A DNA stretch of 64,000 nucleotides from a virus: the IMG/VR virus record IMGVR_UViG_3300022777_000060; one strand, 5' to 3'. The notes under the pieces are model-generated. The model saw nothing but the letters and a program-made list of their open reading frames with translations, did not search any database and had not been told where the DNA came from. A program made the translations under genes and the position numbers. Of the stretch, positions 1-64,000 are shown in pieces. Within the stretch, counting starts at the first letter, position 1, and the number at the start of each line of letters is the position of its first letter.

Positions 1-160
1 CAAGCTGCCACTGATCTCCGGACACTGCAGCATCCTTTACGGTTTTTCCGTTTACCATACTCCGAAGTTGCTGCGGCCGCATTATTCGCCGCTATTGAAC
101 TTCGTTCAACTCCCTTTTGATTTTTTCTCGTATGATTGATCGTAGCTGCAATTCATTCAT
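1..160 (-). pseudogene. Small head-associated protein interrupted by an in-frame TAG (92-94); runs off the window edge
   Basis: Manual translation from ATG 160: MNELQLRSIIREKIKRELNEVQ*RRIMRPQQLRSMVNGKTVKDAAVSGDQWQL. It resembles the 2335..2562 protein on both sides of the stop. Confidence 0.55.
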
Positions 161-161
161 A

Positions 162-413
162 TTACTGTTTTGGTTTAACGTTCCCACTTCGTCGGACATA
201 CGTATAGTCACTCGTGTCCTTGAGATTTCTTAGAATCTCTCTCATGCGCTCAACAAGCCGCTCTTGTTCACGGGTTTCAGTCGCTGCGGAAAGCTGCTCA
301 AGATCAAATTGAACTTCCTCGACCATTTCCAGAAACCGGCGATTCGGTTCCTGCTCGTTGATCGTCCGCTTAATTTCTTCTCTTACAACTTTGCGTAGGG
401 CTGATTCTTTCAT
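162..413 (-). CDS. Small hypothetical head-region protein with LRKVVREE...INE motif
   Basis: ORF track; overlaps the protease stop; shared N-terminal motif. Confidence 0.75.
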   Translation of the reverse strand: MKESALRKVVREEIKRTINEQEPNRRFLEMVEEVQFDLEQLSAATETREQERLVERMREILRNLKDTSDYTYVRRSGNVKPKQ

Positions 414-1072
414 ATCTCACATTTCCCTTTGAAGTCGCAGTTCATCTCTGAAATGATTTCGGTTACTCGATCCTCAACCGGCTTCCAGATTCCACGCTCT
501 TTTCGGGCTTGCTTCGCTTCCTTGATAAGTTCAGGGTCAGAGCTTTCGGTAATCTGTTTTGGCTCCATGAACGCTCCGTGCGTTGACGGATTGCTTACGA
601 AATCAAAGGCGATCAGCTCGAAGTCTTCGTCAACAATGAGCGTGCCGTCGGCCGATTCTTTCACCGAACCGAGCCCACGGCTTGAGATCCCCACGTTCAC
701 ATTGTTGCGAAAGAGTTCCTGCAGAATTTCACCGGCGGGAGTCGTAAGCACCTGAACTTCGCCAATGAGGTCATTCCCTTTCCAACTCATTGACGTGACC
801 TTGTGAGAGGCGTTTTGAAGATTGACCACTTCGGAGTCCGGGTGGTCAAGCTCTCCAAGCGCACGGTTCTCTTTCACGCGCTCTTTCTTGTACCGCTTTG
901 CCTCTTCGTCGAGCACGTCTTTGGGATACACGCGACCGTTTTGGTTTTTGGCCTCTGCGCGTTGAAGAACGCCCTTCACCTTCATTGGATCCGATCCGGA
1001 TCCTTCAGTAATCATGTTCTTTGAAGGATTGAATGGTCGCCAATCTAAAAGTAGCTGTCTGTTATCGCTCAT
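410..1072 (-). CDS. gp21: Prohead core protease, T4 gp21-like
   Basis: Motifs GVLQRAEAKNQNGRVYP, ALGELDHP, VGISSRGLGS, DFVSNPST typical of T4 gp21-family proteases. Confidence 0.93.
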   Translation of the reverse strand: MSDNRQLLLDWRPFNPSKNMITEGSGSDPMKVKGVLQRAEAKNQNGRVYPKDVLDEEAKRYKKERVKENRALGELDHPDSEVVNLQNASHKVTSMSWKGNDLIGEVQVLTTPAGEILQELFRNNVNVGISSRGLGSVKESADGTLIVDEDFELIAFDFVSNPSTHGAFMEPKQITESSDPELIKEAKQARKERGIWKPVEDRVTEIISEMNCDFKGKCEI

Positions 1073-1085
1073 ATTTTGATGTTGT

Positions 1086-1277
1086 TTATGTCCAGAAGTT
1101 TCTCTTTCGGTAGAACGTGTGGAAGATTCTCGCGAGCTCGCTGCGAATGATGTCTACGATCTCTCTGTATTCGTCGTCGGAAAACTCGTCTTCCCGCAGA
1201 AGACTTTTGCCGTCGCCCTTCATAGCGCGGGCTTCACGGCGAATGATCTTTCGCAAGTCAGACTCAGTGATTTTCAT
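1086..1277 (-). CDS. Small hypothetical protein (MKITESDLRKIIRRE)
   Basis: ATG at 1277 coupled (TAATG) to the upstream stop; shared motif. Confidence 0.75.
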   Translation of the reverse strand: MKITESDLRKIIRREARAMKGDGKSLLREDEFSDDEYREIVDIIRSELARIFHTFYRKRNFWT

Positions 1278-2332
1278 TATTCTGGAATCCATGTGCCTAC
1301 AAGCCAGTATGGTCCTTCTCGCACGAAGTCGGGTCCACGCCCGCCTTCCTTCGGCTGCGTGACCTTCACCGCCTTCACGTTTTCGCTATATTTGTCGGTG
1401 TTGTTGAGCAAGTAATCCTTTGCGTCTTTGAAGTTGTCGAACTCTTCTCGCGGAAAACCGATTCCCGAAAAATGTTTGATGTTTTTATTGTACGGATCTC
1501 TCGGCTGTCGAACCCTCTTTGTTTTCTTCTTCCACTTCTCGTACATTTCGTCTTTTGACATATCTGGAAAGTAGCGGAAATCAAAGTGTGCGCCCTCCGT
1601 CAAAAGCTGTTTTGCTTGCTCTTGAATCGTTTGCCTCAAGTAGTCTTCGAATGTCCTTTCTTCTCCATCCGGAGACTTCACGACCGCATCAACGTCTTCC
1701 GGACCCCCTTCTTTAGCCCAATGCTTCAACTGCTTCTCTGTGAAGTTTTCGCTCATGTTGTGCGGATAGTAGTTCGACTTCTTCTGGTATCCAGAAACAT
1801 CACCGTCTCGCATCGAGCGAACCTTTTGGATGTACTGCTTGAGCTTTTTCTTTTCGTCTTCGGTGATTTCGTTTTCACGGACCTTTTTCGCCAGCTCCGC
1901 CATTTCCCAACCGTAGGTGTCAAGGAACTCTTCGATGTCGTCTTCTTTCTTGTCGTCCTCTTTGTCACCGAATGCGAACGGCGTCTGGTATGCTCCAGCC
2001 GAAGAGGACGTTGTGGCTTCGTCAATCTCTTGCTGAATGAGTTGCCTTACGACTTCTCGAAACTGTTTTTGCTCTTCAATGTCTTTGAGTGCGTCCTGCA
2101 TATCGTTTAGAAAACTGTCCCCGCTAATGTTTGCTGCGTAGTTGATCATGCTCGCGGCTTCGTCCTCTCCAACGGCATCAACAACATCTTGAGCTGCCTC
2201 TTGCGCAGATCCGTCATATCCGTCTTCAATGGTTTCATCTTCACCGACGCCCAAAATATCGGACATCTTGTCTTCCTCCACGTCGACGTCGGAAAGCTCT
2301 TCGTCCTCCAAAATGAGATCCTTGAAGTTCAT
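1277..2332 (-). CDS. Acidic head-region protein, possible internal/scaffold-associated protein
   Basis: 351 aa ORF; several VRQLIQQEIDE / LRQTIQEQAKQLLTE / ITE segments. Confidence 0.7.
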   Translation of the reverse strand: MNFKDLILEDEELSDVDVEEDKMSDILGVGEDETIEDGYDGSAQEAAQDVVDAVGEDEAASMINYAANISGDSFLNDMQDALKDIEEQKQFREVVRQLIQQEIDEATTSSSAGAYQTPFAFGDKEDDKKEDDIEEFLDTYGWEMAELAKKVRENEITEDEKKKLKQYIQKVRSMRDGDVSGYQKKSNYYPHNMSENFTEKQLKHWAKEGGPEDVDAVVKSPDGEERTFEDYLRQTIQEQAKQLLTEGAHFDFRYFPDMSKDEMYEKWKKKTKRVRQPRDPYNKNIKHFSGIGFPREEFDNFKDAKDYLLNNTDKYSENVKAVKVTQPKEGGRGPDFVREGPYWLVGTWIPE

Positions 2333-2334
2333 TT

Positions 2335-2562
2335 TTATATCCGTTCAATCTTGAAGTCTGGATCGCCTTCGATGGTAAGAGCCTTTGACGTTCGGCCGTC
2401 AGAAGCCACAATGGTCACATTTTTACCGTGAGCATTCACGTTGCTGATTCGTAGTCCAGATAGGGCGTCGTCAAGCCTGCTGGCAGAGATCGGCCGCCGC
2501 TCATTGAGCTTCTGCAGCTCTTCGCGAACGATCTTCCGCAACTTGGTTTCTGTGAGTTTCAT
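2335..2562 (-). CDS. Small hypothetical protein (MKLTETKLRKIVREELQKLNE)
   Basis: ORF track; shared motif; coupled to neighbours. Confidence 0.75.
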   Translation of the reverse strand: MKLTETKLRKIVREELQKLNERRPISASRLDDALSGLRISNVNAHGKNVTIVASDGRTSKALTIEGDPDFKIERI

Positions 2563-3446
2563 TACGCCTCTTGTTTGTTCTTGAGCGCCTGCTTGATGTC
2601 CTCACGAAGCTGATAATACATCAGAAGGTTACTGATTTCATCATCTCGAACTGCGCCGCCTTCCGATTTGATTTCGTCAATGAGGTTGCTTGCCTTTCTC
2701 ACCTTGATGTCCACAACCTCTTCGTCAATCTTCGTTCGAAGCTCTTGAAGGTCAGATTTGAGATCTTCAACTCGCTGGTTGATGTCTTCCCGCAAGTTGT
2801 TCGTGTTCGAGATGTTGTTAATGTATTCCCGAAGCACCTCTTTCTGTTCGGGGAGAAGATTGCCGTACTTCTTATTGAACTTCTCAATCATCACCTTTTG
2901 AGCGAGAAGGCGAAGGTCACGGCTCTTCTCTCTAAAGTTCTCTCGAATCTCCGACTCAACCTCTTGCTGGTCAACGTCTTCTCCTGTGACGTGCTCAACG
3001 ATCGTGTATTTCGATCGAATAACGTCGTCTGGTTCATACTCAACGTCTTCGGTCAGAGCCTTGAACACCTTGTAGACGCTGGCAAGCTCTGTGTAGTTGT
3101 TCACCCGGCTCTTGAAGAACTCCTTGAGTGGGTAGCGGTCTTTGATTTCGCCAATGATTTCGTATTTCTCTTCCTGTAGGCGGTCAAGGTCGAGGTTCTT
3201 TCGAGTCTCAACCACCTCTTTCAGAAAGTCTTTAGCTTGCTGCTCGGTTTGGAACGTCTCGTTCATGAGAAGCTGGTAAAGCTCCAGCTCTCGGGACAGT
3301 TCGGTGTCGTCGCCAAAGTGTTCACGCAAGATTTGCGTGGCTGCCGACTGTTCCTTTCCTTCGAGCACGTCAGACGTGATTTGGCGGGTAAGCATTTCCC
3401 AAATCAGCCCTGTGTTTCGATACTTCTTATGTTTGAGCTTTTTCAT
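2562..3446 (-). CDS. Conserved head-module hypothetical protein downstream of portal
   Basis: 294 aa helical ORF starting KKLKHKKYRNTGLIWEMLTRQIT, a pattern I recall next to the portal in large T4-like phages. Confidence 0.8.
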   Translation of the reverse strand: MKKLKHKKYRNTGLIWEMLTRQITSDVLEGKEQSAATQILREHFGDDTELSRELELYQLLMNETFQTEQQAKDFLKEVVETRKNLDLDRLQEEKYEIIGEIKDRYPLKEFFKSRVNNYTELASVYKVFKALTEDVEYEPDDVIRSKYTIVEHVTGEDVDQQEVESEIRENFREKSRDLRLLAQKVMIEKFNKKYGNLLPEQKEVLREYINNISNTNNLREDINQRVEDLKSDLQELRTKIDEEVVDIKVRKASNLIDEIKSEGGAVRDDEISNLLMYYQLREDIKQALKNKQEA

Positions 3447-3506
3447 AGCTTGTGTCGTGTTGAGCGAGAGTTCTCGTGTTTTACCGTCTGTAGAATATAT
3501 ATTGCG

Positions 3507-5387
3507 TTAGAGTTCTTCTTTAACTACATTCTCTTCTCGAAGCCAATCGAACCGTTTAAGCTGCTCGTCGAGGTCCGATTCGCTCATTACTTCTTCGGCG
3601 TCGGCTTCACCTTCGGGCGCGTCCATGCTTTCTTGAATGAGATTGTTGTGGTGCTCCTGCGCTTGTGCCAAGCCTGCGGCAAGTGGTGATCCGCCTTGGT
3701 AAGAGTGCGTAGCGTCTCCCTTTGTAGGTTTCATGTCGGAGTCGGACGGCTGGGCGTCGTTGTCGTCAAACGGGTTATCTGGAGAAAGTGAATAGCCTTC
3801 GTCATCCTCTTCAGAAACGTCTTCGTCGGCTGGTTCGTCGAAGTTCTCAAGCTCAGAAGCCCCAGACATAGCCAAGTCCCCGGGTGTTCCGTAAGACATA
3901 CCCGTTTTGAGTGGGTTGTTCCCCTCTCTTGTGAGCTGTTCTTTGACGAACTCACGCTTCCAGTCTTCGATTTTTCGCATTCGCTCTTTCTTGATCTCCT
4001 CTTGGTTCATATCGAAGATGTTCTCCATCATCCACTCTGTGGAGTGAAGGTTCTGGTCTTCGGCCGTTCGCACGAGCTGGTACTTCGATTCGAGCATATC
4101 GATTTTTTGCTGCTCAACGAAGTGGGAAGGGTGCGTAAGTCCAAGAGAGAAGTCCACAAGCCGCTCGTCTCGAATGCCCTGCGAGAAGAGGTGGACGATT
4201 CCGATTTTCGTTAGCTCGTTCGCGATCGTTTTCTGAATCGTATTGACGATGTTCGCGAACTTGATGCTTTCTTGTGCGAGAGTTGCTTTTCCTTCAATAT
4301 CTTGCTCGTACCCAAGAAATGCGTTTGGCACACGAAGTGCGGACATCATCTTTTGCCGCAAGTATTCGATGTCTTCAATGCCGTTCCAAGAGAGGCTATT
4401 GAGCGTGCTGATTTCGGTGCCGTCTTCTCTTCCCCTCACTGGCATGTAATAGTCGTCCATCATGTTCATAAGGTTGAACTCCAGATCATACTCGCCTGTC
4501 TCTGGATCAACCAACGGCTGGCCCTTCAGCTCCTGCATCGTTTTCTGCATGAATGAATCGACTTTCCCTGGCTGGATGTTGCCGACGTCGATCTTGAAGA
4601 TCCGGCGTTCGGGCGCCCTCATAATGCGGTGAATAAGCATAGCGTCCTCCATCATTGTCAGCCGCTTGAACACTTTTCGAGCACCTTCAAGGCAACTTCG
4701 GCCGTACGGAGCGAAAGCAGAGTCTCGCATAGAAAAGTGTCCGATTTCCCAATATCCAAGTTCTCCCTCTCCCTTTGGGCCGTCGTATTCAAACTTGACT
4801 TCAAAAGGGTTTGTCGGGTCTTCACCTTCCACTCGCTCGACGTGATACGGGGAAAGCACATCGCAGTTGTAAATCCCCATTTGGTCTCCGCTGTCATAGT
4901 CAATGTACAGCCGAATGAACGAGTCTCCGTACTTACACATATCTCGAATCCAACTCTGAAGGTTGAACTCGATATTGAGGACTTCATAGTAAAGGTTGTG
5001 GAGAATCTTATCGACTTCGGGGTGATCCGTCTCAATCGTCAAGACGTCCCCGTGCTCGTCCTCCACAACCGACTCAGAAGCGTAAAAGTCCAGTGCCGAG
5101 TTTACGATAGCGTCTTTATCCATGAGTTCGTAGTCATGGTACAGCCGCCGTCGTGGAAGAGAATCGGCGTAAGGAGCCGCCCCCTGTCCGATTCCGCTCA
5201 TCCCCATCGGTCCTGAACTGGCGCTTTGTCCAGAGTGGATGTTTGGCCCGTTGCCCATGTAGTTCTGAGCAGTGGATTGGATTCCACTCGTATCAACGAC
5301 TTTCAGCTTGTCGCCGCCCACGTTGTGAACGACGACGTTTGATGAGAAAAGTGTGCTAAGTGCCGAACGAAGTCCGCTTTCAGCCAT
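3507..5387 (-). CDS. gp20: Portal protein, T4 gp20-like
   Basis: Motifs DAIVNSALDFYASE, RDMCKYGD, MMEDAMLIHRIMRAPERRIFKIDVGN, DDYYMPVRG, IEDIEYL..KMMSALRVP. Confidence 0.95.
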   Translation of the reverse strand: MAESGLRSALSTLFSSNVVVHNVGGDKLKVVDTSGIQSTAQNYMGNGPNIHSGQSASSGPMGMSGIGQGAAPYADSLPRRRLYHDYELMDKDAIVNSALDFYASESVVEDEHGDVLTIETDHPEVDKILHNLYYEVLNIEFNLQSWIRDMCKYGDSFIRLYIDYDSGDQMGIYNCDVLSPYHVERVEGEDPTNPFEVKFEYDGPKGEGELGYWEIGHFSMRDSAFAPYGRSCLEGARKVFKRLTMMEDAMLIHRIMRAPERRIFKIDVGNIQPGKVDSFMQKTMQELKGQPLVDPETGEYDLEFNLMNMMDDYYMPVRGREDGTEISTLNSLSWNGIEDIEYLRQKMMSALRVPNAFLGYEQDIEGKATLAQESIKFANIVNTIQKTIANELTKIGIVHLFSQGIRDERLVDFSLGLTHPSHFVEQQKIDMLESKYQLVRTAEDQNLHSTEWMMENIFDMNQEEIKKERMRKIEDWKREFVKEQLTREGNNPLKTGMSYGTPGDLAMSGASELENFDEPADEDVSEEDDEGYSLSPDNPFDDNDAQPSDSDMKPTKGDATHSYQGGSPLAAGLAQAQEHHNNLIQESMDAPEGEADAEEVMSESDLDEQLKRFDWLREENVVKEEL

Positions 5388-5432
5388 AAAGTGTGTATAA
5401 AAGAGTGTCTATTACAATGACAGGCTCGCTTT

Positions 5433-5440
5433 TATAAGTA
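5433..5440 (-). promoter_or_regulatory. Putative late promoter TACTTATA upstream of portal
   Basis: Recurring TA(C/T)TTATA motif upstream of structural genes. Confidence 0.6.
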
Positions 5441-5444
5441 GGCC

Positions 5445-7088
5445 CTACGATAGAGATGTCACCTCTCCTGTCCACGATATGCTATTCAACTCGTCGTGAA
5501 GAATCTCTTCAAAATCTTCAACTGGTGCGTCCGCAAAACACTGGTCATACACCTTGATTTCAAAGTCAGTCGTGTTTGTGCGGTTTCCGATACAGTACGT
5601 GGTGATCTGGTCAACGGTGAAATCAATGCTTTCGCCAGTAAGAAGTGTTGCTCCGGAAAGGTGAAAATCAAATCCATCTGAGTCGCCAGAAAGGCTAATC
5701 GGTGGGAATCCAGAAACGCCCTCCGTTGAGATTTCAGAGTTTTTGACGATGAAAGTCGTTACTGGCAGATTGTCATTCGGTCCGGTTGTTCCCTGCAGAG
5801 CGATTCCAGCGTTTCCTTCAAGCAATGTCGAGTCTTTGAACACGAGCTTCGATGGAGAACTGGCGTCGGAGAAGCGAATGAAGTCGGAGTTGGTTTGCGG
5901 GTCATCTGTTTCTGATTCGCCAACAGAGAAGCCAACGCTTCCCGTAAACGCGTCTCTTCGACTTGGGTTGTGATTGAGGCCGATGCCAAAGTAGACAGGC
6001 GGGTTTGCAGGTGCTTCGATGTTGACCTTATCGACATTGATAGAAACTTCGCCCGACGTGAGACTTGGCCGAACGCCGTTGAACATCGCGAATGTTGGAA
6101 CCTGTGAAGTCGGAAGGCTATTGTCAACTTGCAGAGTGTCAAGCATATCGAGCCGCCCGACGTCAACGTTCACTTCACCACTTCCAGAGATTTTCAGAGC
6201 GGCGTCTGCATAGTTTTCCATCGTCACCTGCTTTGCCTCAAAGTCGATAGAGCTTCCAGAGTTGTTCACTCCCAAAAGGCCGTACATATGCCAGTCTCTC
6301 CAGTCGACGCTGGAAACAGTTCCTTGATCGAACTGGCTTGTGTCATGCGGTTGAGCATTCGGAGTGCCAATGATAAACTGTCCGTCTCCCTGAACCGTAC
6401 AACTTTTTCCACCTGGATCTGTGGTGCCGTCCACTGCCTTCAAGTCGTCGAAAAGCGCGTGAGGATAAATGTCGGTGAAGTCTGGTTTGTACTCCACAAC
6501 GGATCCTTCAAGAAACTGCCAAGTCACGTCGTCCACAAAAAGGTTTCTGACGGGTGTGTAGCGGCCCGGAAAAACGACTACTGTGTCCCCCTCTTCGGCA
6601 GCGTCAGCGGCTCCTGCAAGTTCGTCAAACCCGCTGAACGGCACCTCACTACCGATTGCTCCCGTGATATTATCAAAGCTGGTGAAGGGAACAGAAGCGC
6701 CCGATGGGTTGGATACCTCTCTAGGATATACGCGCACACGCGGGCTTTGCTTCTCGACCTGGGTGACGTACTGGTGGGCGATGTTAAGGTCAGCGATATT
6801 CTGGACTGCCCCATTGATGTGAGCATACCGTTGGTCGAGAGGCCCGCGCAAGTTTCCGTATTCGACGACAGCTCCCGGCAGGATTGTCATATACACGTCG
6901 TCGGGAATCGTAATCGGATTATCCCGCATCGGATCCCGAAAGTCGCCGGGGTAAAGCGTGACGTGATCTTCAGGCTGAAGCGCCGGACTTTGATTCGCGT
7001 CAAAAACGGAGACGATGTCTCCAACTGTTTCTTTGATTTGTACGGTTCGCCCGACTCTTGCTATCGATACTTGGCCAGTTACGCCCAT
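5445..7088 (-). CDS. Acidic beta-strand-rich protein, possible beta-helix/virion appendage
   Basis: 547 aa; two GDTV.V.PG.Y-like caps (EDHVTLYPGDF, EGDTVVVFPGRY) as seen at starts of right-handed beta-helices. Confidence 0.55.
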   Translation of the reverse strand: MGVTGQVSIARVGRTVQIKETVGDIVSVFDANQSPALQPEDHVTLYPGDFRDPMRDNPITIPDDVYMTILPGAVVEYGNLRGPLDQRYAHINGAVQNIADLNIAHQYVTQVEKQSPRVRVYPREVSNPSGASVPFTSFDNITGAIGSEVPFSGFDELAGAADAAEEGDTVVVFPGRYTPVRNLFVDDVTWQFLEGSVVEYKPDFTDIYPHALFDDLKAVDGTTDPGGKSCTVQGDGQFIIGTPNAQPHDTSQFDQGTVSSVDWRDWHMYGLLGVNNSGSSIDFEAKQVTMENYADAALKISGSGEVNVDVGRLDMLDTLQVDNSLPTSQVPTFAMFNGVRPSLTSGEVSINVDKVNIEAPANPPVYFGIGLNHNPSRRDAFTGSVGFSVGESETDDPQTNSDFIRFSDASSPSKLVFKDSTLLEGNAGIALQGTTGPNDNLPVTTFIVKNSEISTEGVSGFPPISLSGDSDGFDFHLSGATLLTGESIDFTVDQITTYCIGNRTNTTDFEIKVYDQCFADAPVEDFEEILHDELNSISWTGEVTSLS

Positions 7089-7114
7089 GCTCTTGATTTA
7101 CGTTTTGGTTCGAC

Positions 7115-7122
7115 TATAAATA
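7115..7122 (-). promoter_or_regulatory. Putative late promoter TATTTATA
   Basis: Directly after a terminator, upstream of the 7088 start. Confidence 0.6.
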
Positions 7123-7124
7123 GG

Positions 7125-7152
7125 AAAAGAGCGCCGAATCGGCGCCCTTTCG
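7125..7152 (-). terminator. Intrinsic terminator
   Basis: GGGCGCCG/CGGCGCTC stem + TTTT. Confidence 0.7.
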
Positions 7153-7156
7153 CTTT

Positions 7157-7495
7157 CTACTGGTTTTTGGCTCGAAGCTCTTCAAGCTGCTTATGAACGA
7201 AAGGCTTGATTTTTCGCTTGAGCCGCTTCTTTTTCTTTTGCTCTCGAATCTTCCGCCTGTGATCGTCTATCTCATCGAGCACGTAGTCGTGGAGTTCGTT
7301 CCACGCGTCCTCGAAGTTTTCGACTAGTTCCATTGCGCGTTCGTCGCCATCCATCTCTTCGCGCACTTGGCTGCCAAAGAGGTTTCCGTGATCATACCAA
7401 ACATGGTTGAGGTGCTCAATAAGTGGGCGCTCTGTCCATTTCTTTTCCATTTTTTCAATGTATTCGATTTCGTGGTTTGCTATCCCAGAAGCCAT
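7157..7495 (-). CDS. Hypothetical protein
   Basis: 112 aa ORF overlapping the terminase stop. Confidence 0.7.
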   Translation of the reverse strand: MASGIANHEIEYIEKMEKKWTERPLIEHLNHVWYDHGNLFGSQVREEMDGDERAMELVENFEDAWNELHDYVLDEIDDHRRKIREQKKKKRLKRKIKPFVHKQLEELRAKNQ

Positions 7496-9111
7496 CTCAT
7501 ATCTTCCTTGTGGCCTCCCATATCTTGAACGTAAGGATCTTGGTTTCCAGCGGCGTTGGAGTACACTCGCTTCGATCCTGAAATGTTGGAAAGGCTCTCT
7601 TCGGAGCGTTGCTGCATCTCTGCACGGTATCTCAACGCCTTATCCCGTGCCCAACACGAGAATGCGGCCGCAAACACAAGGTCGTCGTTGTATCCGTCCA
7701 TGTGCTCAGGCTTTTGCGTAGTTCCTCGGTTCTTCCAAATGAACGTCTGAAGCTCTTCGGTGAACCGGCTGGACTTGGCGTGTATCCACTTCTTTCTCAT
7801 GAAGCGTTGAAGCGTCGAAATAATAAGGCCACGAGTGTTTCGATTCGTGTCGAGACCGGGGTTCATCTTCTTATTTCGGCTCATCGCTTTATCCTTATCG
7901 ATCTCGACGAGCTTCAAGTCATTGGACGTGTAGAGAAGGTTTGGATACTGCCGGTCGATTACACGTTGCATTGCCGCCCATCCGTAGCTGTCACGCTCGA
8001 TTACAAGCAGGGCGTCATTGAACATCGAACCGTAGGTGAAAAGCAAGTCTCCAAACTCGGTCGGTGGCATTTTGCCTTTGTACTCTGCGACTTGCTCCAT
8101 TTCAGCGGCCTTGTAGATCTGGAACGTAGAGAAGTCGTCGCCGTCCCCACGAGCAACGTCAGAGCCCATAAGATAGGTTGCTCCAGGTTTTGGCTGCTCC
8201 CAAAGCCACACGTCGCCTTTTCCTCGGCGGTGCGTTTCCATCGGGTCTTCTGTCGCGACCGCTTCATACCAACGGATGATTTCCTGATCGATAACCGTAT
8301 CACCACTGGTGGAGAAGTCACAGTCACATTCTCGCGCCGCTTTCTTCTCTCCCATCGTTCGGGTTTGCTCTTCACGCCACTCTTGGCCTCTTTCGGGGTG
8401 AAGGCTCCAGTGAAGTTTGATGGGGTGAAAGTCGTTGCGGCCGACGCCATCCCAAATCTCTGGATCGCTGCTCGTTTTGGTTACACGGTCTCCCTGAATA
8501 GACTTTTGCCACGTTTCGTGGAACCAAGTTCCGACGCCAGTTGGAGTTGAAAGAACGGCGCAGTTTCCGTTTCCGACGTCGAGTGTGAGCTTGACTGCGC
8601 TCCACACTTCAGCGGCGTTATCAATGAATGCGGCCTCGTCAATGATCACGAAACTTGCGGACTCAGAACGACCGGCGTCGCTTGTAGTGGACTCTGCCGA
8701 TGCCTTCGAGCCGTTGCCAAACTCGACTTCGAGCTGGTTGTCAATCGGCGTCGATTCTTTCATCCAAGAGGGAAGGTGGCTGTTCATCCTCTTGATTTTC
8801 TTGATGATGTTTCGGGCCTTGTTCTGCTTGTAGGACAGAGCAAGCACCTCTTTGTTTTCTTCAAACACCATCAGCCAAAGCGCATATGCGCTCAAAAGCG
8901 TCGTCATACCCATCTGACGTGCCTTGAGCATGATGTTGTAGTCATACTCAAAAAGGTCTTGCAGGGCACGGTCCTGGAAGTCGTACATGTCGAAAGGAAT
9001 GATCCCTCTCGACTGGTGGACGATTTTGACATAGTTCTGGATAAAGTACTTCGGATTGATTTTACACCGAAGCCACTCTTTCGCCCTTTTTTTGCGTGCG
9101 TTTCCAGCCAT
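7480..9111 (-). CDS. terL: Terminase large subunit, T4 gp17-like
   Basis: Walker A region LKARQMGMTT, Walker B IIDEAAFI, motif III STPTG, nuclease residues GSDVARGDG and GYNDDLVFA. Confidence 0.95.
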   Translation of the reverse strand: MAGNARKKRAKEWLRCKINPKYFIQNYVKIVHQSRGIIPFDMYDFQDRALQDLFEYDYNIMLKARQMGMTTLLSAYALWLMVFEENKEVLALSYKQNKARNIIKKIKRMNSHLPSWMKESTPIDNQLEVEFGNGSKASAESTTSDAGRSESASFVIIDEAAFIDNAAEVWSAVKLTLDVGNGNCAVLSTPTGVGTWFHETWQKSIQGDRVTKTSSDPEIWDGVGRNDFHPIKLHWSLHPERGQEWREEQTRTMGEKKAARECDCDFSTSGDTVIDQEIIRWYEAVATEDPMETHRRGKGDVWLWEQPKPGATYLMGSDVARGDGDDFSTFQIYKAAEMEQVAEYKGKMPPTEFGDLLFTYGSMFNDALLVIERDSYGWAAMQRVIDRQYPNLLYTSNDLKLVEIDKDKAMSRNKKMNPGLDTNRNTRGLIISTLQRFMRKKWIHAKSSRFTEELQTFIWKNRGTTQKPEHMDGYNDDLVFAAAFSCWARDKALRYRAEMQQRSEESLSNISGSKRVYSNAAGNQDPYVQDMGGHKEDMRWLLG

Positions 9112-9124
9112 AGCGTTTCAGTTG

Positions 9125-9547
9125 TTACCCGAAGAACGCCCGGACTTTTTTCGCAGCCTCTTCGTCAAGCTCAAAAGCTCTCTCTTGACTTCCTGCTCGT
9201 ATGATGATTTCTTGTCCATCGGATGTCTCCCGAATCACAACGCTTCCGCCGTCGTCTTCATGAAGAACAACCGACTCTGGACTCTCGTTCAGCTCTCCGA
9301 AGGCTTGCCTTGGATTTGGAGTCTTAGAAAAGTCGCTGTCAGTGTTTCCGCTTGGAAGTTCGCTGGAGTCAAACGTGAAGTTGCCGCGAGTGTCAATGCG
9401 GCTGTCTCCGCTCATTTCAGCATCGGATTTCTGTCCTGTAACACCGTGTCCGCCGTTGATTGCGGGAGTCGAAACGACTCCGCCAACAGCTTCATCCAGC
9501 CGGTCTTTTTCGTTTTCGTTGAGTACTAGGTCTTTGAACTTGCCCAT
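9125..9547 (-). CDS. Acidic hypothetical protein
   Basis: 140 aa ORF, starts MGKFKDLVLNE (cf. MNFKDLILED of 1277..2332). Confidence 0.7.
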   Translation of the reverse strand: MGKFKDLVLNENEKDRLDEAVGGVVSTPAINGGHGVTGQKSDAEMSGDSRIDTRGNFTFDSSELPSGNTDSDFSKTPNPRQAFGELNESPESVVLHEDDGGSVVIRETSDGQEIIIRAGSQERAFELDEEAAKKVRAFFG

Positions 9548-9574
9548 AAGTTTTTGTTGGTTTTATGATCCTGC

Positions 9575-10278
9575 GCTTCCCAAAAGGAAGCCGATTACAA
9601 GTGATCTTGGTAGTATCTCTGTCTATACATATAACAAACGCATCAGCAACAAAGATTACAGCTATGATATACGGATTAGTGAATAAAGATGGTGGTCAAA
9701 TCCGTTATGTCGGACGGACTTCTCTTTCTGAAAGCAAAAGGAAATCCCTTCATGCACATAGGGCGAAGAAAAACATAGATGAATCTCCAAAAGGCCAATG
9801 GATCCGAAGGGTTGGATTAGATGGGTTTGATATTATTGTTCTTGAAGATGAAACAAAAGATGCTATTGAATCTGAAAAGTTCTGGATTCAGTATTTAGAG
9901 TTTTTAGGATCTGATTTGCTGAATGTCACTGAAGGTGGGAACGGAAATACAAAGGGGGGAGGTATTGAAATAACCGAAAAAATGGAGAGTATGATGGGCA
10001 AAGTTCCTGATCAGAAAATAGCTAACGAGTTTGGTATCGACAGAAAAACTGTCCAAAAACACAGAACTCGCATCGGAATAAGTCCAGTTCAACCCAATAA
10101 CCTAAGTAGCAAAAAAGTATCTCAAGTAAAATGGATGCTCGAAAATACAAACAAGAGCCAAAGAGAGATAGCTAACTCATGTGACGTCGGACAAGCAAGT
10201 GTTTCTCGTATCAACAGAAAAGAAACATATTCCGATGTCACGGGTCAACTATGAAGAGCTTCCCAAAAGGAAGCCGAT
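9575..10278 (+). repeat. 21-bp direct repeat GCTTCCCAAAAGGAAGCCGAT at 9575-9595 and 10258-10278 flanking the endonuclease
   Basis: Read directly from the sequence. Confidence 0.95.
9664..10254 (+). mobile_element. Free-standing GIY-YIG homing endonuclease with C-terminal HTH, antisense to its neighbours
   Basis: MIYGLVNK...RYVGRT, AIESEKFWI; C-terminal SQREIANSCDVGQASVSRI; AT-rich and K-rich relative to flanks. Confidence 0.85.
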
Positions 10279-10659
10279 CACCAAAGACCCCCCTGCCCAT
10301 ATATACTTTTTGATTTGTTCCCAAGTCTTGCCACGTTCCAGTCGATTGATTCGGTCATCTCTCATATCGATTCGCTCTTGCTTGATTTCAAGCCGTTTTT
10401 CGGTCAAGTCAAGAATCAATGAGTCTTGACGTGCTCGCCGCTCCCAAAGATCGATCTGGTGAGCTTGCTCTTCAATTAGCGAGTCTTGAAGCGCAATCTT
10501 CCGCTTCTGTTCGGTGAACTGTTCTTTGAGTTCACGCAATGATTCAACAGACACGGTAACGCTGTCTTTCTCAGGCGGCGGCGTGTCGGGAACTTCTTGC
10601 GCCAACGCTGGCGTCGCCGTGAAGGCAAAAACCAAAAATGCGAAGACAAACCGTTTCAT
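10249..10659 (-). CDS. Signal peptide + coiled coil + C-terminal TM protein, putative spanin-like lysis component
   Basis: MKRFVFAFLVFAFTATPALA signal, heptad-rich middle, C-terminal IWAGGSLVIGFLLG. Confidence 0.55.
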   Translation of the reverse strand: MKRFVFAFLVFAFTATPALAQEVPDTPPPEKDSVTVSVESLRELKEQFTEQKRKIALQDSLIEEQAHQIDLWERRARQDSLILDLTEKRLEIKQERIDMRDDRINRLERGKTWEQIKKYIWAGGSLVIGFLLGSSS

Positions 10660-10663
10660 GTGT

Positions 10664-11050
10664 CTACTTTTTGTTGTCACCGAATCCTTCAACCCAATCC
10701 TTCAAATCCTCCGCGGAGTCGTCCGGCTCTGGAACGTCCTCTTCAACGTCATCGATATCATCACGTATTTCGTCTGCACGCTCTTTGGAGTCGTCGATCT
10801 CCTCGTCGGTTTTGTCGCGGTCGTCTTTGACCTCTTCCTTCTTCTTTTTGGCTTCGTCGCTTTCTTTCTTCAGGTCTTTGTCGGCGTCTTTCCAAGCGTC
10901 AGTCCAACTCTCAGAGCGACCGAAGACGAAGTAAAGTGCAGCAAGAACAGCGGCACCTGCGGCGATGGCGTACTTCTTTCCTCCGAAGTAGTAAGCCAGA
11001 GCAACCACACCGACTCCTGCCAAAACGTAAAGGAGGACTTCGAGATTCAT
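10664..11050 (-). CDS. N-terminal double-hydrophobic + charged coiled-coil protein, putative inner spanin-like
   Basis: Two hydrophobic segments followed by a D/E/K-rich helix. Confidence 0.5.
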   Translation of the reverse strand: MNLEVLLYVLAGVGVVALAYYFGGKKYAIAAGAAVLAALYFVFGRSESWTDAWKDADKDLKKESDEAKKKKEEVKDDRDKTDEEIDDSKERADEIRDDIDDVEEDVPEPDDSAEDLKDWVEGFGDNKK

Positions 11051-11053
11051 GGA

Positions 11054-11479
11054 TTACGAGATGTTTTGAAGAACCGTTCGGACTGCTTGACGCACTTGTT
11101 CCTCTTGCTTGAGAAAGTCAGGCACCTTGCTGTCACTGGCATAGTGATCAGCAGAGAACGTGTCCTTGATTTTCGAGGTCGGAATGTCGTCCGCAGTATC
11201 AGTTTCTTCGTCGTAGTGTTGTCCGACGAGATCAAAGAACTCTTCACGACCCTCATCTGTAAGGTCTTGCGGGTCATCAATGTTGAGCGTTTCCATCACG
11301 CCCTGAACGAACTCTTGGTAGTCGTCACCGTCCTCGCTAATAATGTCGCGAATCGCCTCACGAACAACGGATCGAACCTTGTCGTCGGAAACGGTCTTCT
11401 CAGAGCGAAGTGCTTTGCGCACGCCACTTCGAACCGCCTCTTGAATCTTGCTATCGTTATTGTTGCAGTTGCAGCTCAT
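11054..11479 (-). CDS. Hypothetical protein with repeated VRxxVRxAI motifs
   Basis: AVRSGVRKAL, KVRSVVREAIRDIISE, QVRQAVRTVL. Confidence 0.7.
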   Translation of the reverse strand: MSCNCNNNDSKIQEAVRSGVRKALRSEKTVSDDKVRSVVREAIRDIISEDGDDYQEFVQGVMETLNIDDPQDLTDEGREEFFDLVGQHYDEETDTADDIPTSKIKDTFSADHYASDSKVPDFLKQEEQVRQAVRTVLQNIS

Positions 11480-11510
11480 AGGTATTAGTTAGTTTGAGTT
11501 TTGTTCACCT

Positions 11511-12176
11511 TTATATATCCTCTCGATTTTCTCCTTCGACTTCTACGTAAAATACGTATCCTGCGAGCAGGCTGGCTTTCGCTATGAGGTATTGGCGCTC
11601 CTGCTCTGTCATTTCTCGCTCTTTTGCCGTGTAATCGACGCCGAGCATTCCAATAAGCACCCCGTCGATATTCCGCATCGCGAAAAGATGCATTTGCTCA
11701 GTCCCCCGCTGGCGAAACAGAAGTTCCACTTCGGGATCCACGTTCATTTGTCCCCCACTGTACGTGATATAGTCCTCTTTGATCAGATTTCCAATCATTT
11801 CCGAAAAGAATGAAACGAGCACGTCAGAAAACCTGTGCTGTTCTTTCGAGACGCCCGGAGCAGTGATTTCATGAGTCACTGATATTTTCTTCATCGAAGC
11901 GTCACGCACAGAGTTCAGAAACTTTCCGCCGTTGTGAAACTGCGCAATCCAACATCGATCAGCGCCAAGCTCTTCTCGAACCTCTTCAAGCTCGGCAGAG
12001 ATATTTTGCGCAAACTCAACTTCTTCGTCGAGAGTCCTTCGCTGTTCTCCGGAATCATCTACGGTTTCATCTTCGCTGCTATATCTCTCTTTTAGCCACC
12101 ATATAAAGAAAGGACCAAGAACTCCAGTGATTATAGCCGCTACAACACGTGTAATGGCAAAGATGCCTTCGAACAT
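11511..12176 (-). CDS. Putative holin, T4 gpT-like architecture (N-terminal TM + GAF-like domain)
   Basis: One N-terminal TM, then LEEVREELGADRCWIAQFHNGG...LIGMLGVDY, a GAF-like pattern. Confidence 0.55.
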   Translation of the reverse strand: MFEGIFAITRVVAAIITGVLGPFFIWWLKERYSSEDETVDDSGEQRRTLDEEVEFAQNISAELEEVREELGADRCWIAQFHNGGKFLNSVRDASMKKISVTHEITAPGVSKEQHRFSDVLVSFFSEMIGNLIKEDYITYSGGQMNVDPEVELLFRQRGTEQMHLFAMRNIDGVLIGMLGVDYTAKEREMTEQERQYLIAKASLLAGYVFYVEVEGENREDI

Positions 12177-12178
12177 TG

Positions 12179-12868
12179 CTATTCCTGCTCATCGGATTTT
12201 GTTGATTCATTTTCGAGCTGTTGAACCTTTTGTTCAAGCTCTTGAATGTGGTCTTCAAAGTTTTCGATGAACTCTTGGGCGTTATCCATCATCTCTCCCA
12301 TTTCGTCGTCATTGAGCCCTTCCCACTCAACAGTGTCGCCAGAAGAGTTGACGACTTGTTTGAAGCTCCCCTGCATCTTCTCTTCAAACTCTTCGAGCCC
12401 TTCTTTGATGTCCCGAAGCCAGCTCTTTTTGTTTTCAAGCATCGTTCGCTTCTCGTAAAGCTCATACGTGCCATTGACACGCATTTCTGTTTCCTTCTTT
12501 TGCCAGCAGTCAAAGCACATGTCCCGCAGGCGCCAAAACTTGACGTCGAACTTGCCGTTCATGATTTTCTCACAGTTCGGACAGAACATCGGCGTCCGAA
12601 TGCTGTCGAACATGGAAACTTTGATCGGGCCTCCAGATCCCATTTCCCAAACTTGCTCGCCATCCGGTCCCCACCATTGATCGCCCTCTTCGGCGCCAAC
12701 TGGCCGGTGTTCGTAAATCCCGTCTTCGTCTTTCTCTGGATCTTCGTACGCCTCACCCCCATCTTCATAACTGGTTGGAACATGAACCGTTTTGGGGATT
12801 TCAGGAGTCCCCCCCTGCATAATCGTTTCGAGTGCTTCGTTTTGGCTTTCTTCGTCTGTACTAAACAT
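12179..12868 (-). CDS. Conserved hypothetical protein with CxxC...CxxC
   Basis: FCPNCEKIM...MCFDCW. Confidence 0.75.
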   Translation of the reverse strand: MFSTDEESQNEALETIMQGGTPEIPKTVHVPTSYEDGGEAYEDPEKDEDGIYEHRPVGAEEGDQWWGPDGEQVWEMGSGGPIKVSMFDSIRTPMFCPNCEKIMNGKFDVKFWRLRDMCFDCWQKKETEMRVNGTYELYEKRTMLENKKSWLRDIKEGLEEFEEKMQGSFKQVVNSSGDTVEWEGLNDDEMGEMMDNAQEFIENFEDHIQELEQKVQQLENESTKSDEQE

Positions 12869-12905
12869 AACTGGTTTGGATTTTATTCAGAAGCGTCGAT
12901 TCACC

Positions 12906-12913
12906 TATAAGTA
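12906..12913 (-). promoter_or_regulatory. Putative late promoter TACTTATA
   Basis: Upstream of the 12868 start. Confidence 0.6.
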
Positions 12914-12937
12914 TCACACTATCTTCCATACTTCATG

Positions 12938-13852
12938 CTAGTATCCGCTGCTTGAGACAACTTGCTCTTTCAGGTCGTCAAGTCCATATTCTTCGATATA
13001 TTTGTCAAATGTTGGACGGCTCACCTCTTCATAGTTGTCGCGAGCATATCTCCGTGCTGCAGCGACTGTGTTAGAGTTTTCAAGGGACTCGCGAACCTGT
13101 CCTTTTGTAAGCTTTCTGCCTTTCTCTTTCCATCGCTTTTTTTGCGCCTTGGAAAGTTTTTTACACTGCTTCTTTCTATACTCCGGATCTTGCCAGTTTT
13201 CTTTTTGTTTCTGCGATAAACGTTCACGAAGTTCTGGATCTTTCATTTTTTCGGCGTGATCAGATTTTCTTATACCTTCGGAGATTTTCTTTCTCGTTTC
13301 TTCACTTCTTGTTTTGCCAGTATGCTGCTCTTTCGCGTTCATAGCAAACTTTTTGCGAAGTCTTTTTGCTTTCTGTTCTCCGTGTATTTCTTCAAAGGAT
13401 TTTCCGGAGCAAGGCGCTCCGTTTTCCTCATATCTCTTTCTTCTATTCTTTTTTATTTCTTTAGCCTTTTCCTCCCCATATATCTCTTCCCACGTGCTGC
13501 CGGATCGGATTTTCTTATTCACACGAGCGGCTTCTGGATTGTAGCCACCGTCTCCACCTTCACATATGTTCGTAAGATTTTCAAGCGTGTGCTCCGCGAT
13601 TAGGTCTTTCTCTTTCTCGAACGCCTTTTCGCTCTCTTCATACTCGTAGGGCTTTTCGTATTCAAGGTCGTCATACCCACTTTCGAGTATCGACTTGATT
13701 TTGTTGTATCGGTGCGGGTTTTTGTTTTTGTAGCTTTGTTTTTTGTTTTTTACGTGTTGAACGTGCTGCTTCATTCTGCCGTTCGTTCCTTTTCCTATGT
13801 AGAACGTTTCACCACTTCGAGGATCAATAAGCTTATATACGTAGTGTTTCAT
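12938..13852 (-). mobile_element. Free-standing GIY-YIG homing endonuclease with NUMOD3-like repeats
   Basis: HYVYKLIDPRSGETFYIGKG, AFEKEKDLI, LTNICEGGDGG, HTGKTRSEETRKKISE. Confidence 0.9.
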
Positions 13853-13868
13853 GGCTCCAGTGTTTTTA

Positions 13869-13876
13869 TATAAATA
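13869..13876 (-). promoter_or_regulatory. Putative late promoter TATTTATA for the GIY-YIG gene
   Basis: Upstream of the 13852 start. Confidence 0.55.
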
Positions 13877-13896
13877 GTCTGGAGCCTTGTAACTTT

Positions 13897-15927
13897 TTAG
13901 CGGCCGTATTTTATTATGCCGATGATTTGATTCAGCGGAGCGAACTGGCCGGTGAGTTTGTAGGTTTTCCCGTCATACTGAAAGACGATCCCTTCAAGAG
14001 CGGCAAGCTCGTCCATTCCACCGGCCGCTTCGAGTCTTGACATTTGCTGCTGCAGTTTCTTTACAGAATCTTCATCGGCTGGACTGCCTTCAAGTTGAGC
14101 ACGCACGCTTTCGATTTGGTCTCGAATGTCCTCTCGCGCTTCGTCGGGACTGGTGGCAACGACCGTTTCAACTCGCTTGAGAACTTCAGTGCCAAGGCGA
14201 AGGAACACTTCTTCAAGCGGCCGCATGTTCTCTTTGAACTGGTCGCGGTAATCGTTCTTATCGAACTCACGTGCCCACGACTTGAAGTCCTCGTGGTCCA
14301 CTTCGGATTTGAAGGTGCGAAGTCCGTATCCGTCCTCTCCAGACTTGTTGCCCCATGCCCAACGCTTGATAAGTCCGGCGACAACATGCTCTGGGATGTC
14401 ATAGTCGAAGTCGTCTGCCTTTTCTCGAATGAACTCCTCCCACCACTCTTCGTGCCAATCCATCACCTTGTTGTCGTTGCTCATGCCGTATTCTGCCATA
14501 TAATCCTCAACCTCTCCAATCAGCTCGTCTCTCAAGTCTTCAAGCTGGATGTTCGGAAGCTCAACTTCCGGTGGGGAGAGGATTTCGAATTCCTCTTGAA
14601 CCTTCTGGTCGACTTCTTGCACAAGGTCAGCGAGCCGGTAGGCGGCGTCTTTCTTGAAGTCAATGGCGTTTCCGGACTTGTCGTGCTCGATTACTCCGTG
14701 AAATACGATGAACGAGTCTCCATAGTCCACGATGTTCTTTGAAGCAGGATAGATGATTTCAAGGCTCATCCACTTGCGCCCCTCTTCAAACACCTCTTCA
14801 AGCCGTTCGTCGCGAACATCACTTAGAGCAATGGACAGATCACGAAATGCATACTCAAATGCCTCTCGAACGGCTCCTCGCCCTTCAAACTTATCAACGA
14901 GATCCCGAAGGTCCATTGCGCCTTCCCCGAAGTTTTTCAGGTGGCCTTTGTTGCGAGCGGCGACGAGATCACCGTCCTTCCAGCTGATCATGAGGTTCTG
15001 CCCGTCAACCTTTTCGATGGGCTGCTCTTCAATGTCAAGGTTTCCGTCGAACGCAAGATTGACCATGTTTTTGAGGTCGCCAAAGGTCAGCTCCAGGTCC
15101 TCAAACGGGTGATCCATATGTCCGAATGATCCTCCTGCCTGAAGCAGTTTTCGGCCGTCATCAGACTTCACGACATCTTTTATAAATTGTTCTTTGCTTT
15201 TGCTATTATCCGGCCCCTTCGACTCGTTTATATGATGAGGGATCAACCGAAGATTCGAATGATGTGATACGACTTTTGGCCGAATGTTATTCAAAAAAGC
15301 AGATTGGATACTGTATTCGTGATCAACATGATGACCATTTCGACCTCTCTTCTCTAAGTCAAACTTCTCTTTATTTTCGCGAAGACTTTTTTCAGTATAT
15401 CTTTTTACTTTTTCTTTATACTGTTTGAAGTCATCTTTGTCTTCTGGTCGAACCCATGCTCCGTTCTGATACTGTTTCTTCCTATACTCTTCGGAATATG
15501 ATGCCTGTCCAACTGTTTCAGCTCTTAGCTCGCGAAGTTCCGGATTGTTCTCATATGATTGTTTTACACTTTCACTTATTTTTTCTCTAACTTCGTTTTT
15601 CTTAGCTGGATTACTCTTCCCCCTTATCTCTTTTCTAACTCTCCCTGTCAGTGATTCGGATACCTTTTTCCTATGTTTCTTTTCGTTCATCGGGTTATTT
15701 TCAGATACCTTTTTCCGATTCTCTTTGTTATGCATAGGATTGTTTTCGCTCATCTTTTGACGAGCTTCTTCCGACACAAGGTTAGCATTTGGATATTTCT
15801 TTTTATATTCATCCATTGTCATGTTATGCTTACACTCCAAATGACGATACTGGATTTGGCTAAACTCTCCCCCACATTCTTCACAGATTACCATATCAGT
15901 TTTTTTATTATGTCCTTCATTCAACAA
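13897..15927 (-). CDS. HNH-like/NUMOD endonuclease domain fused in frame to a ligase-like nucleotidyltransferase domain; the frame stays open upstream to 16077
   Basis: N-terminal CEEC..HLECKH, NPM repeats, HHVDH..HHSNLRLI...NESK; C-terminal GGSFGHMDHPF, EKVDGQN (KxDG-like), EGIVF..YKLTG. Confidence 0.75.
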   Translation of the reverse strand: MLNEGHNKKTDMVICEECGGEFSQIQYRHLECKHNMTMDEYKKKYPNANLVSEEARQKMSENNPMHNKENRKKVSENNPMNEKKHRKKVSESLTGRVRKEIRGKSNPAKKNEVREKISESVKQSYENNPELRELRAETVGQASYSEEYRKKQYQNGAWVRPEDKDDFKQYKEKVKRYTEKSLRENKEKFDLEKRGRNGHHVDHEYSIQSAFLNNIRPKVVSHHSNLRLIPHHINESKGPDNSKSKEQFIKDVVKSDDGRKLLQAGGSFGHMDHPFEDLELTFGDLKNMVNLAFDGNLDIEEQPIEKVDGQNLMISWKDGDLVAARNKGHLKNFGEGAMDLRDLVDKFEGRGAVREAFEYAFRDLSIALSDVRDERLEEVFEEGRKWMSLEIIYPASKNIVDYGDSFIVFHGVIEHDKSGNAIDFKKDAAYRLADLVQEVDQKVQEEFEILSPPEVELPNIQLEDLRDELIGEVEDYMAEYGMSNDNKVMDWHEEWWEEFIREKADDFDYDIPEHVVAGLIKRWAWGNKSGEDGYGLRTFKSEVDHEDFKSWAREFDKNDYRDQFKENMRPLEEVFLRLGTEVLKRVETVVATSPDEAREDIRDQIESVRAQLEGSPADEDSVKKLQQQMSRLEAAGGMDELAALEGIVFQYDGKTYKLTGQFAPLNQIIGIIKYGR

Positions 15928-16077
15928 GTCTTTTTTTACTGACTCAATGATTTCGTTGACCGTATCAACGTCATTTGGATCTTCAACTTCGCCGTCGTCG
16001 ACTCCCGCCTTATCTTCAGGGTCTTCGCCTTCAAGCTCTTCGTCGTCGGCACGCTCTTCGCCGTCGCCGGATTCGTC

Positions 16078-17568
16078 TTAAAGTCCTTCAGCTTCATCTT
16101 CGACGTCCTGTGCGGTTTTTGGTTCACCGAGTGCAAGCGCAATGTTTTCGTCGGCGTCGTGATACATGCTGCGGATATGCTCAGTGTCCATCGTTCCCAT
16201 GTAGCTCAAAAGCTCATATCCTGCAGCTTCTGCCACGGCGTTCGCGAACGGTTCGTAGCTGGCAACTGGATCTTCGGTTCCCGCTTTCGGCCCAATGCCT
16301 GTCGGGAAGAACGAGTCAAACGGCAATCCGTCAGTCTTGAAGTCATCATCAACTCGATCTGTGATATAATCAAGCACCTCGTATCCGAAAAGTCGGCTGA
16401 GTTCATCTGCAGTCTCTTGAAAGTCCTCAAGATCCGAGTACCAAGTCACCGGCCCGTCGTCTACGGGTGAACCGGTCTTTGCAGTTGAAAGCTCGTTCAA
16501 GGCACGCTTGCGCTTCATGCGCCGTTTCGTTCGGTCGAGTCCTCCCCAATCAACAAACTCTTGAATGAGGTTTCCGGGCACGTAGCGAGCTTCAGTGAGC
16601 CTCTTCAGCATGAGGTCATAAATCTCTTGATTGAACGATCCGTAGATGTACTTGAAGAAGTCCTTCTTCTCTTGCTCTGGAATAGACTCGCTGCGAAATG
16701 CCTCTCGCACACGACTTCCGCTGATTTCATCGCCGCGAAAAGTGAATCCGGCCATTGGTGTCGTGTATACGTAGCCGCCGTCTTCGTAGCCTTCAATCTC
16801 TCCCTCTGGTGGGTATTCATCAAAGTAGCTGGAGCCAAGAAGCCGCCCTTTGTCTTTTTCGCTTACTGCCGCCACATACGCAGTCGACTCCGGATCATAG
16901 TCCTCAAGGATCTCTTTTGGCCCATATGGGTTTTTGACCTGAACGACATTTTCGTGCGGCACGTCAAAAAGCGTGGTGATGATTTTCTTCTTCTGCCGAA
17001 ACGTAAATGGGCTGCGTGGAGGATCGACTTTGTTGGAGGTGCCAATGTATACTTCGTTTCGCCCGAAGCGATCTTTCAGGTGGTTGTACACCTTATAGTG
17101 GCCGCGGTGGAACGGTTGGAAACGTCCAGAGAACACCGCCACAATGTTCATATCTTCTTTTTGCTCATTGATTTGCTTCTGGACGTCGTTGAGCATCCCC
17201 ATCGCTTCGGTTGTCGGAAGGTGAATCCGAAACACAGGCGCCTTGTGGTCTTCGCCCTTCACTTCACCGATTGCTCGTGTCTGGTGGCGGCCGTCAATAA
17301 TGTCGTAGTCTTTGGAAACAACAACCGGCTGAACTTCTCCTGTATCTTGAATCTGTTCGGCCTTTTCCTCAACTACGTCCTTATCGAGCCCTTCAGTCTC
17401 AACAACTGTAAGCTCATTTGTTGGAACTCGCTCGACCGTATACAGAACCCCACGGTCATCCAGAAGTTCCTGCAAAGTAGAAAGGTGGTCGGGCTCGAAC
17501 TGCGGCTTTCCTTGGTTTTCGCGAAGAAGCCGAACCGCCAAGTTTTTACTGAGTTTGTCAATGCTCAT
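16078..17568 (-). CDS. ParB/Srx-like domain + HxGH cytidylyltransferase-family nucleotidyltransferase
   Basis: QPVVVSKDYDIIDGRHQ (ParB-like); AVFSGRFQPFHRGH and ISGSRVR (CTP_transf-like). Confidence 0.8.
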   Translation of the reverse strand: MSIDKLSKNLAVRLLRENQGKPQFEPDHLSTLQELLDDRGVLYTVERVPTNELTVVETEGLDKDVVEEKAEQIQDTGEVQPVVVSKDYDIIDGRHQTRAIGEVKGEDHKAPVFRIHLPTTEAMGMLNDVQKQINEQKEDMNIVAVFSGRFQPFHRGHYKVYNHLKDRFGRNEVYIGTSNKVDPPRSPFTFRQKKKIITTLFDVPHENVVQVKNPYGPKEILEDYDPESTAYVAAVSEKDKGRLLGSSYFDEYPPEGEIEGYEDGGYVYTTPMAGFTFRGDEISGSRVREAFRSESIPEQEKKDFFKYIYGSFNQEIYDLMLKRLTEARYVPGNLIQEFVDWGGLDRTKRRMKRKRALNELSTAKTGSPVDDGPVTWYSDLEDFQETADELSRLFGYEVLDYITDRVDDDFKTDGLPFDSFFPTGIGPKAGTEDPVASYEPFANAVAEAAGYELLSYMGTMDTEHIRSMYHDADENIALALGEPKTAQDVEDEAEGL

Positions 17569-17607
17569 ATCTTTGAAGTTGTGTATCCGGATCCGTCTTT
17601 ACATATA

Positions 17608-17640
17608 AAAAGGGCAACGCCCTACGCGGGCGCCACCCTT
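17608..17640 (-). terminator. Intrinsic terminator
   Basis: AAGGGTGGCGCCC/GGGCGTTGCCCTT + TT. Confidence 0.7.
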
Positions 17641-17668
17641 ATATACGCCGAAGCCGTTGGTTTCGTTC

Positions 17669-18121
17669 CTACATGCCGAACTTCTCTTCAATGAACTCTC
17701 GGGCCTCTTCTGCTTCGGGGCCTTCGATTTCTTCGTCCGTCACCGTCACGTCGAATCCTTCTTCTTCAAGGTAGTCCTCCATTTCGATCGTGAAGTCCTG
17801 CTCGATGATCTCAATGTCCCCCGCCTTGAGCACAACGCTTGTGTTCTCCAAGTCGTGCTTCATGCGTTTGAAGGTCGCATCCCACTTCTGAACGCGAAAA
17901 GAGTACACATTTCCACTGACTCGAATGTTGTACTGACTCACAACGTCTTCGGCTGGATTGGAAAGGGACACTTCAATGTCGTCTTTTCCGTCTTCCATGT
18001 GCTCTTGAACAGCTTCAGCCGCCCGAAGAATGAAGTTGGGGTTGATTTGTCCTCGTTCGATTTCGTCGTCATTGAACTCGACGACAATGCCGCTGGAAAA
18101 AGGTGTGTAGTTATCAAGCAT
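17669..18121 (-). CDS. Acidic hypothetical protein
   Basis: 150 aa ORF followed by a terminator. Confidence 0.7.
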   Translation of the reverse strand: MLDNYTPFSSGIVVEFNDDEIERGQINPNFILRAAEAVQEHMEDGKDDIEVSLSNPAEDVVSQYNIRVSGNVYSFRVQKWDATFKRMKHDLENTSVVLKAGDIEIIEQDFTIEMEDYLEEEGFDVTVTDEEIEGPEAEEAREFIEEKFGM

Positions 18122-18136
18122 ATTGTTGTTTTGTTT

Positions 18137-21100
18137 CTAATACATTACGCTGCTGTAATCTCCCGACTCGATCTCCATGAGGTCGTCAACTGTGTCTCTC
18201 ATGACGTCGATGTGCGAGATTACCATGATGAAGTCAAAGTTGGTTTTCAGGTACTCGAAGAGCTGGTAGACGCTCGACATGTTTTCGCTGTCGAGGTTGC
18301 CAAAGCCTTCGTCAATGGCAAGGAAGTTTGGCCTTGGAAGATTGGAAATATCGATAAGCGCCGCCCGAATCGCGAGACTCGAAACAAACTTCTCCATTCC
18401 ACTTCCAAGCTCAAGTGCCCACATGTTTTCTTCGTCGTATACAATGTAAGCATTGATGTTTTTGCCGTCCACTTCAAGCACCACGCCGAAGTCCACCACT
18501 TGCGAGAGAATGGAGTTGATGTGCTGCTCGATTTGCGGAATGAACCGACTGATAAGCTCGTAGGGTACGCCGTCACGCTTGACCGCTTCAAGGTAGTACT
18601 CATACGCTTGATACTTCGTTGACAGCCCTTCGACTTTCGATAGGTTCTCTTCGGCTTGCTTTTGCTCTCGGTTGAGAACTCGAATGTCGGAGTGGACGTC
18701 TCGAAGTTCAGATTCGAGACCGGAGATTTCATCCTTGACCGCCGACAACTTATCATTCAGCTCGTCTGCTTTCTTTTCGAGCCTCTTGTTTTTCTCGATA
18801 CGGTCTTTGGCGTCGTTGTACTTCTGGATTTTGTTCTCAATGTCGTCGACACCGTCTCTTTTGTCCCGAACCTTGGACTTGAGGTTGGAGTGTTCGATCT
18901 TGACGCTCGACAGCTTTTGCTCTTGCTTTCGCTTATTGTCTCTCTTGGTCTTGTATTCGCTCCACCGCTCTTCAATCTTGGGGTTTCTTTGCTGCCTTGC
19001 TTCTTCGAGCTTCGATTTGAGGCCGTTGATTTCTTCTGTGAGATCGTCAATCTCTTCTTCAACCTCTTCGAGCTTGCGTGCGTCTTGCTTGTTTCGCTCA
19101 ACGCAGTATTCGCAGTCAGGATCGAACTCACGGTGGCTCAGGTGCTCCCGCTCTTCTTTCGCCTCTTCCAAGTCTTTGCGCTTGTATTTCAGCTTCGTCT
19201 CAATGTCGTCGATTTGAGTTTCGAGCTGCTGCTGTTTCTCGTATCGGTTTTCAAGTTGCTCGCCGTTGAACTGCTCAAGGAACGAGTCGAGGCCACCGAT
19301 TGCTTGTTCAAGCTCTCGCTTGCGGATTTCCTTCTGTTCGATCTGGTCTTCGGTGTCCTCAATCTCTTCCCGAAGCTCGACGTAGCGGCTTTTCAGATGG
19401 TCAATGTCAAGGTCAATATCCTCAATGTCGGACATCTTTTTGTTGAGGTCCATGATCTCCGACATGAGATCGGCCTTGCGGTCTTCCAAGTCAGATTTCT
19501 TGGACTCGATATTGTCACGGCGGCTTTTCTTCTCTTGCCGCTTCTCTTTACAGTGCTCGATTTTGTCTTGAAGGTCGGACTTGGAGTGCTCGTCCAAAAG
19601 GCTCTCAATGTGCTTTGACTTGTCTTTGGCTTCACTATAAAGCTCGTCGAACACGTTGAGTCCCATAAACCGTGCGAGCACATCTTTCCGCTCCGACTGG
19701 CTTTTCTCAATGAACAGGGTATTGTTGTTCTGAACCGAAAGCGCAGTCAGAATGAAGTCATCGAACTCTCCGACGTACTCACGGATGTTCGCGTTCGTAT
19801 CGTACCGCTGCTCGCCGTTCAGGTTCTCGCGGGTGCCGTCTTCGTGGACTCGATAGAAGTTCACGTCCACTGGAATGCGTTCCCGCTCTTTTTCGCCTTT
19901 GCGGTGAATGACGTATGTGGTGCCCTCAATCTCGAATGTAAGTTTACACTCGAACCAATCGGAGTTGTGATTGAGAATCTGGTCGGTCTTATATGCGCGT
20001 GTGCTCTTATCGAACAGGCAAAAGCACAGGGCATCCAGAATCGAGGACTTCCCCGTCGCGTTTTCAGAGAAGAGCCCAACGAGCCCGCCCATTTTCTCGA
20101 AGTTGATGACGTTGTTCTCCCCATACGAAAACATGTTGGAGAACTCGAACTTCTTCGGCCGCCACTTGATGTTGTTTACCAAGTCGTCGTCATCGAGCTG
20201 TTTGTTCAGCTCTTCGTTGATTTCACGGATCTCGGTGATTACTTCATCGGTCGCGGGGAAGTTTCGCTTGACGTAATCGGTAATCAAGTCGTTCTGGTAA
20301 GAAGTGGAAGTGAGATCCCCGATTGCCGAAGCCTCTTTTCCGCTGTCAAACGTGCCGTCGTCGTCCTCCACGCGCATTACCGAAAGCTGCTGGATGTTGT
20401 ACAAGTCCCGGACGTCGTCTGTAATGCGCCGAACCTCTGCGCCCGACGTGTTTTTAACTTTCAGCCGAAGTCTCGGCTTTTCGGGAATGTCTGGACGAAC
20501 AGGCAAGCTCGCCCCTTCGACTTGAAGCGTGTAGAAGCCGTATTCGTTTTCAAGCTCTACGTATTCAGGCTCTTCAACGTCGCCTTCCAAGTCCCAAACG
20601 AGAAAGCCGTGGCCAACATCCTCTCCGTGGTTTTGCTGAATGAGGCTTCCTGTGAACCACGCTTCAGGCCAGCGTCGCTTGAGAAGAGCCACGCCGTTTT
20701 CGTAGGTGTCAAGGTTCCAGCCGCCACCGACATACTCTTCGGCTTCGTCGCGACTGATTCGCGTTTTCTCCATGCGTGCTTCACTGATCCGCTGCCTTCG
20801 GTGAATATCCCCGAGAAGAGCCGCTTCAAAGCCCACGAACATGTGCTCGTCGACTTCATCGGATTTGAGCTGGTAGCCGTAGTCCGTCACGGCACGGTCA
20901 ACGACATCGTGGAAGATGGCAACCTTCCTGTATTCATCCGGAATCTCTTTTGCCCGAACATATTCGTCGGCGTCGTCCATGAAGTTCATGTGAGAGAACA
21001 CAACGTCTCCGACACGGTACAGTCCGGTCTCGAAAACGTAGTGGACGTTCGGGCGATCCATCGCTTGAATAATCGGCGTCAGAGCATCGAGCCGATCCGG

Positions 21101-21406
21101 ATTGTTTTCCAGACAGTCGTGGTTCCCCGGCGTGAGAATCGTTGGACAGATTTCGCCGAGAGTAGACAAAAACTCCGTGACCATATCCACAAGCTCAGGG
21201 CTCATGTCGGCCTTGGAATGAACCACGTCTCCCGCAATGACAATGAGGGAGTTTTCGGTTCGGCGCTCTTTGATTTCGCGATAGAGCTGAGAGAAAATTT
21301 GCCGGTACTCGTCGTGACGCTTGTAGTTGCGAATGTGAACGTCAGCGACGTGGAAAATCTTGTCGACGCTTTCGACGCCGATAGGTAGCTCTGTAATTTG
21401 GGCCAT
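18137..21406 (-). CDS. Fused SbcD/Mre11 nuclease - SbcC/Rad50 ATPase (T4 gp47+gp46-like)
   Basis: ADVHI, GDVVH, PGNHD, GDIH, GSLIQQN; Walker A ENATGKSS, CEYC hook, signature GSGME, Walker B IDEGFGNLD. Confidence 0.92.
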   Translation of the reverse strand: MAQITELPIGVESVDKIFHVADVHIRNYKRHDEYRQIFSQLYREIKERRTENSLIVIAGDVVHSKADMSPELVDMVTEFLSTLGEICPTILTPGNHDCLENNPDRLDALTPIIQAMDRPNVHYVFETGLYRVGDVVFSHMNFMDDADEYVRAKEIPDEYRKVAIFHDVVDRAVTDYGYQLKSDEVDEHMFVGFEAALLGDIHRRQRISEARMEKTRISRDEAEEYVGGGWNLDTYENGVALLKRRWPEAWFTGSLIQQNHGEDVGHGFLVWDLEGDVEEPEYVELENEYGFYTLQVEGASLPVRPDIPEKPRLRLKVKNTSGAEVRRITDDVRDLYNIQQLSVMRVEDDDGTFDSGKEASAIGDLTSTSYQNDLITDYVKRNFPATDEVITEIREINEELNKQLDDDDLVNNIKWRPKKFEFSNMFSYGENNVINFEKMGGLVGLFSENATGKSSILDALCFCLFDKSTRAYKTDQILNHNSDWFECKLTFEIEGTTYVIHRKGEKERERIPVDVNFYRVHEDGTRENLNGEQRYDTNANIREYVGEFDDFILTALSVQNNNTLFIEKSQSERKDVLARFMGLNVFDELYSEAKDKSKHIESLLDEHSKSDLQDKIEHCKEKRQEKKSRRDNIESKKSDLEDRKADLMSEIMDLNKKMSDIEDIDLDIDHLKSRYVELREEIEDTEDQIEQKEIRKRELEQAIGGLDSFLEQFNGEQLENRYEKQQQLETQIDDIETKLKYKRKDLEEAKEEREHLSHREFDPDCEYCVERNKQDARKLEEVEEEIDDLTEEINGLKSKLEEARQQRNPKIEERWSEYKTKRDNKRKQEQKLSSVKIEHSNLKSKVRDKRDGVDDIENKIQKYNDAKDRIEKNKRLEKKADELNDKLSAVKDEISGLESELRDVHSDIRVLNREQKQAEENLSKVEGLSTKYQAYEYYLEAVKRDGVPYELISRFIPQIEQHINSILSQVVDFGVVLEVDGKNINAYIVYDEENMWALELGSGMEKFVSSLAIRAALIDISNLPRPNFLAIDEGFGNLDSENMSSVYQLFEYLKTNFDFIMVISHIDVMRDTVDDLMEIESGDYSSVMY

Positions 21407-21478
21407 ATTGGATGTAACTGTTTTCGTTCATCCATAAATAGGCCCAACCCTACCCTTTGGCCGTGAAGTAAGCGTAAA

Positions 21479-22444
21479 TCACGTCCACAGCTTGTGTGAA
21501 ATGAGGTCGCCGTGGCCAAGCGGTTCTGCCTGCTTGATTCGCTCGGTCATCCCTTCAAACCCGAGGTCGCCGGGGTCTTTCCCTTCAGGAAGCTCAATCA
21601 GCTTCACGGTGAAGTCTTCCCCCAAGAACCGTTCTGCGATTTCCAGAGCAACCGACTTCATATCCGCGTCTAGAGCGACGCGAATCTCTTCTGTATCGGC
21701 TTCTATGAGCCGACACGCAAGGCTCTCAGGCAAGTTGTTTCCAAGCAAGGGGACTGCGTTTCGGCGGCACGCGATAGCGTCAAACGGCCCCTCCACGAGC
21801 GTCACCGGCTCTCGCCAGTTGACCATTGACCCGAACGGCACGATCGAATCTCTTGGCGCCGATGGGTTTTTGTATTTCAGAAACTGGCTTGACCATATGG
21901 CCCGGCCGACGAAATAGTTGAGGCCGCCGCTTCGATCGTAACTCGGGATGATGATTCGCTTTTCGTAGTCACCGGATCGGCAGTACCCGATTTCGTGCTT
22001 CACGACGTCGCCGTAGCTCAAGCCTCTGTCTTTGAGCCGATTGACTGCGTGGCGGTACACGACGTCGGACTGGTCTTTCCAGAGCGGTTTGTACTCTTCC
22101 GGAAGCGACACGGAAGGCGTCTGGTCTTCGCCCTCGTCCTCTTTCGTGTAATCCTTTTTGCCGCCACTTGGGCTATCGACATACTTTTCGAGCCGCTTGA
22201 AAAGCCGCTTCGGAGCATTCGTTTTCTTGAGCAGCGTAAACAGCGACTTGCCGCTCTCGCCGCAAACCCAACACTGCCACCATCCATGTTTGTCACTATC
22301 AGCGTCAAAGTTGATCCAGAGTTTCTTTTTACTTTCCGGATGATTACAAAACGGACAACTAAGCCCGTAATCACCTTGATGACCTTGCCGTTTTGCTTCA
22401 CTATCAACGGCTTTTTCTATTATGCTTATAACTTCTTCGTTCAT
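21479..22444 (-). CDS. DNA primase (Zn finger + TOPRIM)
   Basis: CPFCNH...WQCWVCG, RIIIPSY, KYKN, LVEGPFDA, VALDAD, KDPGD. Confidence 0.88.
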   Translation of the reverse strand: MNEEVISIIEKAVDSEAKRQGHQGDYGLSCPFCNHPESKKKLWINFDADSDKHGWWQCWVCGESGKSLFTLLKKTNAPKRLFKRLEKYVDSPSGGKKDYTKEDEGEDQTPSVSLPEEYKPLWKDQSDVVYRHAVNRLKDRGLSYGDVVKHEIGYCRSGDYEKRIIIPSYDRSGGLNYFVGRAIWSSQFLKYKNPSAPRDSIVPFGSMVNWREPVTLVEGPFDAIACRRNAVPLLGNNLPESLACRLIEADTEEIRVALDADMKSVALEIAERFLGEDFTVKLIELPEGKDPGDLGFEGMTERIKQAEPLGHGDLISHKLWT

Positions 22445-24030
22445 TATTGATTAGCGTATACGGATTTTTCGGAAGTTTTTGGCTCTGTATTTATGTTGGT
22501 AGTTCCATTTTTTCTTCGCCGGACCGTTACAATCTTCCAACTGTTCGGGTCATTCATGTCTTCGTAACAAATGTAATACCTGTGGTCTGATCCTCTTTTT
22601 TGAGACCCTGATCCGATTCCATGAAGATAGTTCTTTTCAACATACTTCAATGAAAGCACACCATTTTTTTTGAGTCCGTTATCCTCAACAAACTCTCCGT
22701 TTTGAATTTTCGACTTCCAATCGTTGGACTTTGGTTTTCGGGCGTTTTTCCAAAACCCGTGCTTTTGCATGTAGTTTTTGAAGTCAGACCAATTCGCCCA
22801 TGTGTTTTTTTCAACCGGAGGGTTGATTACCACTTGAGTACCTGTTCGTCCCGAAAGGTCTCTGGTAACATCACTTGGGTTTCTTTTGTTAGCGGCGACT
22901 TCGACTGCCTGCTTGTCTCCGTATACTTTATACGGACTAGACTTCCAATTGTTCAACCGAAGAATCGATTGAATTGAAGTCGAAATTGGAGTAGAGTTTC
23001 CCGGACTGTCGTAAATTCCGAAAAAAGTTTCTTTCCTGTTGATGTCCGTGGATCTCTTAATCGTGGAGTGAACTACGTACAGAATTTTCCCGTCGATCCA
23101 CTCGTTTTCCTCATTGAATTCATCTCCACTTTCCCAATCCACGTCATCCAGTTCAGCAGGAAATTTTACTGTTTCGACACCGAATTGTTTTGCCCAATGT
23201 TCGAAGTAATGACGATTATTGAGTATGAGATTTCGGGTGTTTGTTTTCTCACCACAACCATCATTTACCTTGCGGTTCGCACGAAGAACTGCTCGCTTAG
23301 AGTCGCTTCCTCCAAACTCTCTCATGAAGTTTTGAAATCCGTTTGAAAACTCAAGCGGATTTTTGGATGAGCTTCTGTCCAACCAACAACATTCACGATT
23401 AACGTTTACGCAGTTTCCATCGTCAAGAAGGTTTTTGGCGCCGTAAAAGTCGGTGCCTTTCAAGTAAGGCATTACGTCGACGTGACGTACATTATTAAGT
23501 CCAGCAAAGTCGATTTCGAACGGCGTTGCAGACGTGTAGATTATTTGGATATTCCGATGTCCGTGACAAAGGTTAATAACACTTTCTAACTTTTGACCGA
23601 CACCAGATCCGAAATCTAGCTCATCGACGTGAACAATTACCTTCTTGTTTTTTTCCATAGCTACGTTTAGAGCATTTTTTATTGCGGCTCTCGCCTTTTC
23701 AAGACTGTTGTCTTTTCTGGTAATTTTGAATGCTCCACGAGCACCGGCGGTTATGAACTCATTCATTTGCGGATTGATTGACCGCCGATTCAAAGAAGTA
23801 ATGTAAATGTGAGGATGCTGATTATACTTCTTTATTGTCCGAAGGGTCAAAATCCTCTTGCCAGAGTTTGGTTCTCCGGTGACACGGATCGACGTGTCTT
23901 TCGAAGATTCAAGCAGAGGGTCTGCTTCTTTTCTGAAACAGTTGTCTTGCTCAGGGTAAGAATTCGTCAGTTCACGAAGGGTTGCTTTTGCTTGATTGTC
24001 AAGCTTGTATACTTCTTCTGGAGGTAGCAT
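22444..24030 (-). CDS. Divergent SF2 helicase-like ATPase
   Basis: YPEQ, GEPNSGKR, VHVDELDFGS, YTSATP, TSIQSILR; low GC and basic composition. Confidence 0.65.
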   Translation of the reverse strand: MLPPEEVYKLDNQAKATLRELTNSYPEQDNCFRKEADPLLESSKDTSIRVTGEPNSGKRILTLRTIKKYNQHPHIYITSLNRRSINPQMNEFITAGARGAFKITRKDNSLEKARAAIKNALNVAMEKNKKVIVHVDELDFGSGVGQKLESVINLCHGHRNIQIIYTSATPFEIDFAGLNNVRHVDVMPYLKGTDFYGAKNLLDDGNCVNVNRECCWLDRSSSKNPLEFSNGFQNFMREFGGSDSKRAVLRANRKVNDGCGEKTNTRNLILNNRHYFEHWAKQFGVETVKFPAELDDVDWESGDEFNEENEWIDGKILYVVHSTIKRSTDINRKETFFGIYDSPGNSTPISTSIQSILRLNNWKSSPYKVYGDKQAVEVAANKRNPSDVTRDLSGRTGTQVVINPPVEKNTWANWSDFKNYMQKHGFWKNARKPKSNDWKSKIQNGEFVEDNGLKKNGVLSLKYVEKNYLHGIGSGSQKRGSDHRYYICYEDMNDPNSWKIVTVRRRKNGTTNINTEPKTSEKSVYANQ

Positions 24031-24119
24031 AATTCTAGTGATTGTACGTAAGAGAGATAATTAAAATGAAGCAAAGAATGGGGGGATCACCGCCCCCCCC
24101 CACCTTGCTTCTTTGGCTT

Positions 24120-25766
24120 CTAGCCGTTGTTCAGCATCCTTTCGTATTCACTACTGAGAAGCTGCTTGTGAGTCATCAAAACGACTTGATAGCCCTGCAC
24201 ATTTTCGTTGATGTAATCCCTCGTCTTCTTCGCTCCACGGGTACTGGAACTTCCGACAAGAATAACCCGGTTAACGTCAATGTGGCTACCGGAGTCCTCA
24301 AACATTTGAGCGTACATCAGCGCCGTGTCCACGTGATCGGCTTTCACGTTTGACGACTTCACTTCAATCACCGTTCCTTCGTCGTTAATTTTGGCGAGAA
24401 TGTCGCCTTCACGACTGTTTACCACTGGACTTCGTTCAATCTCTTGAACGTTACCAAGGTGGCAGCCGTCACGAAGCCAGGCTTCCACAACGTCTTCTGC
24501 GGTTTGTCCACTTCGCTGAGTGTACACGAAGTACTCGGGGTCGATCGGATCTTCATCATCCGTTCCTTCTTCAATCCGCTCTTGGATTGCGTCGAAGAGC
24601 CGCTTGAACCGCTTATCTTCCTGAATACCTTCCTTGATGGTCTGAACTTCAATCCCGTCGTGGAAGATGATCTCACCTGTGCAAAGGTTGTATCCAGAGT
24701 TGGGCTGCTTGTCAAGCACTTCCATTTCAAAGAGCTTGTTCAACCCGACTCCTCGGCCTTCGTACACGTGGTCAAACCCCTGGTGAGTAATACCTGCACC
24801 ACCGACGCCTGCTTTCGTGTACGGGTGATAGTGCTTGTCGTACCACGGATTGCTGATAATCGATCCGCTGTTATCGGTTTGAACGGCGTCTTCGTATGCA
24901 TCTTCATCCGGAGCATATCCGATACGCACGGTTGCCTTAATGTCACCGGATTCGACTACGAACGTTTCTGAGAAGTCGCCATCAGGTCGCGGCTCCTCAT
25001 TGTCGTAGTCATACATTGGCGGCCAGGCGGCTTCAAGATCCTTGCTGAAAGCCTCTTCACCGTCAAAGTTGAGAGTCAGGTTCGAGTTTAGCTTGACATC
25101 TGACCACCGCGTTCCGTCAAGAGCGTGAGCATAAATCGCTTCGAGCTTGCCCAAAATGTGCTTCCACGCACTTTTCGCGCCTTGAAAGCTATCGTACCAA
25201 AACTTCTCGGTGAGGTTGTCGATAACGATCATCGTTCCGTGGTCAGCGCCGAACGGATGTTCCCATCCATTTGGACTCGGAAAGACCCGAATATCGAAGT
25301 TTTGCTGCCACTCGCCTCTAACCATGTATGGATACTTCTCGTACTTGGGCTGCGTGACGATGCTGTGGAAGTCACCGATGTTGTGTCCTGCGCCCTTCAA
25401 GCCAAAACCGTACTTGTTGTTTCGGCCTGAAGTCATTTCGCTCGGATTCGTCATTCCAAGAGCATCGTTAATGCCTCGCTGGTTCTCGCCGGGATTTCGA
25501 CGAATGCCAGCGGCATTGTCAATGATATGAATCGAAGAGTTCTCTGGATTATTCGGGTCAATGTTCACCACAATGTTCACTCGAACTTCTTGCATCGAAT
25601 CTTCGATGGCTGAAGAAATCGAGTTGTCCATCAGCTCCCTCGCTGCGCCTTCGGGGCCGTAAGGCATCCCTTCGTAAATGCGGCGCATGTTGCGGTCATC
25701 AATGTTGATTTGCCGTTGTTCTACTTTGAAATTTTCTGAGTTTGGAATGTTAAGGTTGCCACTCAT
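24120..25766 (-). CDS. GHKL (MORC/MutL-like) ATPase with C-terminal PD-(D/E)XK nuclease
   Basis: ARELMDNS, IIDNAAGI, NKYGFGLKGA, HGTMIVI; C-terminal EGDILAK...VIEVKS..TALMY. Confidence 0.8.
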   Translation of the reverse strand: MSGNLNIPNSENFKVEQRQINIDDRNMRRIYEGMPYGPEGAARELMDNSISSAIEDSMQEVRVNIVVNIDPNNPENSSIHIIDNAAGIRRNPGENQRGINDALGMTNPSEMTSGRNNKYGFGLKGAGHNIGDFHSIVTQPKYEKYPYMVRGEWQQNFDIRVFPSPNGWEHPFGADHGTMIVIDNLTEKFWYDSFQGAKSAWKHILGKLEAIYAHALDGTRWSDVKLNSNLTLNFDGEEAFSKDLEAAWPPMYDYDNEEPRPDGDFSETFVVESGDIKATVRIGYAPDEDAYEDAVQTDNSGSIISNPWYDKHYHPYTKAGVGGAGITHQGFDHVYEGRGVGLNKLFEMEVLDKQPNSGYNLCTGEIIFHDGIEVQTIKEGIQEDKRFKRLFDAIQERIEEGTDDEDPIDPEYFVYTQRSGQTAEDVVEAWLRDGCHLGNVQEIERSPVVNSREGDILAKINDEGTVIEVKSSNVKADHVDTALMYAQMFEDSGSHIDVNRVILVGSSSTRGAKKTRDYINENVQGYQVVLMTHKQLLSSEYERMLNNG

Positions 25767-25975
25767 AAGAATGTAAAGGTTCTGTTGTTAAGGGTAATAG
25801 TAAAGATCGAAAGAAACCGGATCGCGATTTCGCGAGAGCGTGATTTCTCTTTCGATAATGCATCCCTTTATACGGCAAGGGGGGGCCTTTGTTTCGAGAA
25901 CCCCCCCTTCAATTGCGAAGTTCATCGTTTTTGGACATTCAAAAAAATTTCACATGAACTTGGGTAAAAAAATAC

Positions 25976-26218
25976 TTACAAAGCGTTCCACTCGTACACG
26001 TGCTGGCCGTCGTCAAACCGTTCGGTGTCGGGATCGACAACAACCTCTTTCTGGTCTTCGCTGCTTCGGGCTTCGATGTACGCAGACCCGACTCGATAGT
26101 TCATTGACATTGCGCCTCGTGGTTTGTTGTCGTCAATGAAGAAGTATCGAAGTTGGCAAGAGTTGTGGGCGATGTAACTTCTTTCGTGCTTGAGAAAGAG
26201 AGGCTTCGGATTCGCCAT
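25976..26218 (-). CDS. Small paralog 1 (LFLKHERSY family)
   Basis: Likely ATG 26218; shared motif with next two ORFs. Confidence 0.6.
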   Translation of the reverse strand: MANPKPLFLKHERSYIAHNSCQLRYFFIDDNKPRGAMSMNYRVGSAYIEARSSEDQKEVVVDPDTERFDDGQHVYEWNAL

Positions 26219-26421
26219 TCGTATCTGTGTTTGTGACCGAAGGCTGTTTTTTTCGATTTGTCCCAATCGATAAGCGTCGGAGAGTGCGGCATTGACATTT
26301 CAATCACGACGCACACTTCATCCGGAACGTGCTTCGCCGGGCCGACGTTGTGCCGATCGTCAACTTTCACGGCCGGACGCTTGTTAATATAACGCCTCTC
26401 GTGCTCGAAAATCAACTTCAT
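26101..26421 (-). CDS. Small paralog 2 (LIFEHERRY family)
   Basis: ORF track; tail overlaps paralog 1. Confidence 0.55.
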   Translation of the reverse strand: MKLIFEHERRYINKRPAVKVDDRHNVGPAKHVPDEVCVVIEMSMPHSPTLIDWDKSKKTAFGHKHRYEWRIRSLSFSSTKEVTSPTTLANFDTSSLTTTNHEAQCQ

Positions 26422-26609
26422 CGGTAGTCAAAATGCCATTTGTCGAGACCTTCATCCGGCTTGACGAGCGCGTTTTTTGACCGCACTTTCGAGAAGGAAA
26501 ACGTGAGCGGAACTTCGCTTGCTCGTCGCGTTTGTACATGGAAGTCCAACCGAACCTGATCTCCCCGCCGAAACATGTAGCGGACTTCGTGCTTGAGAAA
26601 TAGGTTCAT
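26418..26609 (-). CDS. Small paralog 3 (LFLKHEVRY family)
   Basis: ATG 26609 in ATGA overlap. Confidence 0.6.
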   Translation of the reverse strand: MNLFLKHEVRYMFRRGDQVRLDFHVQTRRASEVPLTFSFSKVRSKNALVKPDEGLDKWHFDYR

Positions 26610-26800
26610 GGCCGTTCTGACGGGTCTCGAAGCTCCCAGTTCTGAGCGCCCCAAAGAAACTTGCCGTCTAAGTGCTCTCTGCGCAGCTCTGCGGGGCTGA
26701 ACCAAAGATTACGGTATGGGGAGTAAAAGTGAAGTCCTTCCCTCTCTGCCTTCCAAAAGAGCGGCTCAAGCTCCGCTGCAATGTCGTGTCGATCGGCCAT
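26606..26800 (-). CDS. Small hypothetical protein
   Basis: 64 aa; TAATG-coupled to the stranded ruvC 3' remnant. Confidence 0.7.
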   Translation of the reverse strand: MADRHDIAAELEPLFWKAEREGLHFYSPYRNLWFSPAELRREHLDGKFLWGAQNWELRDPSERP

Positions 26801-26862
26801 TATGATTTGACAAAACTTCGTGCGAGCACAATCGAGTCTGCGGCGTCGTCGCTGCTGTTCAT
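26800..26862 (-). pseudogene. Stranded duplicate of the ruvC-like gene 3' end (MNSSDDAADSIVLARSFVKS*)
   Basis: Manual translation; matches GSDDAADALVLARSYVKSDEE* of 27820..28371. Confidence 0.85.
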
Positions 26863-27671
26863 TCTGGTTTTCTTGTTTCTGTAACGTGTTGCCAGTTTAT
26901 ACCTCTGCTTATTACCGATATATTAGCTGGAGAAGTGTTGTATTTTTTGGCTATTTCTTTTTGTAGCATATCGGTGTTGTTTAGAGGCCACTTTATCTCT
27001 TTTACTTCGTCGTTTTTGAGATCAGCGTTATACTGATCTTCTCCTTTTTGACCGATTTTTTCTTTCGTTTCTTCGGAGTGTGTTCTTCCTCTTGATCTTT
27101 CGGCTTGCTTTTCTCTTTCTTTTGGGTCTTGAAACCGTTTTTTAGTAGCCTCTCCTAGTTTAGATTTCCACTCTTCTGAAAACTCTCTTGATTTTCCATA
27201 CATCGGGTTTCCTTCTCCCGACATTCTTTCACTGTGCTCTTTTTTCCATTCGTCTGATAGAAGCTGTCCTTGTTCCACCAACTTCTTCATTTTTTCACTT
27301 TGGCGCTTCTTAAACTCTTCGCTATGAGTTTCGCCGTAAAACGGATTATCTTCGCCAGTATAAGTTGGCGGTTCGCTTCCATCTTTTGTCATATTCGTTA
27401 GATTTTCAAGTCCGATTCCGTCTATGATTTCAGTTTCAATCTTCAAGGCTTTTTCTTCATCAACGTCTTTTACTATCTTTCTGGCATAAGGTTTAATCCC
27501 ATTTCTTTTCAGTTTCTTTATTTTCCTGTTTTTGTGTTCATTTTCGGGATTATCAGAGTTTAGCTTGCTTTCCCATAAGTGTGATATGTGCCTATACCCT
27601 TTTCCTTTCCCAATATAAAAACATACCTCTTTTTCTTCATCTTCGTAAAATAGTCCATAAACGTAAGCCAT
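26859..27671 (-). mobile_element. Free-standing GIY-YIG homing endonuclease with NUMOD3 repeats and HTH
   Basis: AYVYGL...FYIGKGKG, LTNMTKDG, NPFYGETHSEE, NPMYGK, LQKEIAKKYNTSPANIS. Confidence 0.9.
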
Positions 27672-27702
27672 AAGTCCCACCTCTGGTCTTGCAGTTCAAT
27701 AG

Positions 27703-27750
27703 AAAAGCCGCTTGGCGCGGCGGTGGGACAGGCGTTACCAAGCGGCTTTT
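27703..27750 (-). terminator. Terminator-like hairpin in the leader of the GIY-YIG gene
   Basis: 13-bp inverted repeat AAAAGCCGCTTGG/CCAAGCGGCTTTT. Confidence 0.65.
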
Positions 27751-27819
27751 CAATCAAGTTTTTAGCGTCCCACCGCCAAGTTTATATATCCAGTGAGACG
27801 GCGATTTACCGTTGATTTT

Positions 27820-28371
27820 TTACTCTTCATCGGATTTTACATAAGACCTGGCCAATACCAAAGCGTCGGCCGCGTCATCGCTCCCAGGCCGTGGGTTGCC
27901 AGAACGGGTCATCTCCCACTCCACGTCGTCGTACATCTCTTCAATCTTCTCAAGCGGCCACGCCTTGCTGTCCTTATACGTGGACCACGGGCTCTCGTAA
28001 CTTCCGGGGACGCGCCCTCTGCCAAGCGCTTGCTTCTTCGCTGTGGACGGGTGAATCTTCTCCACACGCTCTTTGCCCATGCGTCGCTGCAGCTCGTATT
28101 CGATGATTCCGTTGAAGCGAAGCAACTTCGTTATTGTCGCCTTGCTGGAAAATCCACCGGCGTACTTCTTCAAGCTGTCTTCAAGAATCACTTTGTCGGC
28201 GTCAGCGATATGCGGCCAAACGTGTTCGTCCCACTGGTCGACCAAGTCGATTAGCTGATAGCCATCGGGCTTGTCGAACTTGTAAAAATCGTATGATTCG
28301 ATTTCTGCGTCCTCATTCATGAGGCAGTAGCCCGCGACAGATGTAGAAAGGTCAAGTCCTGCTATAACCAT
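27820..28371 (-). CDS. ruvC: RuvC-like Holliday junction resolvase
   Basis: IAGLDLST, VILED, LLRFNG, HPSTAKK, DDAADAL. Confidence 0.8.
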   Translation of the reverse strand: MVIAGLDLSTSVAGYCLMNEDAEIESYDFYKFDKPDGYQLIDLVDQWDEHVWPHIADADKVILEDSLKKYAGGFSSKATITKLLRFNGIIEYELQRRMGKERVEKIHPSTAKKQALGRGRVPGSYESPWSTYKDSKAWPLEKIEEMYDDVEWEMTRSGNPRPGSDDAADALVLARSYVKSDEE

Positions 28372-28389
28372 ATTGTGTGTTGTGTGTTT

Positions 28390-29292
28390 TTATGTGTCAA
28401 AGCGCGCCAAAATAGTAAATGGCGTGCTGTCTGGAAACTTGACGGGCCGTGAAATCTTGCCCGTCGCGATTAGTTCAAAGTCGTCGTTGTAAAATCCAGC
28501 GGTGGTGACGTAAGGGCGAAAGTTTCCGTCCTCCAAGGCTTCGATTGGAACGCCTCGGTTTTGCCGCCCCGTTGGATTTGTCGTCGCTCCGAACTCGTCA
28601 GCTTCTACTTTTGCTGCAATCTCATTTTCGTAGTTGGAAACGACGCTTCGGAACTGAATGTTAAAGTCTCGAAAGAGAAGGTCAAATACGTCGTAGTTGT
28701 AATCTGGAAAGGTGGAGTTGGCAATGCTCTCGTCAAAAACGATCTCCTCGAAAGTGTAGTTTGGCCACACGGTAAAGTCAGGCAGCCGAAAAATCTGTGA
28801 TGGCCGCCGTGTCAGAACCAAAGTGCCGGTCGGATAAAACACATTGCCGATTACCGTTTCGGTTCCTTCGAGAAGCAAGTTGCCTTGGCCGTCGTCGACT
28901 GCCGTGAGACTTTCGTCCTCTTGCTGAGTTGAGATTTCGATGGATCCCGGCGCAATGCGTTTGCCGTAGAGCTTGCTCGATACTTTCAAGACATAGATGA
29001 TTGCCCTCGGGTCTCTCGGAAACGTTGAGAGGTCGATTGCAGACGGGTCAAGCACCCCGAAGCGGTCATATATTGAAGCGTCGTCCCTGTAATACAGGTG
29101 GCGGATCATTTCATACACGCCACGCACGTCGGTTCCCGCTTCATTTTTCGGGCTTCTGTCTTCATAGTACGGCGGCTCCAAGTTTGCGCCAGCGTGAAAT
29201 GTGAGTTGAGACGCAGAGTCCTCAAGGCTCCATTCTTTTCGGGCCTGATACTCGCTCGTTGTTACTTTGTCGCCAGAAAGCTGTTTGAACAT
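28390..29292 (-). CDS. Putative baseplate/tail structural protein
   Basis: C-terminal PYVTTAGFYNDDFELIATGKISRP shared with 30164..31363; located in the baseplate cluster. Confidence 0.65.
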   Translation of the reverse strand: MFKQLSGDKVTTSEYQARKEWSLEDSASQLTFHAGANLEPPYYEDRSPKNEAGTDVRGVYEMIRHLYYRDDASIYDRFGVLDPSAIDLSTFPRDPRAIIYVLKVSSKLYGKRIAPGSIEISTQQEDESLTAVDDGQGNLLLEGTETVIGNVFYPTGTLVLTRRPSQIFRLPDFTVWPNYTFEEIVFDESIANSTFPDYNYDVFDLLFRDFNIQFRSVVSNYENEIAAKVEADEFGATTNPTGRQNRGVPIEALEDGNFRPYVTTAGFYNDDFELIATGKISRPVKFPDSTPFTILARFDT

Positions 29293-29312
29293 GCGTGTTA
29301 TAATATACCAAA

Positions 29313-29343
29313 GGCGGCTTCACAGGTTAAATATGAAGCCGCC
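29313..29343 (-). terminator. Intrinsic terminator
   Basis: GGCGGCTTCA/TGAAGCCGCC. Confidence 0.7.
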
Positions 29344-29357
29344 CGAAGTCTCGGTTG

Positions 29358-30137
29358 CTAGAACGGCACCGGCGGTGCTTCGTCCTCTTCTTCTGCGTTC
29401 TCGTAGCGATCGTAGACGTCGTTCACGGCTTCGAGCTGATTGTCCGTGACCCGCCGGTTGTCCTTCGCAAACTCAAGAACGGAGTTGACGAAACCCCATG
29501 CGCCGTCGTTTTTGTTGGACGCTTCAATCATATCAAGCAGCTCTTCAAGCCGCTCAATAACGCTCTGGATCCACTCTTCCTTTTCTTCAAGCTCGTCGAG
29601 ATCGATGTTGTTCATGTTGTCGTGAACGGCGTCACGCATATTCTTCGAGAACTTGCTTTCTCCCGTGGTCAGAACGTGATGCATGTCGGAGAGAAAGTCG
29701 TTGTCCCGAATCTCAAGGTAGCGCTCAAGCCACTCGATTTCGTCTTCCCACTCTTCAGCGTATTTCTTTCGGCGCCGCTCTTTCTTCGCCTCTTCTTTCA
29801 GCTCTTTGATACGGCGTTCAACGTCTTGCATGTGGCTCCAGCCCGTGCCCATTGCGTGCTCAAGGCAATCGAGCCCCACCTTGTACTCAATGTCGCGATC
29901 GTCCTCTGCGGCAATCTCCGCCGTGTAGCGAAGATGAGTTCCGCAAAAGTCGCACTGGTGGTCGTCCTGCCGGAAGGTCGGTCCGGCGTCGTAAACGTCA
30001 AGCAGCCCGAAGTCGTGCTCTTCAACGACGGGCATGATTTCGTTTTTCCAGCGGTTCGATGGGTTGGCACGCATGGCAACTTGGTTGGGTTTGTCTGTCT
30101 CAATATCGCAGTTATTTACACGCGTGCGCGACGACAC
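29358..30137 (-). CDS. Zn-finger-containing hypothetical protein inserted in the baseplate cluster
   Basis: CDFCGTHLRY...VGLDCLEH; own downstream terminator; start may be ATG 30074. Confidence 0.7.
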   Translation of the reverse strand: MSSRTRVNNCDIETDKPNQVAMRANPSNRWKNEIMPVVEEHDFGLLDVYDAGPTFRQDDHQCDFCGTHLRYTAEIAAEDDRDIEYKVGLDCLEHAMGTGWSHMQDVERRIKELKEEAKKERRRKKYAEEWEDEIEWLERYLEIRDNDFLSDMHHVLTTGESKFSKNMRDAVHDNMNNIDLDELEEKEEWIQSVIERLEELLDMIEASNKNDGAWGFVNSVLEFAKDNRRVTDNQLEAVNDVYDRYENAEEEDEAPPVPF

Positions 30138-30163
30138 TGTTCCCCAAAGATGTGAAGAGAGTG

Positions 30164-31363
30164 TTAAAAGTCAAGCGTCACGTCAACCGAAAATGCGTCT
30201 CGATTGGTCTTGCGCTCAGGTGGAGAAATCTTCGCGACTGCCAGAAGCTCAAAGTCATCGTTATACAACCCGACTGCCGTTGGATACGTGCCGGGCGCAT
30301 CTGGAAAGGTGATATTGCCTTGGTCGTCAGAATACGTCGGATTGAGAGAGTAGTTGCCCTCCGGTTGTTCCAAGCTAGCCGTGTACGTAACCTTCACCCG
30401 ATCTCTTATCGCTTGCGCCCGAAAGCTCTCTCCCCGATCGACGGCATCGAACATGTTTTTGTGATTTCGAAAGTATGGCCAGTCCGGAAACTCGCTTTCC
30501 GCTGCGTTTTGGTCTCCGTCAAAGCCACCTTCCCATACGTAGTTGCCGTCTTGGTTCGTTACGACTTCACGGGAACTGCTTTCACTCAGAACTGTTTGCG
30601 GATCTCGAAGCTCAGGAATGATGTTTTCTTCAAGGTTTTCGTTCTGTCCCGAAACGTCAACTGCCACGTCTCCAAGAGCATCCGGGTTCAAAATGATAAT
30701 CCCTTTCTTCGGGTACACGTAGCCGTATGTCCTACTGGAAACCGGAGAGTCTTCAACGGTTCGGGCGTCAATATCCCCTTCAACGACTTCGATTTCTTCT
30801 TCGCCAGCCAAGCTTCCATCTGCCACAGACTGATCAACGAGTTTCACGCCATTCATTGGGCCTGTCCCTTCAAAGGCAAGCGTAAGTTCCCAGTGCCCGG
30901 GCCGAAGGGACTGGTGAAACGTTCTTCGGTTCAAGTTGACTGCGTAAAAGTGGTCTCTATCGAACCCGAACGAAGTTTCGTCTTGGGCAAGCACAGAGTT
31001 TGTGTACTGCCGGTAAATCGCTTGCGTCGGAAGGTTCGAGCCCGGCGGGCTTCCCTTTCCGTCAATGTGCCCATACGTGACGGTAAACTGGGGATAGCTC
31101 GCTTCGTCCATGAGCTGAACGCCACTGGTGCGGTCATACACCTTGAAAAAGTATCTCGCTGTCGTCACGTCCGGCTCAAGCTGTGGAATGGGACTGCCTT
31201 GTAGGAACCTTGGACGATACGGGCGCAAGCCGATCTCAGAGAGACGGTCTTTGACCGTTCGCTGGTTGGGCTCCAACCAGGCGTAGATGTTCTCACTTTC
31301 AATCGACGCCGGTGTAATGTCATCGGCGTCAAAGTCTTTGAAAATGTTGTCAGTTGTGAGCAT
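30164..31363 (-). CDS. Putative baseplate/tail structural protein
   Basis: C-terminal TYPTAVGLYNDDFELLAVAKISPP; paralogous to 28390..29292. Confidence 0.7.
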   Translation of the reverse strand: MLTTDNIFKDFDADDITPASIESENIYAWLEPNQRTVKDRLSEIGLRPYRPRFLQGSPIPQLEPDVTTARYFFKVYDRTSGVQLMDEASYPQFTVTYGHIDGKGSPPGSNLPTQAIYRQYTNSVLAQDETSFGFDRDHFYAVNLNRRTFHQSLRPGHWELTLAFEGTGPMNGVKLVDQSVADGSLAGEEEIEVVEGDIDARTVEDSPVSSRTYGYVYPKKGIIILNPDALGDVAVDVSGQNENLEENIIPELRDPQTVLSESSSREVVTNQDGNYVWEGGFDGDQNAAESEFPDWPYFRNHKNMFDAVDRGESFRAQAIRDRVKVTYTASLEQPEGNYSLNPTYSDDQGNITFPDAPGTYPTAVGLYNDDFELLAVAKISPPERKTNRDAFSVDVTLDF

Positions 31364-32031
31364 TATTCACCGATTACATTGATTTCAAGGTCAAGCGAAA
31401 GCCCCGTCTCGTTTCCAATAAGCGTGAGCGTCGTTTCCTTGTCGTTGTTCAAAAACGGAGCGTCCCAGCCGAGAGTAAACACAGTCCCGACAACTGCTGT
31501 CGTGTCGAGGTCGTCAATGCCTTCTTCCTCTCCATAGAGCGCTGGAATGGTAGCATCTTTTTCCTCGATTTCGCCAGTCGGATCAAGCTCCAAACTTGCG
31601 ATTGTGCGATCCTGCAAGATCGCCGTGTATCCAAGCGTTTGGTCGAGCTGAGTGTCCGCATTGCGGATTTCTGTCGTCGGCTCGATTGTCACGGGGTTCG
31701 CGTCCAAAGCGTTCTCTGTGTCGAGATTGATGATGCGCTGATCTGTCGGAACCGAAATCACAGGAACCACGTCGCTCTCTTGCTCCAAAGACAAGAGCTT
31801 ATAGCGCATCGACTGCGTTTCGTCGGTAAACGCTTCGTGAGTTGGCAGATTTTCGATAATCGCCCCTGCGTCCTCTTCTGGAAGGTTGTCTTGCCAGAGC
31901 CCATAGTCAACTTCATCGTCAGAAAGGGCAAACTGGGTAATGTCAAGGCCGTCGCCCTCTGCAAGCCGCTTTCGGCCGAGAGACGTGAGCCTTGCTTCGA
32001 TTACTCGCTGGTCGTTGTCTAGGTGTCCCAT
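31363..32031 (-). CDS. Putative tail/baseplate structural protein
   Basis: MGHLDN..VIEARLTSLGRKRLA...ITQFALSDDEVDY pattern; operon context. Confidence 0.7.
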   Translation of the reverse strand: MGHLDNDQRVIEARLTSLGRKRLAEGDGLDITQFALSDDEVDYGLWQDNLPEEDAGAIIENLPTHEAFTDETQSMRYKLLSLEQESDVVPVISVPTDQRIINLDTENALDANPVTIEPTTEIRNADTQLDQTLGYTAILQDRTIASLELDPTGEIEEKDATIPALYGEEEGIDDLDTTAVVGTVFTLGWDAPFLNNDKETTLTLIGNETGLSLDLEINVIGE

Positions 32032-32080
32032 ATGTTTTATCTGTCGGTCCTATGCGAAAATAAATATGTTGGCGTCTCAG

Positions 32081-35000
32081 TTATGAGTCCGGCGTGAGCC
32101 AGATTTCACCGTTTCTTCCGTCGCCTATATCCGGCTGGTTCGTATCGAAGATGATATTCGAGAAAGGAAGCGGGCCTTCGCTGTCTTCTCCACCGACTTT
32201 CTCGAACCACAGGTCGTTGGGGTCGCCGCCTGTCGGCTCTTGTTTTGAGTTGTAGATGATCCCCACCTCTTCTTCTTTGTCCTCGCTTACCCCTTGCGCC
32301 TTGAAAAACAGGTCGCCGTCGTCGCCTTCCGAAGCAATCGGATCCCCAGATGAGAAAAGAAGGCTAACTGCATCTGACACAGGTGTTCCAAGCAACTCTC
32401 CGTTTTCCCCTTGACTTGAAGTCGGGTCTGCAGTGTCAAAGGTAAAGTCGACGAACGGCGTTGGGCCGGACTCTGAACCGTTTTCTGGAATGTCAACCCA
32501 CACATCTTTTTCTTCTCCCTCTTGAATGGTTGGGTTATCAAACTGCCCGAACACCTGTCCCGGTTTCTGAACGCCACTCGTGATTGGAACTTTTGCCCAA
32601 ATGTCGCCGTTGTCACAGTCGGTGGGTTCTGTATCAGAAAAGATGATGTCCGGCAAGAAACTCGGCTCGGTAAGTGATCGTCCGTTGGGGGAAGCGTCGG
32701 CGTCTGCACCGGCTGGAGCATTTGTGTCCTTATCTTTCAGGCCAGTGTCCCCAATCGGAAGCGGCTCTCGGTCTCGCTCCAAGATTGATGGCTCAATCAC
32801 CACTCCATCCACAAGGCTCGCCCGTGCAGGCACAGAGCTTTCCACGTGATTGAAGAACGCGTCGTAAAACTCGTCGATATAGTGAATGTAGGTTTGCGCA
32901 TCAACTAGCCCGTCGTACTTATTCCAGTACATGCGGTTGAGCCCGTCCAGCAGGTAATAGTCATCTCGAAGCTGGTCGTTGGGGTTGCCGAGAACGGCGT
33001 TCACGTCGTCAATGCCGATTTCTGAAAGCACGTCTCGGTTTGCTGACGTGAATGGAGAGAAAAAGATTCCGACGCGGTTGCTGTCCTTTGTAATCAGCTC
33101 TGCGTCTCTGTTCTCCGTTGACTGGTTGCTACGTAGCGGCTTATCGAGTTCAGCGTCTTCGATTCGCACCTTGGAGTTGAAGTAAGAAGTCGCTCCAACT
33201 TGTGTCGGATCGAAGAAGTTGACTCGTTCGTATCGATCGAACTGCCACGGGCTCTCACCTCCATCGGTGAACCCTTGCGCTTCTGCAGTCAGTCCTTCAA
33301 CCGACTCTTGGTCGCTCAAGTTTTCGAGTGTCGGGTTTGCCGCCAAGTCTTGCGGCACAGGAAAATCAAGGCGAAAGTGAAGGTGGCGCCTCAGAAACTC
33401 AAGATCTCTATCGAAAACCGACTCCCCGCTTGTGAGTTCGGAGTTGTCAACGCCTTTTCGCTTTGGAGCAAGACTGTGGGCGTCAAACAACTCTCCCGAA
33501 AGCGTGTCTTCCCAAACGTTGACTTGGTCGAGATCACCGATGAACGGAACGCCGGTCTGGAAGCGCTGTCCAGAAAGATTTCCGCCAAAATGTAGGTCGT
33601 CAGACGTGAAGAAGTTCAGCGCCGTCTCAAAATCAATGTTCAAGGAAAGCTGGTCGCCGTTCCGGAAGTTGCCGAACGGAGAACGTTGCTGAACAAAGAC
33701 GTCAATGAACGGTTCGTTTTCTCGAATCTGAAAGAGCACATTTGTCCACTCTCCGTTGAAAAGCGGAAGCTCTTCGGACTCGGCTTCGATGCGTACTCCG
33801 TCTGCCTCTCGAACTTCGAGCACGAGCTTTCCGTTTTCGGTGTTGAGGTCGGTTCGTTCAAGGCGAACGCTCGCAAGCCCTCCAAGGTCAAACAGTTTGA
33901 TTGGAACGCCGCCTTGATACTCAGTGCGAAACCGAACCTCGACGCCTTTTGGCCACTCTTCGAAGACGTCGAACATATCGTCAAATCCACTCGGGGACTG
34001 AAACTGTCCTTCAAGATTCCACGGCAGCCGAATCGACTGCGAAGAAACGAATGGAAGAAGGTGGCTAGTTTCAGTGAGATTGAACGAGCCTTCGTTTCGG
34101 TCAGATCCCTGCGCCGCCGATCCTCCCGATTCTCGAATCACAAGACTTTCGGACGGAATGCCAAAGATGCTTGTGAGCATGTCAATCGAACTTTCCGTCC
34201 CACGGGTCTTGTAGTGGTGCGTGAGATTCGAGAGAAGCCGCCGCCACACTTGCTGTTGCGCCTGAAAGCGGGTATAGTCAATCTTGCCGCCGTCCACCTC
34301 TGGTTGTGTCGGCCGGGCGAGGTCTGCGCTACCGAAAATCTCGCTGATTTGGGAGCTATCGAAAATCTCGTCAAAGAACTCTTCGGCGTCGAAGCCATCA
34401 TACGTTTCGAGTCCCATGCTTTCAGCGACGACACGGGAAAGGTCTGCACTCAAGCTCTCAGGTTCAAATGCGTCTTCGGTCTGGTCGGTAAGGTGTTCGA
34501 TGTGGTCAATGTAAATCCAGTTGACGTCGAACCAGTGCCCCACCATATCCACGAACAAAACAAACTCTTCGTTGGATTGATCTTCTCTCACAAACTCTGG
34601 AACCTGCTTACGAAGCGCCGAGTCGTTTCTGTCGTCATACACTCGTGCGTCCGACAAAATCTCACTGAACCACTGTTCTGCCTCTGGTGAATCCGGCGGG
34701 TGAAGCGCCCCGTTTTGCTTCTTTGGGTAGGCACGATCCGACTCACTTCGGAAAAGCCAGCGCTCGTAGGCATCAAATGATCCGATCAACTCTTCGATTT
34801 GCCGCTTGAGCGTTTCTTGCCGCCCTGCGGACTGAACGCCGGTGAGGTCTCCGATTTCCGTGATATTTTGGTTGATTTTTCGAAGCTTGAACCGGAAGTT
34901 GCGAAGCCGCTCTTCGACCGAAGAGAAGTGAATGAAGTTCTCGAAGTTCGTGTAGTCAACATTCAAGTCAACGTCCTCAGAACCGCTCAGTCGGCTCTCA

Positions 35001-35893
35001 ACGAAGCTTTGGGACGTTTCAAACTCTTCGGTGTTGACTATATCATCGAAGCTCTCAAAGGTGCTGCGCCGCTCTGAGCGGTCATCAAGGTCGACGCTAA
35101 AGTCTGGTCCTGAAAGCTCGTTTACGGCCGTCGCTTCACTGAAACGAAAAATCTCGAAGCGGTCAAGATATGGACGGCTAAACTCTGAATCAATCCAAAA
35201 CTCGTCTCCGACTTCGATTGCGTTCGGAAGCGCCTGGTCGAGCCGGATAATCGCTGCACGCTTGAAAATCGGCAGGCCGTCGTCCTGAAACTCAACGAGC
35301 CCGTCTTCGTCGACTTCGACAACGTTTGTCCAGTTGAGGATGTGGTAATACTGGTTGTCGCCAAAGTTGACGACCTTCCTTCTCGGCTCAACCGTTTCTC
35401 TTTCATCTGCTGACTCCCGTTCTATCGTATAGTTCGGGAAGTCCGTGTACCCCGGAAGTTGAAACCGGGCACGAAAGAAGTTGATGAACCGATTCGCGAA
35501 CCGCTGCCCTGACTCCGGAGTTGGCCGCACTCGAATCTCTTGACGGTCTCCAGAAATGGACTGAACGTACAAACGATCGCCGTCTGGAGATCCGAAGTCC
35601 GGCTCGAAGAAGTTGTAGCGAAGGATGTACTGCCCCCCGTCCGGCAGATCCGCGTCTTCGATGTGTTGGAAAACATCGGCGCTCAGGTCCAGCTCAGGAA
35701 GCCGCCGCCAGTGCTGAAGATTTCGTTCGTTGTCATACACGGAAAACTCAATGCGGCCGTCATCCGGAGCATCTGGATTGTTGACGGCGGCAACGATTTT
35801 GTCGCGGATTTTGTTTTCGACATACTCTCCGTAGAACGGATCGAACGTTCCCCGGTCGAGTTCTCCACTATTTCGAATCTGCCTTTCGAGCAT
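32081..35893 (-). CDS. Large baseplate wedge/tail-associated protein with six C-terminal P-x-G-x-x-G-D-x-W repeats
   Basis: 1270 aa; LKTRGT-like YKTRGTESSI baseplate motif, LamG-like middle, repeats at the C-terminus. Confidence 0.65.
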   Translation of the reverse strand: MLERQIRNSGELDRGTFDPFYGEYVENKIRDKIVAAVNNPDAPDDGRIEFSVYDNERNLQHWRRLPELDLSADVFQHIEDADLPDGGQYILRYNFFEPDFGSPDGDRLYVQSISGDRQEIRVRPTPESGQRFANRFINFFRARFQLPGYTDFPNYTIERESADERETVEPRRKVVNFGDNQYYHILNWTNVVEVDEDGLVEFQDDGLPIFKRAAIIRLDQALPNAIEVGDEFWIDSEFSRPYLDRFEIFRFSEATAVNELSGPDFSVDLDDRSERRSTFESFDDIVNTEEFETSQSFVESRLSGSEDVDLNVDYTNFENFIHFSSVEERLRNFRFKLRKINQNITEIGDLTGVQSAGRQETLKRQIEELIGSFDAYERWLFRSESDRAYPKKQNGALHPPDSPEAEQWFSEILSDARVYDDRNDSALRKQVPEFVREDQSNEEFVLFVDMVGHWFDVNWIYIDHIEHLTDQTEDAFEPESLSADLSRVVAESMGLETYDGFDAEEFFDEIFDSSQISEIFGSADLARPTQPEVDGGKIDYTRFQAQQQVWRRLLSNLTHHYKTRGTESSIDMLTSIFGIPSESLVIRESGGSAAQGSDRNEGSFNLTETSHLLPFVSSQSIRLPWNLEGQFQSPSGFDDMFDVFEEWPKGVEVRFRTEYQGGVPIKLFDLGGLASVRLERTDLNTENGKLVLEVREADGVRIEAESEELPLFNGEWTNVLFQIRENEPFIDVFVQQRSPFGNFRNGDQLSLNIDFETALNFFTSDDLHFGGNLSGQRFQTGVPFIGDLDQVNVWEDTLSGELFDAHSLAPKRKGVDNSELTSGESVFDRDLEFLRRHLHFRLDFPVPQDLAANPTLENLSDQESVEGLTAEAQGFTDGGESPWQFDRYERVNFFDPTQVGATSYFNSKVRIEDAELDKPLRSNQSTENRDAELITKDSNRVGIFFSPFTSANRDVLSEIGIDDVNAVLGNPNDQLRDDYYLLDGLNRMYWNKYDGLVDAQTYIHYIDEFYDAFFNHVESSVPARASLVDGVVIEPSILERDREPLPIGDTGLKDKDTNAPAGADADASPNGRSLTEPSFLPDIIFSDTEPTDCDNGDIWAKVPITSGVQKPGQVFGQFDNPTIQEGEEKDVWVDIPENGSESGPTPFVDFTFDTADPTSSQGENGELLGTPVSDAVSLLFSSGDPIASEGDDGDLFFKAQGVSEDKEEEVGIIYNSKQEPTGGDPNDLWFEKVGGEDSEGPLPFSNIIFDTNQPDIGDGRNGEIWLTPDS

Positions 35894-35896
35894 GTA

Positions 35897-36307
35897 TTAG
35901 GGTTGAACCGTGCAGCAAACTTCGTGTGTGTTTCCGTCGTCATCTTCCACTTCGTAGCAAACCTCTTGAGGCTGGTTTGAAGTGTTTGGATCTGGGTCGT
36001 CGTATGGGAAGTCTTCGGGCGTGAGACGCCGTGCGATTGTGTCCCCGTCCCTACGCAATATGTAGGGCGGCATCCCGAAAATCAAAAGGTCAACCGTCGC
36101 AGAGCCGGTCGTCGTTTCACATTCGATTTGTACAGGAGCATTGAGAAGAAGAAGCTCTCGGTCCTGCGCGAGATCGTTGCTGACCTCAACCTGAAAAAGA
36201 GCCGCGATTTCATCTTGATTGAACTCGTCTTGACGGGGGACAATTTCGAGCCGGTCTTCATTCGGCTCTTCCCAAACGATATAGTTGCGAAAGTTTCGCT
36301 CTATCAT
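35897..36307 (-). CDS. Hypothetical structural-region protein
   Basis: ORF track; tight coupling. Confidence 0.65.
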   Translation of the reverse strand: MIERNFRNYIVWEEPNEDRLEIVPRQDEFNQDEIAALFQVEVSNDLAQDRELLLLNAPVQIECETTTGSATVDLLIFGMPPYILRRDGDTIARRLTPEDFPYDDPDPNTSNQPQEVCYEVEDDDGNTHEVCCTVQP

Positions 36308-37518
36308 TCAATCTTGAAGGTTTGTTCGTGTTGAAAGATTTGTTCGTTTTCTGTCTCCGGATCCACGTACTTCAAAAGGATTTTGTACTCCCGCCTTGGA
36401 AGCAAGTTGTCGAGGTTGACGTCGAAGTAATGCGTGCGGCCGTTGAAGGATACGGCAGAGTACCGCTTGTCGAACGGATAGAAAATCGTTCCGGTGCGCA
36501 CATCTTTAATCTGATACCGAAGTGAACGTCGTGGAAGGTATCTCGCGTTCTCGATTGATTCGGTTCGCTCTGTGGGGCGAATGCCAAGAAACTGCCGTTG
36601 CTCGAATTTTTCTTCAACGGTCACTTCAAAGCGGGTTGGGCCGCCACTATACTCGTTTTGCAGCTTCGACACGTACGCCGTGAAGTTCTCTTCTTCGATA
36701 GGCTCGGAGCCCTCTGTAGAAAACTCATAGTCGTCGACGCCCACAAGAAGGTGTGGAACATAAATCGTGCGGGTGTCGTTTCCGAAGAACTTGAGTTCGG
36801 TGCGGCGGCCGAAGTCTTCGTCTTTCCGCTTCAAAATGATTCCATTCTCTGGACTTGACGCGAGCACAGAGTTCATCTTCAACTCCACGTCCGGATCGTC
36901 GCCGTCAAATACTTCTTTGCTAACAGGCGTTGAAGAAAAGTCTCCGCCTTCGGTTTGCCACGGCTCATTGAACAGCCGATCTTTCCATGTAGCTGGCTCA
37001 ATCGTTCGTGGGTTGTTTTCTGCACGTCCTCGCCCTTCTCGCCAAGCCGCTTCAAGAGGAAACGCCTGAATCTCGTATCTTTTGGGCATCCCCATTCCGT
37101 TGGCAAACCACATGCGAAGCCAAGCCGTGGAGTCGTAAGGCTCTGGTTCTGGATCCGGCTGTGGCTCGGGTTCAGGGTCTCTTTTCGGAGCAACTTGCTC
37201 TCCGAAGAAAGCGAAAGCGTTTGGCGGCCCAAGCCCAACGTCTCCAGAAAGTGCTTGCCGAGTGTCGTCGCGGTCAACGGTCTCGAAACCGAACTGCGCA
37301 AACGCGTTGGGGCCGTCTTCGACAGTCTCCATGAAGCTCTCGTCAAGCTCGGGGAACTCCATCAAGATGCGAGAAGGTTGTGGAGTGCTGAACGATTCAT
37401 CTGCAACGTTCAGAAACTTGCGAGTGTTCAGCTCCAACACTTCATCGATTCCGGCGTTTACGTCCGGCGCATATCCATATATGGTTGTGTCCTGTTTCGG
37501 ACGAACAAGTTTGAACAT
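36304..37518 (-). CDS. Conserved baseplate-region protein (DNRLRE-like N-terminus)
   Basis: KQDTTIY...NAGIDEVLEL, SRILMEF, W..GRG, LKFFGNDTRTIYVPHL. Confidence 0.65.
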   Translation of the reverse strand: MFKLVRPKQDTTIYGYAPDVNAGIDEVLELNTRKFLNVADESFSTPQPSRILMEFPELDESFMETVEDGPNAFAQFGFETVDRDDTRQALSGDVGLGPPNAFAFFGEQVAPKRDPEPEPQPDPEPEPYDSTAWLRMWFANGMGMPKRYEIQAFPLEAAWREGRGRAENNPRTIEPATWKDRLFNEPWQTEGGDFSSTPVSKEVFDGDDPDVELKMNSVLASSPENGIILKRKDEDFGRRTELKFFGNDTRTIYVPHLLVGVDDYEFSTEGSEPIEEENFTAYVSKLQNEYSGGPTRFEVTVEEKFEQRQFLGIRPTERTESIENARYLPRRSLRYQIKDVRTGTIFYPFDKRYSAVSFNGRTHYFDVNLDNLLPRREYKILLKYVDPETENEQIFQHEQTFKIE

Positions 37519-39384
37519 TTATACGACTCGCACTTGGATGTCTCTATTCGGAAACCGAATGGTGAATATAGACGGGTCTTGGGACGGAAATATCACGCCT
37601 CGACGTTCTGCACGGTCAAGGTCATAGCGGTTTCCGGCGTAGCCTTCGTCGGTGTTGAATAGGTTTTCAAACTCAAGGATCTGAACGTTTTGAACTCCCT
37701 CCAACGCGTTGAGGTCATTGACGATCTCTCCCTGAACGATTGGCTGGTTGAAGTCTCTGTTTTCGGGGGAAAGAGCTTCTTCGATTGTGTTGATGACTTC
37801 GATTTTCGTTTCACGATTGGAAAAGGTTTGAAATACCGACACTTCCACTTGCGCTCCAACGTTAACTACGTATCCGTCCAGAATGTTGATTGCGTCTGTG
37901 AGCATTCGGTATTGCCGCAAGAACTGTCGAACGTTCTCTTTGATGGCGTCATTGACGGAAACAAGATGCTGATTTTCATCCCAACCGAGCACTCGCAAGT
38001 TCACTGCCAAAGGGTTGTCAAGCTCGGTGTCTTTGTCAACGGTTGCCTTTGCGACCGAACCGTATCGGCTCGGCATCGAAAGCACGCGAGTTACATAGTC
38101 CTCTTCGGTGACAACTCGGTTCTGTGCAGCGAAGAACGCTTGCGCGTTTCGCCTCACTTCTTCAGTGGACTCTCCGGGGCCGCCGCCGGTCGCTGGAACC
38201 GGATTGGTAACTCGAATGGAGTCCTGAATCTCCTGCAAGATTTGTTGGCTGTCTGCTCCCACCGCTTCAACGTCATTGATGTTGAAGGTAATGTCTTCGA
38301 TGCTCGTAAGATCATTGATTGGTACGTTTGAACCAGTGCCACCGCCAACGACATACTCAACTTCAAGCGTCGTGTCGAACGGCACCTGACCGAACGTGTC
38401 AATAGAAAGGAAGTTGGCGGGATCAATCGGCAGCTCAAGCTGCTCAATCGACCGTATCTGCGGGTTTCCAATCGTCAAGGGGTTTGGCACAAGGCGGCTC
38501 TGGTTGTCCTTCGATACTCCAGAACCGAACTGAATGGACGTGAGGCCGTCGCTTCGGGTGCGAGAAACAAAGCGGCGAGGCTGCCGTGAAAGCCGCATAA
38601 GAAACGGCACTTCATCCCGAAACTGTTCAAGCTCTTCGTCAATCCCGTCGACGTTTCGAAACTCTTCGAAGACCTGCTCTTGGGCGAGATAAGGAACCTC
38701 TCGCCACGTGTTTCCTTGGGCGTCTTCAACGTTCAGGATCTCGATTACATTTTCATCCTGAATGAGCCGACTCGGGTAGGGGTCGGGATCGCTAAAGTCA
38801 AACGTCGTCGTTTCAATCGTTCCTGCGGCCGCACGCACGCGTTTTGTAAGAAGGTAACTCGCCGGTCGGCCCGTGTTCTGGTCCATCTCAAAGATTTGAA
38901 CCTCAAGTGGGCTTTCAGGCGTGTCCACCTCAAAGTTCACGTCTTCAAGTGTCCGAAACTGCACGTCCGGTCGTGAACCGCTCGCCACAATCATGTTCTC
39001 TTCGATGATCGGAACGAATCGAAAATCCGGTTGAACCGTTCCGCTGACCGTTCGAGCCGGAACCACCGCAAAAACGTCAAGCTCTGTCGTCGCAGGCTCA
39101 GTAACGTTTGGGCGATACCCCATTTCGTTTGCCAACGCGACAACGTTTTGCCGCTCTTCGGCAAACTGGATGAAGTTTTCTTTGAACTGTGCGTCGGTAT
39201 AAAAAGAAAGCACGTCTCCCACGTAGGCCGCCATGTCGATATACATGAGGCCGATTGACCCTTCACTGAAGTCCTGTACTGTGTTTGGATAGTAGGCTTC
39301 AGCGAAGTTTATGAGCTGGTCTTGGATCGAAGCGAACTCTCGGTTCAGATACCGAACGTCCACTTCTTTGTCGCCATTTGCCAT
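37519..39384 (-). CDS. gp6: Baseplate wedge subunit, T4 gp6-like
   Basis: YLNREF..IQDQL, DFSEGSIG...AAYVGDVLSFY, GY.P, ES.EEVR.NA..FAAQNRVVT.EDY. Confidence 0.88.
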   Translation of the reverse strand: MANGDKEVDVRYLNREFASIQDQLINFAEAYYPNTVQDFSEGSIGLMYIDMAAYVGDVLSFYTDAQFKENFIQFAEERQNVVALANEMGYRPNVTEPATTELDVFAVVPARTVSGTVQPDFRFVPIIEENMIVASGSRPDVQFRTLEDVNFEVDTPESPLEVQIFEMDQNTGRPASYLLTKRVRAAAGTIETTTFDFSDPDPYPSRLIQDENVIEILNVEDAQGNTWREVPYLAQEQVFEEFRNVDGIDEELEQFRDEVPFLMRLSRQPRRFVSRTRSDGLTSIQFGSGVSKDNQSRLVPNPLTIGNPQIRSIEQLELPIDPANFLSIDTFGQVPFDTTLEVEYVVGGGTGSNVPINDLTSIEDITFNINDVEAVGADSQQILQEIQDSIRVTNPVPATGGGPGESTEEVRRNAQAFFAAQNRVVTEEDYVTRVLSMPSRYGSVAKATVDKDTELDNPLAVNLRVLGWDENQHLVSVNDAIKENVRQFLRQYRMLTDAINILDGYVVNVGAQVEVSVFQTFSNRETKIEVINTIEEALSPENRDFNQPIVQGEIVNDLNALEGVQNVQILEFENLFNTDEGYAGNRYDLDRAERRGVIFPSQDPSIFTIRFPNRDIQVRVV

Positions 39385-39388
39385 TTAC

Positions 39389-39787
39389 CTACGTAGGTTG
39401 ATTTGAGAGTTCAAAGAAAAGTTGAATGTTCTCTTCCTTGTCACCGGGAAGAAAGGCTGTCGTAAACGTAAGCTCAACAGTTGCCACTTGGCGTTCTTCG
39501 TCCCTGCGCACCACCAGATCAGTGATCGTGACGTAGGGAATGAATCGCTCAATCGCTCTCTCGATTTCTTCGCGAATATCAATGCGAAGCTGTTCGCTCA
39601 TCGGCTCAAAAAGAAGTTCTTCGAGCCTTGTACCGAACTCAGGTCGGGCGATTCGCTCGCCTTTCTTTGTCGAGAGAACGTTGATGATGTTTGCCTTGGT
39701 ATGCTCAATCGTCGTGAAGGTTTTGTCAAAGTAACCGTCACTTGAGCGTTGGATTGGGTAGTTGACCCCAAGTGCGTCTTCTGGCAT
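39389..39787 (-). CDS. gp25: Baseplate wedge subunit, T4 gp25-like
   Basis: KANIINVLSTKKGERIARPEFGTRLEELLFEP. Confidence 0.9.
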   Translation of the reverse strand: MPEDALGVNYPIQRSSDGYFDKTFTTIEHTKANIINVLSTKKGERIARPEFGTRLEELLFEPMSEQLRIDIREEIERAIERFIPYVTITDLVVRRDEERQVATVELTFTTAFLPGDKEENIQLFFELSNQPT

Positions 39788-39789
39788 CT

Positions 39790-40608
39790 TTATTCATCAA
39801 ATTGGTTCATTAGCTCGCTGTAATCGCGGTTGGCGGCTTGCTTCACGTGGCCGGGAGCTTGCGCTTGCTGTGCAGGGTTTGGCTGTGCTCCACCTTGTGC
39901 GCCTTGTGGAACGGCACCGCCCATCGCCTGGTTTCCATCAACTGTCGGCCAATCTTGCTGACTTCCCTGCTGTGCTCCACCTTGTGGTTGCGGTTGAGGT
40001 TGTGCGCCCCCTTGTGCTTCGGCTGCAGGGTTTTCGGAGAATCCGCTTCCAGCTTGTGGCATTCCGCCGGACATAGACACGCGGCTATTGCCGCCGCCCA
40101 TACCGCCCATGCCGCCGCCCATTGCTTGTGCGGCTACGGGGTTCGCGACCGCTCCTGCGGCCGGTCCTTGCTGTTGTGCGGGTTGCTGTTGCGGTTGCGC
40201 TTGCGGCTGCTGCTGTGCGTTGAGCTGCTGTTTGCCGCCTTGCTGTTGCTGGCCGCCGCCTCGTGCCTTCTGGCGAATGTGTTCAGTGATCTTTTGCAAG
40301 TTCTCTTCCTTGCTGTTCTCACCACCGCCGCCGGTGTTGGAGCCGCCGCCCATTTGCTGCTCTGCGCCTTCCTTGACCGCTTGCTTCATGTCTTGCTTTG
40401 TGTCTTGGCTTTGAAGAACCTCATTCACGAGTGGGTCTTTGCTTTGCGGCTGCTGTCGCTGCTGACCGCCACCGCCTTGAAGAGCCGATTTGATTTCGGT
40501 CATCACCTCACGCTTGACTTGCTTCTTCATGCGCTTGCGCTCTTTTTTGAGCTTTTTGTTGACAACCTTGTTTACGAGCTTGACTAGCTGTTTGCTTTGC
40601 TTATTCAT
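39790..40608 (-). CDS. Q/G/A-rich low-complexity protein
   Basis: ATG 40608 lies 27 nt downstream of a TACTTATA motif; helical N-terminus, low-complexity middle, NRDYSELM C-terminus. Confidence 0.75.
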   Translation of the reverse strand: MNKQSKQLVKLVNKVVNKKLKKERKRMKKQVKREVMTEIKSALQGGGGQQRQQPQSKDPLVNEVLQSQDTKQDMKQAVKEGAEQQMGGGSNTGGGGENSKEENLQKITEHIRQKARGGGQQQQGGKQQLNAQQQPQAQPQQQPAQQQGPAAGAVANPVAAQAMGGGMGGMGGGNSRVSMSGGMPQAGSGFSENPAAEAQGGAQPQPQPQGGAQQGSQQDWPTVDGNQAMGGAVPQGAQGGAQPNPAQQAQAPGHVKQAANRDYSELMNQFDE

Positions 40609-40634
40609 ATGATTGTGGTTTTGCCTTGTGCAGT

Positions 40635-40642
40635 TATAAGTA
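40635..40642 (-). promoter_or_regulatory. Putative late promoter TACTTATA
   Basis: Upstream of the 40608 start and baseplate genes. Confidence 0.6.
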
Positions 40643-40648
40643 TGAAAC

Positions 40649-41941
40649 TCACGCGGATGCAGGGGACATTTCTCGTTTGACTTTCTCGCCAACATTGTCG
40701 ACGAAGATTTTTTCGGATCGAACGGTGTCCCGAACCTTTTGCTCGATTTGTGCGTATGTTCCAGATTGGTTCGGCGGTCCGGTGGGGCCGCACGGTGTCG
40801 GGTGCGTTTCGATTTGAAGCGTCTGCAGCGTTTCTACGAACCGATCGTGGGTTTGCTGCCCTCTTGCCACCGGCTCATTTTCGTTTTCCGTAGCAAGGTG
40901 GATATTGCCTTCAGGAAGCACGTCAAAATACGACTCGGAAATGTGAAGGTGCCCCTGAATCGAAAGCGTCTTGATTCTCTTCTTTGCGTCGATCGTGTAG
41001 TTTGAAAGCGTCACCCAGTTCGTGTCTTTCTTCGAGAACCCCATGATTTGCCGCTCTTTGGCGTTCATCACAATGCGATTTGTTGCCATCAATATCTGAG
41101 CGTTATTGTAGCTCGGGTCCTCGGCGGCCGAAAACAGGTGGTCCCCAAAATCGACTGTTGTCGGCTCCAGCTCTGCAGACGTCGAATCCGGATCAAGTGG
41201 AAACTCAACGGGTTCGTCTGTAAGATAAATCGAAGTTGGGTCGTCGTTGATGTCCTCAAAAAATGGAGTGAGGTAGTCTGCACTTTCCACGTCCGATCGC
41301 TGGCCGACTCGAAGCTGCATGATCGGATTCATGCTTCCATCACGGCCGAGCCTCACAGAGTTTCCAAACCGCCCTTCAACAACGGTATCTCCTGCACGGT
41401 GACGAAGTGGTTTGATTTTATCGGAAAGCTCGAAATCTGCGCCTTCGATATCGAGTTCACCGCCGCCGCTGGTGCCGGGAGTTCCTTTCTGTGCGTCGGA
41501 GACGCTTCCCCCTCCACCGCCTTCGATTTTGTCAATCGAGAACTGTGCTGCTGAGTTTTGATTTGGATTCGTGCGCCAGTTCGCGGTCTGGAAATAGTAG
41601 GGCTTTCCATTGAGGTCTGTTACAACTACAAGCTCGTATTCCAGCGGGTAGTCTTTGAACCTTGACTTCATCGGATGGGCGTATCCAAGCGATTCTTTGT
41701 CTCTGTCAAACTCAGAAACAACCTTCCGAACCTTTGCCTTTCCAATGTCCTCGTTTACGGTGTAGTCCGGATGATCCGAAGAACGAATGACATCGATAAC
41801 CTCTGCAAGCTCCCAGTTCCGATACTCCCGATCCGGTTGGCTTGTATTTTTTTCGGCGTACTCCCGGCCGGACACCTTATTTGCTTCATAACCGCCTTTC
41901 TTCTTCGGCGTGATCCGGCTCTTGTTTTGCTGGTAGCTCAT
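40649..41941 (-). CDS. Putative baseplate hub/central spike protein
   Basis: GDTVVEGRFGNSVRLG, NAQILMATNRIVMNAK, C-terminal ETHPTPCGPTGPP. Confidence 0.6.
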   Translation of the reverse strand: MSYQQNKSRITPKKKGGYEANKVSGREYAEKNTSQPDREYRNWELAEVIDVIRSSDHPDYTVNEDIGKAKVRKVVSEFDRDKESLGYAHPMKSRFKDYPLEYELVVVTDLNGKPYYFQTANWRTNPNQNSAAQFSIDKIEGGGGGSVSDAQKGTPGTSGGGELDIEGADFELSDKIKPLRHRAGDTVVEGRFGNSVRLGRDGSMNPIMQLRVGQRSDVESADYLTPFFEDINDDPTSIYLTDEPVEFPLDPDSTSAELEPTTVDFGDHLFSAAEDPSYNNAQILMATNRIVMNAKERQIMGFSKKDTNWVTLSNYTIDAKKRIKTLSIQGHLHISESYFDVLPEGNIHLATENENEPVARGQQTHDRFVETLQTLQIETHPTPCGPTGPPNQSGTYAQIEQKVRDTVRSEKIFVDNVGEKVKREMSPASA

Positions 41942-42372
41942 ACATCAAGCTCTTCTTCTTTGTCGATCTGTTTGACTTTCTTTTTGGCCTCGCCCATGAG
42001 ATCTTCCATCTCTTCCTCGCCCATCTCTTCAGCAATGCCTCGAAGTTCTTCTTTCTCTTCGTCGGTGAATCCAACGCCGCCACCGCCGTCGTCGCCACTT
42101 TGCTTGATGGAAGCGTTGTACATGCGCTGAATCACCTGCGCAATCTTAACGAGCTGTTCGTTGTTTTGAACATTGATTTCAAGATACTCTTTAATCAGCG
42201 GCACAAGGGCAACGGCGTCTTCTTCACTTTCCATGAGATCGGAAAGCTGATCGACAAGCCGCTCCACAATCTCTTTTTGCTCTTGGCTACGGTTGTGGGC
42301 CTCTTCCAGAATGTCCCCGAGGGACGTTTCTCCAAAAGCAGTGACGTCGTCGGGATTCATTTCATCGCTCAT
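41938..42372 (-). CDS. Conserved hypothetical protein
   Basis: ALVPLIKEYLEINVQNNEQLVKIA..IQR; preceded by TACTTATA. Confidence 0.75.
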   Translation of the reverse strand: MSDEMNPDDVTAFGETSLGDILEEAHNRSQEQKEIVERLVDQLSDLMESEEDAVALVPLIKEYLEINVQNNEQLVKIAQVIQRMYNASIKQSGDDGGGGVGFTDEEKEELRGIAEEMGEEEMEDLMGEAKKKVKQIDKEEELDV

Positions 42373-42397
42373 AGCATTTGCGAAGATCTTGTTCAGC

Positions 42398-42405
42398 TAT
42401 AAGTA
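42398..42405 (-). promoter_or_regulatory. Putative late promoter TACTTATA
   Basis: After a terminator, upstream of the 42372 start. Confidence 0.6.
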
Positions 42406-42421
42406 TGAAGTTACCCAAAAT

Positions 42422-42451
42422 AAAAAAGGCGCGTCCTCTCGGACGCGCCTT
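42422..42451 (-). terminator. Intrinsic terminator after the sigma gene
   Basis: AAGGCGCGTCC/GGACGCGCCTT + T run. Confidence 0.8.
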
Positions 42452-42479
42452 GTGGTGGGGGACCGGGCTTCGCTTTCAC

Positions 42480-43394
42480 TTACGTTTCAAAGAACTTGTT
42501 GTCGGGTTTGATGGTTCCCGTGTCCCGATAGTTCTCGGAAAGTTCTTTGTACTCCTCGCGAAAGCGTTTGACGACCTTCGTGATGTGCTGCGTACGTTCC
42601 ACGCCGGTCATTTCCCGAATCATCACGTAGAGTCCCTTCTTATTGAAGGTCTCAATCGTTTTTCGCTTCTCGAACAGTTGAAGCAGAGCGTCGGCGATTT
42701 TGATGTCCCGCTCTTTGTTAAACATGTTCGAGATTCGATTTCGCCAGTAGCCGATCATTTCGTCGAAGAACTGATCTCGTTGGATCACGTCCTCGAAGTT
42801 CTCTTCCATCGGCATATCGAAGTCCTTCTCGTCGTCGTCAATCCGAACTTCTTCCTTATAGCGGTCGTAGTTTTTGTTGTTGATCTGAATGAGCTTGTTT
42901 CGGGCAATCATCGAGAAGTAGCTGAACGCTTTGCCCTTGCTCTTGTCGTACATGTGGATTTTTTCCACAAGGTGATGAACGACCCGTTGTTGGACATCCT
43001 CATACGGGACGTCAAAGTAGCTGAACTTGTACTTGTTGAAGATGCTTTCGACCAGCTTCTCAAAAGGTTCCTTGACCTCAGTGCGGTAGATAAGGTTCTT
43101 CTGTTTTTCGAGTCTTTCGATTTCGCTTTGCTGGTCTTCCGGCATCTCTCGTATGAGCGTTGCCATGAGCTTCGGATGTTCTTCAATGGCGTCTTTCAGG
43201 TCCATTTCATCTTCTCCGTCGCCATACTCAATGCCGTGGTAATCGGCAACCATTTCCTCAATCTCTTGAGTCAAATAGTTGTAATCTACGATCGCGTCTT
43301 CGGTTCCCGTCGTGAAATAGTAGTTCGCATTCTTCTCATCTTCCTCTTCTTCGTATTCGTCTTTACTAACCGTTCGAGTCTCTTTAAGTGCCAT
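42480..43394 (-). CDS. Putative phage sigma factor (late transcription)
   Basis: Sigma-70 region-2-like DVQQRVVHHLVEKIHMYDKSKGKAFSYFSMIARN; helical C-terminus. Confidence 0.65.
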   Translation of the reverse strand: MALKETRTVSKDEYEEEEDEKNANYYFTTGTEDAIVDYNYLTQEIEEMVADYHGIEYGDGEDEMDLKDAIEEHPKLMATLIREMPEDQQSEIERLEKQKNLIYRTEVKEPFEKLVESIFNKYKFSYFDVPYEDVQQRVVHHLVEKIHMYDKSKGKAFSYFSMIARNKLIQINNKNYDRYKEEVRIDDDEKDFDMPMEENFEDVIQRDQFFDEMIGYWRNRISNMFNKERDIKIADALLQLFEKRKTIETFNKKGLYVMIREMTGVERTQHITKVVKRFREEYKELSENYRDTGTIKPDNKFFET

Positions 43395-43444
43395 AGTGTC
43401 AGAGTTTATTTGTGTGCAGGTGCAGTTATTATATAGAGCAAATC

Positions 43445-43738
43445 TTATGCCTGCTCAGGAAAATCGTCCTCAACTTTCTCTTCCGGATAGAAACCGAGCT
43501 TGAACAGCTCTTTCATCATATCCCGAAGCGCAGAGAAGAAAAAACCAACTTGGTCGTCCGCTTCCATTGCGCCCGAGTCATCGAGCCGTTTGAGCTGGTT
43601 GTACACTTCTTCTACTGTCGTCGCAAGGTTGTCATACCACTGCTGGTAGAACTGAACCTTGTTGTAGAGGTTGTATGTTGTATACCCAAGAACAAGGGTT
43701 GTTGTTCCGAATACAAATGTGAGAATGATCCAAACCAT
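43445..43738 (-). CDS. Single-TM membrane protein
   Basis: N-terminal hydrophobic helix + coiled coil. Confidence 0.7.
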   Translation of the reverse strand: MVWIILTFVFGTTTLVLGYTTYNLYNKVQFYQQWYDNLATTVEEVYNQLKRLDDSGAMEADDQVGFFFSALRDMMKELFKLGFYPEEKVEDDFPEQA

Positions 43739-44370
43739 TATCCAAAGAGTTCTTCGAAGTCCGCTCCTGCCTCGCTACGTTCTTCTTCGGAAGGCTCGTC
43801 TTCTGGTGGGGAATCGGGCTCTTCCTCTTCTTCTTCGCCGGTGCCGAACACTTCGTCGAACTCACCGTCGTCTTCCGATTCATCTTCGATTCCAGCTCGC
43901 TTTTTGAACGTTTCCTCCATGTCTTCCTCCGACTCTTCTGACGACTCCTCCGCTGGCTGTTCTTCGGAAGATTCTTCGCCCTCAAGCTCTTCTTCAGCTT
44001 CTTCAGTCAACTGTTCCTTGAGGTCTTCCCGAAGGTCATTTTTGATCTTCTCTTCGGTTTCTTTTGACACTTCCGCGTCTTCGGAACTGAATCCTGTGTA
44101 GTCCAGATCCTTTTTGGCAACGTCGGTGTCTTCTTCGGCCTCTTCAAGCGCCTCTTTCTCTTTATTTTCTTGGCTCGGTTGAGGCTCTTCATCGATGAAG
44201 CCTCGAAGCTCTTCTTTATCGGAATCGCTTAGGGTGCCGCCGTCGCCACGAAGGATCTTCTTGATTTCCCTCAGCTCTTGCTGAATAGCTTCATCGGTTT
44301 TTCCGATCTCAAAGGTGATATTCACTTCAAGATCCTCTTCGGAAATGTGTTGAATGAGTTCTTTAATCAT
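43738..44370 (-). CDS. Extremely acidic hypothetical protein
   Basis: 210 aa ORF, E/D-rich. Confidence 0.7.
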   Translation of the reverse strand: MIKELIQHISEEDLEVNITFEIGKTDEAIQQELREIKKILRGDGGTLSDSDKEELRGFIDEEPQPSQENKEKEALEEAEEDTDVAKKDLDYTGFSSEDAEVSKETEEKIKNDLREDLKEQLTEEAEEELEGEESSEEQPAEESSEESEEDMEETFKKRAGIEDESEDDGEFDEVFGTGEEEEEEPDSPPEDEPSEEERSEAGADFEELFG

Positions 44371-44930
44371 GATATTAGGTCGTTGTCAAATCGTTCGTAG
44401 ATGTCGTTCAATGCTTGGAGTTGCTTTTCGGTGACGTCGAGATGCCGGTGAACGTGATCTCGAACGCTGGAAATGAAGTCAATCGCACTTTCCTTCGACT
44501 TCTCCAACCGCTCTTCCGGATCGAATGGAAGGTCTTGCGACTGCGCACTCATTTGAGCGCCCACACGCTTGCGGCTGACGTGCCGCTCAATGCGATCCAT
44601 TCTCTTGAGAACAGAGTTGATCCACTCAACATGGTCCAGAGAAGTGAACCGCCGCTCGACAATAGCGAGAATGGTCGGATCCGACCAGTCAACGTTCTTA
44701 TCAGCGATTGCCTTGAGGTCGCCGTGCGCTTCGATATGTTCTCTCGGCACCGATTCAACCCATTTCTTCGCTTTCTGAATGAACGTGGACACGTCCCCGT
44801 GCTTGCTCTTCACTTTCTTCACAGACGGGGCTTCTCCGTTTTCGTACCAAGATTGTTTCGTAGAACCTCCCATTGTTGTTTTTGTATTTCTTCGTGTATT
44901 TTGTCGTTGTATGAGGTTATACAAACTCAA
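44367..44930 (-). CDS. Hypothetical protein sharing a C-terminal helical domain with 29358..30137
   Basis: AIDFISSVRDH..VTEKQLQALNDIYERF; start probably ATG 44873. Confidence 0.7.
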   Translation of the reverse strand: MSLYNLIQRQNTRRNTKTTMGGSTKQSWYENGEAPSVKKVKSKHGDVSTFIQKAKKWVESVPREHIEAHGDLKAIADKNVDWSDPTILAIVERRFTSLDHVEWINSVLKRMDRIERHVSRKRVGAQMSAQSQDLPFDPEERLEKSKESAIDFISSVRDHVHRHLDVTEKQLQALNDIYERFDNDLIS

Positions 44931-44956
44931 GCCCCATTTGTTCCGTGAAGCGCGTA

Positions 44957-46246
44957 TTAAGTGTCAAGCACAACCAGGCGTTCGGAAGCACGCGTGACTG
45001 CAACGTACTTGAGCCTCGCGATTTCTGAATAGTTTGGGCACGTGTTGATGTCCTCCACGTCAACAAACGTTTTCGTGAACGTCGATCCTTGCGCCTTGTG
45101 AGTGGTCATAGCGTAGGAATAGTCGACGTGTGCGAAGTGTTCTTTGTAGTCATAGTACTTTTCCCAATCGCCTGTCTTCTTTGCTTTGTCGGCCAAGTCT
45201 TCGAGCTTCGCTTCGTAGCGGCCCATTTCATCGCGATTGAGCACTTCGATATACCGAATGTTGTCACTGTCCGGCTCGGGAGAGATTTCGAGAAGCCACG
45301 TGTCAAACCCATAGAGGCTCGAAGGCTCTTTACCTCGCACAACGAACTCCTCGCTGTTCTGGATTACAGGAGCACGCTTATTTCCGTTCGAGCCGTACCA
45401 AGGGTCGGTTGCCACGAGCCATTCGCCTTCAATGTATTGCTCACCAGTCTCCCCGTACAGAAGGTCTCTGCAGATCCGGTTGTACGTGTTCACCACGTCG
45501 TTTCGGTACGCAAGGATTCGGGCGTAATCCCCGTTCTCCCTGTACTCGTCGGTGTCGAACGCTTCGTAGGCAAGCGCAATCAAGTCTTCACGGCCATTGA
45601 CCACTTCTACGCCTTGGTCTCCAACCGTGTCCGTCGTGAACGAGTACCGCTTCGCGTCGCTGGCCTCGCGAACCTCCATTGAAGTCTGGATGATTGGATT
45701 GTCCTGCTCTTGCCTCACGATCTTCTCCAGCTTATACCCGTCGTGATCAAGTGCTGGACTCGGGTTCTCATTGACAGGTGGAAGCTGCGCCGGATCTCCG
45801 GAAAACACGATGGAGAGGTTGAACTGCCGTTGAACGTCCATCAGAATGTCGTATAGCTCCTGCGGAACCATTGACGCTTCATCAATCGCGAGAAACGAGT
45901 TCCACGCGAAGTTCTTCATGCCTTCATGACTCTGAACGAAGTCGTATCCCCCTTCCCCGTCCGGTTTCGGGCGAAGCCCGAGCGTGGAGTGAACGGTTGT
46001 GACCGCCATATCTGTTTTGCGGCCGAGGACTTCGGCTGCCTTGTGCGTCGGAGCCATAACCACTGTTTCCGAAAACTCAGGCCCGAGACGCCGAACAAGG
46101 TGTTGAAGCGTGGTAGTCTTTCCTGTTCCCGCATAGCCAGAAAGGGTCGCGGCTGCAGGGTCGTCTGTGTCAACGATTTTACATATTCGGTCAAAAGCGA
46201 TTTGCTGTTCAGAGGTGAGAGAGTATGTAGCCGGTTGATTTCTCAT
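44957..46246 (-). CDS. dda: Dda-like SF1B helicase
   Basis: GYAGTGKTT, APTHKAA, IDEASMV, GDPAQLPPV, YAMTTHKAQGSTF, YVAVTRA. Confidence 0.93.
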   Translation of the reverse strand: MRNQPATYSLTSEQQIAFDRICKIVDTDDPAAATLSGYAGTGKTTTLQHLVRRLGPEFSETVVMAPTHKAAEVLGRKTDMAVTTVHSTLGLRPKPDGEGGYDFVQSHEGMKNFAWNSFLAIDEASMVPQELYDILMDVQRQFNLSIVFSGDPAQLPPVNENPSPALDHDGYKLEKIVRQEQDNPIIQTSMEVREASDAKRYSFTTDTVGDQGVEVVNGREDLIALAYEAFDTDEYRENGDYARILAYRNDVVNTYNRICRDLLYGETGEQYIEGEWLVATDPWYGSNGNKRAPVIQNSEEFVVRGKEPSSLYGFDTWLLEISPEPDSDNIRYIEVLNRDEMGRYEAKLEDLADKAKKTGDWEKYYDYKEHFAHVDYSYAMTTHKAQGSTFTKTFVDVEDINTCPNYSEIARLKYVAVTRASERLVVLDT

Positions 46247-46500
46247 TCAGACTGTGGATTTGTAAACCAAACGTATTGCTCGTCTTTCTCAATGTCAAGG
46301 TCGCTGACGCCGAAAAGATCTTGGGCGTACTCGTAGGCTTCATCAAAGTTTTTGTGCTCGCCGTCGTGGGTTTCTCCCTCGGATTCCACCACCCGGCGAG
46401 GGTAGCCAATCGAGTTTGTGGTCACAACCGCCGACACTGAGAGTGGTAAATCATCGTTGTCGCCAATCTTCTGTGCTACGTCGTTTAGTATATCTGACAT
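46243..46500 (-). CDS. Hypothetical protein
   Basis: Likely ATG 46500; overlaps the dda start. Confidence 0.6.
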   Translation of the reverse strand: MSDILNDVAQKIGDNDDLPLSVSAVVTTNSIGYPRRVVESEGETHDGEHKNFDEAYEYAQDLFGVSDLDIEKDEQYVWFTNPQSE

Positions 46501-46608
46501 ATTGTGTTGATGGGTTTGATAGTCGCTGCCGTGTCCACAAATAAGTATGACGGGACCGCCCGAAAAGGGCAGCCCCGCCATGAAGAACCGAGAAAATGAC
46601 GGTGAGGA

Positions 46609-46851
46609 TTATGTAGACGGTCCAGGCCATTGAACCAACGTGGACATGTAATAATCCATTGCCGTCTTGTTCACTTCCCCGTCATTGTATTCGTCCAGAA
46701 TGGCGTCAATCAGTTGCTGCTTCGTGTATCCCGTTTCATCGGCAACGTCGTCCCAGAAGCTATTGAGCCAATCCGTATCGCCGCTCCGCATTGCGTTGTC
46801 GTACTCTTCGAGGGTTTCAGTTTCGATCTGAGTTTCTACCACGTCAGTCAT
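46609..46851 (-). CDS. Small acidic hypothetical protein
   Basis: ORF track. Confidence 0.65.
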   Translation of the reverse strand: MTDVVETQIETETLEEYDNAMRSGDTDWLNSFWDDVADETGYTKQQLIDAILDEYNDGEVNKTAMDYYMSTLVQWPGPST

Positions 46852-46937
46852 GGTCCTGTTATTGTTGTAGGAGATTCAAAGTTTTCTTATGCGACTTCGC
46901 TTCTATATATGCGGCGTTTGCTCGACACCCCCGACAC

Positions 46938-46976
46938 AAAAAAACCGCCCGCCCCCTTCCGGGGACAGGCGGCACC
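46938..46976 (-). terminator. Intrinsic terminator after the DUF932-like gene
   Basis: GCCGCCTGTCCCC-GGAA-GGGGGCGGGCGGT + T run. Confidence 0.8.
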
Positions 46977-46995
46977 ACTCAGAAGAGCGGAGATT

Positions 46996-48132
46996 CTAGT
47001 TCAGCTGGAAGCCGCTCGGGACAGGCACGAGGTTTTCCATGTCGAACCGATCGCGTTCGAGAAGTCCACCAGCCTTGACCATAAGGCGGGACTGTTCCAC
47101 GTCAGAAACGTTGAAGCCGTCCGACGTGAAGTCGTGGGAAGCGAAGCGAGTGAGCCCATTGATAGCGTCCCACAGCTTCACAGGAGTCACGGCATTCCGC
47201 TTCTGACGCTCCGTGAGATCCGACGGCTCAATGCCATCATTGCGGTACTCGGAGCGAACGCCACGAAGCGGAACGAACCGCTCAACCTGTTCAGGGTTGT
47301 CGCCGTCGTAGTGGCGGCCGATGGAAGCGTGAATGTCCTCAAGCTCGCGCAGGGAAGCGTACGTTCCGTTGGCACGGCTTACCGACTCACCGAACGCTTC
47401 GGGAAGGAACCCGTTGTCGGCAACCTGGTCGATCTGATCGAACAGCTCGAACACGGCGTCAGTTTCGAGGCTGTTGATTTCCATGTCGTCGCCCCAAAAC
47501 TCGCCAATCATGCCGTTCGTGCAGATCATTCGGTACAGGTACGACTCGAACTGAACCTGTCCAAGTCGCGTCGCGATCGAGAGCCCCGCCTTGAACGTTT
47601 CGTCGTCAAGGGCGTCACCGAAGCCGTCGAGGTTGATCTGACGGTCGGACTTCTTTAGGGACGCTCGAACCGTACCGTCCGTACCAATGACCGTATCCTC
47701 AATGTCGAGGTTATACCGTTCGATGATCCGCTCGGCAAGGTCGAAGTACCCCTCCATCGAAATCATCTGGCCGACGTCGTCATTGAGCCCAACGACGGAC
47801 TGTTCGGAGCGGTCAATCGCAACGGTTACAGGCGTGTCATCCTCCTGTGCCAGCCCGTTACGCATCGCTTCGACGAGCTGAGTGCTCGTGCCTTCGCCAA
47901 TGCGCTTGTCGGCACGGCGGCTAAACCGCTTAGGCACGCCAGCAATCGAGCGAAGGTCGTCCAACCCACTGTCGTCAAGCGGAAGGGTCTTTCCGTCCAC
48001 TTCAACAGCTTCGTCGGAGCCAACCCGAATGTCAGAGAGGTTTGTGTCGTAAAGAAGCGGCTGCTGTTCGAGAGCCGCGTCGCGAAAATCGGAGAAATCG
48101 TTCATAACGTTGAGAGATCGGTTGGTTCTCAT
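46996..48132 (-). CDS. DUF932-like protein
   Basis: YLYRMICTNGM and LWDAINGLT motifs. Confidence 0.6.
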   Translation of the reverse strand: MRTNRSLNVMNDFSDFRDAALEQQPLLYDTNLSDIRVGSDEAVEVDGKTLPLDDSGLDDLRSIAGVPKRFSRRADKRIGEGTSTQLVEAMRNGLAQEDDTPVTVAIDRSEQSVVGLNDDVGQMISMEGYFDLAERIIERYNLDIEDTVIGTDGTVRASLKKSDRQINLDGFGDALDDETFKAGLSIATRLGQVQFESYLYRMICTNGMIGEFWGDDMEINSLETDAVFELFDQIDQVADNGFLPEAFGESVSRANGTYASLRELEDIHASIGRHYDGDNPEQVERFVPLRGVRSEYRNDGIEPSDLTERQKRNAVTPVKLWDAINGLTRFASHDFTSDGFNVSDVEQSRLMVKAGGLLERDRFDMENLVPVPSGFQLN

Positions 48133-48203
48133 TCAATGATGCACCCCTTTATATGGGATGCTCGAAAGTTAGTTCCCAGACTTATGTGAAGTCTGAATGA
48201 AGC

Positions 48204-49304
48204 CTACTTCAAGTCCATTTCCTCGGCGAGCTTGTTGGCGTAATACCACGTGAGCGGCTCTTCCACCACGCCAATCTCGGCAAGCGTGTCCGCAACGTCC
48301 GACACGTTTCCGTCTTCGTATTCGAACACCCGTTCGTACACGGCGGGCTCAATGTCGGACTTATCGACGGGGAGTGAGCTGTGAACGGAAGCGGCAAACC
48401 CTTCAATCTCCGCAAGCTCGCCTTCGGCCGAACCGTTCTCCATACCCGGTCGAGTTTCGGGTTCAGGCATGTTCTCGCCGCTTGAAGATCCGTTCAGCAG
48501 ATCGTCGATGCTGTCGAACTCTTGCTGTTGCTCTTCTTGTCGCTCCTGTTCCTGTTCAACGAAGTCAATCGCTTCCTCTTCGCTCTCTCGACGGTCGCCG
48601 TCGAACACGATCTCATCTTCCTTGATGCGATAGAAGAGCTTGCGGTGGGCGTCGCCACGACGGTTCTTTTCGAACACAAGGTGGGATTCGTTTCCGTCAA
48701 CGACCATCTTGAGGTTGGCCGTCATAAGGTGCTCAAGCCGCTTGCTGCCAGCGAAATCGCCGCTCTTCAACACCTGCTGAATGACGTAGAAGCACGTGTG
48801 CGTTCCCGTGCCGTTGTCGTCAATCATGGCGTCGTTCATAAGGGAAATCAACTCCCGCTCAGTCTTGGTTTTCGTCCACCCCTTTTCGTCAGCGACGATA
48901 TCCTTGAGTTCCTTGAACGAGTCGATTGCCACCATGTCGAATCCCGACTCAATCAGCGTTTTGACGTCTTCCCAAATATCACGCTGAAAGTCAGGAAAGT
49001 AAATGTCCAGCGAATCCCAGTGCGGAAAGCGCTGCGTGTAGGACGCCATATCGATCTCGTTCATTTCCATCGAAATGAACAGGGCGTCGCCGCCTTGAGC
49101 TTGAATGTCACTCAAGATCTCGCACACAAGCGTCGTCTTTCCGCTTCCCGGGTCGCCCGTGAGCATCGTTGCGGTGGCGGGCATGACTCCCCCCTTATTC
49201 GAGAGGAAGTCGTTGAGGACCGAATCAGACGTTTTGAGAGGCTCGAAAATGCTCGGATCGATGTCCAGATCCGAGATTCGAGTTGTGAGGTTTGTATTGG
49301 CCAT
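48204..49304 (-). CDS. RadA/Sms-like RecA-fold ATPase with acidic C-terminal tail
   Basis: TGDPGSGKTT, FISMEM, VAIDSF, KSGDFAGSKRLEH, KNRRG. Confidence 0.8.
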   Translation of the reverse strand: MANTNLTTRISDLDIDPSIFEPLKTSDSVLNDFLSNKGGVMPATATMLTGDPGSGKTTLVCEILSDIQAQGGDALFISMEMNEIDMASYTQRFPHWDSLDIYFPDFQRDIWEDVKTLIESGFDMVAIDSFKELKDIVADEKGWTKTKTERELISLMNDAMIDDNGTGTHTCFYVIQQVLKSGDFAGSKRLEHLMTANLKMVVDGNESHLVFEKNRRGDAHRKLFYRIKEDEIVFDGDRRESEEEAIDFVEQEQERQEEQQQEFDSIDDLLNGSSSGENMPEPETRPGMENGSAEGELAEIEGFAASVHSSLPVDKSDIEPAVYERVFEYEDGNVSDVADTLAEIGVVEEPLTWYYANKLAEEMDLK

Positions 49305-49397
49305 AGTGGAGTGGAGGTTGGTTGATTATCACTCTATCTAATCCACTCCATTCAATGAGCTCGCGACGACTCGGTTCCGGCGCGACTCGCCATTCAC

Positions 49398-49568
49398 CTA
49401 GTCTTCATCGTCGCGAAGCGCGTCCTGAATCTTTTTTGTCTGGTTGCGGGACTTCCAGTACTCTTGGTCTTCCCCGAGGGCATCGTTCACGTCTTGTGCG
49501 CTTGCGTCAGACTCTTCATCGTCGGAGTCGTCGAGGTTGTCAAGTGCGTCAAACAGTTTGTCGCTCAT
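49398..49568 (-). CDS. Small acidic protein (MSDKLFDALDNL)
   Basis: ATG 49568 downstream of TACTTATA at 49595-49602. Confidence 0.55.
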   Translation of the reverse strand: MSDKLFDALDNLDDSDDEESDASAQDVNDALGEDQEYWKSRNQTKKIQDALRDDED

Positions 49569-49594
49569 GGCTTTTTGTGTTGTGTCTGTGCTTT

Positions 49595-49602
49595 TATAAG
49601 TA
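49595..49602 (-). promoter_or_regulatory. Putative late promoter TACTTATA
   Basis: Upstream of the 49568 start. Confidence 0.5.
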
Positions 49603-49941
49603 TCACTCATTCCACAAATCTTCCACGTGCTCCCCACACGCACGAATGAATCCACCGGTCTGATCGCTCTCTAATATGTTGTATGCCATAAGCAAAATGT
49701 CGGTGTCGCGACGACTGATTTCGATTGAAGCGCTGATTGGGTTCTTCCTGTCGCGAAGTTGAACGTCGCCTGTAAACGTGTAGCCTGCTCCGGAGAAATC
49801 GAGTCGAAGAAAGAGTTGATTGTCGAAATGAATGTCTACTGCTGGCTCGGTGGTCGGAAAACGTACGCTGTCTATTCGGTGGCTCTCAAGCCACTCTTCC
49901 AGCTCTTCAGCTTCTCTTTTCGCATAAGATATTTTGGGCAT
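49603..49941 (-). CDS. Hypothetical protein
   Basis: ORF track. Confidence 0.6.
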   Translation of the reverse strand: MPKISYAKREAEELEEWLESHRIDSVRFPTTEPAVDIHFDNQLFLRLDFSGAGYTFTGDVQLRDRKNPISASIEISRRDTDILLMAYNILESDQTGGFIRACGEHVEDLWNE

Positions 49942-49948
49942 TGTGGTT

Positions 49949-50623
49949 TCATTCGCTTACTTCAAGCAAGGTCCAGGGGCCGCTATCGTTTCGGCACTGA
50001 ACTTTCTTCTTTGCGTACTTCCACTTCACGTCAAACTCTTCGCCGTCCGCATTCTGGACATAGACCTTATCGTTCCGGCCAAGTTCGTCCAGCTCGTCTT
50101 TCTCGAACGGCTGATGCTGGACTTCACGTTCATAAATGGTCTTGCCGTTGAGGTGGTCGATTTCGTGTTGAGCGGCAATCGACTCTAGGTATGGCTCGCT
50201 GGTCTGTTTCGTGTGTTCATCTTCTTCAAGGCGATCGCTCCACCGATCGGGGCCAAAAGAAAGACGCCCCCCGATTTCGTTCCACTCTCCCACCGATTCT
50301 CGCATCCACCGATCAGCCTCAACCTCAATCCAAATGCTGCGCTCTGTGCGGACTTCGGCGTTGGGAATCGAAAGACACCCCTCTGTCGTGTGCGTCGTGC
50401 CTTCTCGACTCACAATCTTTGGATTGACAAAAAGAATGTCCTCCATGACCGACACGAGGCACGTGCAGGAGTTCTGAATGCCGATCTGATTGGCACTCAA
50501 GCCATACCCCTTATATCGGGAGAAAGCGTCTACAACCCTCTCAGCAACCTCACTGTGCTCGACGGATGGATCGTGTCGAACGGGTTGGCGAAGCTGGCTG
50601 AGGTTCGTGACGAGATTGCTCAT
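49949..50623 (-). CDS. def: Peptide deformylase
   Basis: GLSANQIG, EGCLS, QHEIDHLNG. Confidence 0.93.
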   Translation of the reverse strand: MSNLVTNLSQLRQPVRHDPSVEHSEVAERVVDAFSRYKGYGLSANQIGIQNSCTCLVSVMEDILFVNPKIVSREGTTHTTEGCLSIPNAEVRTERSIWIEVEADRWMRESVGEWNEIGGRLSFGPDRWSDRLEEDEHTKQTSEPYLESIAAQHEIDHLNGKTIYEREVQHQPFEKDELDELGRNDKVYVQNADGEEFDVKWKYAKKKVQCRNDSGPWTLLEVSE

Positions 50624-51296
50624 TTGACGCGAGACTTGTTTTTTGGAAGAAACGAAAACGGTCGTCTTCGATGTTCGCCAACTGAATCTCGGAGTGAACT
50701 AAACTCCAACGTGGCGGTGAACTATTCAGAGAACGCTCGCTGTAAAAAAAAAGTGTCGATACTGGAAACGGCCGATTTTCGGAGGGCGAGTCGATGATCT
50801 GTTTTGCGACGGACAGCGCCGCGTGCCAACGGGGAATCTGACCTACATGTTTTGGCTCTAACCGAATATAAAACTTTCGGAGGGGGTTGCCCCTGTTGAA
50901 TGCAGAGAACTGCTTAGGAGTCAAGACAACGTCTCTGTACGTGTCTGCGCCTCGAAAGCCTGTGTCAAAACGGTTTCGCACGACCCATCCGACATACCGC
51001 ATTTCATGTGGCCGTTTCGTTTCTGAGTAAATCGCACGGGCAGTCCAAAGCAGCTCTTTTCGACGCGTCGCTTCCGCAATCACTTCAAGACTGTCAGCGC
51101 GCCGCCGCTGCCCTTGAAGATGCCGTCTGGTCTTTTTGAGTTGCCGCCTGGCGTGTCCTTCTTCTTCCCGAACCTGTTCGATTCGGTGCTCGTAGGAAGA
51201 AGAGACGTAGTTGACCGACGTAGAAAACCCGACAAAGACAATGAAAGAAGCGATGCTTACAAGAAGCGCCGCTTCAACCGGATGAAGTTTTATCAT
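50550..51296 (-). CDS. Cell-wall hydrolase, SleB/Hydrolase_2 family, with N-terminal TM
   Basis: WTARAIYSE, VGWVVRNR, VVLTPKQFSAFN. Confidence 0.8.
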   Translation of the reverse strand: MIKLHPVEAALLVSIASFIVFVGFSTSVNYVSSSYEHRIEQVREEEGHARRQLKKTRRHLQGQRRRADSLEVIAEATRRKELLWTARAIYSETKRPHEMRYVGWVVRNRFDTGFRGADTYRDVVLTPKQFSAFNRGNPLRKFYIRLEPKHVGQIPRWHAALSVAKQIIDSPSENRPFPVSTLFFYSERSLNSSPPRWSLVHSEIQLANIEDDRFRFFQKTSLASNEQSRHEPQPASPTRSTRSIRRAQ

Positions 51297-51655
51297 GGTA
51301 CAAGCACCCCCCCTTCACCGTCGTCATCATCGGTTGGCGGGTCTTCATCACCGCCGCCCATTGGAGGGCCGCCGGGAAGGTCGGGGTCAACTTTTTCAAA
51401 AGTGATTCGCCAACGACCGAGGTCTTCACCGTCGATTGTCACGCCGTCAACCTCCATCATCGCCATATCATCGGTTTCTTGGCGAACTTTCGAGAGAAGA
51501 GAAATAAGAGCGGCCTCACGTTCGGAAACCTGCTCGCCAAAGTAATCCTCAAAGTCAATCGCCTTCTTTTTGACGAACGCTCCAAGGCTTGCGTCGTCCC
51601 AGTTCAGGTACGATCGCCCCTCTTCCTCTTCATCTGTGGTGATAAGTTCAGCCAT
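51293..51655 (-). CDS. Hypothetical protein
   Basis: ORF track. Confidence 0.65.
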   Translation of the reverse strand: MAELITTDEEEEGRSYLNWDDASLGAFVKKKAIDFEDYFGEQVSEREAALISLLSKVRQETDDMAMMEVDGVTIDGEDLGRWRITFEKVDPDLPGGPPMGGGDEDPPTDDDDGEGGVLVP

Positions 51656-52170
51656 TACTGTTGTGTTTTTACTTTCTCTGAGCCCATTTGTTCAAGCTCG
51701 TCGCGAATCTCCGCCGCCGTTTCATACTCTTCCTGTTCAACGAAGAAATCCATGGCCGCCGACAAGTTTTCCTCTTTCTGTTCGAGTTTGTAGGCAAAGG
51801 TGACGCCCCCTGCTCGAAACATGTCGACGATGATCGGGAACTCTTCTTCGATTCTTTCGGCCGTGCTGCGAATCAACTCTTCTCGGATATCCGGCCACTC
51901 CCCTTGAATCGCCTCACCGACTTTTTCTGGCTCGATTTCAGTCAGACTTTGATCCGGTTGCGGATCTTCCCCAATCTCCGGAAACTTGATGTATACCCGT
52001 TCAGCGACTTCGAGAAGCGATTCAATCAACTCTTCGTCGTAGTCAACCTGCGGGTTTTGGGATGCCGCCTGCATAGCAAAGAGCTTCAAGGCGTCGTCTC
52101 CTGCCACTTCGCGAACGCTTACATACTCTTCGTCGCCCATCAGGTGTTCGATAAATCCTTCACTGAGCAT
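51655..52170 (-). CDS. Protein with C-terminal UVR (UvrB/C) helix pair
   Basis: AMDFFVEQEEYETAAEIRDEL. Confidence 0.7.
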   Translation of the reverse strand: MLSEGFIEHLMGDEEYVSVREVAGDDALKLFAMQAASQNPQVDYDEELIESLLEVAERVYIKFPEIGEDPQPDQSLTEIEPEKVGEAIQGEWPDIREELIRSTAERIEEEFPIIVDMFRAGGVTFAYKLEQKEENLSAAMDFFVEQEEYETAAEIRDELEQMGSEKVKTQQ

Positions 52171-52393
52171 AATCTGACTCTTGGTAGAGTTGTTCGAGAG
52201 TTTGTTTGGTTTCGCCGGTGGCGCGAGTCGGAGACATCATTTCTCCGTATCCGTCATGCGGAACCCACTTCACGAGTTCTCCGTCACGCGTCACACGTGT
52301 CCACTTTGTAGCCCGCCATTCGCCGTGAGGCTCATCAAAGTCATAAACCTCACGGCGAATGGTTTTCTCGCTACGTTCCTTCAGCTCAAGCAT
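52160..52393 (-). CDS. Hypothetical protein
   Basis: Likely ATG 52393 (MLELKERSEK). Confidence 0.55.
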   Translation of the reverse strand: MLELKERSEKTIRREVYDFDEPHGEWRATKWTRVTRDGELVKWVPHDGYGEMMSPTRATGETKQTLEQLYQESDYAQ

Positions 52394-52739
52394 TGTCGTT
52401 GGAGTAGCCTTCGAGAAGGTCGTAGATTTCGTCTTCGATGTCCTTCTCTTCGCGCCAGTCGTCGGCGGTCTTATCGGCAAGCCCGAGCCGCTCAAATCGC
52501 TGCGACCACTTGGAGTACATGTCGTTGAGGTCGTGCATTTCCTCTTCCTCCAAGTATCCGTGCTCGTTCACGAAGAGGATTGCGGAAACCGCTTCCTCGA
52601 AGTCCGGGTGCCACTCGTTTTCGTCTTCTTCAAGTGGATCAACCTCTTCGCACTGAGTGATGAAGAAAGTGAGAAGGTGAAGCTTGTTTTTGAGCTTGAT
52701 TGCCTGCTCTTCGTCGATGTCCTCGTTCATAAGTATCAA
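52386..52739 (-). CDS. Acidic hypothetical protein
   Basis: ORF track. Confidence 0.65.
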   Translation of the reverse strand: MILMNEDIDEEQAIKLKNKLHLLTFFITQCEEVDPLEEDENEWHPDFEEAVSAILFVNEHGYLEEEEMHDLNDMYSKWSQRFERLGLADKTADDWREEKDIEDEIYDLLEGYSNDNA

Positions 52740-52767
52740 GTATGAGCTTGTTTTGATGGTTGTCGCG

Positions 52768-52802
52768 AAAAACGGTGCGCCCTGTTAGGTGACGCACCGT
52801 TT
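52768..52802 (-). terminator. Intrinsic terminator after the alpha-CTD-like gene
   Basis: AAACGGTGCG/CGCACCGTTT + TT. Confidence 0.75.
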
Positions 52803-52849
52803 ATACGTGGGCTTCCTTGCGGAAGTTCCGAAAAGTGAAGATGTTTCAA

Positions 52850-53260
52850 CTACTCTTCACGAAGAATGGTATCGCCCAAAGTCTGCCGAATGTCGTCGGC
52901 GTATCCACCGCCAATGCCGGGAATGTTCGTGTAGTCGTCGTATTCGGCAAGGTCTGCTACGGTTTCAACGCCCGCTTTTTTGAGCGCATTTTTCGCTCGC
53001 GTCGAAAGATCGAGATCTTCAATAGCAACTTCGTCAAGCGGTTGCTCAATCGGATCCTCGGGATAAGGCCGTGTTGGCGGATCTTCAATCGGATTGTCAA
53101 TCGGCTGCTCGCGAATGTCGTCGTCGCGATCACCATTTCCCCCGCCACCGACTCCGTCTTCAACTTCATCGGTGTCATCACCTGCGAAGGCAATCTTGTA
53201 GATCCCGAAGAGAAATGCTGCCGAAAATACGATGATGAAAAAAATAGAAAGCGTGCTCAT
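52850..53260 (-). CDS. Membrane-anchored protein with RNA polymerase alpha-CTD-like (HhH) domain
   Basis: N-terminal TM; acidic/Pro linker; IEDLDLSTRAKNALKKAGVETVADL...IPGIG. Confidence 0.75.
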   Translation of the reverse strand: MSTLSIFFIIVFSAAFLFGIYKIAFAGDDTDEVEDGVGGGGNGDRDDDIREQPIDNPIEDPPTRPYPEDPIEQPLDEVAIEDLDLSTRAKNALKKAGVETVADLAEYDDYTNIPGIGGGYADDIRQTLGDTILREE

Positions 53261-53342
53261 ATCGTGTATTGTGAGTTTTGTTCAAGTGTTCGCGTATTTA
53301 TATATCTCGCTATTCCCCCTCACCGCTTGAACTTTTCGTCAA

Positions 53343-53810
53343 TCATTCTCCCCGAAAGCGCCAAACGTGAACGTTGTCAGGAAGCTGCTCAACGATTGGC
53401 ATCACTTCATCTTGACTGCGACCGCCGTTCCCGATTCCCGGAAAGTTCAGGTCGAATCGCCGCTCAGAATACTTGTGAGCTATTTGTCCAAGCGACTTTG
53501 TGGACTGTTCAATGAGGGAAAGGTCGGCGTCGTTTTTGAAATGAGTTTTCACCTGAAAAGCGACCATCTGATCGATCTCCGAACGGTTTGACGGCATCAC
53601 CCCGTATGTTCCAAGATGGCCGCAAGTCTTTTCGATCTTTTTCCCAAGAGCAAGAGGCAAATCATCAAACAACTCTTTTGCTTGCTTCGCGATTCCTCGC
53701 CCCATCACAACTTCCCCGTCATTGCGAATGTAGCTGTTTGTCGTAATACAAAACGCGTCGGTCTTATCAAACGCGTTCCACATGTTCCCCCTCTCAAAGT
53801 TAGCAGCCAT
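53343..53810 (-). CDS. Macrodomain (ADP-ribose binding/hydrolase) protein
   Basis: GNMW...CITTN...VMGRGIAKQ...FQVK...FPGIGNGG. Confidence 0.8.
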   Translation of the reverse strand: MAANFERGNMWNAFDKTDAFCITTNSYIRNDGEVVMGRGIAKQAKELFDDLPLALGKKIEKTCGHLGTYGVMPSNRSEIDQMVAFQVKTHFKNDADLSLIEQSTKSLGQIAHKYSERRFDLNFPGIGNGGRSQDEVMPIVEQLPDNVHVWRFRGE

Positions 53811-54105
53811 CTTCTACTTCGTTGTATAGTTCAATAACCGTTGCGAGTTCACGAAGCGCTTGTGCTGGAGTGTCCGCAAAAGCGCTGGCGTCCCGGTTGT
53901 GTTCGAGCGCCATAAAATCTTCATCGGCTTCTGACCACTCCACAGTAACCGAAAGCTCCGGAGGATCATCAAACACTTCGTTGCCGCCAAACAGATCCCA
54001 GATATGATCATTAATTTTTCGTTGAAGCTCTGGCGGTTCGTCCACCGTGTTTTCGCGAATCTTCCGTTCAAACGAGTTGAGGATTTCTTTTTGCTCTTCA
54101 GTCAT
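53800..54105 (-). CDS. Hypothetical protein with HicB-like C-terminus
   Basis: EWSEADEDFMA...SAFADTPAQALREL. Confidence 0.55.
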   Translation of the reverse strand: MTEEQKEILNSFERKIRENTVDEPPELQRKINDHIWDLFGGNEVFDDPPELSVTVEWSEADEDFMALEHNRDASAFADTPAQALRELATVIELYNEVEDGC

Positions 54106-54509
54106 GATATATTTGCTGATCGAATGAGAATTTTGGTGTCTTGAATCCAGGCGTCATAGAAAGCAACCATTTCATCGTCTTCGTGTATCTCCACGACGCA
54201 ATTTACGATCTTCGTTTTGATATTGTTTTGGCAATCCCCCGAGTGATAATCTTGCCCAACCCACAAGTTGTGAAGGATTTGCTTTTCACTCTGTGCGCTA
54301 AACGATTCGCTAAACGCATAAGAAACTTCGTGCCTACACAAAAAGTCAAGCAAGTCTTCAACGCCGCCTAACACTTTCGTGGTCACATTGAATGGTGTTC
54401 CATCATATATGTCTGCTGGCGTGTCACACCGCTTCCAATGAAATGGAAGTTCCTGCTCCGAAAGCATACTCGTGAGCACAGAAACCCTTTCTTCAGGAAT
54501 GCTACTCAT
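54102..54509 (-). CDS. Hypothetical protein
   Basis: ORF track. Confidence 0.55.
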   Translation of the reverse strand: MSSIPEERVSVLTSMLSEQELPFHWKRCDTPADIYDGTPFNVTTKVLGGVEDLLDFLCRHEVSYAFSESFSAQSEKQILHNLWVGQDYHSGDCQNNIKTKIVNCVVEIHEDDEMVAFYDAWIQDTKILIRSANIS

Positions 54510-54891
54510 GTTGCCGCGTCATATACGTGTCTTGAAGATGATGTGGTTTTGTTTTCCGAAGAAGCTTTCGCGTTTCTTCCGACATCGCCTTGACCGCTTC
54601 TCCAGTTCAAATGCGCCGCGATAGAAGATTGTGCTTTGAACGGCTTCTTCGACTTCTCGTTCCTCTTGACTACGGATTCTCATAGGTCTTCGAGGGGATC
54701 GTCAATCGGATAGACTTGAGCATCGATGATTTACGAAAGCCGCTCGACTTTGTTTTCAAGCTCCGTGACTCGCTTTTTGAGCCGATCAATTTCTCGCTCG
54801 TTGTCGTCGGCTTGACTGCTGGAAAGTTCGCCAGCGCTAGGCGCGCCTCCGTTTGGCATACAAAAAAACTACCAGTGAAAAAGAAATGAAG

Positions 54892-54964
54892 CTCCCCAGC
54901 CTGGATTCGAACCAGGAACGACCGCATTAACAGTGCGGCATTCTACCAGTTGAATTACCGAGGA
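54892..54964 (-). tRNA. tRNA-Asn(GTT)
   Basis: Cloverleaf by eye; anticodon arm CCGCA-CTGTTAA-TGCGG. Confidence 0.92.
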
Positions 54965-54970
54965 ATGGAG

Positions 54971-55045
54971 CACGGACGGAAGGATTCGAACCCTCGACAC
55001 CCGGATTTGGAATCCGGTGCTCTGGCCTGGCTGAGCTACGCCCGT
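54971..55045 (-). tRNA. tRNA-Trp(CCA)
   Basis: CCGGA-TTCCAAA-TCCGG; T loop TTCGAAT. Confidence 0.92.
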
Positions 55046-55223
55046 AAGTATTAGACCCGATTCTGATTCATGATAAGCCTGTCTCGGGTCCTATGACAAG
55101 TAGGCCAACCTCGCCGGTTCTGGCGGAACCCTGTGAAGGTCCACCATACATGACACTCGCTCCCACAAAGCTTCTGTCATGCGCTGGAAACTGTTAGTGG
55201 GCAGTTTCCAGCAACCTTCTCAG
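55046..55223 (-). ncRNA. Candidate structured ncRNA between tRNA-Trp and tRNA-Gly
   Basis: Nested stems: 55183-93/55202-12 (11 bp), CATGACA/TGTCATG, GAAGGT/ACCTTC, GACCCGA/TCGGGTC. Confidence 0.5.
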
Positions 55224-55298
55224 ACAGCACGGTGGGATTTGAACCCACGGCCTTCTGCATGGCAAGCAGACGTTCTAGCCGAACTGAACTACGCACTG
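55224..55298 (-). tRNA. tRNA-Gly(GCC)
   Basis: TCTGC-TTGCCAT-GCAGA; U73. Confidence 0.92.
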
Positions 55299-55374
55299 TG
55301 GTAGCGGGGGGGAGATTTGAACTCCCACTGTGAGGATATGAGTCTCACGTGCTACCAGGTTACACTACCCCGCA
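55299..55374 (-). tRNA. tRNA(CAT), initiator-like body, encoded CCA
   Basis: Loop CTCATAT; 1:72 mismatch; GCGGGGT...CCCCGCTACCA. Confidence 0.85.
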
Positions 55375-55498
55375 ATGTACCACGTTTTGTTCAAGAGAAC
55401 GTGGAAACTCTTGGGGCCGTAAAGAGCGGTGAACTCCATATCGGCATCTCCACCACTCTGTTTTTCTGGATGAACAGAGAAACCGTCTGCTTTCTGTG

Positions 55499-56087
55499 TT
55501 ACTTTGTAAGGATTCCCACGCCCATTTGTTCCAGCTCATGGAGCGCTTCATCCGAATTTTCCAAACCCTTCGTCACGTTGTCAAAAACGTAGGTGTCGAA
55601 GTTCTCGTGTACAGCGTCCTTCGCCGTCCACTTCACGCAAAAGTCGGTGGCGAGTCCAACGATGTACACACGGCTGACCGAACGTGCGTTCAAGTAAGCG
55701 GCAAGTCCTGTGTTTGTCTTTCCGTCGTTCTCGTAAAATCCCGAGTACGAGTCAAGGTGCTGCCGAAACCCTTTGCGAATGATCATGTTCGCTTGGGTTG
55801 TGTCGAGATCCGGATGAAACTCCGCACCTTCCGTTCCCTGAACGCAGTGGTCGGGCCAAAGCACCTGTTCTCCGTACTCAGCGTCCATCACGTCAAACGG
55901 CTCGGCGCCGCCGTGAGAGGAAGCAAACGAGCTGTGACCGGAAGGGTGCCAATCTTGCGTAAGCACCACGCAATCGAAATCCTCCATCAACTCGTTTGCG
56001 GCCGGAACAATGTCTTCGCCGCCGGGCACTTCAAGGGCGCCACCAGTGCAGAAGCTTCTGCACGTCAACTACAATGAACGCTTCCAT
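55499..56087 (-). pseudogene. pncA: Nicotinamidase/pyrazinamidase with an apparent 2-nt deletion near codon 11
   Basis: MEAFIVVDVQ (ATG 56087) and FCTGGAL..QDWHP..WPDHCVQG..DSYSGF..GLATDFCV lie in different frames. Confidence 0.8.
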
Positions 56088-56191
56088 AAGTCAAGGTGTA
56101 ACAGGTTATCAGATAGTTATACGCCGCCTCTATCGGGATGATGAAAACCCAAGGGATCGCAACCCCAAGGGGCCGACGAAGCGGCTTAGAG

Positions 56192-56264
56192 CCGTCCCAG
56201 TCGGATTTGAACCGACGCTACAACCGTGACAGGGTCGCGTGCTGGGCCACTACACTATGGGACG
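56192..56264 (-). tRNA. tRNA-Asp(GTC)
   Basis: CGACC-CTGTCAC-GGTTG; G73. Confidence 0.92.
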
Positions 56265-56268
56265 AATG

Positions 56269-56343
56269 CTCCCCCTATGGGACTTGAACCCATGTTCTCC
56301 GCCGTGACAGGGCGGCGTTCACTCCAAGCTGAACCGAGGGGGA
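56269..56343 (-). tRNA. tRNA-Asp(GTC), divergent second copy (C at position 8)
   Basis: CCGCC-CTGTCAC-GGCGG; full cloverleaf. Confidence 0.8.
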
Positions 56344-56412
56344 ATGTTTCTTTCTACCGTGCGTCTATTATATATGGAGCAAAGTCGAAAGTTTCAAGCT
56401 CAACGGGAAGAT

Positions 56413-57186
56413 TCAAGGCTGCTTCACGTTGTATTCGGCCGTGAAGGTTTCTGTCGTCGGTGCTGCGAAAGGTGGAACAGTCACACGATACTCAACCTTG
56501 AACTGTCCGGAAGACCCTTGAGGATCAAACTGAATGCCTGTTGAAGCGTCTTGCCATCCTTCTCCCGAAGGGTTTGCTTCAATGATCCAACCGCTTGGAA
56601 GTTCCTCCACTATCGAGAACTTAACAAAGTCTTCAGATTGGAAGTTCGAGTATTGAACCGTCACTTGGCTGCTGAACGGTTCTTCTGAGTTTCCGTACGG
56701 AGCAAAGTCAGCAAAAATGTCGGGCTCAGCCGTGATTGACGGCTGAGACGGTTGTGAAACGATCGTGTTGCTGCAACTTACGATATTCGCACTAGCGCCA
56801 GCTCCAGCATATAGACACAGTTTGAACTCAAAACGCCCACTTGGGATCTCGTGCTCAATGTCATCGGTATACTCAACGTTTGTGTTGAAGTTGTTTTTCT
56901 TTCGAAGCACATTTGATGCAGTGTTCGAGTTGCCATTCACAAACGCGAAGTTTCCCGTCGTTAAGTTGTCGAACCGGATTTGTTTCGGTGGCCCCACTTC
57001 CGGCTTAACCCGAAGACTAGGATCATTATTTCCGGGTCCAGCAAAATCACTCGGGTTAGCACAGTAGTTCGCCCGCAACTCTCCACTGCTTTCAACTACA
57101 ACATCAATGGAGGTCGCGCAATCCTGCCCGAAAGCCGAAATAGGAAACATCAAAACGAGAAACAGAATCAGATTTCGCATAACCAC
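56413..57186 (-). CDS. Secreted two-domain beta protein, putative pilus tip adhesin/minor pilin
   Basis: Signal peptide ending AFG, paired Cys, beta-strand-rich Ig-like segments; last gene of the operon. Confidence 0.55.
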   Translation of the reverse strand: MVMRNLILFLVLMFPISAFGQDCATSIDVVVESSGELRANYCANPSDFAGPGNNDPSLRVKPEVGPPKQIRFDNLTTGNFAFVNGNSNTASNVLRKKNNFNTNVEYTDDIEHEIPSGRFEFKLCLYAGAGASANIVSCSNTIVSQPSQPSITAEPDIFADFAPYGNSEEPFSSQVTVQYSNFQSEDFVKFSIVEELPSGWIIEANPSGEGWQDASTGIQFDPQGSSGQFKVEYRVTVPPFAAPTTETFTAEYNVKQP

Positions 57187-59523
57187 CTATTCATTGAGAA
57201 ATATCACATCTTCCTCGCTTTCGACAGTGAGAGAAATGTCCACGTGTTCGGCAGGACTTGTTTCAACTGTCTTTTCAGAAACAAGCGTCACGTCATTGAG
57301 ATTCTTCACCAGGCGGACCTTCCAAGATCCGGAAGGAACCGCATTGAACTGAACCTTTCCTCTCTCGTCAGAAACACGCCGAAAAGACCTTTTTCCGTTT
57401 GTCAACTCAACGACAACCCCACTCCGAAAAGACCCGTTTTTCTCAAGCACCGTTCCTTCAATAGAAGCACTTTCAATCAAGCGAACAGTTCTTCGGGTTT
57501 GTTGTGCTCCGTATACGGAAACATCCTTGGCAGTGTTCCGAACGATTTGGTTGACAGAAAGGTTCTGAGGAAGAACGCGAATCGAGTGTTCTCCCACTGG
57601 AAGGTTCACGGCATACTTTCCGTCACTATTCGTTTTCGTAGCCTTGTCTCCTATAAGCAAAATCACGCGCGAAACCGGGTCGCCGTTTTCGTCAACCACT
57701 TTTCCAGTAACAAGTCCCACGGAACGGTCTTTATGAACGGGAACGCCAATCTTTTTCGATGCTTCAAACTCAAAACCCCACCGCTTCCGAAAATAGTTCT
57801 GATAGGATCCTTTCAAACCAAACGAGTATCCAGAGTCAAACGTTCCGGAAACTCCAATGTCAGCGCTTTCACTCCACTCCCCGCGACGACTTTGAAGTGA
57901 AACGCTTGCTCTCGCGAACATCCGATTCCGGAACTCGTAGCTGTAAGAAGCGTTCAGTTCCAACTCTTCGCGAAAGTAAGTGTCTTCATACGTCACAGAG
58001 TTTGAAAACCCGTTGTACCCGACCGTGAGGTTATAGTATTCCTCCATCTTCGGCGTCCAAGAAAGCCGTGTTCTCGAACGAACGGAAAACGTTTCGTTTC
58101 GGAAACCTGCGTGACCACCGACTGTGTTTTCCGTTCGGCCAATGTCGTTTTGTTCGTTTTCATAGTAGACGCCGAAGTGCTCCCGACTCAAGTCGAACCG
58201 AAACGTGCGCCCTGAAAAGAAACGGCCGACGTCTTTGAACACTCCCGCCGAAATCTTGGTGTCGTAAATCTCGGTTCCTGCTTCAACCTCATAGTTTTCC
58301 GATCCACGTTCAAACGAAACGTTGTCACTTGAAAACCGCTCGGCGGCTACGTGAAGATAGCTGTCGAAACTTTCTACCGTTCCGTCAATCATGTAAGAAA
58401 GTCCTGTACCGAAGTCAAGTCCAACCTCTCCCAAGATCGAAACGTGATCTTGGTTCAACCCCGACTCCAACGAAAACGTGTTTCCCACGAATCCATTGTT
58501 GGCGTGAGTGAAGTTTCCGCCCACGTGCAGCGACTCAGTGAGGTCGTAGGTTGAGAACATATGATACTGCTTTCTGTCGAGACCGGACCGCCGTGTTCCA
58601 GTGTAGGACCATCCGATGCTCAAACGTTCATATTCTCGCTCAACACCGATTCCGAAACCAGACGTTCCCTCTCCCCCAAGTGTGGACGTGTGAAAAAACT
58701 GATCTCCAAGGCGAATCTGATAATCTGGAGTTCGGACTGTCGCTTTGTACGTACTTCGGTTCGGGAACACAGAGAATCCGTTCAGATTCGAAAGTGGCGG
58801 CGTTTCAATGAGAAAGTCCAGCACCGTTTCGCTTCCTTTTTCAACCGGAGCCGTTCCTTCAGCCCAAAACTGAGACTGGCTACCAACGTCTTCGTAAGAA
58901 GAACGTACCCCCACTTCAACTGAAAACTCGTATCGTTTGATTGAAGCGTCTTCCGATACAGAAACCATACGGATCCTCTCCGAAAACGTTTCTACCTGCT
59001 CTCCTGTGTTGACCGTAACAGACACAAAAGTTTCATTTTCGATAACCTTTTCAACGTCCACAACGGCTTTTTCTCCGACTTCAAGTTTCAAGTTTCGCGA
59101 AACGTCGCCGCTGATAGAAACGCTTGTGGGAACGTTGGAGTTGTTCGTGATCGTGACCCGTCCGAAAGCCTTGCCACCGGCGACAACATACTTTGAGTCC
59201 AGTGAAAAACTTGCCGCCACATCATGGACTTCTGGAACCTTCACAAGCCGCTGCTGCGCCGTTCCCGCTGCCGTGAACGTTACTTCGTATGTTCCTGCCT
59301 CTGTTCCTTCGGGGACCGAAACCCGGACGAGCTGAAGCGACTTTGTTGACCGCTCTTCAAACAGGCTAACGCCCCATCCCTTCGGTACATCTAGATCGGC
59401 TTTGTACTCACCGTCTGACGAAACCGTAAAGGAAAGTGTAGTCGTCCCACCCGGCCGAACTTCCTGAGCAGCCGTCGTTGCTGGAACAACTATCAAAAGT
59501 AGAAGCCACAGCAGCTTCTTCAT
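57187..59523 (-). CDS. Usher-like outer-membrane beta-barrel with N-terminal Ig-like and two C-terminal carboxypeptidase-regulatory-like domains
   Basis: Signal peptide; long run of amphipathic G/aromatic strands; LVTGKVVDENGDPV...TNSDGKY and SIEGTV...SDERGKVQF..VPSG.W. Confidence 0.6.
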   Translation of the reverse strand: MKKLLWLLLLIVVPATTAAQEVRPGGTTTLSFTVSSDGEYKADLDVPKGWGVSLFEERSTKSLQLVRVSVPEGTEAGTYEVTFTAAGTAQQRLVKVPEVHDVAASFSLDSKYVVAGGKAFGRVTITNNSNVPTSVSISGDVSRNLKLEVGEKAVVDVEKVIENETFVSVTVNTGEQVETFSERIRMVSVSEDASIKRYEFSVEVGVRSSYEDVGSQSQFWAEGTAPVEKGSETVLDFLIETPPLSNLNGFSVFPNRSTYKATVRTPDYQIRLGDQFFHTSTLGGEGTSGFGIGVEREYERLSIGWSYTGTRRSGLDRKQYHMFSTYDLTESLHVGGNFTHANNGFVGNTFSLESGLNQDHVSILGEVGLDFGTGLSYMIDGTVESFDSYLHVAAERFSSDNVSFERGSENYEVEAGTEIYDTKISAGVFKDVGRFFSGRTFRFDLSREHFGVYYENEQNDIGRTENTVGGHAGFRNETFSVRSRTRLSWTPKMEEYYNLTVGYNGFSNSVTYEDTYFREELELNASYSYEFRNRMFARASVSLQSRRGEWSESADIGVSGTFDSGYSFGLKGSYQNYFRKRWGFEFEASKKIGVPVHKDRSVGLVTGKVVDENGDPVSRVILLIGDKATKTNSDGKYAVNLPVGEHSIRVLPQNLSVNQIVRNTAKDVSVYGAQQTRRTVRLIESASIEGTVLEKNGSFRSGVVVELTNGKRSFRRVSDERGKVQFNAVPSGSWKVRLVKNLNDVTLVSEKTVETSPAEHVDISLTVESEEDVIFLNE

Positions 59524-60275
59524 TCAGAAACTTCAAAATCGATGCGGAGTCCGTACTTGTTCTTTCGCCCGTCCATAATCAAGACGCCAGAGTATTTTCC
59601 GACTTCAAGCTCTGACACGTCAATCTCAGTTGTCAGAGACGTATTCGGGTGAAGAAGGTGTTGGGTTCCTTTGAACGTTCCAACCCTCTTTCCGTCTTGA
59701 CTGAACGCTTGAAGCTCAATCCGTGGACGAATCGAAATCGATCCGGTGTTTTCCAAATCCAGAAACAACTTTCCGTTGTCGTACTGAATACGGTTTGCTT
59801 GAACATCCACGTTTCCCCCCGAAGCGGTAGCCACAACGTTGATTCCCCATCTGTATCTTTGCTTCATTTGTATCGTTCCCGTCGTGTCCGTCAGGGACTT
59901 CGAGGCAGGCATAATCGTCAGCATTTTCCAGTATGACCCGCTTGCAGAATCCGGAAGCGTCACTCTGTATGTGAGTTCTCTACGGCTTTTCGCGGGAATC
60001 CGAAGAACGGACGGCGAGTGATCAATATCGAGAGAACGGTTGTGATCATGCTTCGTGCCCTTTCGCTCAATACCGAACAGGTAGTTCTCTGTGCCAAGCT
60101 GAACCCGAATCTCTTCGGAAGTCGTGTTGCCAACTTCAATCTTCGCCGTCTTTGTCTGTCCTGCTTCAACTTCATGCCACCGTACGAGTTCGGAATACAC
60201 CTTGACGCCCGGTTGCGCCGAAGCAACGGAAACGAAGAAAAACAGTGAAACCGCAAGCAAAAGTGACTGTCTCAT
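59520..60275 (-). CDS. PapD-like periplasmic pilus chaperone
   Basis: Signal peptide; two Ig-like domains, IEVGNT.....RV, SPSVLRIP...TLP..ASGSYW, LENTGSISIRP. Confidence 0.65.
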   Translation of the reverse strand: MRQSLLLAVSLFFFVSVASAQPGVKVYSELVRWHEVEAGQTKTAKIEVGNTTSEEIRVQLGTENYLFGIERKGTKHDHNRSLDIDHSPSVLRIPAKSRRELTYRVTLPDSASGSYWKMLTIMPASKSLTDTTGTIQMKQRYRWGINVVATASGGNVDVQANRIQYDNGKLFLDLENTGSISIRPRIELQAFSQDGKRVGTFKGTQHLLHPNTSLTTEIDVSELEVGKYSGVLIMDGRKNKYGLRIDFEVSE

Positions 60276-60363
60276 ATGAGTCTTGTTGTGTTTATACGCT
60301 GCTAAGTAAAGCGTAAATCAAACCAAAGCGCGATCCGATTGTTTCCCACTTCAAAGGACTTTC

Positions 60364-60402
60364 AAAAACAAATCCCGACCCCTCACAAAAGAGGCCGGGA
60401 TC
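60364..60402 (-). terminator. Terminator/attenuator after the pilin-like gene
   Basis: ATCCCGGCCTC...GAGGGGTCGGGAT + TTGTTTTT. Confidence 0.7.
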
Positions 60403-60429
60403 ACTTTTTTCAAAATGTCGTCGGATTCG

Positions 60430-61047
60430 TTAGTTCGCGGTGATCGTGTAGGTTACGGTACGGCTAACTGTTCCCGGATTGGCAAATCGGTCAAGGTCGA
60501 AGGTGTACTCGAAATTAACAGTACCTCCACCCTGATCGATATCATTCACAAAGTTAGCGTCACCACTATTCACTGGAACTCCTGTTTGTGGCACACCACT
60601 TTTATTTCCCCCATTCGGAAGACCTGTAATAGAAATAGCGTCAGCATTCACATTCACGGGATCCCCACCGAGATCAAAGTCTGAATCAGCCGAAACCAAA
60701 ATCTTCTGTGTGTTTTGGCTGTTCGTTCCATATACGAGTTTGAAGGTCGCCACAGTCGCACTAATCTGGCCACTGGAAATCCCTTCATTAGTAATTGAAA
60801 CTACATTACCCCCTGTAGTTAACTGCGCAATATCCGCGTTTGGATCTGGAGTTCCGTCCACTTCCAAAGTTATATTTGGAAGGACTCCACTATTTCCCGG
60901 CCCGATAAATGCGAACGATTGAGCAGTCACCGTCACGTTGTGTGAAGCGTTATTGTTTGGAGGGCCTTGTGCCTGAGCACTGGGAGCCGTTGCGATGCCG
61001 ACGAAAAGGAAAAGTGCCGCAAGTGCAGCGAGTGTGCGATTGAACAT
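60430..61047 (-). CDS. Putative major pilin-like secreted protein
   Basis: Signal peptide AQA/Q; N-terminal HNVTVTA strand; C-terminal PGTVSRTVTYTITAN strand; own terminator. Confidence 0.6.
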   Translation of the reverse strand: MFNRTLAALAALFLFVGIATAPSAQAQGPPNNNASHNVTVTAQSFAFIGPGNSGVLPNITLEVDGTPDPNADIAQLTTGGNVVSITNEGISSGQISATVATFKLVYGTNSQNTQKILVSADSDFDLGGDPVNVNADAISITGLPNGGNKSGVPQTGVPVNSGDANFVNDIDQGGGTVNFEYTFDLDRFANPGTVSRTVTYTITAN

Positions 61048-61136
61048 GTTGTTTAGTTGTGTTTGAGAAAAAGTGTGTTGGATTATCACTTACTATATAT
61101 CACTCAACCGGGCCTTGTTCCGAACCTTTTCTTCAT

Positions 61137-61337
61137 TCATCGAAGGTTCATGCTCGCAAAAGACAAAAGCCCAACGCCTGCAAGCGCCGTCATGAGAAAT
61201 GTGATGAACACTCCCACCACTTGAGGCGACGTGCCGCTTATGGCGCCGCCCACAACCGTCGTGACCGCAACGAACGGAATAAGCAAAGTGCAGGCGAGGA
61301 ATGTAAAGTATTTGACTCGCTCAGAAAGAGGGTCCAT
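61137..61337 (-). CDS. Small two-TM membrane protein
   Basis: Two hydrophobic helices. Confidence 0.6.
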   Translation of the reverse strand: MDPLSERVKYFTFLACTLLIPFVAVTTVVGGAISGTSPQVVGVFITFLMTALAGVGLLSFASMNLR

Positions 61338-61361
61338 GCGTGTGCGCGTGATATAATAATG

Positions 61362-61676
61362 TCAGTGAATGCAACTGCCTTCAAATCCGCAATCCGGACA
61401 CGTAGCGGTGTAAACCTGTGCGAAGCCACCACCCTTCGGCTTTTCATTTGAACCGCATTCTGGACACGGGGCTCCACGCCGGGCATATCGCTCGCTCATT
61501 TTGTGGTGGCGAGTGCCGAGAGCGTCGTGCCTATCTTCGAGCCTCTCGATTTTCTTCTCGATTTCCCGCTGCCGACTGCGAATATCGCTTGGCTTGTTCG
61601 GATACTCCTTTGTCTCCGTGTCGGTGTCAGTGTTGTTTTCAAGCTCTTTCCGGTGCCTCTCTGCAGCGTCACTCAT
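61362..61676 (-). CDS. Coiled-coil + Zn-ribbon protein
   Basis: CPECGS...CPDCG. Confidence 0.7.
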   Translation of the reverse strand: MSDAAERHRKELENNTDTDTETKEYPNKPSDIRSRQREIEKKIERLEDRHDALGTRHHKMSERYARRGAPCPECGSNEKPKGGGFAQVYTATCPDCGFEGSCIH

Positions 61677-61754
61677 TTTGACATCGGCTTCTGTGAGAAG
61701 AGAATGTATATGCTCTTACGGCCGAAGACAAAGAAATGTTCCGTGAAGAAAAAG

Positions 61755-61786
61755 CAAAACCCAAGCCCGCCGAAACGGACTTGGGC
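61755..61786 (-). terminator. Intrinsic terminator after tRNA-Gln
   Basis: CCCAAGTCCG-TTTCGG-CGGGCTTGGG + TTTT. Confidence 0.7.
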
Positions 61787-61798
61787 ATTGAATGGTTG

Positions 61799-61871
61799 CT
61801 GCCCCGCAAGGAGTCGAACCTTGAACCTGGTGATCCAAAGTCACCCGCTCTGCCGATTGAGCTACGGAGCA
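61799..61871 (-). tRNA. tRNA-Gln(TTG)
   Basis: GGTGA-CTTTGGA-TCACC. Confidence 0.9.
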
Positions 61872-62113
61872 ATCTCTGAAACAAAAATGCGGTGAACGAC
61901 TCGGCACGTCGCGTATGTCGGTGGGTTGTCCAGTTTCACCGTCACGTTGTATTTTCCAACGTCAAAAGGCGACTCAATGATTTCTCCCGTCTTTGGAACG
62001 GAAACACCTTCATCGAATGTAAGAGCACGAGGTTCAATCTGAACTTTCGTGCCGATTTCTGGATCTTCGCCTACTCGACTTTTCATGTACTCTTGCTCGT
62101 GATTGGCAAGCAT
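61862..62113 (-). CDS. Small hypothetical protein; its TAG is the U8-A9-G10 of tRNA-Gln
   Basis: ATG 62113 (MLANHEQEY). Confidence 0.55.
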   Translation of the reverse strand: MLANHEQEYMKSRVGEDPEIGTKVQIEPRALTFDEGVSVPKTGEIIESPFDVGKYNVTVKLDNPPTYATCRVVHRIFVSEIAP

Positions 62114-62117
62114 ATTG

Positions 62118-62194
62118 TCACCCCGGAGGGATTTGAACCCACGCCTGCATGGATTAAAAGTCCACAGCTCTGGACCAGACTGAGCTACGGGGCA
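62118..62194 (-). tRNA. tRNA-Lys(TTT)
   Basis: Loop CTTTTAA, stem TGGA/TCCA. Confidence 0.88.
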
Positions 62195-62245
62195 ATATAT
62201 GGGATTTTGATGACGCTGAATCCCGAACAGCGCCAACCAACCAAG

Positions 62246-62437
62246 TTAGATCATAGAATCTTCTCCAAATGCCTCTCTCAAGTCTTTTTCGCTGACTTCA
62301 TAGTTCGGCAAAACGCCCATGTTTCCGTCAATGCTTTTTCCAGCACTCGGTCCCGTAAGAAGAACCATGAAGTCACCGTCTTTTACGGCAAACTCTCCGC
62401 CGTGTTCCTCAAATTCGTCGATTTTAACGAGTTTCAT
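62246..62437 (-). CDS. Small hypothetical protein
   Basis: ORF track. Confidence 0.55.
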   Translation of the reverse strand: MKLVKIDEFEEHGGEFAVKDGDFMVLLTGPSAGKSIDGNMGVLPNYEVSEKDLREAFGEDSMI

Positions 62438-62462
62438 CGAAGCATGTTTTTTCGGAGTAAAG

Positions 62463-62538
62463 TAGCCCCTGCTGGATTTGAACCAACGACACCCGCCTTG
62501 TAAGGACGGTGCTCTGGACCAGCCTGAGCTAAGGGGCT
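62463..62538 (-). tRNA. tRNA-Val(TAC)
   Basis: CCGTC-CTTACAA-GGCGG. Confidence 0.92.
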
Positions 62539-62616
62539 ATATGTTCGCGCAGGCAGCCCGTAAGGTCAAGACGCTTATTTTTTCAGGATCCTACGCTTCG
62601 TCTTGACTATGGGCGG

Positions 62617-62691
62617 TTGCCCCGGAGGGATTTGAACCCACGACCACCCGGTTAAGAGCCGGGGACTCTGGCCAGACTGAGTTACGGAGCA
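62617..62691 (-). tRNA. tRNA-Lys(CTT)
   Basis: CCCGG-CTCTTAA-CCGGG. Confidence 0.92.
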
Positions 62692-62791
62692 TGGTTGGAG
62701 GCTTTCAACCCCTCTCGTCCGGTGCTACCAGATCGCTTTTAACCCTTATCGCTTCCAACGATAAGTTTGTTTGTCGCTTGGACGACAATAG

Positions 62792-62867
62792 CACGGCGGG
62801 TGAGTCTTGAACTCACTAACGTCCCGCTTGAAAGGCGGGGCAGTCGAGCCACTTCCTGTTCCGCCGC
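62792..62867 (-). tRNA. Atypical tRNA-Glu(TTC) (A8, unusual D arm)
   Basis: CCCGC-CTTTCAA-GCGGG; T arm GTGAG-TTCAAGA-CTCAC; acceptor GCGGCGG/CCGCCGT. Confidence 0.7.
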
Positions 62868-62987
62868 GTATGTTATAGAAGCGCCTTCCGGTCGCTCCCA
62901 AGTGACCACCGCTCCATATTTCAGGCACACGGCAGGCTTGTAACGGTACGCTTTTCTGCGCGTTGAAGATGACCGCTAACATCTTTG

Positions 62988-63062
62988 TACTGCGTCTCGG
63001 ATTCGAACCGAGGTTACCGGCTTGAAAGGCCAGCGTCCTAGACCAGGCTAGACGAACGCAGC
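62988..63062 (-). tRNA. tRNA-Glu(TTC)
   Basis: CTGGC-CTTTCAA-GCCGG. Confidence 0.92.
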
Positions 63063-63092
63063 ATAATGGTGGGGGAAGGATCCCCCGTGTTG

Positions 63093-63167
63093 TACTGCCA
63101 GCGAGATTTGAACTCGCGTTACCAGCTTGAGAGGCTGGCGTCCTGGACCGGGCTAGACGATGGCAGC
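63093..63167 (-). tRNA. tRNA-Glu(CTC)
   Basis: CCAGC-CTCTCAA-GCTGG. Confidence 0.92.
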
Positions 63168-63169
63168 GT

Positions 63170-63385
63170 ATTGTCGGTCACGGAGAGCGACCCCGCTGTT
63201 TTCTGGCACTTTGGCCAACGGTTGTTCTTATCCGACAGCCAACCCGCTAACTCTTGTTGTAGAGCAATAACTTTACCATAGGACTTATCCTTGCGGAACG
63301 TGCCCGTGCCTTCGTTTTGGGCCGTTAGGTCTTATCCGTCCACCGGGCAAACCCAGTGCTTTGTCCCATGATGGATTGTCCAATA
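63170..63385 (-). ncRNA. Candidate structured ncRNA with three GGATAAG motifs
   Basis: GGATAAG at 63227, 63284, 63331 (minus strand); several hairpins; TTGACA upstream at 63405-63410. Confidence 0.45.
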
Positions 63386-63434
63386 ACGTAAATGCTTCTC
63401 GGAATGTCAAGTGCTTCAAAGAACGTTCATCAAG

Positions 63435-63468
63435 TTGCCTCGGTAGGATTCGAACCCACGGCTTCTAC
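63435..63468 (-). pseudogene. Stranded 3' half of a tRNA (T arm + acceptor strand)
   Basis: GTGGG-TTCGAAT-CCTAC-CGAGGCA; shares CCTACCGAGG with the adjacent tRNA-Arg. Confidence 0.8.
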
Positions 63469-63470
63469 CG

Positions 63471-63544
63471 TCCCCTCGGTAGGACTTGAACCTACGACCT
63501 CCTGTTCCGCAAACAGGTGTTCCTCCAAACTGAACTACGAGGGA
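63471..63544 (-). tRNA. tRNA-Arg(GCG)
   Basis: CCTGT-TTGCGGA-ACAGG; A73. Confidence 0.88.
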
Positions 63545-64000
63545 GTATCAAATAAACTGTTTTCTATCTCATAATCTTCTGCCCAATTTACTCTTTTTGT
63601 TTGCCCGTTTTTGGTTTCAGTTGTTCTCAACTTGCATACCGTAGAGGGCGTTTCTGCAACCGGGACTATGTAAACTTGTTCTTTTTCGCTTGCATACACC
63701 GCAAAAAAGTCTATGTCTTCCGAAGAGTATGTATATGTTCTTGTTTCCGATGGCATTTTCGTTTGCCATCTGCATCGGAACTCAACAGCATCTTGTTTCG
63801 TATTTCCGTGCTTACATTGTATTCGGTAAAACTCTCCGAAAGCGTCAACTACAAAGTCATATCTTTTTTCTCCCCTCGGATCTAAAACCGTATGTCCTAA
63901 CTCAGTAAACTTGGCTGCTACCTTTTCCGCAGTTACTCTTCCAAGATATTTGTTCGTCTCTAAAAACTCTTTTCTCGTTTGTTTCGGTTTTGCCTGCGTT
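63535..64000 (-). mobile_element. PD-(D/E)XK homing-type endonuclease (PDDEXK_5-like), 5' truncated by the window edge
   Basis: Manual extension of the frame to 63999: LGRVTAEKVAAKF..GHTVLDPRGEKRYDFVVD..FYRIQCK...IDFFAVY...VYIVPV. Confidence 0.8.

Follow-up and report, generated by a model that had tools for sequence, protein, structure and literature searches.

Probable homing-endonuclease cassettes within the 3' ends of conserved genes in a large salt-lake phage

Several endonuclease genes of a large salt-lake phage lie not between conserved genes but inside their ends, 5-20 codons before the host-gene stop. Each cassette unites a 3' gene end derived from a different phage lineage with a short spacer for regulation and an endonuclease gene. 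Very probably, each is a free-standing homing-endonuclease cassette, which would spread by double-strand-break repair. The analyzed DNA, hereafter the window, is the entire 64,000-nt stretch of the IMG/VR record IMGVR_UViG_3300022777_000060. It was compared with metagenomic phage contigs from ENA, Logan, and JGI samples, comprising the L-numbered lineages and the salt-lake relative X3. At three GIY-YIG genes, the intact upstream gene (with its "live" end) and a duplicate of its C-terminal codons beyond the endonuclease (the stranded end, or "stump") were confirmed exactly where the earlier note had placed them (Table 1). An in-frame HNH-like insert in an internal linker and a PD-(D/E)XK gene at a tRNA follow the same plan. 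All genes at the three GIY-YIG sites are on the minus strand except endonuclease 1. The endonuclease genes form AT-rich islands (GC 0.37-0.42 vs about 0.51), and they are intact across lineages and patchy in distribution.

Table 1. Coordinates of the cassettes, their host genes, and the stranded ends in the window
Feature	Position	Strand	Description
Site 1 host gene	10249-10692	-	147-aa membrane-anchored coiled-coil protein; live end ..SLVIGFLLGSSS-stop
Site 1 live duplicated 10 codons	10258-10287	-	
Endonuclease 1	9664-10254	+	196-aa GIY-YIG with helix-turn-helix repeats; GC 0.39
Site 1 stranded old end	9563-9604	-	SLVIGFLLGSAGS-stop, i.e. ..(S)LVIGFLLGSAGS-stop; ATG of the next gene 15 nt further
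Site 2 host gene	13897-15927	-	Ligase-like
Site 2 live end	13897-13917	-	GIIKYGR-stop
Site 2 spacer	13853-13896	-	8-bp hairpin
Endonuclease 2	12938-13852	-	304-aa GIY-YIG; GC 0.42
Site 2 stranded old end	12919-12936	-	MKYGR-stop; 1 nt past the endonuclease 2 stop
HNH-like insert	15118-15917	-	In frame, about 260 codons: Ros/MucR zinc finger, NUMOD3-like repeats, HNH-like motif
Last 10 codons of the insert	15118-15147	-	LLQAGGSFGH
Resident copy 5' of the insert	15910-15927	-	LLNEG-H
Site 3 host gene	27820-28371	-	183-aa RuvC-like resolvase
Site 3 live end	27820-27882	-	SDDAADALVLARSYVKSDEE-stop
Site 3 spacer	27681-27819	-	Structured
Endonuclease 3	26859-27671/27680	-	GIY-YIG + NUMOD3; 270 aa from the ATG at 27671; GC 0.37
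Site 3 stranded old end	26800-26862	-	SDDAADSIVLARSFVKS-stop
PD-(D/E)XK endonuclease gene	63535-63999+	-	Runs off the window
tRNA-Arg	63470-63544	-	Start overlapped by the PD-(D/E)XK gene
Stranded second tRNA 3' half	about 63436-63469	-	After tRNA-Arg

Site 3 lies in the gene for a RuvC-like resolvase (PHROG 159, E 4e-12), analyzed together with 32 homologues (alignment A1). In Pfam, endonuclease 3 scores 55 bits against PF22945 and 52 bits against NUMOD3. The combination of an endonuclease and a RuvC stump occurs in three lineages, the window, L014-L016 (endonuclease identity 78%), and L017/L018 (61%), and in all three the right junction is within 1-3 nt of the endonuclease stop. The spacer, which travels with the endonuclease and is conserved in L014-L016, contains GATATATAAAC, a terminator-like hairpin, and GGTGGGAC/GTCCCACC in three copies, of which the last is at the ribosome-binding site. 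The stump is readable as a 20-codon mini-ORF, MNSSDDAADSIVLARSFVKS-stop, whose ATG overlaps the endonuclease stop (ATGA) and whose TAA overlaps the next ATG (TAATG). Among relatives, the DNA that follows RuvC is hypervariable.

The earlier note had predicted that alleles lacking an endonuclease should end with the stranded version, and such alleles are found for site 3 (L019, L020, L002, L003, and L023), site 2 (L006), and site 1 (X3, L007, and L009). The site 3 stumps are 91% (L016-L019), 96% (L017-L020), and 87% (window-L019) identical to the matching empty alleles at the nucleotide level, vs 67, 58, and 60%, respectively, for the live ends. Over 15 codons, the live and stranded ends of the window have three identical codons, nine synonymous differences, and three amino-acid changes. 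The earlier description of the duplicates as differing largely at synonymous positions does not hold at site 1, where the copies are nearly identical.

The closest view of an insertion is provided by L017 and L020. Their flanks show 85-98% identity as far as the codon preceding S/T-D-D; from there on, foreign sequence makes up the live copy and resident sequence the stump. Because the live copy turns foreign exactly at the codon where the stump starts, the mobile unit comprises the gene end, the spacer, and the endonuclease, in agreement with the earlier suggestion that the element lands inside the conserved target and carries its own replacement of the gene end. In two other pairs, 240-320 nt of flank are co-converted as well. 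The left flanks of L014 and L019 are 93-100% identical to about 320 nt before the stop and 68-85% identical thereafter, and the right flanks are 87-100% identical. In a fourth lineage (L024/L025) the same place is occupied by a different nuclease-like ORF of 283 aa. Behind it come about 25 nt left from the tail of the old GIY-YIG gene, then the stump, and finally a methyltransferase gene, collinear with the empty L023. This arrangement is a case of serial invasion.

One endonuclease-free contig is an exception. L005, whose RuvC is 95% identical, has a live-type end and no endonuclease in the next 239 nt, and hence this end is not exclusive to cassette carriers. The two types of site 3 ends are allele classes that occur naturally, and the donor lineage may be the one to which L005 belongs. 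The apparent recoding of live ends simply reflects divergence of the donor lineage; no special process is needed, since the live end has diverged like any other DNA of another lineage, such as the co-converted flank with its 68-85% identity.

At site 1, the final two codons and the stop of the host gene overlap the stop of endonuclease 1 on the opposite strand. This endonuclease matches the PHROG "homing endonuclease" (E 2.6e-12), its Pfam GIY-YIG match is under the cut-off, and no relatives above 36% identity were found among 1.8 billion representatives. The two copies of the gene end share 21 identical bases, preceded by four synonymous differences, and a 17-mer from the repeat occurs at these two places only (0 expected by chance). 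The X3 contig, which lacks endonuclease 1, skips 9603-10292 and joins 10292 to 9603, reading straight into the stump; the insertion is lineage-specific. The empty alleles of L007 and L009 end with the stump-like G-(G/S)-A-(S/G)-stop.

At site 2, endonuclease 2 (PF22945, 37 bits) has homologues of 62-69% identity at the same position in L009/L010, L011, and L012/L013, and it is also present in X3. The spacer travels with the endonuclease and is conserved in four lineages. Its hairpin (-14.7 kcal/mol, z -4.2) carries a T4-late-promoter-like TATAAAAA in the loop and a ribosome-binding GGAG in the 3' arm, and one compensatory change separates two lineages with GGCTCC/GGAGCC from two with GGTTCC/GGAACC. 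The stumps of the four lineages have 5 (window), 5, 8, and 11 codons, and the empty L006 allele ends with the matching ..IMKYGR-stop. The lineages compared here are 65-77% identical to one another, with no close pair differing in the presence of the endonuclease. Since the stumps are more alike among lineages than the flanks are, the site 2 stump may be traveling with the cassette rather than being resident.

The HNH-like insert is bordered by KKDLLNEG on one side and RKLLQAGGSFGHM on the other. Its last 10 codons are a diverged copy of the resident LLNEGGGHGH, which upholds the reported duplication of the LLxxG(G) junction. The assignment to HNH comes from a motif: searches of the insert against profiles and solved structures gave a Ros/MucR zinc finger and no HNH match. 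In L006, which lacks the insert, the gene is continuous (945 aa); X3 lacks 15117-15917 and instead has GGGHGH encoded by 19 other bases; and L009 carries the insert in frame in a 1195-aa ORF with the same right-hand, cassette-side copy. The tRNA half left by the PD-(D/E)XK gene (PF11645, 101 bits) was also recovered, outside the interval to which the earlier note had assigned its examples; the 5' side of this locus extends beyond the window, which leaves the case incomplete. PF11645 is a PD-(D/E)XK homing endonuclease family that includes I-Ssp6803I, encoded in a tRNA-fMet intron.

Could the duplications be by-products of illegitimate recombination between diverged phages, with the endonucleases as passengers at module boundaries? 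Nuclease genes are known at boundaries of genetic exchange (PMC10448857), the DNA downstream of RuvC is variable, and in L005 the live-type end is joined to unrelated downstream DNA. Yet mosaic joints of this kind are an unlikely explanation. In the window, all five nuclease insertions have a target duplicate abutting the nuclease ORF, and a scan of 72 gene ends against their own downstream DNA, insensitive to short copies, revealed no comparable duplicate elsewhere, the site 3 duplicate being by far the top match (score 66 vs a median of 24). Moreover, the right junction at site 3 has the same position in three lineages, although the endonucleases are only 61-78% identical, and L017/L020 represents a clean insertion with otherwise collinear flanks.

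Target-site duplication by a transposition-like or integrase-like insertion is suggested by the nearly exact repeat directly flanking the insert at site 1, but it is a highly improbable origin of the repeats. Their lengths vary from 15 to about 60 nt, the cassettes have no terminal inverted repeats, transposase, or integrase, and the two copies at site 2, like those at site 3, show about 60-70% identity and are specific to the lineage, with a resident-like stump and a foreign live copy. Even at site 1, the four differences all fall in the first 9 of 30 bases, which fits a recombination joint and not a mutated exact duplication. It is scarcely credible that the pattern arose from chimeric assemblies or from a tandem duplication of the gene and its later decay. 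All data are metagenome assemblies, and the X3 contig breaks inside endonuclease 2, but the same layouts recur in independent ENA, Logan, and JGI assemblies and in several runs. Local duplication and decay cannot explain why the stumps are nearer to the functional ends of other genomes than to the live end of their own.

The cassettes probably spread by intronless homing. The enzyme would cut an allele that has no endonuclease, close to the point of insertion. On the left side of the break, the donor gene body would be copied, yielding co-conversion tracts of 0 to about 320 nt; on the right side, the broken end would pair with the donor stump and downstream DNA, so that the recipient's own lineage-specific end would be kept as the new stump. 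The foreign gene end would thereby join the resident gene in frame, leaving it whole, and the resident end would be pushed behind the endonuclease. The scars mark the insertion point and may help to predict the target sites, as the earlier note proposed; the cut itself possibly lies some way upstream, because co-conversion tracts reach 240-320 nt. The live alleles are presumably immune to cleavage: the insertion would divide the recognition site, and the half that the cassette restores would be a diverged one. Such immunity, if based on sequence differences, would rest on few bases, since close to the junction the live and stranded copies hardly differ over about 17 nt in L014/L016 and over 21 nt at site 1. 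As for the origin of the cassettes, an endonuclease that lay in the usual intergenic position behind the gene in one lineage may have entered a diverged genome, with homologous repair on one side and illegitimate repair on the other; that event would have made the duplication. The layout is not universal, since in the distant relative LR756508.1 another GIY-YIG gene is plainly intergenic and has no stump.

The free-standing endonucleases of T4 that spread by intronless homing, Seg (GIY-YIG; SegF, SegG, and SegB) and Mob (HNH; MobE), belong to the same enzyme families (PMC2988022). They likewise have modular DNA-binding parts (NUMOD3, HTH), target a neighboring conserved gene, co-convert flanking markers, and are patchy among relatives. 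The endonuclease 2 spacer resembles those of T4 I-TevI, segB, and Aeh1 mobE, where a late promoter is combined with a hairpin sequestering the ribosome-binding site (PMC2988022). However, the T4 genes are described as intergenic and reliant on target polymorphism, and the review does not mention duplicated gene ends (PMC2988022), whereas in the window the element sits within a coding sequence and itself provides the end that would otherwise be lacking. For the origin suggested above for the duplications, td intron homing in T4 offers a tested counterpart, where illegitimate repair with one-sided homology and microhomology joints provides an entry route (Parker, Belisle and Belfort, 1999, as summarized in PMC2988022); unlike the window cassettes, that case was an intron-containing construct made in the laboratory.

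Integrative elements at tRNA genes similarly restore the 3' part of the target and leave the old part behind; unlike these elements and I-Ssp6803I, the PD-(D/E)XK case of the window has no integrase, att logic, or intron. Genes split by endonuclease genes are represented by Aeh1 nrdA/mobE and by T4 gene 39/60, with its mobA cassette and bypass element. In these and in "fractured genes" with split inteins (PMC2677866), an intronless endonuclease also lies within a coding region and a compensating feature keeps the host function. However, those systems give two polypeptides or use split inteins, whereas the host gene in the window stays undivided thanks to the new end supplied by the cassette, and translation simply continues in frame through the HNH-like insert.

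A matching architecture is found in the "gene hybrids" that mobile endonuclease ORFs (mORFs) form in fungal mitochondria, in Allomyces macrogynus atp6 and in Glomus atp6, atp9, cox2, and nad3 (PMC3630166, citing Paquin et al., 1994). In both systems the gene body is followed by an in-phase foreign C-terminal part, an endonuclease ORF, and the displaced native C-terminal part. The identity test gives a similar result: 91-98% to a close relative for the native part and 64-81% for the inserted part in the fungi (PMC3630166), and 87-96% for stumps and 58-67% for live ends in the phages. The phage cassettes differ in that the host is a T4-like phage and not an organelle; the endonuclease forms its own cistron, controlled by a promoter and a hairpin, and is not usually fused in phase; one of the cassettes has an antisense orientation; stumps are far shorter, at 5-20 codons; and several sites occur in one genome, and serial invasion is seen at one site. 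Our literature searches for a phage endonuclease layout that replaces gene ends found no description. Replacement of gene ends, known from fungal mitochondria, is seen here repeatedly and in a very clean form in one phage.

The window belongs to a large T4-like phage and has nearly all its genes on the minus strand. Its products include the large subunit of terminase, a RuvC-like resolvase, a primase, an SbcCD-like nuclease and 13 tRNAs; a T4-type portal is present in relatives. Three GIY-YIG genes, each with a duplicate of the end of its host gene beyond it, had been described in the earlier note, and all are present at the claimed positions. The hosts encode a 147-aa membrane-anchored protein (site 1), a ligase-like protein (site 2) and the RuvC-like resolvase (site 3). 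Hereafter, the working 3' end of a host gene is called the live end, the stranded old end beyond the endonuclease the stump, and the live end, spacer and endonuclease together the cassette. Coordinates are collected in the table.

Coordinates of the features discussed, in the window unless a relative's contig is named
Feature	Sequence	Coordinates	Strand
Terminase large subunit gene	window	7480-9111	
Segment omitted by X3 at site 1	window	9603-10292	
Endonuclease 1 gene	window	9664-10254	+
Endonuclease 2 gene	window	12938-13852	-
Site 2 spacer	window	13853-13896	
Segment omitted by X3 at the HNH-like insert	window	15117-15917	
HNH-like insert	window	15118-15917	-
Part of the insert omitted in the X2 variant	window	15479-15900	
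Codon read as TAA or GAA	window	16078-16080	
Segment uncovered by X3	window	22442-27878	
Three small paralogous genes	window	26101-26705	
Endonuclease 3 gene	window	26859-27680	-
Site 3 spacer	window	27681-27819	
Cell-wall hydrolase gene	window	50550-51296	
tRNA-Arg and PD-(D/E)XK region	window	63436-63999	
PD-(D/E)XK gene (runs off the window)	window	63535-63999	-
ORF with HTH and NUMOD3-like units	L024	3052-3903	
ORF with HTH and NUMOD3-like units	L021	193-918	
Terminase large subunit gene	L009	9202-10948	
TnpB/OrfB_IS605 gene	L011	1535-2821	
TnpB/OrfB_IS605 gene	L001	2246-3463	

The endonuclease genes are AT-rich islands, with a GC content of 0.37-0.42 against about 0.51. Endonucleases 2 and 3 match PF22945 at 37 and 55 bits, respectively (cut-off 27), and endonuclease 3 also matches NUMOD3 at 52 bits. 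Endonuclease 1 matches PF01541 at 17 bits, below the cut-off, and gives weak HTH matches; it gives a match to the PHROG annotated 'homing endonuclease' (E 2.6e-12) and has thousands of homologues. The genes are patchily distributed among otherwise collinear close relatives. Endonuclease 1 is missing from the salt-lake relative X3 and from contigs L007 and L009, and endonuclease 2 from L006. Endonuclease 3 is missing from L001, L002, L003, L019, L020 and L023, where the next gene directly follows RuvC.

Two runs from a single metagenome study contain near-identical DNA, and the hypersaline-lake run X3 a relative at about 86-90% identity; run X4 had next to no cover. A megablast of 23 kb against phage records gave no matches, and a viral contig scan with the RuvC-like protein detected no relative. 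A protein search yielded 32 RuvC-like homologues, and the contigs around them were examined. X3 has no cover of a segment containing a GHKL ATPase gene, an AT-rich ATPase gene, small genes and endonuclease 3, its contig departing from the window sequence at the left edge of that segment; this module may be variable between relatives.

At site 3 the endonuclease stop is followed by 16 codons that repeat the RuvC-like end, the TAA of this copy overlapping the next ATG; over 15 aligned codons the copy and the live end differ by nine synonymous and three amino-acid changes. In L014-L016 and L017/L018 the same position is occupied by homologues of endonuclease 3 (78% and 61% identical), and no more than 1-3 nt lie between their stop and the stump. 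It had been predicted that relatives with an empty allele, that is, without the endonuclease, should end with the stranded version, and so they do: the DNA identity of stump to empty allele is 91% for L016/L019, 96% for L017/L020 and 87% for the window and L019, against 67%, 58% and 60% for the corresponding live ends.

The limits of the inserted DNA are seen in the pair L017/L020, whose flanks are 85-98% identical until the codon before S/T-D-D. From that codon the live copy of L017 is foreign, with the frame kept, and the resident stump lies about 1 kb beyond. What was inserted is thus ~20 codons of foreign gene end, followed by a spacer of 129 nt and by the endonuclease gene. To the left, the extent of foreign RuvC sequence varies: about 320 nt in L014 compared with L019 (reaching about 260 nt upstream of the insertion point), about 240 nt in L024 compared with L023 (about 180 nt upstream), and almost no flank in L017 compared with L020. 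On the right-hand side the sequences are again 83-100% identical as soon as the stump begins. The foreign tracts look like co-conversion tracts as break repair would give.

The same locus has also received a different element. In L024 and L025, RuvC is followed by a 283-aa ORF with two helix-turn-helix units, a NUMOD3-like stretch and a C-terminal nuclease-like domain, then by about 25 nt of a GIY-YIG 3' tail, the RuvC stump and a methyltransferase gene that is collinear with the empty L023. Two unrelated putative nuclease cassettes used the RuvC site serially, the second leaving the tail of the first. ORFs of L024 and L021 form a phage family with HTH and NUMOD3-like units and a common C-terminal domain (..ELGYWVDGYD..E-x-D-E..H..) that no profile names; because of the homing-endonuclease-like behaviour at the RuvC site, it may be an undescribed nuclease domain.

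The stump also touches the neighboring genes. The window and L014-L016 have an ATG overlapping the stop of the endonuclease, and there the next start in turn overlaps the stump stop; L024 has such an ATG too, with the next start 7 nt further; L017 has none, and its next gene is far downstream. In the spacer before endonuclease 3, GGTGGGAC/GTCCCACC occurs three times, the third time at the ribosome-binding site, and the copies are interleaved with a hairpin resembling a terminator, in which AAAGCCGCTTGG pairs with CCAAGCGGCTTT; the spacer is conserved in L014-L016. Alternative pairings could switch translation on and off. Past the RuvC stump lie three small paralogous genes whose products start M-x-L-(I/F)-(F/L)-(E/K)-H-E-x-(R/S)-Y, with a relative in L005.

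At site 2, where the live gene ends in GIIKYGR, the stump MKYGR lies 1 nt past the stop codon of the endonuclease. Endonuclease 2 is also present in X3, and homologues with 62-69% identity occupy the same position in L009/L010, L011 and L012/L013. Their stumps, lying right after the stop, comprise 11, 8 and 5 codons, respectively, compared with 5 in the window. The empty allele of L006 ends in ..IMKYGR, with the next gene 37 nt on. The site 2 lineages are mutually 65-77% identical, so none of them form a close pair differing in the presence of the endonuclease. Stumps here are more alike between lineages than the flanks are, and for this reason the stump may travel with the cassette. The spacer (44-46 nt; window, L009, L011 and L012) forms a conserved hairpin (-14.7 kcal/mol, z -4.2) with one compensatory change, GGCTCC/GGAGCC in two lineages and GGTTCC/GGAACC in the other two. 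The loop holds the T4-late-promoter-like TATAAAAA, and the 3' arm holds the paired ribosome-binding site of endonuclease 2. The same arrangement of a late promoter and a ribosome-binding-site hairpin is known for I-TevI and segB of T4 and mobE of Aeh1 (PMC2988022).

At site 1 the 147-aa gene terminates in SLVIGFLLGSSS, and its end recurs as SLVIGFLLGSAGS on the far side of the antisense GIY-YIG gene. The X3 contig omits the intervening segment and runs into the stump, and the empty alleles of L007 and L009 terminate in G-(G/S)-A-(S/G), resembling the stump. No relative of endonuclease 1 above 36% identity was found among 1.8 billion representatives, and hence no second occupied lineage for site 1. 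The two copies show four synonymous differences, all within the first 9 of 30 bases, followed by 21 identical bases. This pattern suggests a recombination joint and is unlike an exact duplication followed by mutation. The description of the duplicates as largely differing at synonymous positions does not hold at site 1.

Two further elements differ in type. The HNH-like insert adds ~260 codons in a region where the window has two ORFs and L006 a continuous 945-aa gene; X3 lacks it as well, 19 other bases encoding GGGHGH there, and in L009 it lies in frame inside a 1195-aa ORF. The insert closes with 10 codons, LLQAGGSFGH, that duplicate the resident LLNEGGGHGH in diverged form; of the resident copy, LLNEG-H remains on the 5' side. 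The duplicated LLxxG(G) junction is therefore real, and the layout is the mirror image of the GIY-YIG cassettes, the resident remains being on the 5' side. The family name fared less well: the motif H-V-D-H .. N-L-x-L .. H-x-N-x-x-K is visible, but Pfam gave no HNH match even at E up to 1, PHROGs gave no nuclease family, and a PDB sequence search returned only a Ros zinc finger; the AlphaFold model (two sequences, pLDDT 48.6) was too poor for a structure search. 'HNH' thus names the visible motif. An intein, which would have a Hint splicing domain, Cys/Ser/Thr at the start and His-Asn at the end, was rejected, as Pfam gave no Hint/intein domain and the junction residues are G/H and H/M.

The in-frame TAA that splits the ParB/nucleotidyltransferase/ligase-like gene of the window reads GAA in all three covering runs, the likely source sample among them (base 16080 is C, not A); with GAA the gene, insert included, is one ORF of ~1223 codons, comparable to the 1195-aa ORF of L009. 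Further differences between the window and run X1 are at 11545, 21838 and after 24092 (an extra C). A variant contig of run X2, which belongs to the study of the source sample, omits 420 nt within the insert, with CCT between, and may represent a degenerating copy within the same population. The other element is a PD-(D/E)XK endonuclease gene (PF11645, 101 bits) that overlaps the 5' end of tRNA-Arg. The stranded tRNA half reported with it was recovered as a second, diverged 3' half (about 79% identical) directly past tRNA-Arg; the gene runs off the window, and its upstream (5') side lies outside.

A scan of 72 window gene ends for downstream duplicates made site 3 alone stand out, a weak control, since duplicates as short as 5-10 codons would escape it. 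A regular-expression search for more GIY-YIG and HNH genes was unreliable, missing known ones; its sole new candidate was rejected as a cell-wall hydrolase. Other mobile nucleases occur in relatives. According to precomputed Pfam matches, the terminase large subunit of L009 carries an intein with a LAGLIDADG endonuclease; the window terminase has no intein. TnpB/OrfB_IS605 (Cas12f-like) genes, a second mobile nuclease gene class in the same variable spots, adjoin the endonuclease 2 stump region in L011 and lie near RuvC in LR756508.1 (L001).

The usual teaching is that free-standing endonucleases of phages are intergenic. In the T4 review they are described as lying between genes, and duplicated ends go unmentioned (PMC2988022). 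The flanking markers co-converted in L014/L019 and L024/L023 resemble intronless homing of the T4 Seg and Mob enzymes; unlike those intergenic genes, the insertion points here lie 5-20 codons inside coding sequence. The closest layout and the same identity test are provided by mobile-ORF gene hybrids of fungal mitochondria (PMC3630166), with (i) a foreign terminus fused in frame with the resident gene, as in L017/L020, and (ii) a displaced native terminus past the endonuclease that is nearer to relatives than the inserted end is (87-96% vs 58-67% at site 3). Full-text literature searches gave no description of phage endonuclease cassettes carrying a gene end, which is no proof of absence. The layout is not universal among endonucleases of this phage group, since the GIY-YIG gene of LR756508.1 is plainly intergenic and a search there for a stump of the upstream sheath-like gene found none.

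Taken together, these data support the interpretation of gene-end replacement put forward in the earlier note. Homing cassettes would insert just inside the end of a gene, bringing a replacement for that end. During their spread by break repair, homology would be provided on the left by the gene body and on the right by the stump together with the DNA beyond it; this model accounts for the lineage-specific stump at site 3, the fixed right junction and the variable length of the left tract. The first insertion probably arose when a break was repaired through homology on one side and illegitimately on the other, as shown for T4 introns (PMC2988022). The carried end is diverged, as the term 'recoded' implied, but its divergence equals that ordinarily seen between lineages and no special recoding is needed; divergence itself is logically required, because an identical copy would rebuild the target. 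Contig L005, with a live-type RuvC end and no endonuclease, may represent a donor lineage or a conversion event without endonuclease transfer; a deletion derivative was rejected, as its end does not match a live/stump hybrid. For cassette homing, the co-conversion tracts and the same junction in diverged lineages point indirectly to the endonuclease as the putative driver of mobility. Cleavage activity, cut sites and immunity of the GIY-YIG enzymes are likewise putative.

The phage endonucleases described here have a new placement, inside coding ends and bringing a replacement end, and at the RuvC locus empty, occupied and re-invaded states are all found in natural relatives. The data provide candidate homing sites and putative sensitive/resistant allele pairs for three to five uncharacterised enzymes. 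They explain abrupt 3'-end switches in conserved phage genes, namely those for the RuvC-like resolvase, the ligase-like protein and the membrane protein, and extend to phage cassettes a cross-kingdom parallel with the mobile-ORF gene hybrids of fungal mitochondria. For annotation and phylogeny it matters that termini adjoining a nuclease gene may be of foreign origin and that a short 'intergenic' stretch may represent a displaced end.

A broader reading, which we hold tentatively and with somewhat less than even confidence, is that carrying one's own gene end may be a general third route for homing endonucleases into conserved phage coding sequence, alongside introns and inteins. The stump would then be not mere debris but the right-hand homology arm kept for the next homing, its mini-ORF would preserve translational coupling where the next gene was coupled, and such hot spots would be invaded in turn by unrelated nucleases. 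If so, each invasion would swap a gene end plus up to about 300 nt, resulting in steady mosaicism in essential phage genes.

Follow-up and report, generated by a model that had tools for sequence, protein, structure and literature searches.

How a homing endonuclease gene can sit within the coding sequence of a phage gene and leave that gene whole is the question raised by a locus in the window, as we call the whole stretch of 64,000 nucleotides of viral DNA analyzed here (IMG/VR record IMGVR_UViG_3300022777_000060), in which the last codons of a RuvC-like resolvase gene occur twice, on either side of a GIY-YIG endonuclease gene. An earlier note on this DNA had proposed that the endonuclease replaced the C-terminus of RuvC and that the old gene end is stranded downstream, and its description of the repeat, of the TAATG at the end of the second copy and of the mini-ORF ATG at the endonuclease stop proved accurate to the base when checked against the sequence and the open reading frame (ORF) listing. 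Our analysis makes it very probable that a mobile homing-endonuclease cassette, consisting of a re-coded tail, a leader and an endonuclease gene, was inserted between codons 163 and 164 of a huge-phage RuvC gene and displaced the resident gene end. Sequence comparison documents the architecture of the locus, its empty site, the origins of the two tails and selection for an intact endonuclease, and it shows that phages which occur together have recently exchanged a sister cassette. According to both the sequence and the ORF listing, all genes in this part of the window lie on the minus strand, and the features are, beginning at the RuvC gene:

27820-28371, minus strand: RuvC-like Holliday junction resolvase, full ORF of 183 aa (ORF listing)
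27883-28371, minus strand: resident part of RuvC, codons 1-163 (PHROG 159, fold model, invariant D7 and E64)
27820-27882, minus strand: live, cassette-borne RuvC tail, codons 164-183 and stop (last helix with D166 and D169; tail comparison)
27672-27819, minus strand: endonuclease leader, a 148-base spacer with a 13-bp terminator-like stem (27738-27750 / 27703-27715)
26859-27671, minus strand: free-standing GIY-YIG homing endonuclease, 270 aa from its ATG (GIY-YIG domain, NUMOD3 repeats, C-terminal HTH-like domain)
26858-26882, minus strand: right-end cassette junction, the last eight codons and stop of the GIY-YIG gene, unique in the window
26800-26862, minus strand: stranded native RuvC tail, a 20-codon mini-ORF (ATGA and TAATG overlaps; groups with other stranded tails; homologous 17 codons at 26803-26853)
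26606-26800, minus strand: next gene, 64-aa protein (ORF listing; its start overlaps the stop of the stranded tail)

The 183-aa ORF can be identified as a RuvC-type resolvase, for which junction-resolving activity is predicted from homology and the modelled fold. The protein matches the RuvC-like PHROG 159 (E 4e-12) and has no Pfam match at E up to 0.1, while PF02075 is present on one of its distant homologues (P0033). Because a sequence-profile search of the PDB with a RuvC profile of 29 homologues gave no match, a fold search was needed. The AlphaFold model, built on the alignment of the 29 homologues (pLDDT 91.1), has the RuvC fold (RNase H-like), and its best PDB matches were the RuvC structures 7xhj, 1hjr, 6s16 and 6lw3 (TM 0.67-0.82, E 5e-8), the species of the top matches being D. 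radiodurans, T. thermophilus, E. coli and P. aeruginosa. Four acidic residues, D7, E64, D166 and D169, are invariant in the family (29 homologues), and they are the counterparts of D7, E66, D138 and D141 of E. coli RuvC, whose D138-D141 pair is matched by the D-A-A-D spacing. In the window protein this motif, SDDAAD, occupies residues 164-169, and the last helix of the model (164-180) coincides exactly with the duplicated segment, so that two of the four catalytic acids lie on it. RuvC is complete, in frame and stopped ahead of the endonuclease, with all four catalytic residues present.

The repeat comprises 17 codons (27832-27882 and 26803-26853), with codons 4-20 of the mini-ORF corresponding to RuvC codons 164-180, and the two copies share 33 of 51 bases and 14 of 17 residues. 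When the whole window was searched with the RuvC protein (tblastn), the second copy was found with E = 0.002 and nothing else was comparable. The mini-ORF is joined to its neighbors on both sides, sharing bases with the endonuclease TGA at its ATG start (ATGA) and, at its TAA stop, with the ATG of the 64-aa gene (TAATG), the product of which (26606-26800) has no Pfam or PHROG match. Between the live tail, which ends the intact RuvC gene, and the stranded tail behind the endonuclease, 13 of the 17 codons differ and only three residues, and the changes include switches of codon family, such as Ser TCT versus AGT and Arg AGG versus CGA. Not one of 200,000 simulations with 18 random base changes kept the residue changes to three or fewer, and therefore the tail copies diverged as protein-coding sequence, neither by chance nor by decay in place. 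Both copies evidently spent their divergence as working RuvC ends and are alleles of different lineages rather than products of a local duplication.

A metagenome scan yielded four close loci (L045-L048), which together with the window gave five loci for comparison; one assembly, ERZ1034573, is the source of L045, L047 and L048. The RuvC of L045 is 84% identical to that of the window and the layout of this locus is the same, with a window-type live tail, a leader, a GIY-YIG gene, a stranded tail that starts by ATGA at the endonuclease stop, and a homologue of the 64-aa gene that starts by ATGA at the stop of the tail; homology between the two loci extends across every segment, at 68-82% base identity. 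In L046 (RuvC 82% identical) there is no endonuclease; RuvC has a tail of the stranded type, and six bases separate its end from a gene for a DNA methylase (PF01555). L047 (RuvC 75%) shares this tail and this methylase, here behind a 283-aa ORF and a RuvC 3' end of distant type, and L048 (RuvC 73%) has the same 283-aa ORF as L047 in a downstream context that is different again. Because L046 and L047 share both the downstream methylase and the tail, they represent a pair of empty and occupied sites, and this pair identifies the downstream tail copy as the resident RuvC end. The empty-site comparison suggested in the earlier note could be made with two loci that have the same downstream gene. 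According to the note, its reading would be refuted by relatives that lack both the endonuclease and the sequence of the stranded end, but in L046, which has no endonuclease, RuvC does end in sequence of this type. Together with the layout of L045 and the clustering of the tails described below, this bears out the central proposal of that note, namely that the RuvC C-terminus was replaced by an endonuclease cassette and the native end stranded.

An alignment of the junctions of the five loci placed the start of homology to cassette-free RuvC at the Ser-164 codon in each of the four occupied loci, and the order of inserted C-terminus, endonuclease ORF and native C-terminus is found in all of them. 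The site is polymorphic, being occupied in the window and L045 (GIY-YIG) as well as in L047 and L048 (other endonuclease gene), and empty in L046 and L001-L004. The empty site of L046 pairs directly with the sister cassette of L047, not with the GIY-YIG cassette, and its downstream gene differs from that of the window; none of the related loci examined combined an empty site with the 64-aa gene behind it. The protein homologues of RuvC include one at 95% identity (P0001) and six at 80-84% (P0002 to P0007), and the window-type live tail occurs among them in the window, L045 and P0001. P0002 is likely a cassette-free RuvC allele, because its tail matches the stranded tail of L045 but for one residue; likewise, the tail of P0005 is one residue off that of L048. 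More distant relatives were all found without the cassette, both in a phage collection, where LR756508.1 was the only relative (59%), and among viral contigs, where relatives reached at most 64% identity, and a search of genome contigs found nothing.

Over the 51 bases of the repeat, live tails group by cassette, with 42 bases shared between the window and L045 and all 51 between L047 and L048. The live tail of the window thus shares 42/51 bases with the live tail of L045 and 33/51 with the stranded tail of its own genome, and in general only 23-34 of the 51 bases are shared between live and stranded tails within one genome. The four stranded tails share 34-40/51 bases among themselves; that of the window has 38-40/51 in common with those of L045 and L048 and 25-36/51 with live tails, and no stranded tail exceeds 36/51 with any live tail. 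The cleanest pairs for a native end that is nearer to the gene ends of relatives are L047 and L048, whose stranded tails share 42 and 44 of 51 bases, respectively, with the empty-site tail of L046, compared to 25/51 for their live tails. The window and L045 do not discriminate in this comparison, since their stranded (36-37/51) and live (36-37/51) tails are equally close to the L046 tail, and for these two loci the evidence is therefore the grouping by class. In summary, these patterns indicate that the live tail is foreign and the stranded tail resident in origin.

Each of the four stranded tails has an open frame and residues close to the consensus. They differ from one another mostly at synonymous positions, and for the window and L045 the values (pS 0.65, pN 0.08) are similar to those of the RuvC body in the same comparison (pS 0.63, pN 0.12). 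These values suggest either that the strandings were independent and fairly recent, as would result from repeated homing into naive genomes, or that the tail is still under selection. They disfavor a relic that predates the split of the window and L045, because pN should then be near pS.

The gene between the two tails is listed as an ORF at 26859-27680, with a likely start at the ATG at 27671, ahead of which lies GAGGTGGG. It matches PF22945 (1e-14), PF07460 over three NUMOD3 stretches (7e-14) and the PHROG 314 homing endonuclease family, and its C-terminal region matches DNA-binding parts of phage endonucleases. The YVYGL and FYIGKGKGYR motifs and the E and N positions align to the solved GIY-YIG protein 9u75. 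The GC content of the endonuclease body is 35-42%, compared to about 52% in the flanks, a base composition foreign to its surroundings; the gene has its own ribosome-binding site and is out of frame with RuvC. A search of viral contigs found no close relatives of the endonuclease. The endonuclease of the window is 78% identical to the L045 copy, and the low dN/dS of 0.13 (dS about 1) indicates purifying selection and, because of it, a working protein.

Upstream of the endonuclease, the loop of the terminator-like stem carries GTCCCACCGCC, which is complementary to the upstream GGCGGTGGGAC (27767-27777) and also to GGTGGGAC in the endonuclease ribosome-binding site (27674-27681). A conserved GATATATAA motif lies upstream, and an 8-mer expected 1.2 times in the whole window is present in three copies within 110 bases. 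All of these elements are kept in the L045 leader, where the stem has one compensatory change from G:C to A:T. In phage T4 endonuclease genes (I-TevI, seg), hairpins hide the ribosome-binding site in early transcripts. By analogy, the leader hairpins probably restrict translation of the endonuclease. The likeness lies in a stable hairpin directly upstream and in the complement of the ribosome-binding site, which is conserved between the window and L045 cassettes, whereas the arrangement here differs in that one loop segment within a terminator-like stem can pair with two alternative partners.

Evidence for recent movement comes from the sister cassette. Up to about base 330 of RuvC, L046 and L047 share 90-95% identity, and beyond it 50-70%. 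For L047 and L048 the same point separates about 80% identity from 98-100%, with zero mismatches over 944 bases (L047 4328-5271) and few mismatches up to 5453, and their divergence resumes inside the first codons of the stranded tail. A block of 100% identity across diverged backgrounds points to a recent transfer of the RuvC 3' end and the endonuclease gene. A block of about 220 bases of the RuvC 3' end plus the endonuclease gene thus recently passed between the two co-occurring phages, with the right-hand exchange point at the start of the stranded tail, though some cross-talk within the single assembly (ERZ1034573) might have contributed to the identical block. This recent exchange is seen for the sister cassette, while the GIY-YIG cassettes of the window and L045 diverged from one another long ago (dS about 1).

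The two kinds of cassette are connected by their right ends. The 25-27 bases that form the right-end junction, and the last GIY-YIG codons, in the window and L045 recur in L047 and L048, where they adjoin the stranded tail and lie about 35 bases past the stop of the 283-aa ORF, and the junction alignment between the window and L047/L048 scored 40, compared to a shuffle maximum of 26; a search of viral contigs for the junction pattern gave no match. The 283-aa ORF is unrelated to the GIY-YIG protein and contains tandem HTH modules and NUMOD3-like motifs. Its C-terminal domain weakly resembles DUF559/Vsr-type nucleases (DUF559 E 0.11), and its Atlas feature scores to phage DUF559/NUMOD3 clusters are 0.93-0.94, so that a DUF559-like nuclease class is a lead only. 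Because the last GIY-YIG codons persist before the stranded tails of L047 and L048, the simplest reading is that the 283-aa gene took the place of a GIY-YIG gene at a site that was occupied before, and that the right end of the earlier gene was retained.

The two direct copies that flank the inserted gene could also have been produced in place, by a transposon-like target-site duplication or replication slippage, and have diverged later. This explanation is very hard to reconcile with the tails, as 13 of 17 codons but only three residues differ, a pattern matched by none of the 200,000 random-change simulations, and as each live tail falls with its counterparts in other cassettes, each stranded tail with cassette-free ones; moreover, the sequence to the left of the stranded copy is the 3' end of the endonuclease, not of RuvC. 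In-place duplication was rejected on the tail clustering and the codon simulations. Homing endonucleases of phages are often borne by introns or inteins, and the endonuclease might accordingly lie inside a self-splicing element, with the downstream tail as the true last exon. We consider this extremely improbable, since RuvC is complete and in frame, stopped before the endonuclease and equipped with all four catalytic residues, and since the endonuclease is a separate ORF with its own ribosome-binding site that is not in the RuvC frame. The intron reading was rejected because no Rfam family, group I and II introns included, matched 26300-28600 at E up to 1.

A further explanation would be a single old insertion, now fixed, in which the endonuclease has been domesticated or has become inactive in homing, the tail is a passive relic and the mosaics reflect ordinary phage recombination. 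The dS of about 1 between the window and L045 cassettes and the lack of a sharp identity boundary around the GIY-YIG gene would fit such a history, and nuclease genes are often located at recombination boundaries whatever the cause (PMC10448857). However, a relic older than the split of the window and L045 predicts a pN about equal to pS, while the observed values (0.08 and 0.65) are like those of live genes, all four stranded tails have remained open with near-consensus residues, and the endonuclease is under purifying selection. In addition, the presence/absence polymorphism and the 944-base identical block argue for recent movement at the same site, and an old, fixed insertion is therefore improbable compared with the mobile cassette.

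The mobile cassette combines three parts, namely (i) a re-coded replacement of the last RuvC helix, including the catalytic D166 and D169, together with a stop codon, (ii) the structured leader and (iii) the free-standing GIY-YIG/NUMOD3 endonuclease gene. RuvC stays whole because the cassette brings its own gene end, and the resident end has been pushed behind the endonuclease, where it is still joined to the next gene. In a mixed infection, the endonuclease would presumably cut the cassette-free RuvC allele near the junction of codons 163 and 164, and the genome that carries the cassette would serve as the template for repair of the break. Homology would be provided on the left by the RuvC body and on the right by the stranded tail, together with the downstream gene in those cases in which both genomes have it. 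The re-coded live tail may shield the carrier genome from its own enzyme, and the leader hairpins may limit or time the translation of the endonuclease. The cassette junction lies two codons ahead of the catalytic D166, and the cleavage target probably takes in the Asp motif, as the earlier note had assumed.

More speculatively, the stranded tail might be a working part of the system, serving as a portable right homology arm and relay ORF and making the site a landing pad that unrelated endonuclease families reuse in turn; we regard this as an idea with the odds against it. The most conserved codons of RuvC, about 50 bases long in all, would then permit homing into phages that have unrelated genes downstream of RuvC, and the site would have been used by the GIY-YIG enzyme first and subsequently by the DUF559-like enzyme, which kept the last 25 or so bases of its predecessor. 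If true, this would explain the open, coding-like tails (pS 0.65, pN 0.08) as well as the end of the L047/L048 exchange within the first codons of the tail. The suggestion that the mini-ORF hands ribosomes on to the next gene is doubtful to a similar degree. It fits the window and L045, which both have an ATG, an open frame and an overlap with the next gene, but such a relay is not general, as the L048 mini-ORF starts with ATA, although the stop of the tail still overlaps the start of the next gene, and the ATG of the L047 mini-ORF no longer abuts an ORF stop.

If the mobile cassette is correctly described, the locus provides a natural example of a homing endonuclease that enters the coding sequence of an essential-type phage gene with neither intron nor intein, by means of a re-coded gene end, and the example includes the empty site, two occupied states and a recent exchange. 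A process known from fungal mitochondria would operate also in huge environmental phages, where lineages would exchange the catalytic helix of an enzyme of DNA repair. In annotation, hybrid genes and stranded gene ends of this kind can mislead gene calling and phylogeny. Furthermore, the choice of targets at active-site codons, self-immunity by synonymous re-coding and the succession of selfish nucleases could all be tested at this site.

Intronless homing in phage T4, of which SegF and gene 56 are an example, is similar in that a free-standing GIY-YIG gene lies between phage genes and presumably cuts the endonuclease-free allele in a neighboring conserved gene. To our knowledge, the T4 endonucleases lie between intact genes and leave no duplicated gene end, whereas here the insertion point is inside a coding sequence and a stranded copy remains. 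The co-conversion of flanking sequence is a further likeness, represented here by the foreign RuvC 3' tract of about 220 bases in L047 and L048. Such homing has been described for several free-standing T4 endonucleases (SegB to SegG, Mob proteins), e.g. for SegB (PMC2330249). In ICP1-like phages, nuclease genes were found at the boundaries of genetic exchange (PMC10448857), similar to the sharp identity changes between related phages that coincide with the endonuclease gene in our loci; a keyword search of that paper turned up neither replacement gene ends nor stranded relics. A phage report of this layout, with stranded gene ends, was not found in the literature searched, the coverage of which was incomplete.

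The closest match to the proposed mechanism is provided by the mobile endonuclease ORFs (mORFs) of fungal mitochondria, which create gene hybrids in atp6 of Allomyces macrogynus, in atp6, atp9, cox2 and nad3 of Glomus sp., in atp9 of Rhizopus and in cox2 of Mortierella (PMC3630166); the Allomyces case goes back to a 1994 paper, as cited there. In these genes an inserted foreign C-terminus comes first, then an endonuclease ORF and last the native C-terminus, which has been displaced and is similar to that of relatives (PMC3630166). The phage locus has the same three-part layout, in which a foreign C-terminus keeps the gene whole, the native end is like the gene ends of relatives and the inserted end is diverged in bases yet similar in residues. 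The phage case differs, however, in that the host is a huge bacteriophage and the target RuvC, and in that the endonuclease of the window is free-standing after a stop codon and preceded by a structured leader, while several of the mitochondrial ones are fused in phase. Moreover, the window has kept the overlap between its stranded end and the start of the following gene, and in the sister phages a second, unrelated endonuclease gene appears to have taken over the same landing site.

The 20-codon mini-ORF that contains the stranded tail, the displaced native end of RuvC, carries an extra AGC (Ser) codon at window 26854-26856, between the junction and the tail, relative to L045, a related metagenome locus with the same cassette, and to L047 and L048, two loci with a different endonuclease ORF in the site. 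The body of the L045 RuvC gene (2051-2611) was found to be a mosaic, its first approximately 30 codons being similar to the RuvC homologue P0002 and the remainder being closest to the homologue P0004 and the empty site L046 (90%), and because of this composition recombination inside RuvC appears to be common in the phage group of L045.

The cassette also includes a leader preceding the GIY-YIG endonuclease gene:

27672-27819, minus strand, leader with a terminator-like stem

Two alternative pairing partners are predicted for the loop of this stem, a segment lying upstream and the ribosome-binding site of the endonuclease, and the stem and pairing elements are kept in L045, with one compensatory change. 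In the earlier note the leader formed a separate entry, as an RNA switch.

Besides the endonuclease gene at the RuvC site the window contains two GIY-YIG genes, and part of the RuvC-site endonuclease gene, in its GIY-YIG domain region, has a match in LR756508.1, a 484-kb uncultured phage:

Window 12938-13852, minus strand, GIY-YIG gene (PF22945, 1.7e-9)
Window 9565-10254, plus strand, GIY-YIG gene
LR756508.1 115862-115926, match to window about 27602-27666 (65 bases, 85% identity)

This match lies ~5 kb away from the RuvC of the same phage. LR756508.1 may carry a related endonuclease at another site.

The surroundings of RuvC include the following genes:

L001 (LR756508.1) 2246-3463, 405-aa ORF, by appearance a TnpB/IS200-605 OrfB-like candidate
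Window 26101-26705, minus strand, small paralogous genes after the 64-aa gene, with a common N-terminal F-x-(K/E)HE-x-RY motif
L048 5493-5717, small gene with this N-terminal motif, after the stranded tail

The 405-aa ORF is flanked by the virion-region gene on one side and a GroES-like gene on the other, and the cassette-free RuvC of this phage lies a short distance downstream of it. Downstream of RuvC the DNA is highly variable among relatives, with methylases in L046 and L047 and primase-like genes in the cassette-free L001-L004.

The same RuvC site that harbors the GIY-YIG gene is occupied in two loci by another ORF:

L047 4552-5403, 283-aa ORF
L048 4549-5400, 283-aa ORF

In both loci the start of this ORF overlaps the RuvC stop. 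The 283-aa ORF, which probably represents a second homing endonuclease family at the RuvC landing site, contains tandem HTH modules and NUMOD3-like motifs, followed by a C-terminal domain with a weak resemblance to DUF559/Vsr nucleases.

What the first reader, a model, noticed from the sequence alone, without database searches (positions are those of the whole stretch)
56413..61110. Complete chaperone-usher-like pilus operon carried by a T4-like phage inside its tRNA region
Seen: four co-oriented genes, all with signal peptides, in the order pilin-like (61047-60430), two-Ig chaperone-like (60275-59520), 778-aa beta-barrel/usher-like with C-terminal Ig domains (59523-57187), and a Cys-paired adhesin-like gene (57186-56413). 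The last three are tightly coupled. A terminator follows only the pilin gene, which would give subunit excess, and an ATATATA promoter-like motif (about 61094-61100) precedes it. Known: this is the gene order of archaic (Csu-type) chaperone-usher fimbriae, which are normally chromosomal or plasmid-borne. Inference: the phage builds its own surface fimbriae on infected cells. Possible roles are aggregating infected cells with new hosts, masking or decoying receptors against competing viruses, or aiding persistence. I know of no described case in a T4-like virus.
Basis: partly seen in the sequence, partly recalled or inferred. Interest (0 to 1): 0.92.

Follow-up and report, generated by a model that had tools for sequence, protein, structure and literature searches.

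The report
Phage-borne chaperone-usher-like pilus operon
A large environmental phage carries a compact four-gene kit, kept intact by selection, that looks built to grow a strand-swapped fibre on the infected cell's surface. The kit (subunit, periplasmic chaperone, outer-membrane pore, tip protein) is a trimmed copy of a widespread, undescribed bacterial system whose chaperone is related to the Gram-positive WxL pilus chaperone, not to classical fimbrial chaperones.

Summary
Four co-oriented genes with signal peptides (A 61047-60430, B 60275-59520, C 59523-57187, D 57186-56413) sit between two tRNA arrays of a phage. A terminator follows A, and an over-represented ATATATA element precedes it.

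The system works like a chaperone-usher pilus but is not Csu-type or any classical CU family.

- **B (chaperone):** a soluble homologue of the Gram-positive WxL-interacting protein (profile vs PDB 9i25, E 7.5e-13; Z 15.4). CU chaperones are next by fold (Z about 13).
- **C (pore):** an Ig-Ig / 24-strand barrel / Ig-Ig protein. Its best structural matches are the FimD and PapC ushers (Z 16.3-16.7). It has no usher sequence signal and no plug domain.
- **A (subunit):** belongs to an unannotated subunit family.
- **B + A complex:** the prediction passes its controls (0.87 vs 0.10; the mark was reached by 58 of 80 solved complexes and 2 of 110 mismatched pairs). It shows donor-strand-complementation geometry.

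The same A-B-C cassette occurs in at least 480 species genomes across many diderm phyla. At least five phage-like lineages carry it, forming one clade. dN/dS is 0.04-0.16.

This scan had already found the cellular cassette on other DNA; the phage-borne copy is new. What the phage gains from it is unknown.

The parts
61094..61100 (-). ATATATA promoter-like element, 47 nt upstream of the ATG of gene A
   Evidence: The motif occurs 9 times in the window against 0.55 expected, and 0 of 100 shuffles reach 9. All 7 minus-strand copies lie 26-53 nt upstream of gene or tRNA starts. It is not conserved in the related phage contigs.
60430..61047 (-). Gene A: major subunit (pilin-like), 205 aa. It has a signal peptide, a free N-terminal beta-strand segment, and a conserved C-terminal strand ending ...TVTYTITAN
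   Evidence: It belongs to a family with no Pfam or PDB sequence match. That family fills the 1-6 slots upstream of B, and often a slot downstream of C, in 80 cellular loci. The predicted complex with B scores 0.87 against a best control of 0.10. Atlas neighbours include 'putative WxL domain' clusters, which is a lead only. dN/dS against L002 is 0.12.
60371..60402 (-). Intrinsic-terminator-like hairpin directly after gene A (14-bp stem, T tract)
   Evidence: sequence read. A weak sigma-70-like match (60365-60338) follows it, upstream of B.
59520..60275 (-). Gene B: periplasmic two-Ig-domain chaperone, 251 aa, homologous to WxLIP (DUF916+DUF3324) but without the C-terminal membrane helix
   Evidence: The family has 601 cluster representatives at E<=1e-3. 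The family profile matches PDB 9i25_C/9i1y_A (EfmWxLIP1) at E 7.5e-13 over both domains. The AF2 model has pLDDT 93.8. Foldseek and VIA rank WxLIP first (Z 15.4), then CfaA, Caf1M, CsuC, FimC and PapD at Z 11-13. dN/dS is 0.04.
57187..59523 (-). Gene C: usher-like outer-membrane protein, 778 aa. It has a signal peptide, two N-terminal beta-sandwich domains, a run of 24 beta-strands (residues 196-597) and two C-terminal CarboxypepD_reg beta-sandwich domains
   Evidence: Pfam finds NPCBM_assoc and CarboxypepD_reg only. The AF2 model has pLDDT 85. The Foldseek top 11 are FimD/PapC, E 1.8e-15 to 3e-10. VIA gives the PapC/FimD pores Z 16.3-16.7 over residues 196-596, both in the second look and in the exhaustive search of 48,161 chains. 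Homologues lie directly downstream of B in about 60 cellular loci. dN/dS is 0.16.
56413..57186 (-). Gene D: probable tip subunit, 257 aa. It has a signal peptide, an N-terminal domain with four conserved Cys, a Pro/Ser linker, and a C-terminal domain ending in the pilin-type strand motif. It has no N-terminal donor-strand segment
   Evidence: It is conserved in L002/L089 (65% identity) and L086 (37%) and absent from LR756508. hhalign of the D family against the phage A family gives probability 87%, E 4e-6, over the last 32 residues only. It has no Pfam hit. dN/dS is 0.14.
56369..56375 (-). Next ATATATA element, 38 nt after the stop of D and 26 nt before tRNA-Asp; it marks the start of the next transcription unit

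Best explanation
The operon encodes a surface-fibre system that assembles by donor-strand exchange and is exported through an usher-like pore. The phage makes it in an infected diderm host, probably a member of the Bacteroidota or a related FCB-group phylum.

**Proposed steps**
1. All four proteins cross the inner membrane by Sec.
2. In the periplasm, chaperone B caps subunit A. It inserts its strand at residues 134-146 next to, and parallel with, the C-terminal strand of A. Its N-terminal strand pairs with the first core strand of A. The N-terminal segment of A stays free.
3. C forms a large outer-membrane barrel. Its periplasmic Ig-like domains receive the chaperone-subunit complexes.
4. D has a pilin-type C-terminal motif but no donor strand, so it enters first and becomes the tip.
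5. [quoted passage not shown]
6. The terminator after A gives an excess of subunit over the assembly machinery.

**Shown here**
- The homologies of A, B and C.
- The architecture and conserved cassette order.
- The predicted B:A interface.
- Purifying selection on all four genes.
- Phage ownership of the operon.

**Inferred, not shown**
- Polymerisation of A.
- Export through C.
- The tip role of D.
- Timing of expression.
- Any benefit to the phage, such as adhesion or aggregation of infected cells, or altered access to receptors.
For: - **B is a WxLIP homologue.** The profile matches at E 7.5e-13 and the fold at Z 15.4, with every class of CU chaperone next. WxLIP/ElrE has been shown experimentally to be a donor-strand-complementing pilus chaperone (bioRxiv 10.64898/2026.10.17.759780).
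- **The B+A complex prediction passes its controls.** The score is 0.87 against a best control of 0.10. The mark was reached by 58 of 80 solved complexes and 2 of 110 mismatched pairs; these counts hold only roughly because my own alignments were used. The three runs agree in at least 83% of contacts, and the partner's pLDDT is at least 69. Contacts 136:195, 138:197 ... 146:204 show parallel pairing with the C-terminal strand of A. B residues 21-31 contact A residues 43-51. A residues 34-42 are left out of the interface.
- **C resembles ushers most.** The FimD and PapC pores rank first in Foldseek, in the VIA second look and in the exhaustive VIA search. Its 24 strands and two C-terminal sandwich domains follow the usher domain order.
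- **The cassette order is conserved.** The order (1-6 A genes, B, C, often 1-2 more A genes) holds in 80 loci from many diderm phyla.
- **D carries the pilin C-terminal motif**.
- **A terminator follows A** and a promoter-like element precedes it.
- **Phage copies form one clade.** Support is 99 for the five lineages, and dN/dS is 0.04-0.16.
Against: - No fibre, polymer or expression has been observed.
- C has no sequence similarity to ushers and no room for an usher plug domain. Other large barrels score within 1-2 Z units: OccK/OpdQ 15.4, MtrB 14.4, TonB-dependent transporters about 14. The usher assignment therefore rests on barrel size, coverage and domain order, not on a clear margin.
- The link of A to WxL domains rests only on Atlas look-alikes.
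- The similarity of D to the pilin family covers only 32 residues.
- The complex score is the model's own confidence, and a WxLIP:WxL complex is in the PDB, so part of the pass may reflect likeness.
- In the L002 lineage, gene A is frameshifted at a T9 tract.
Confidence: 0.6

Rival explanations
1. The system is a chaperone-escorted export or surface-display route that does not polymerise. B keeps A (and D) in a foldable state, and C translocates them as monomers or small complexes, giving a phage-specified surface coat or adhesin rather than a fibre.
For: The B:A interface and the barrel fit this reading equally well. No polymer evidence exists. C lacks an usher plug and usher-type N-terminal domain. 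LR756508 carries only A, B and C.
Against: A keeps a conserved free N-terminal beta-strand segment that is outside the chaperone interface. Cellular cassettes carry up to 6 paralogous subunits, as pilus operons do. The only experimentally studied homologues of B build polymers (preprint).
Confidence: 0.2
2. The main payload is the outer-membrane barrel C, which alters the receptor landscape of the infected cell (superinfection exclusion or a transport function). A, B and D would be accessory or vestigial passengers copied along with it.
For: Huge phages commonly encode beta-barrel outer-membrane proteins, and receptor interference has been proposed for them (bioRxiv 10.64898/2026.10.24.761521).
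Against: A, B and D are all under purifying selection; B is the most constrained, at dN/dS 0.04. A, B and C are retained together in all five phage lineages. That preprint covers barrels of 6-22 strands with no chaperone or subunit partners.
Confidence: 0.08
3. It is a true member of the classical or archaic (Csu-type) chaperone-usher family that has diverged beyond sequence recognition.
For: Both B and C fold like CU chaperones and ushers. One weak PapD_N hit was found, at E 0.034.
Against: The profile of B finds WxLIP at E 7.5e-13 and no CU chaperone even at E<=10. There are no SCPU or usher Pfam hits and no PDB usher hit with the C profile. C has no plug domain. The published CLANS map places the WxLIP and PapD families apart.
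Confidence: 0.04
4. The segment is a host contig joined to phage DNA by misassembly, or a recently captured and decaying passenger.
For: The cellular homologues are far more numerous than the phage ones. The cassette was found in only 1 of 50,697 GenBank phage records, and the three IMG/VR scans found none.
Against: Depth is even, with no joints across either border, in two samples, although both may come from the source study. GC content matches the window. The same cassette sits among tRNAs in LR756508, L002/L089 and L087. The phage copies are monophyletic and only about 30% identical to the nearest cellular ones. Purifying selection acts on all four genes. A phage-type promoter motif precedes A.
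Confidence: 0.02

Closest known systems
Elr / WxL pilus of Enterococcus faecalis and other Bacillota (chaperone ElrE = WxLIP, DUF916+DUF3324; Sleutel et al., bioRxiv 10.64898/2026.10.17.759780; PDB 9i25, 9i1y)
   Same: The chaperone is homologous by sequence and fold over both Ig domains. This includes the hairpin region that donates the strand. The predicted chaperone strand pairs parallel to the subunit's C-terminal strand, as reported for ElrE:ElrD. Small subunit genes sit next to the chaperone gene.
   Different: Here the chaperone is soluble, with no C-terminal membrane helix; 96.7% of WxL chaperones have one. There is a large outer-membrane barrel, and there is no LPxTG anchor or sortase. 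The subunits do not match the Pfam WxL domain. The hosts are diderms, whereas the preprint states that the system is confined to Bacillota. This copy is phage-borne.
Classical and archaic chaperone-usher pili (FimC/FimD, PapD/PapC, Caf1M, CfaA, CsuC/CsuD)
   Same: The operon logic is the same: subunit, terminator, chaperone, outer-membrane platform, tip subunit. The chaperone has the two-Ig fold (Z 11-13). The barrel is of usher size class, is followed by two beta-sandwich domains, and has ushers as its top structural matches. The predicted donor-strand complementation uses both chaperone strands.
   Different: No sequence membership was found in PapD_N/PapD_C, Usher or fimbrial/SCPU families. 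There is no plug domain. The N-terminal region is two NEW3/CARDB-like Ig domains instead of the usher N-terminal domain. The C-terminal domains are of CarboxypepD_reg type.
Unnamed diderm cassette (small subunits, WxLIP-like periplasmic protein, ~900-1150-aa CarboxypepD_reg barrel) in Bacteroidota, Ignavibacteriota, Zixibacteria, Chromatiaceae and others
   Same: A, B and C are each homologous to the cellular parts and lie in the same order. The nearest cellular cassettes are L009 (a bacterial contig) and L006.
   Different: The phage version is the smallest: one A gene, and a 778-aa C with trimmed loops against a median of 991 aa. It adds a D gene found only in the phage contigs among the loci compared. 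It sits in a phage tRNA region. I found no publication on the cellular cassette; earlier notes of this scan describe it on other DNA.
Pam pilus of CPR bacteria (Troman et al., bioRxiv 10.64898/2026.03.03.709456)
   Same: Donor-strand pilins with membrane-associated, CU-like chaperones outside the classical CU families.
   Different: Pam chaperones are anchored in the membrane, and those hosts have no outer membrane and no barrel. The paper reports Pam pilins as exclusive to CPR. No sequence link to Pam was tested here.
Phage-encoded outer-membrane beta-barrels of huge phages (bioRxiv 10.64898/2026.10.24.761521) and lambda Lom
   Same: Phage genes that place proteins in the host outer membrane.
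   Different: Those are single barrels of 6-22 strands. No chaperone, subunit or usher-like partners, and no pili, are reported.

Membership tests
Classical chaperone-usher pathway (Fim/Pap/Caf/CFA) | Chaperone belongs to the PapD family by sequence (PF00345/PF02753) | tested here: not met
   PapD_N scores E 0.034, below its cut-off. Only 1 of 70 family members matches at E<0.01. The family profile finds no CU chaperone in PDB at E<=10.
Classical chaperone-usher pathway (Fim/Pap/Caf/CFA) | Chaperone has the two-Ig-domain fold | tested here: met
   The model has pLDDT 93.8. CfaA, Caf1M, CsuC, FimC and PapD score Z 11-13 with 170-200 residues aligned.
Classical chaperone-usher pathway (Fim/Pap/Caf/CFA) | Usher belongs to PF00577 by sequence | tested here: not met
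   There is no Usher Pfam hit. The C-family profile finds no usher in PDB.
Classical chaperone-usher pathway (Fim/Pap/Caf/CFA) | 24-strand translocation barrel followed by two C-terminal beta-sandwich domains | tested here: met
   DSSP on the model shows 24 strands at residues 196-597, then two sandwich domains. The FimD/PapC pores are the top matches (Z 16.3-16.7, 337-346 residues aligned, rmsd about 7 A). Full-length FimD aligns through residue 767. The margin over other barrels is only 1-2 Z units.
Classical chaperone-usher pathway (Fim/Pap/Caf/CFA) | Plug domain inserted in the barrel, and an usher-type N-terminal domain | tested here: not met
   No inter-strand insert is longer than 30 residues, and that one (489-518) is disordered. 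The N-terminal region is two NPCBM_assoc-like sandwich domains.
Classical chaperone-usher pathway (Fim/Pap/Caf/CFA) | Chaperone strand complements the subunit's incomplete fold, parallel to its C-terminal strand | tested here: met
   This is a prediction only. The score is 0.87 against a best control of 0.10 (the mark was reached by 58 of 80 solved complexes and 2 of 110 mismatched pairs). The three runs agree in at least 83% of contacts, and the partner's pLDDT is at least 69. The register is parallel, 136:195 to 146:204.
Classical chaperone-usher pathway (Fim/Pap/Caf/CFA) | Subunits polymerise by donor-strand exchange | not testable with these tools
Only a conserved free N-terminal strand segment is seen.
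Archaic (Csu / SCPU) chaperone-usher class | Subunits carry the spore-coat-U (SCPU, PF05229) domain | tested here: not met
   A has no Pfam hit, and none of the 44 A-family members scanned has one.
WxL / Elr pilus system (Bacillota) | Chaperone is homologous to WxLIP (DUF916+DUF3324) | tested here: met
   The profile matches 9i25_C/9i1y_A at E 7.5e-13 over both domains. Structurally it is the top match at Z 15.4. Pfam hits are sub-threshold: phage B scores E 0.003, and 18 of 70 members match WxLIP_PGBD.
WxL / Elr pilus system (Bacillota) | Chaperone is tethered by a C-terminal transmembrane helix | tested here: not met
   B ends right after the second Ig domain at residue 251, and the model shows no C-terminal helix. 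Family members are 250-285 aa long.
WxL / Elr pilus system (Bacillota) | Pilins carry the WxL domain (PF13731) | tested here: inconclusive
   There is no Pfam or PDB sequence hit. Atlas look-alikes include WxL-named clusters (feature score 0.92-0.96; TM 0.52-0.54), which is a lead only.
WxL / Elr pilus system (Bacillota) | LPxTG anchor subunit with sortase, and a monoderm host | tested here: not met
   By inspection of the translations, none of A to D has an LPxTG motif. The system includes an outer-membrane barrel, and its relatives are in diderm phyla.
Unnamed diderm WxLIP-type / usher-like cassette | A-, B- and C-type genes, each homologous, in the order A(n)-B-C | tested here: met
   phmmer/HMM census of 85 loci, and a tree placing the phage clade beside L006 and L009.
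TLP-1 pond-water fibrils (PDB 9IKJ/9IKK), suggested by earlier scan notes for related cassettes | Subunit is related by sequence to TLP-1a/b | tested here: not met
   The A-family profile and two single members give no PDB hit to 9ikj or 9ikk at E<=10. No fold comparison was possible because there is no model of A.

The most novel reading that the evidence does not exclude
A lineage of large phages equips its infected cell with a phage-specified donor-strand-exchange fibre, assembled by a third kind of machinery: a WxLIP-type soluble chaperone plus a plugless usher-like barrel. That machinery bridges the Gram-positive WxL pili and the Gram-negative chaperone-usher pili, and is widespread but undescribed in diderm bacteria. 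The phage copy (one subunit, chaperone, 778-aa pore, tip protein) would be the minimal natural version of that pathway.
Probability: 0.5. Interest if true: 0.88.

Novelty: new variant of a known kind. Interest (0 to 1): 0.8.

Why it matters
Three points would matter if this reading is right.

1. **A new kind of phage cargo.** Phages are known to carry single outer-membrane proteins, but I found no report of one carrying a complete pilus-assembly pathway. A phage that grows its own fibres on the infected cell would be a new form of surface remodelling, with possible effects on adhesion, aggregation, biofilm life or access by competing phages.

2. **A wider range for WxLIP-type chaperones.** The WxLIP-type pilus chaperone has just been described as confined to Bacillota and as always membrane-anchored. 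Here it has soluble relatives in at least 480 diderm species genomes, coupled to an usher-like barrel. That bears on whether WxL pili and chaperone-usher pili share an origin.

3. **A small experimental handle.** The phage cassette is the smallest natural version (3-4 genes, 4.7 kb), which makes this undescribed pathway practical to test.

Tried and rejected
- **Pfam, NCBIfam and PHROGs on the four proteins.** Only weak or generic hits.
- **Phage collections.** A megablast of the region gave only a tRNA-sized match. Three IMG/VR scans (single protein, phage-only alignment, family alignment) found no relative. tblastn of B and C against 50,697 phage records found only LR756508.
- **Whole-genome search.** No whole genome is held for this window.
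- **P0002.** This 73%-identical relative of C could not be traced to a contig.
- **TLP-1 lead from earlier notes.** No sequence link for this subunit family.
- **L009 as another huge phage.** Rejected: its flanks are ordinary bacterial genes.
- **Promoter conservation.** A 14-nt extension of the motif is not recurrent, and upstream regions of the phage relatives share no motif. The 7-mer itself is strongly enriched.
- **First D-versus-A comparison.** With shallow alignments it was inconclusive, at probability 20%. It improved with richer alignments but covers only the C-terminal 32 residues.
- **First dN/dS run for A.** It used an out-of-frame slice and was discarded; the corrected value is.
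- **Literature searches.** Searches for phage-borne chaperone-usher or fimbrial operons, and for a diderm WxLIP-usher system, found nothing relevant.
- **Expression.** No RNA run holds the stretch, so expression is untested.

Full report
**1. The observation**

The four minus-strand ORFs are real and lie at the stated coordinates: A 60430-61047 (205 aa from the ATG), B 59520-60275 (251 aa), C 57187-59523 (778 aa) and D 56413-57186 (257 aa). Each begins with a Sec-type signal peptide. B and C overlap by 4 nt, and D starts directly after the stop of C. A 154-nt spacer after A holds a 14-bp-stem terminator-like hairpin with a T tract at 60402-60371.

The ATATATA motif at 61094-61100 is not a chance feature. 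It occurs 9 times in the window against 0.55 expected, and no shuffle out of 100 reaches 9. All seven minus-strand copies lie 26-53 nt upstream of a gene or tRNA start. One of them (56369-56375) follows the stop of D and precedes tRNA-Asp, so the cassette is bracketed as its own transcription unit.

Six tRNA genes lie downstream and seven upstream, all on the same strand.

**2. Whose DNA it is**

The window encodes a T4-type portal, a large terminase, an SbcCD-like fusion, a baseplate wedge protein and a Dda-like helicase. By portal identity its closest relatives are:
- the 484-kb uncultured phage LR756508 (50%);
- Microcystis phage Mel-JY01 (47%);
- the Flavobacterium 'immuto' phages (44%);
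- true T4-likes, at only 25-31%.

GC content across the cassette matches the rest of the window. Contigs from two samples of one study tile 55800-61800 at even depth with no joints or loose ends. Single pieces run from the tRNA-Asp genes into D and from A into the upstream region. These samples may be the source of the window, so the independent evidence against a chimera is synteny in other assemblies:
- LR756508 carries A (37% identity), B (46%) and C (29%) in the same order among tRNAs.
- L002/L089, from four runs of another study, carry A to D among tRNAs.
- L086, a 77-kb contig of small unannotated genes, carries two A genes plus B, C and D.
- L087 carries A, B and the start of C beside 12 tRNAs and a YopX gene.

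**3. The chaperone-like protein B**

An exhaustive HMMER search found 601 cluster representatives at E<=1e-3 and 214 at E<=1e-10. A profile of 70 members (A1) matches the solved structure of Enterococcus faecium WxLIP1 (PDB 9i25_C, 9i1y_A) at E 7.5e-13 across both domains. It matches no classical pilus chaperone even at E<=10. Pfam hits of members are sub-threshold: WxLIP_PGBD in 18 of 70, WxLIP_HBD in 7 of 70 and PapD_N in 1 of 70.

The AF2 model (pLDDT 93.8) is closest to WxLIP (Foldseek E 9e-13; VIA Z 15.4, 217 residues aligned, rmsd 6.3 A). Dozens of chaperone-usher chaperones of every class follow: CfaA, Caf1M, CsuC, FimC and PapD at Z 11-13.

Unlike WxLIP, B ends right after its second Ig domain and has no membrane helix. 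It should therefore be a soluble periplasmic protein.

**4. What is known about WxLIP**

WxLIP was first proposed to stabilise WxL proteins by inserting a hairpin strand (PMC10599100). A preprint of October 2026 shows by cryo-EM and biochemistry that the Elr/WxL cluster builds a pilus. The WxLIP protein ElrE complements the pilin ElrD with a strand running parallel to the pilin's C-terminal strand. ElrD then polymerises by antiparallel donor-strand exchange (10.64898/2026.10.17.759780).

That paper states that the system is confined to Bacillota, that 96.7% of its chaperones have a C-terminal membrane helix, and that there is no usher. It searched at Pfam gathering thresholds, which the family described here does not reach.

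**5. The subunit A and its predicted complex with B**

A has no Pfam or PDB sequence relatives, either alone or as a 44-member profile. Its family shares three features: a signal peptide, a beta-strand segment right after it, and a strongly conserved extreme C-terminus (consensus TVTYTLTxN). Atlas look-alikes include a 275-member Bacteroidota cluster auto-named 'putative WxL domain-containing protein', and WxL-Pfam clusters at TM 0.52-0.54. This is a lead, not a test.

The complex prediction of mature B with mature A gave a score of 0.87 against a best control of 0.10. The mark was reached by 58 of 80 solved complexes and 2 of 110 mismatched pairs; these counts hold only roughly because my own alignments were used. 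The three runs agree in at least 83% of contacts, and the partner's pLDDT is at least 69.

The most confident contacts pair B 136, 138, 140, 142, 144 and 146 with A 195, 197, 199, 201, 203 and 204. Both indices rise together, so the chaperone strand lies parallel to the subunit's last strand. The N-terminal strand of B (21-31) touches A 43-51. A residues 34-42 are outside the interface.

This is the geometry of donor-strand complementation, with a free N-terminal segment left for exchange. It is a model's confidence, not a measurement. A WxLIP:WxL complex is in the PDB, so likeness may contribute to the pass.

**6. The large protein C**

Pfam sees only an N-terminal NPCBM_assoc domain and two C-terminal CarboxypepD_reg domains. 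A 54-member profile hits only NOMO-type sandwich domains in PDB and no usher.

The AF2 model (pLDDT 85) shows a signal peptide, two beta-sandwich domains, 24 consecutive long strands (residues 196-597) with one disordered 30-residue loop, and two more beta-sandwich domains.

- Foldseek ranks FimD and PapC in its first 11 places (E 1.8e-15 to 3e-10, about 800 aligned columns). TM-scores are low (0.17-0.33), as expected for mobile domains.
- VIA-align gives the PapC and FimD translocation pores Z 16.6 (322-346 residues aligned, rmsd 7 A), covering the whole barrel. Full-length FimD aligns on to residue 767.
- An exhaustive comparison with 48,161 PDB representatives again puts FimD (16.7) and PapC (16.3) first.
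- The margin is small. 18-strand OccK/AlgE barrels reach about 15.5 but cover only residues 197-473. MtrB and the TonB-dependent transporters reach about 14.

C has no usher-type plug insert and no usher N-terminal domain. I therefore call it usher-like in architecture, not a member of the usher family.

**7. The cellular counterpart**

A scan of one genome per species found at least 480 genomes with a B relative. They include Bacteroidota, Ignavibacteriota, Zixibacteria, Rhodothermota, Chromatiaceae, Thermodesulfobacteriota, Planctomycetota, Armatimonadota, Chlorobiota, Spirochaetota and the diderm Bacillota genus Orenia.

In the 79 loci kept, plus two metagenomic ones, an ORF and HMM census shows a fixed layout: 1-6 A-family genes, then B, then a 900-1150-aa C, and often 1-2 further A-family genes, all on one strand. 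Plain phmmer with the phage protein detects C homologues in about 60 of these loci. A homologues are detected directly in L009, L006 and L082.

The phage C is a trimmed version of the cellular ones, with shorter loops and no missing domain. I found no paper describing this diderm cassette. Earlier notes of this scan describe it on other genomes, so the cellular system is not new to the scan. The phage-borne copy is: no look-alike of B was noted before.

**8. Phage copies as a lineage**

In a quick maximum-likelihood tree of 86 B proteins, the five phage-type copies form one clade (SH-aLRT 99). It is nested beside L006 and L009 (support 96-97) and apart from the other 79. The careful tree search did not finish. 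L009 is bacterial: its flanks encode TauE, lycopene cyclase, alanine racemase and SbcCD.

Between the window and L002, dN/dS is 0.12 for A, 0.04 for B, 0.16 for C and 0.14 for D. dS is near saturation, so the values are approximate. The genes are therefore maintained, not decaying cargo.

The cassette is rare among catalogued phages. It occurs in 1 of 50,697 GenBank phage records, and three IMG/VR scans found none.

**9. Protein D**

D is conserved in L002/L089 (65% identity) and L086 (37%), with four invariant Cys in the N-terminal half, a Pro/Ser-rich linker and a C-terminal domain. LR756508 has no D.

The last 32 residues match the C-terminal two-strand motif of the phage A family (hhalign probability 87%, E 4e-6). 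The general A-family HMM does not detect D.

The mature protein begins directly with the Cys-containing domain, so it has no donor-strand segment. This is the layout of tip adhesins such as FimH, PapG and CsuE (established knowledge). The role here is inferred, and no receptor-binding fold was tested.

**10. Mechanism and verdict**

The best-supported reading has these steps:
1. All four proteins are exported by Sec.
2. B caps A by strand complementation (and probably D as well).
3. The usher-like barrel C receives these complexes on its periplasmic Ig domains.
4. D enters first, as the tip.
5. A polymerises by donor-strand exchange and is threaded outward.
6. The terminator after A gives an excess of subunit.

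Polymerisation, export, timing and the benefit to the phage are all inferred. The main rival is a non-polymerising, chaperone-escorted surface-display route.

The system works like a chaperone-usher pilus. Its chaperone belongs to the WxLIP superfamily. It fails the sequence tests for the classical and Csu families. It also fails the membrane-anchor, sortase and monoderm tests for the Elr system.

I rate it a new variant of a known kind. Interest is high because it is phage-borne, because it contradicts the stated taxonomic limits of the WxL chaperone family, and because it is a minimal, testable version of an undescribed pathway.

Noticed in passing
L002:6524-6532 (identical in L003, L004, L089): In the L002-type phage, gene A is split by a frameshift at a T9 homopolymer inside the signal-peptide coding region. 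T10 would give an intact signal peptide plus mature subunit. The same T9 is seen in assemblies of four runs. It could be slipped-strand phase variation, a pseudogene or a systematic assembly error.
   Followed up: partly
window 3496-3502, 11512-11518, 27783-27789, 46904-46910, 53299-53305, 56369-56375, 61094-61100 (minus strand): [G/C]ATATATA[A/G] is about 16-fold over-represented and always lies 26-53 nt upstream of a minus-strand gene or tRNA start. It is probably a phage promoter element resembling the T4 late -10 box. No matching sigma factor was sought.
   Followed up: partly
window 55499-56068 (-): An isochorismatase-family (nicotinamidase-like) gene sits between two tRNA pairs just downstream of the cassette (Pfam E 1e-18). 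It is possibly linked to the NAD+ salvage reported for jumbo phages.
   Followed up: no
window 63535-63999 (-) and L002:12810-13472: A PD-(D/E)XK endonuclease (PDDEXK_5) lies inside the tRNA array both in the window and in the related contig L002. The tRNA region seems to collect mobile and accessory genes.
   Followed up: no
L001 (LR756508.1 11979-26399): The 484-kb phage carries only A, B and an 833-aa C. The two small ORFs after C are unrelated to D or A. This is a tip-less version of the cassette.
   Followed up: partly
L086:5040-11041: A more distant phage-like contig has two A paralogues, B, a 938-aa C with a weak LysM hit, and a 298-aa D. The phage cassettes therefore vary in subunit number, as cellular ones do.
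   Followed up: partly
window 18137-21406 (-): A single 1089-aa protein fuses an Mre11/SbcD-type phosphoesterase to a Rad50/SbcC-type ATPase. In T4 these are two proteins (gp47 and gp46).
   Followed up: no
window 61137-61337 (-): A 66-aa ORF with two hydrophobic segments lies directly upstream of the promoter-like element of gene A. It has no Pfam hit, and L002 shows no comparable small ORF at that position.
   Followed up: no
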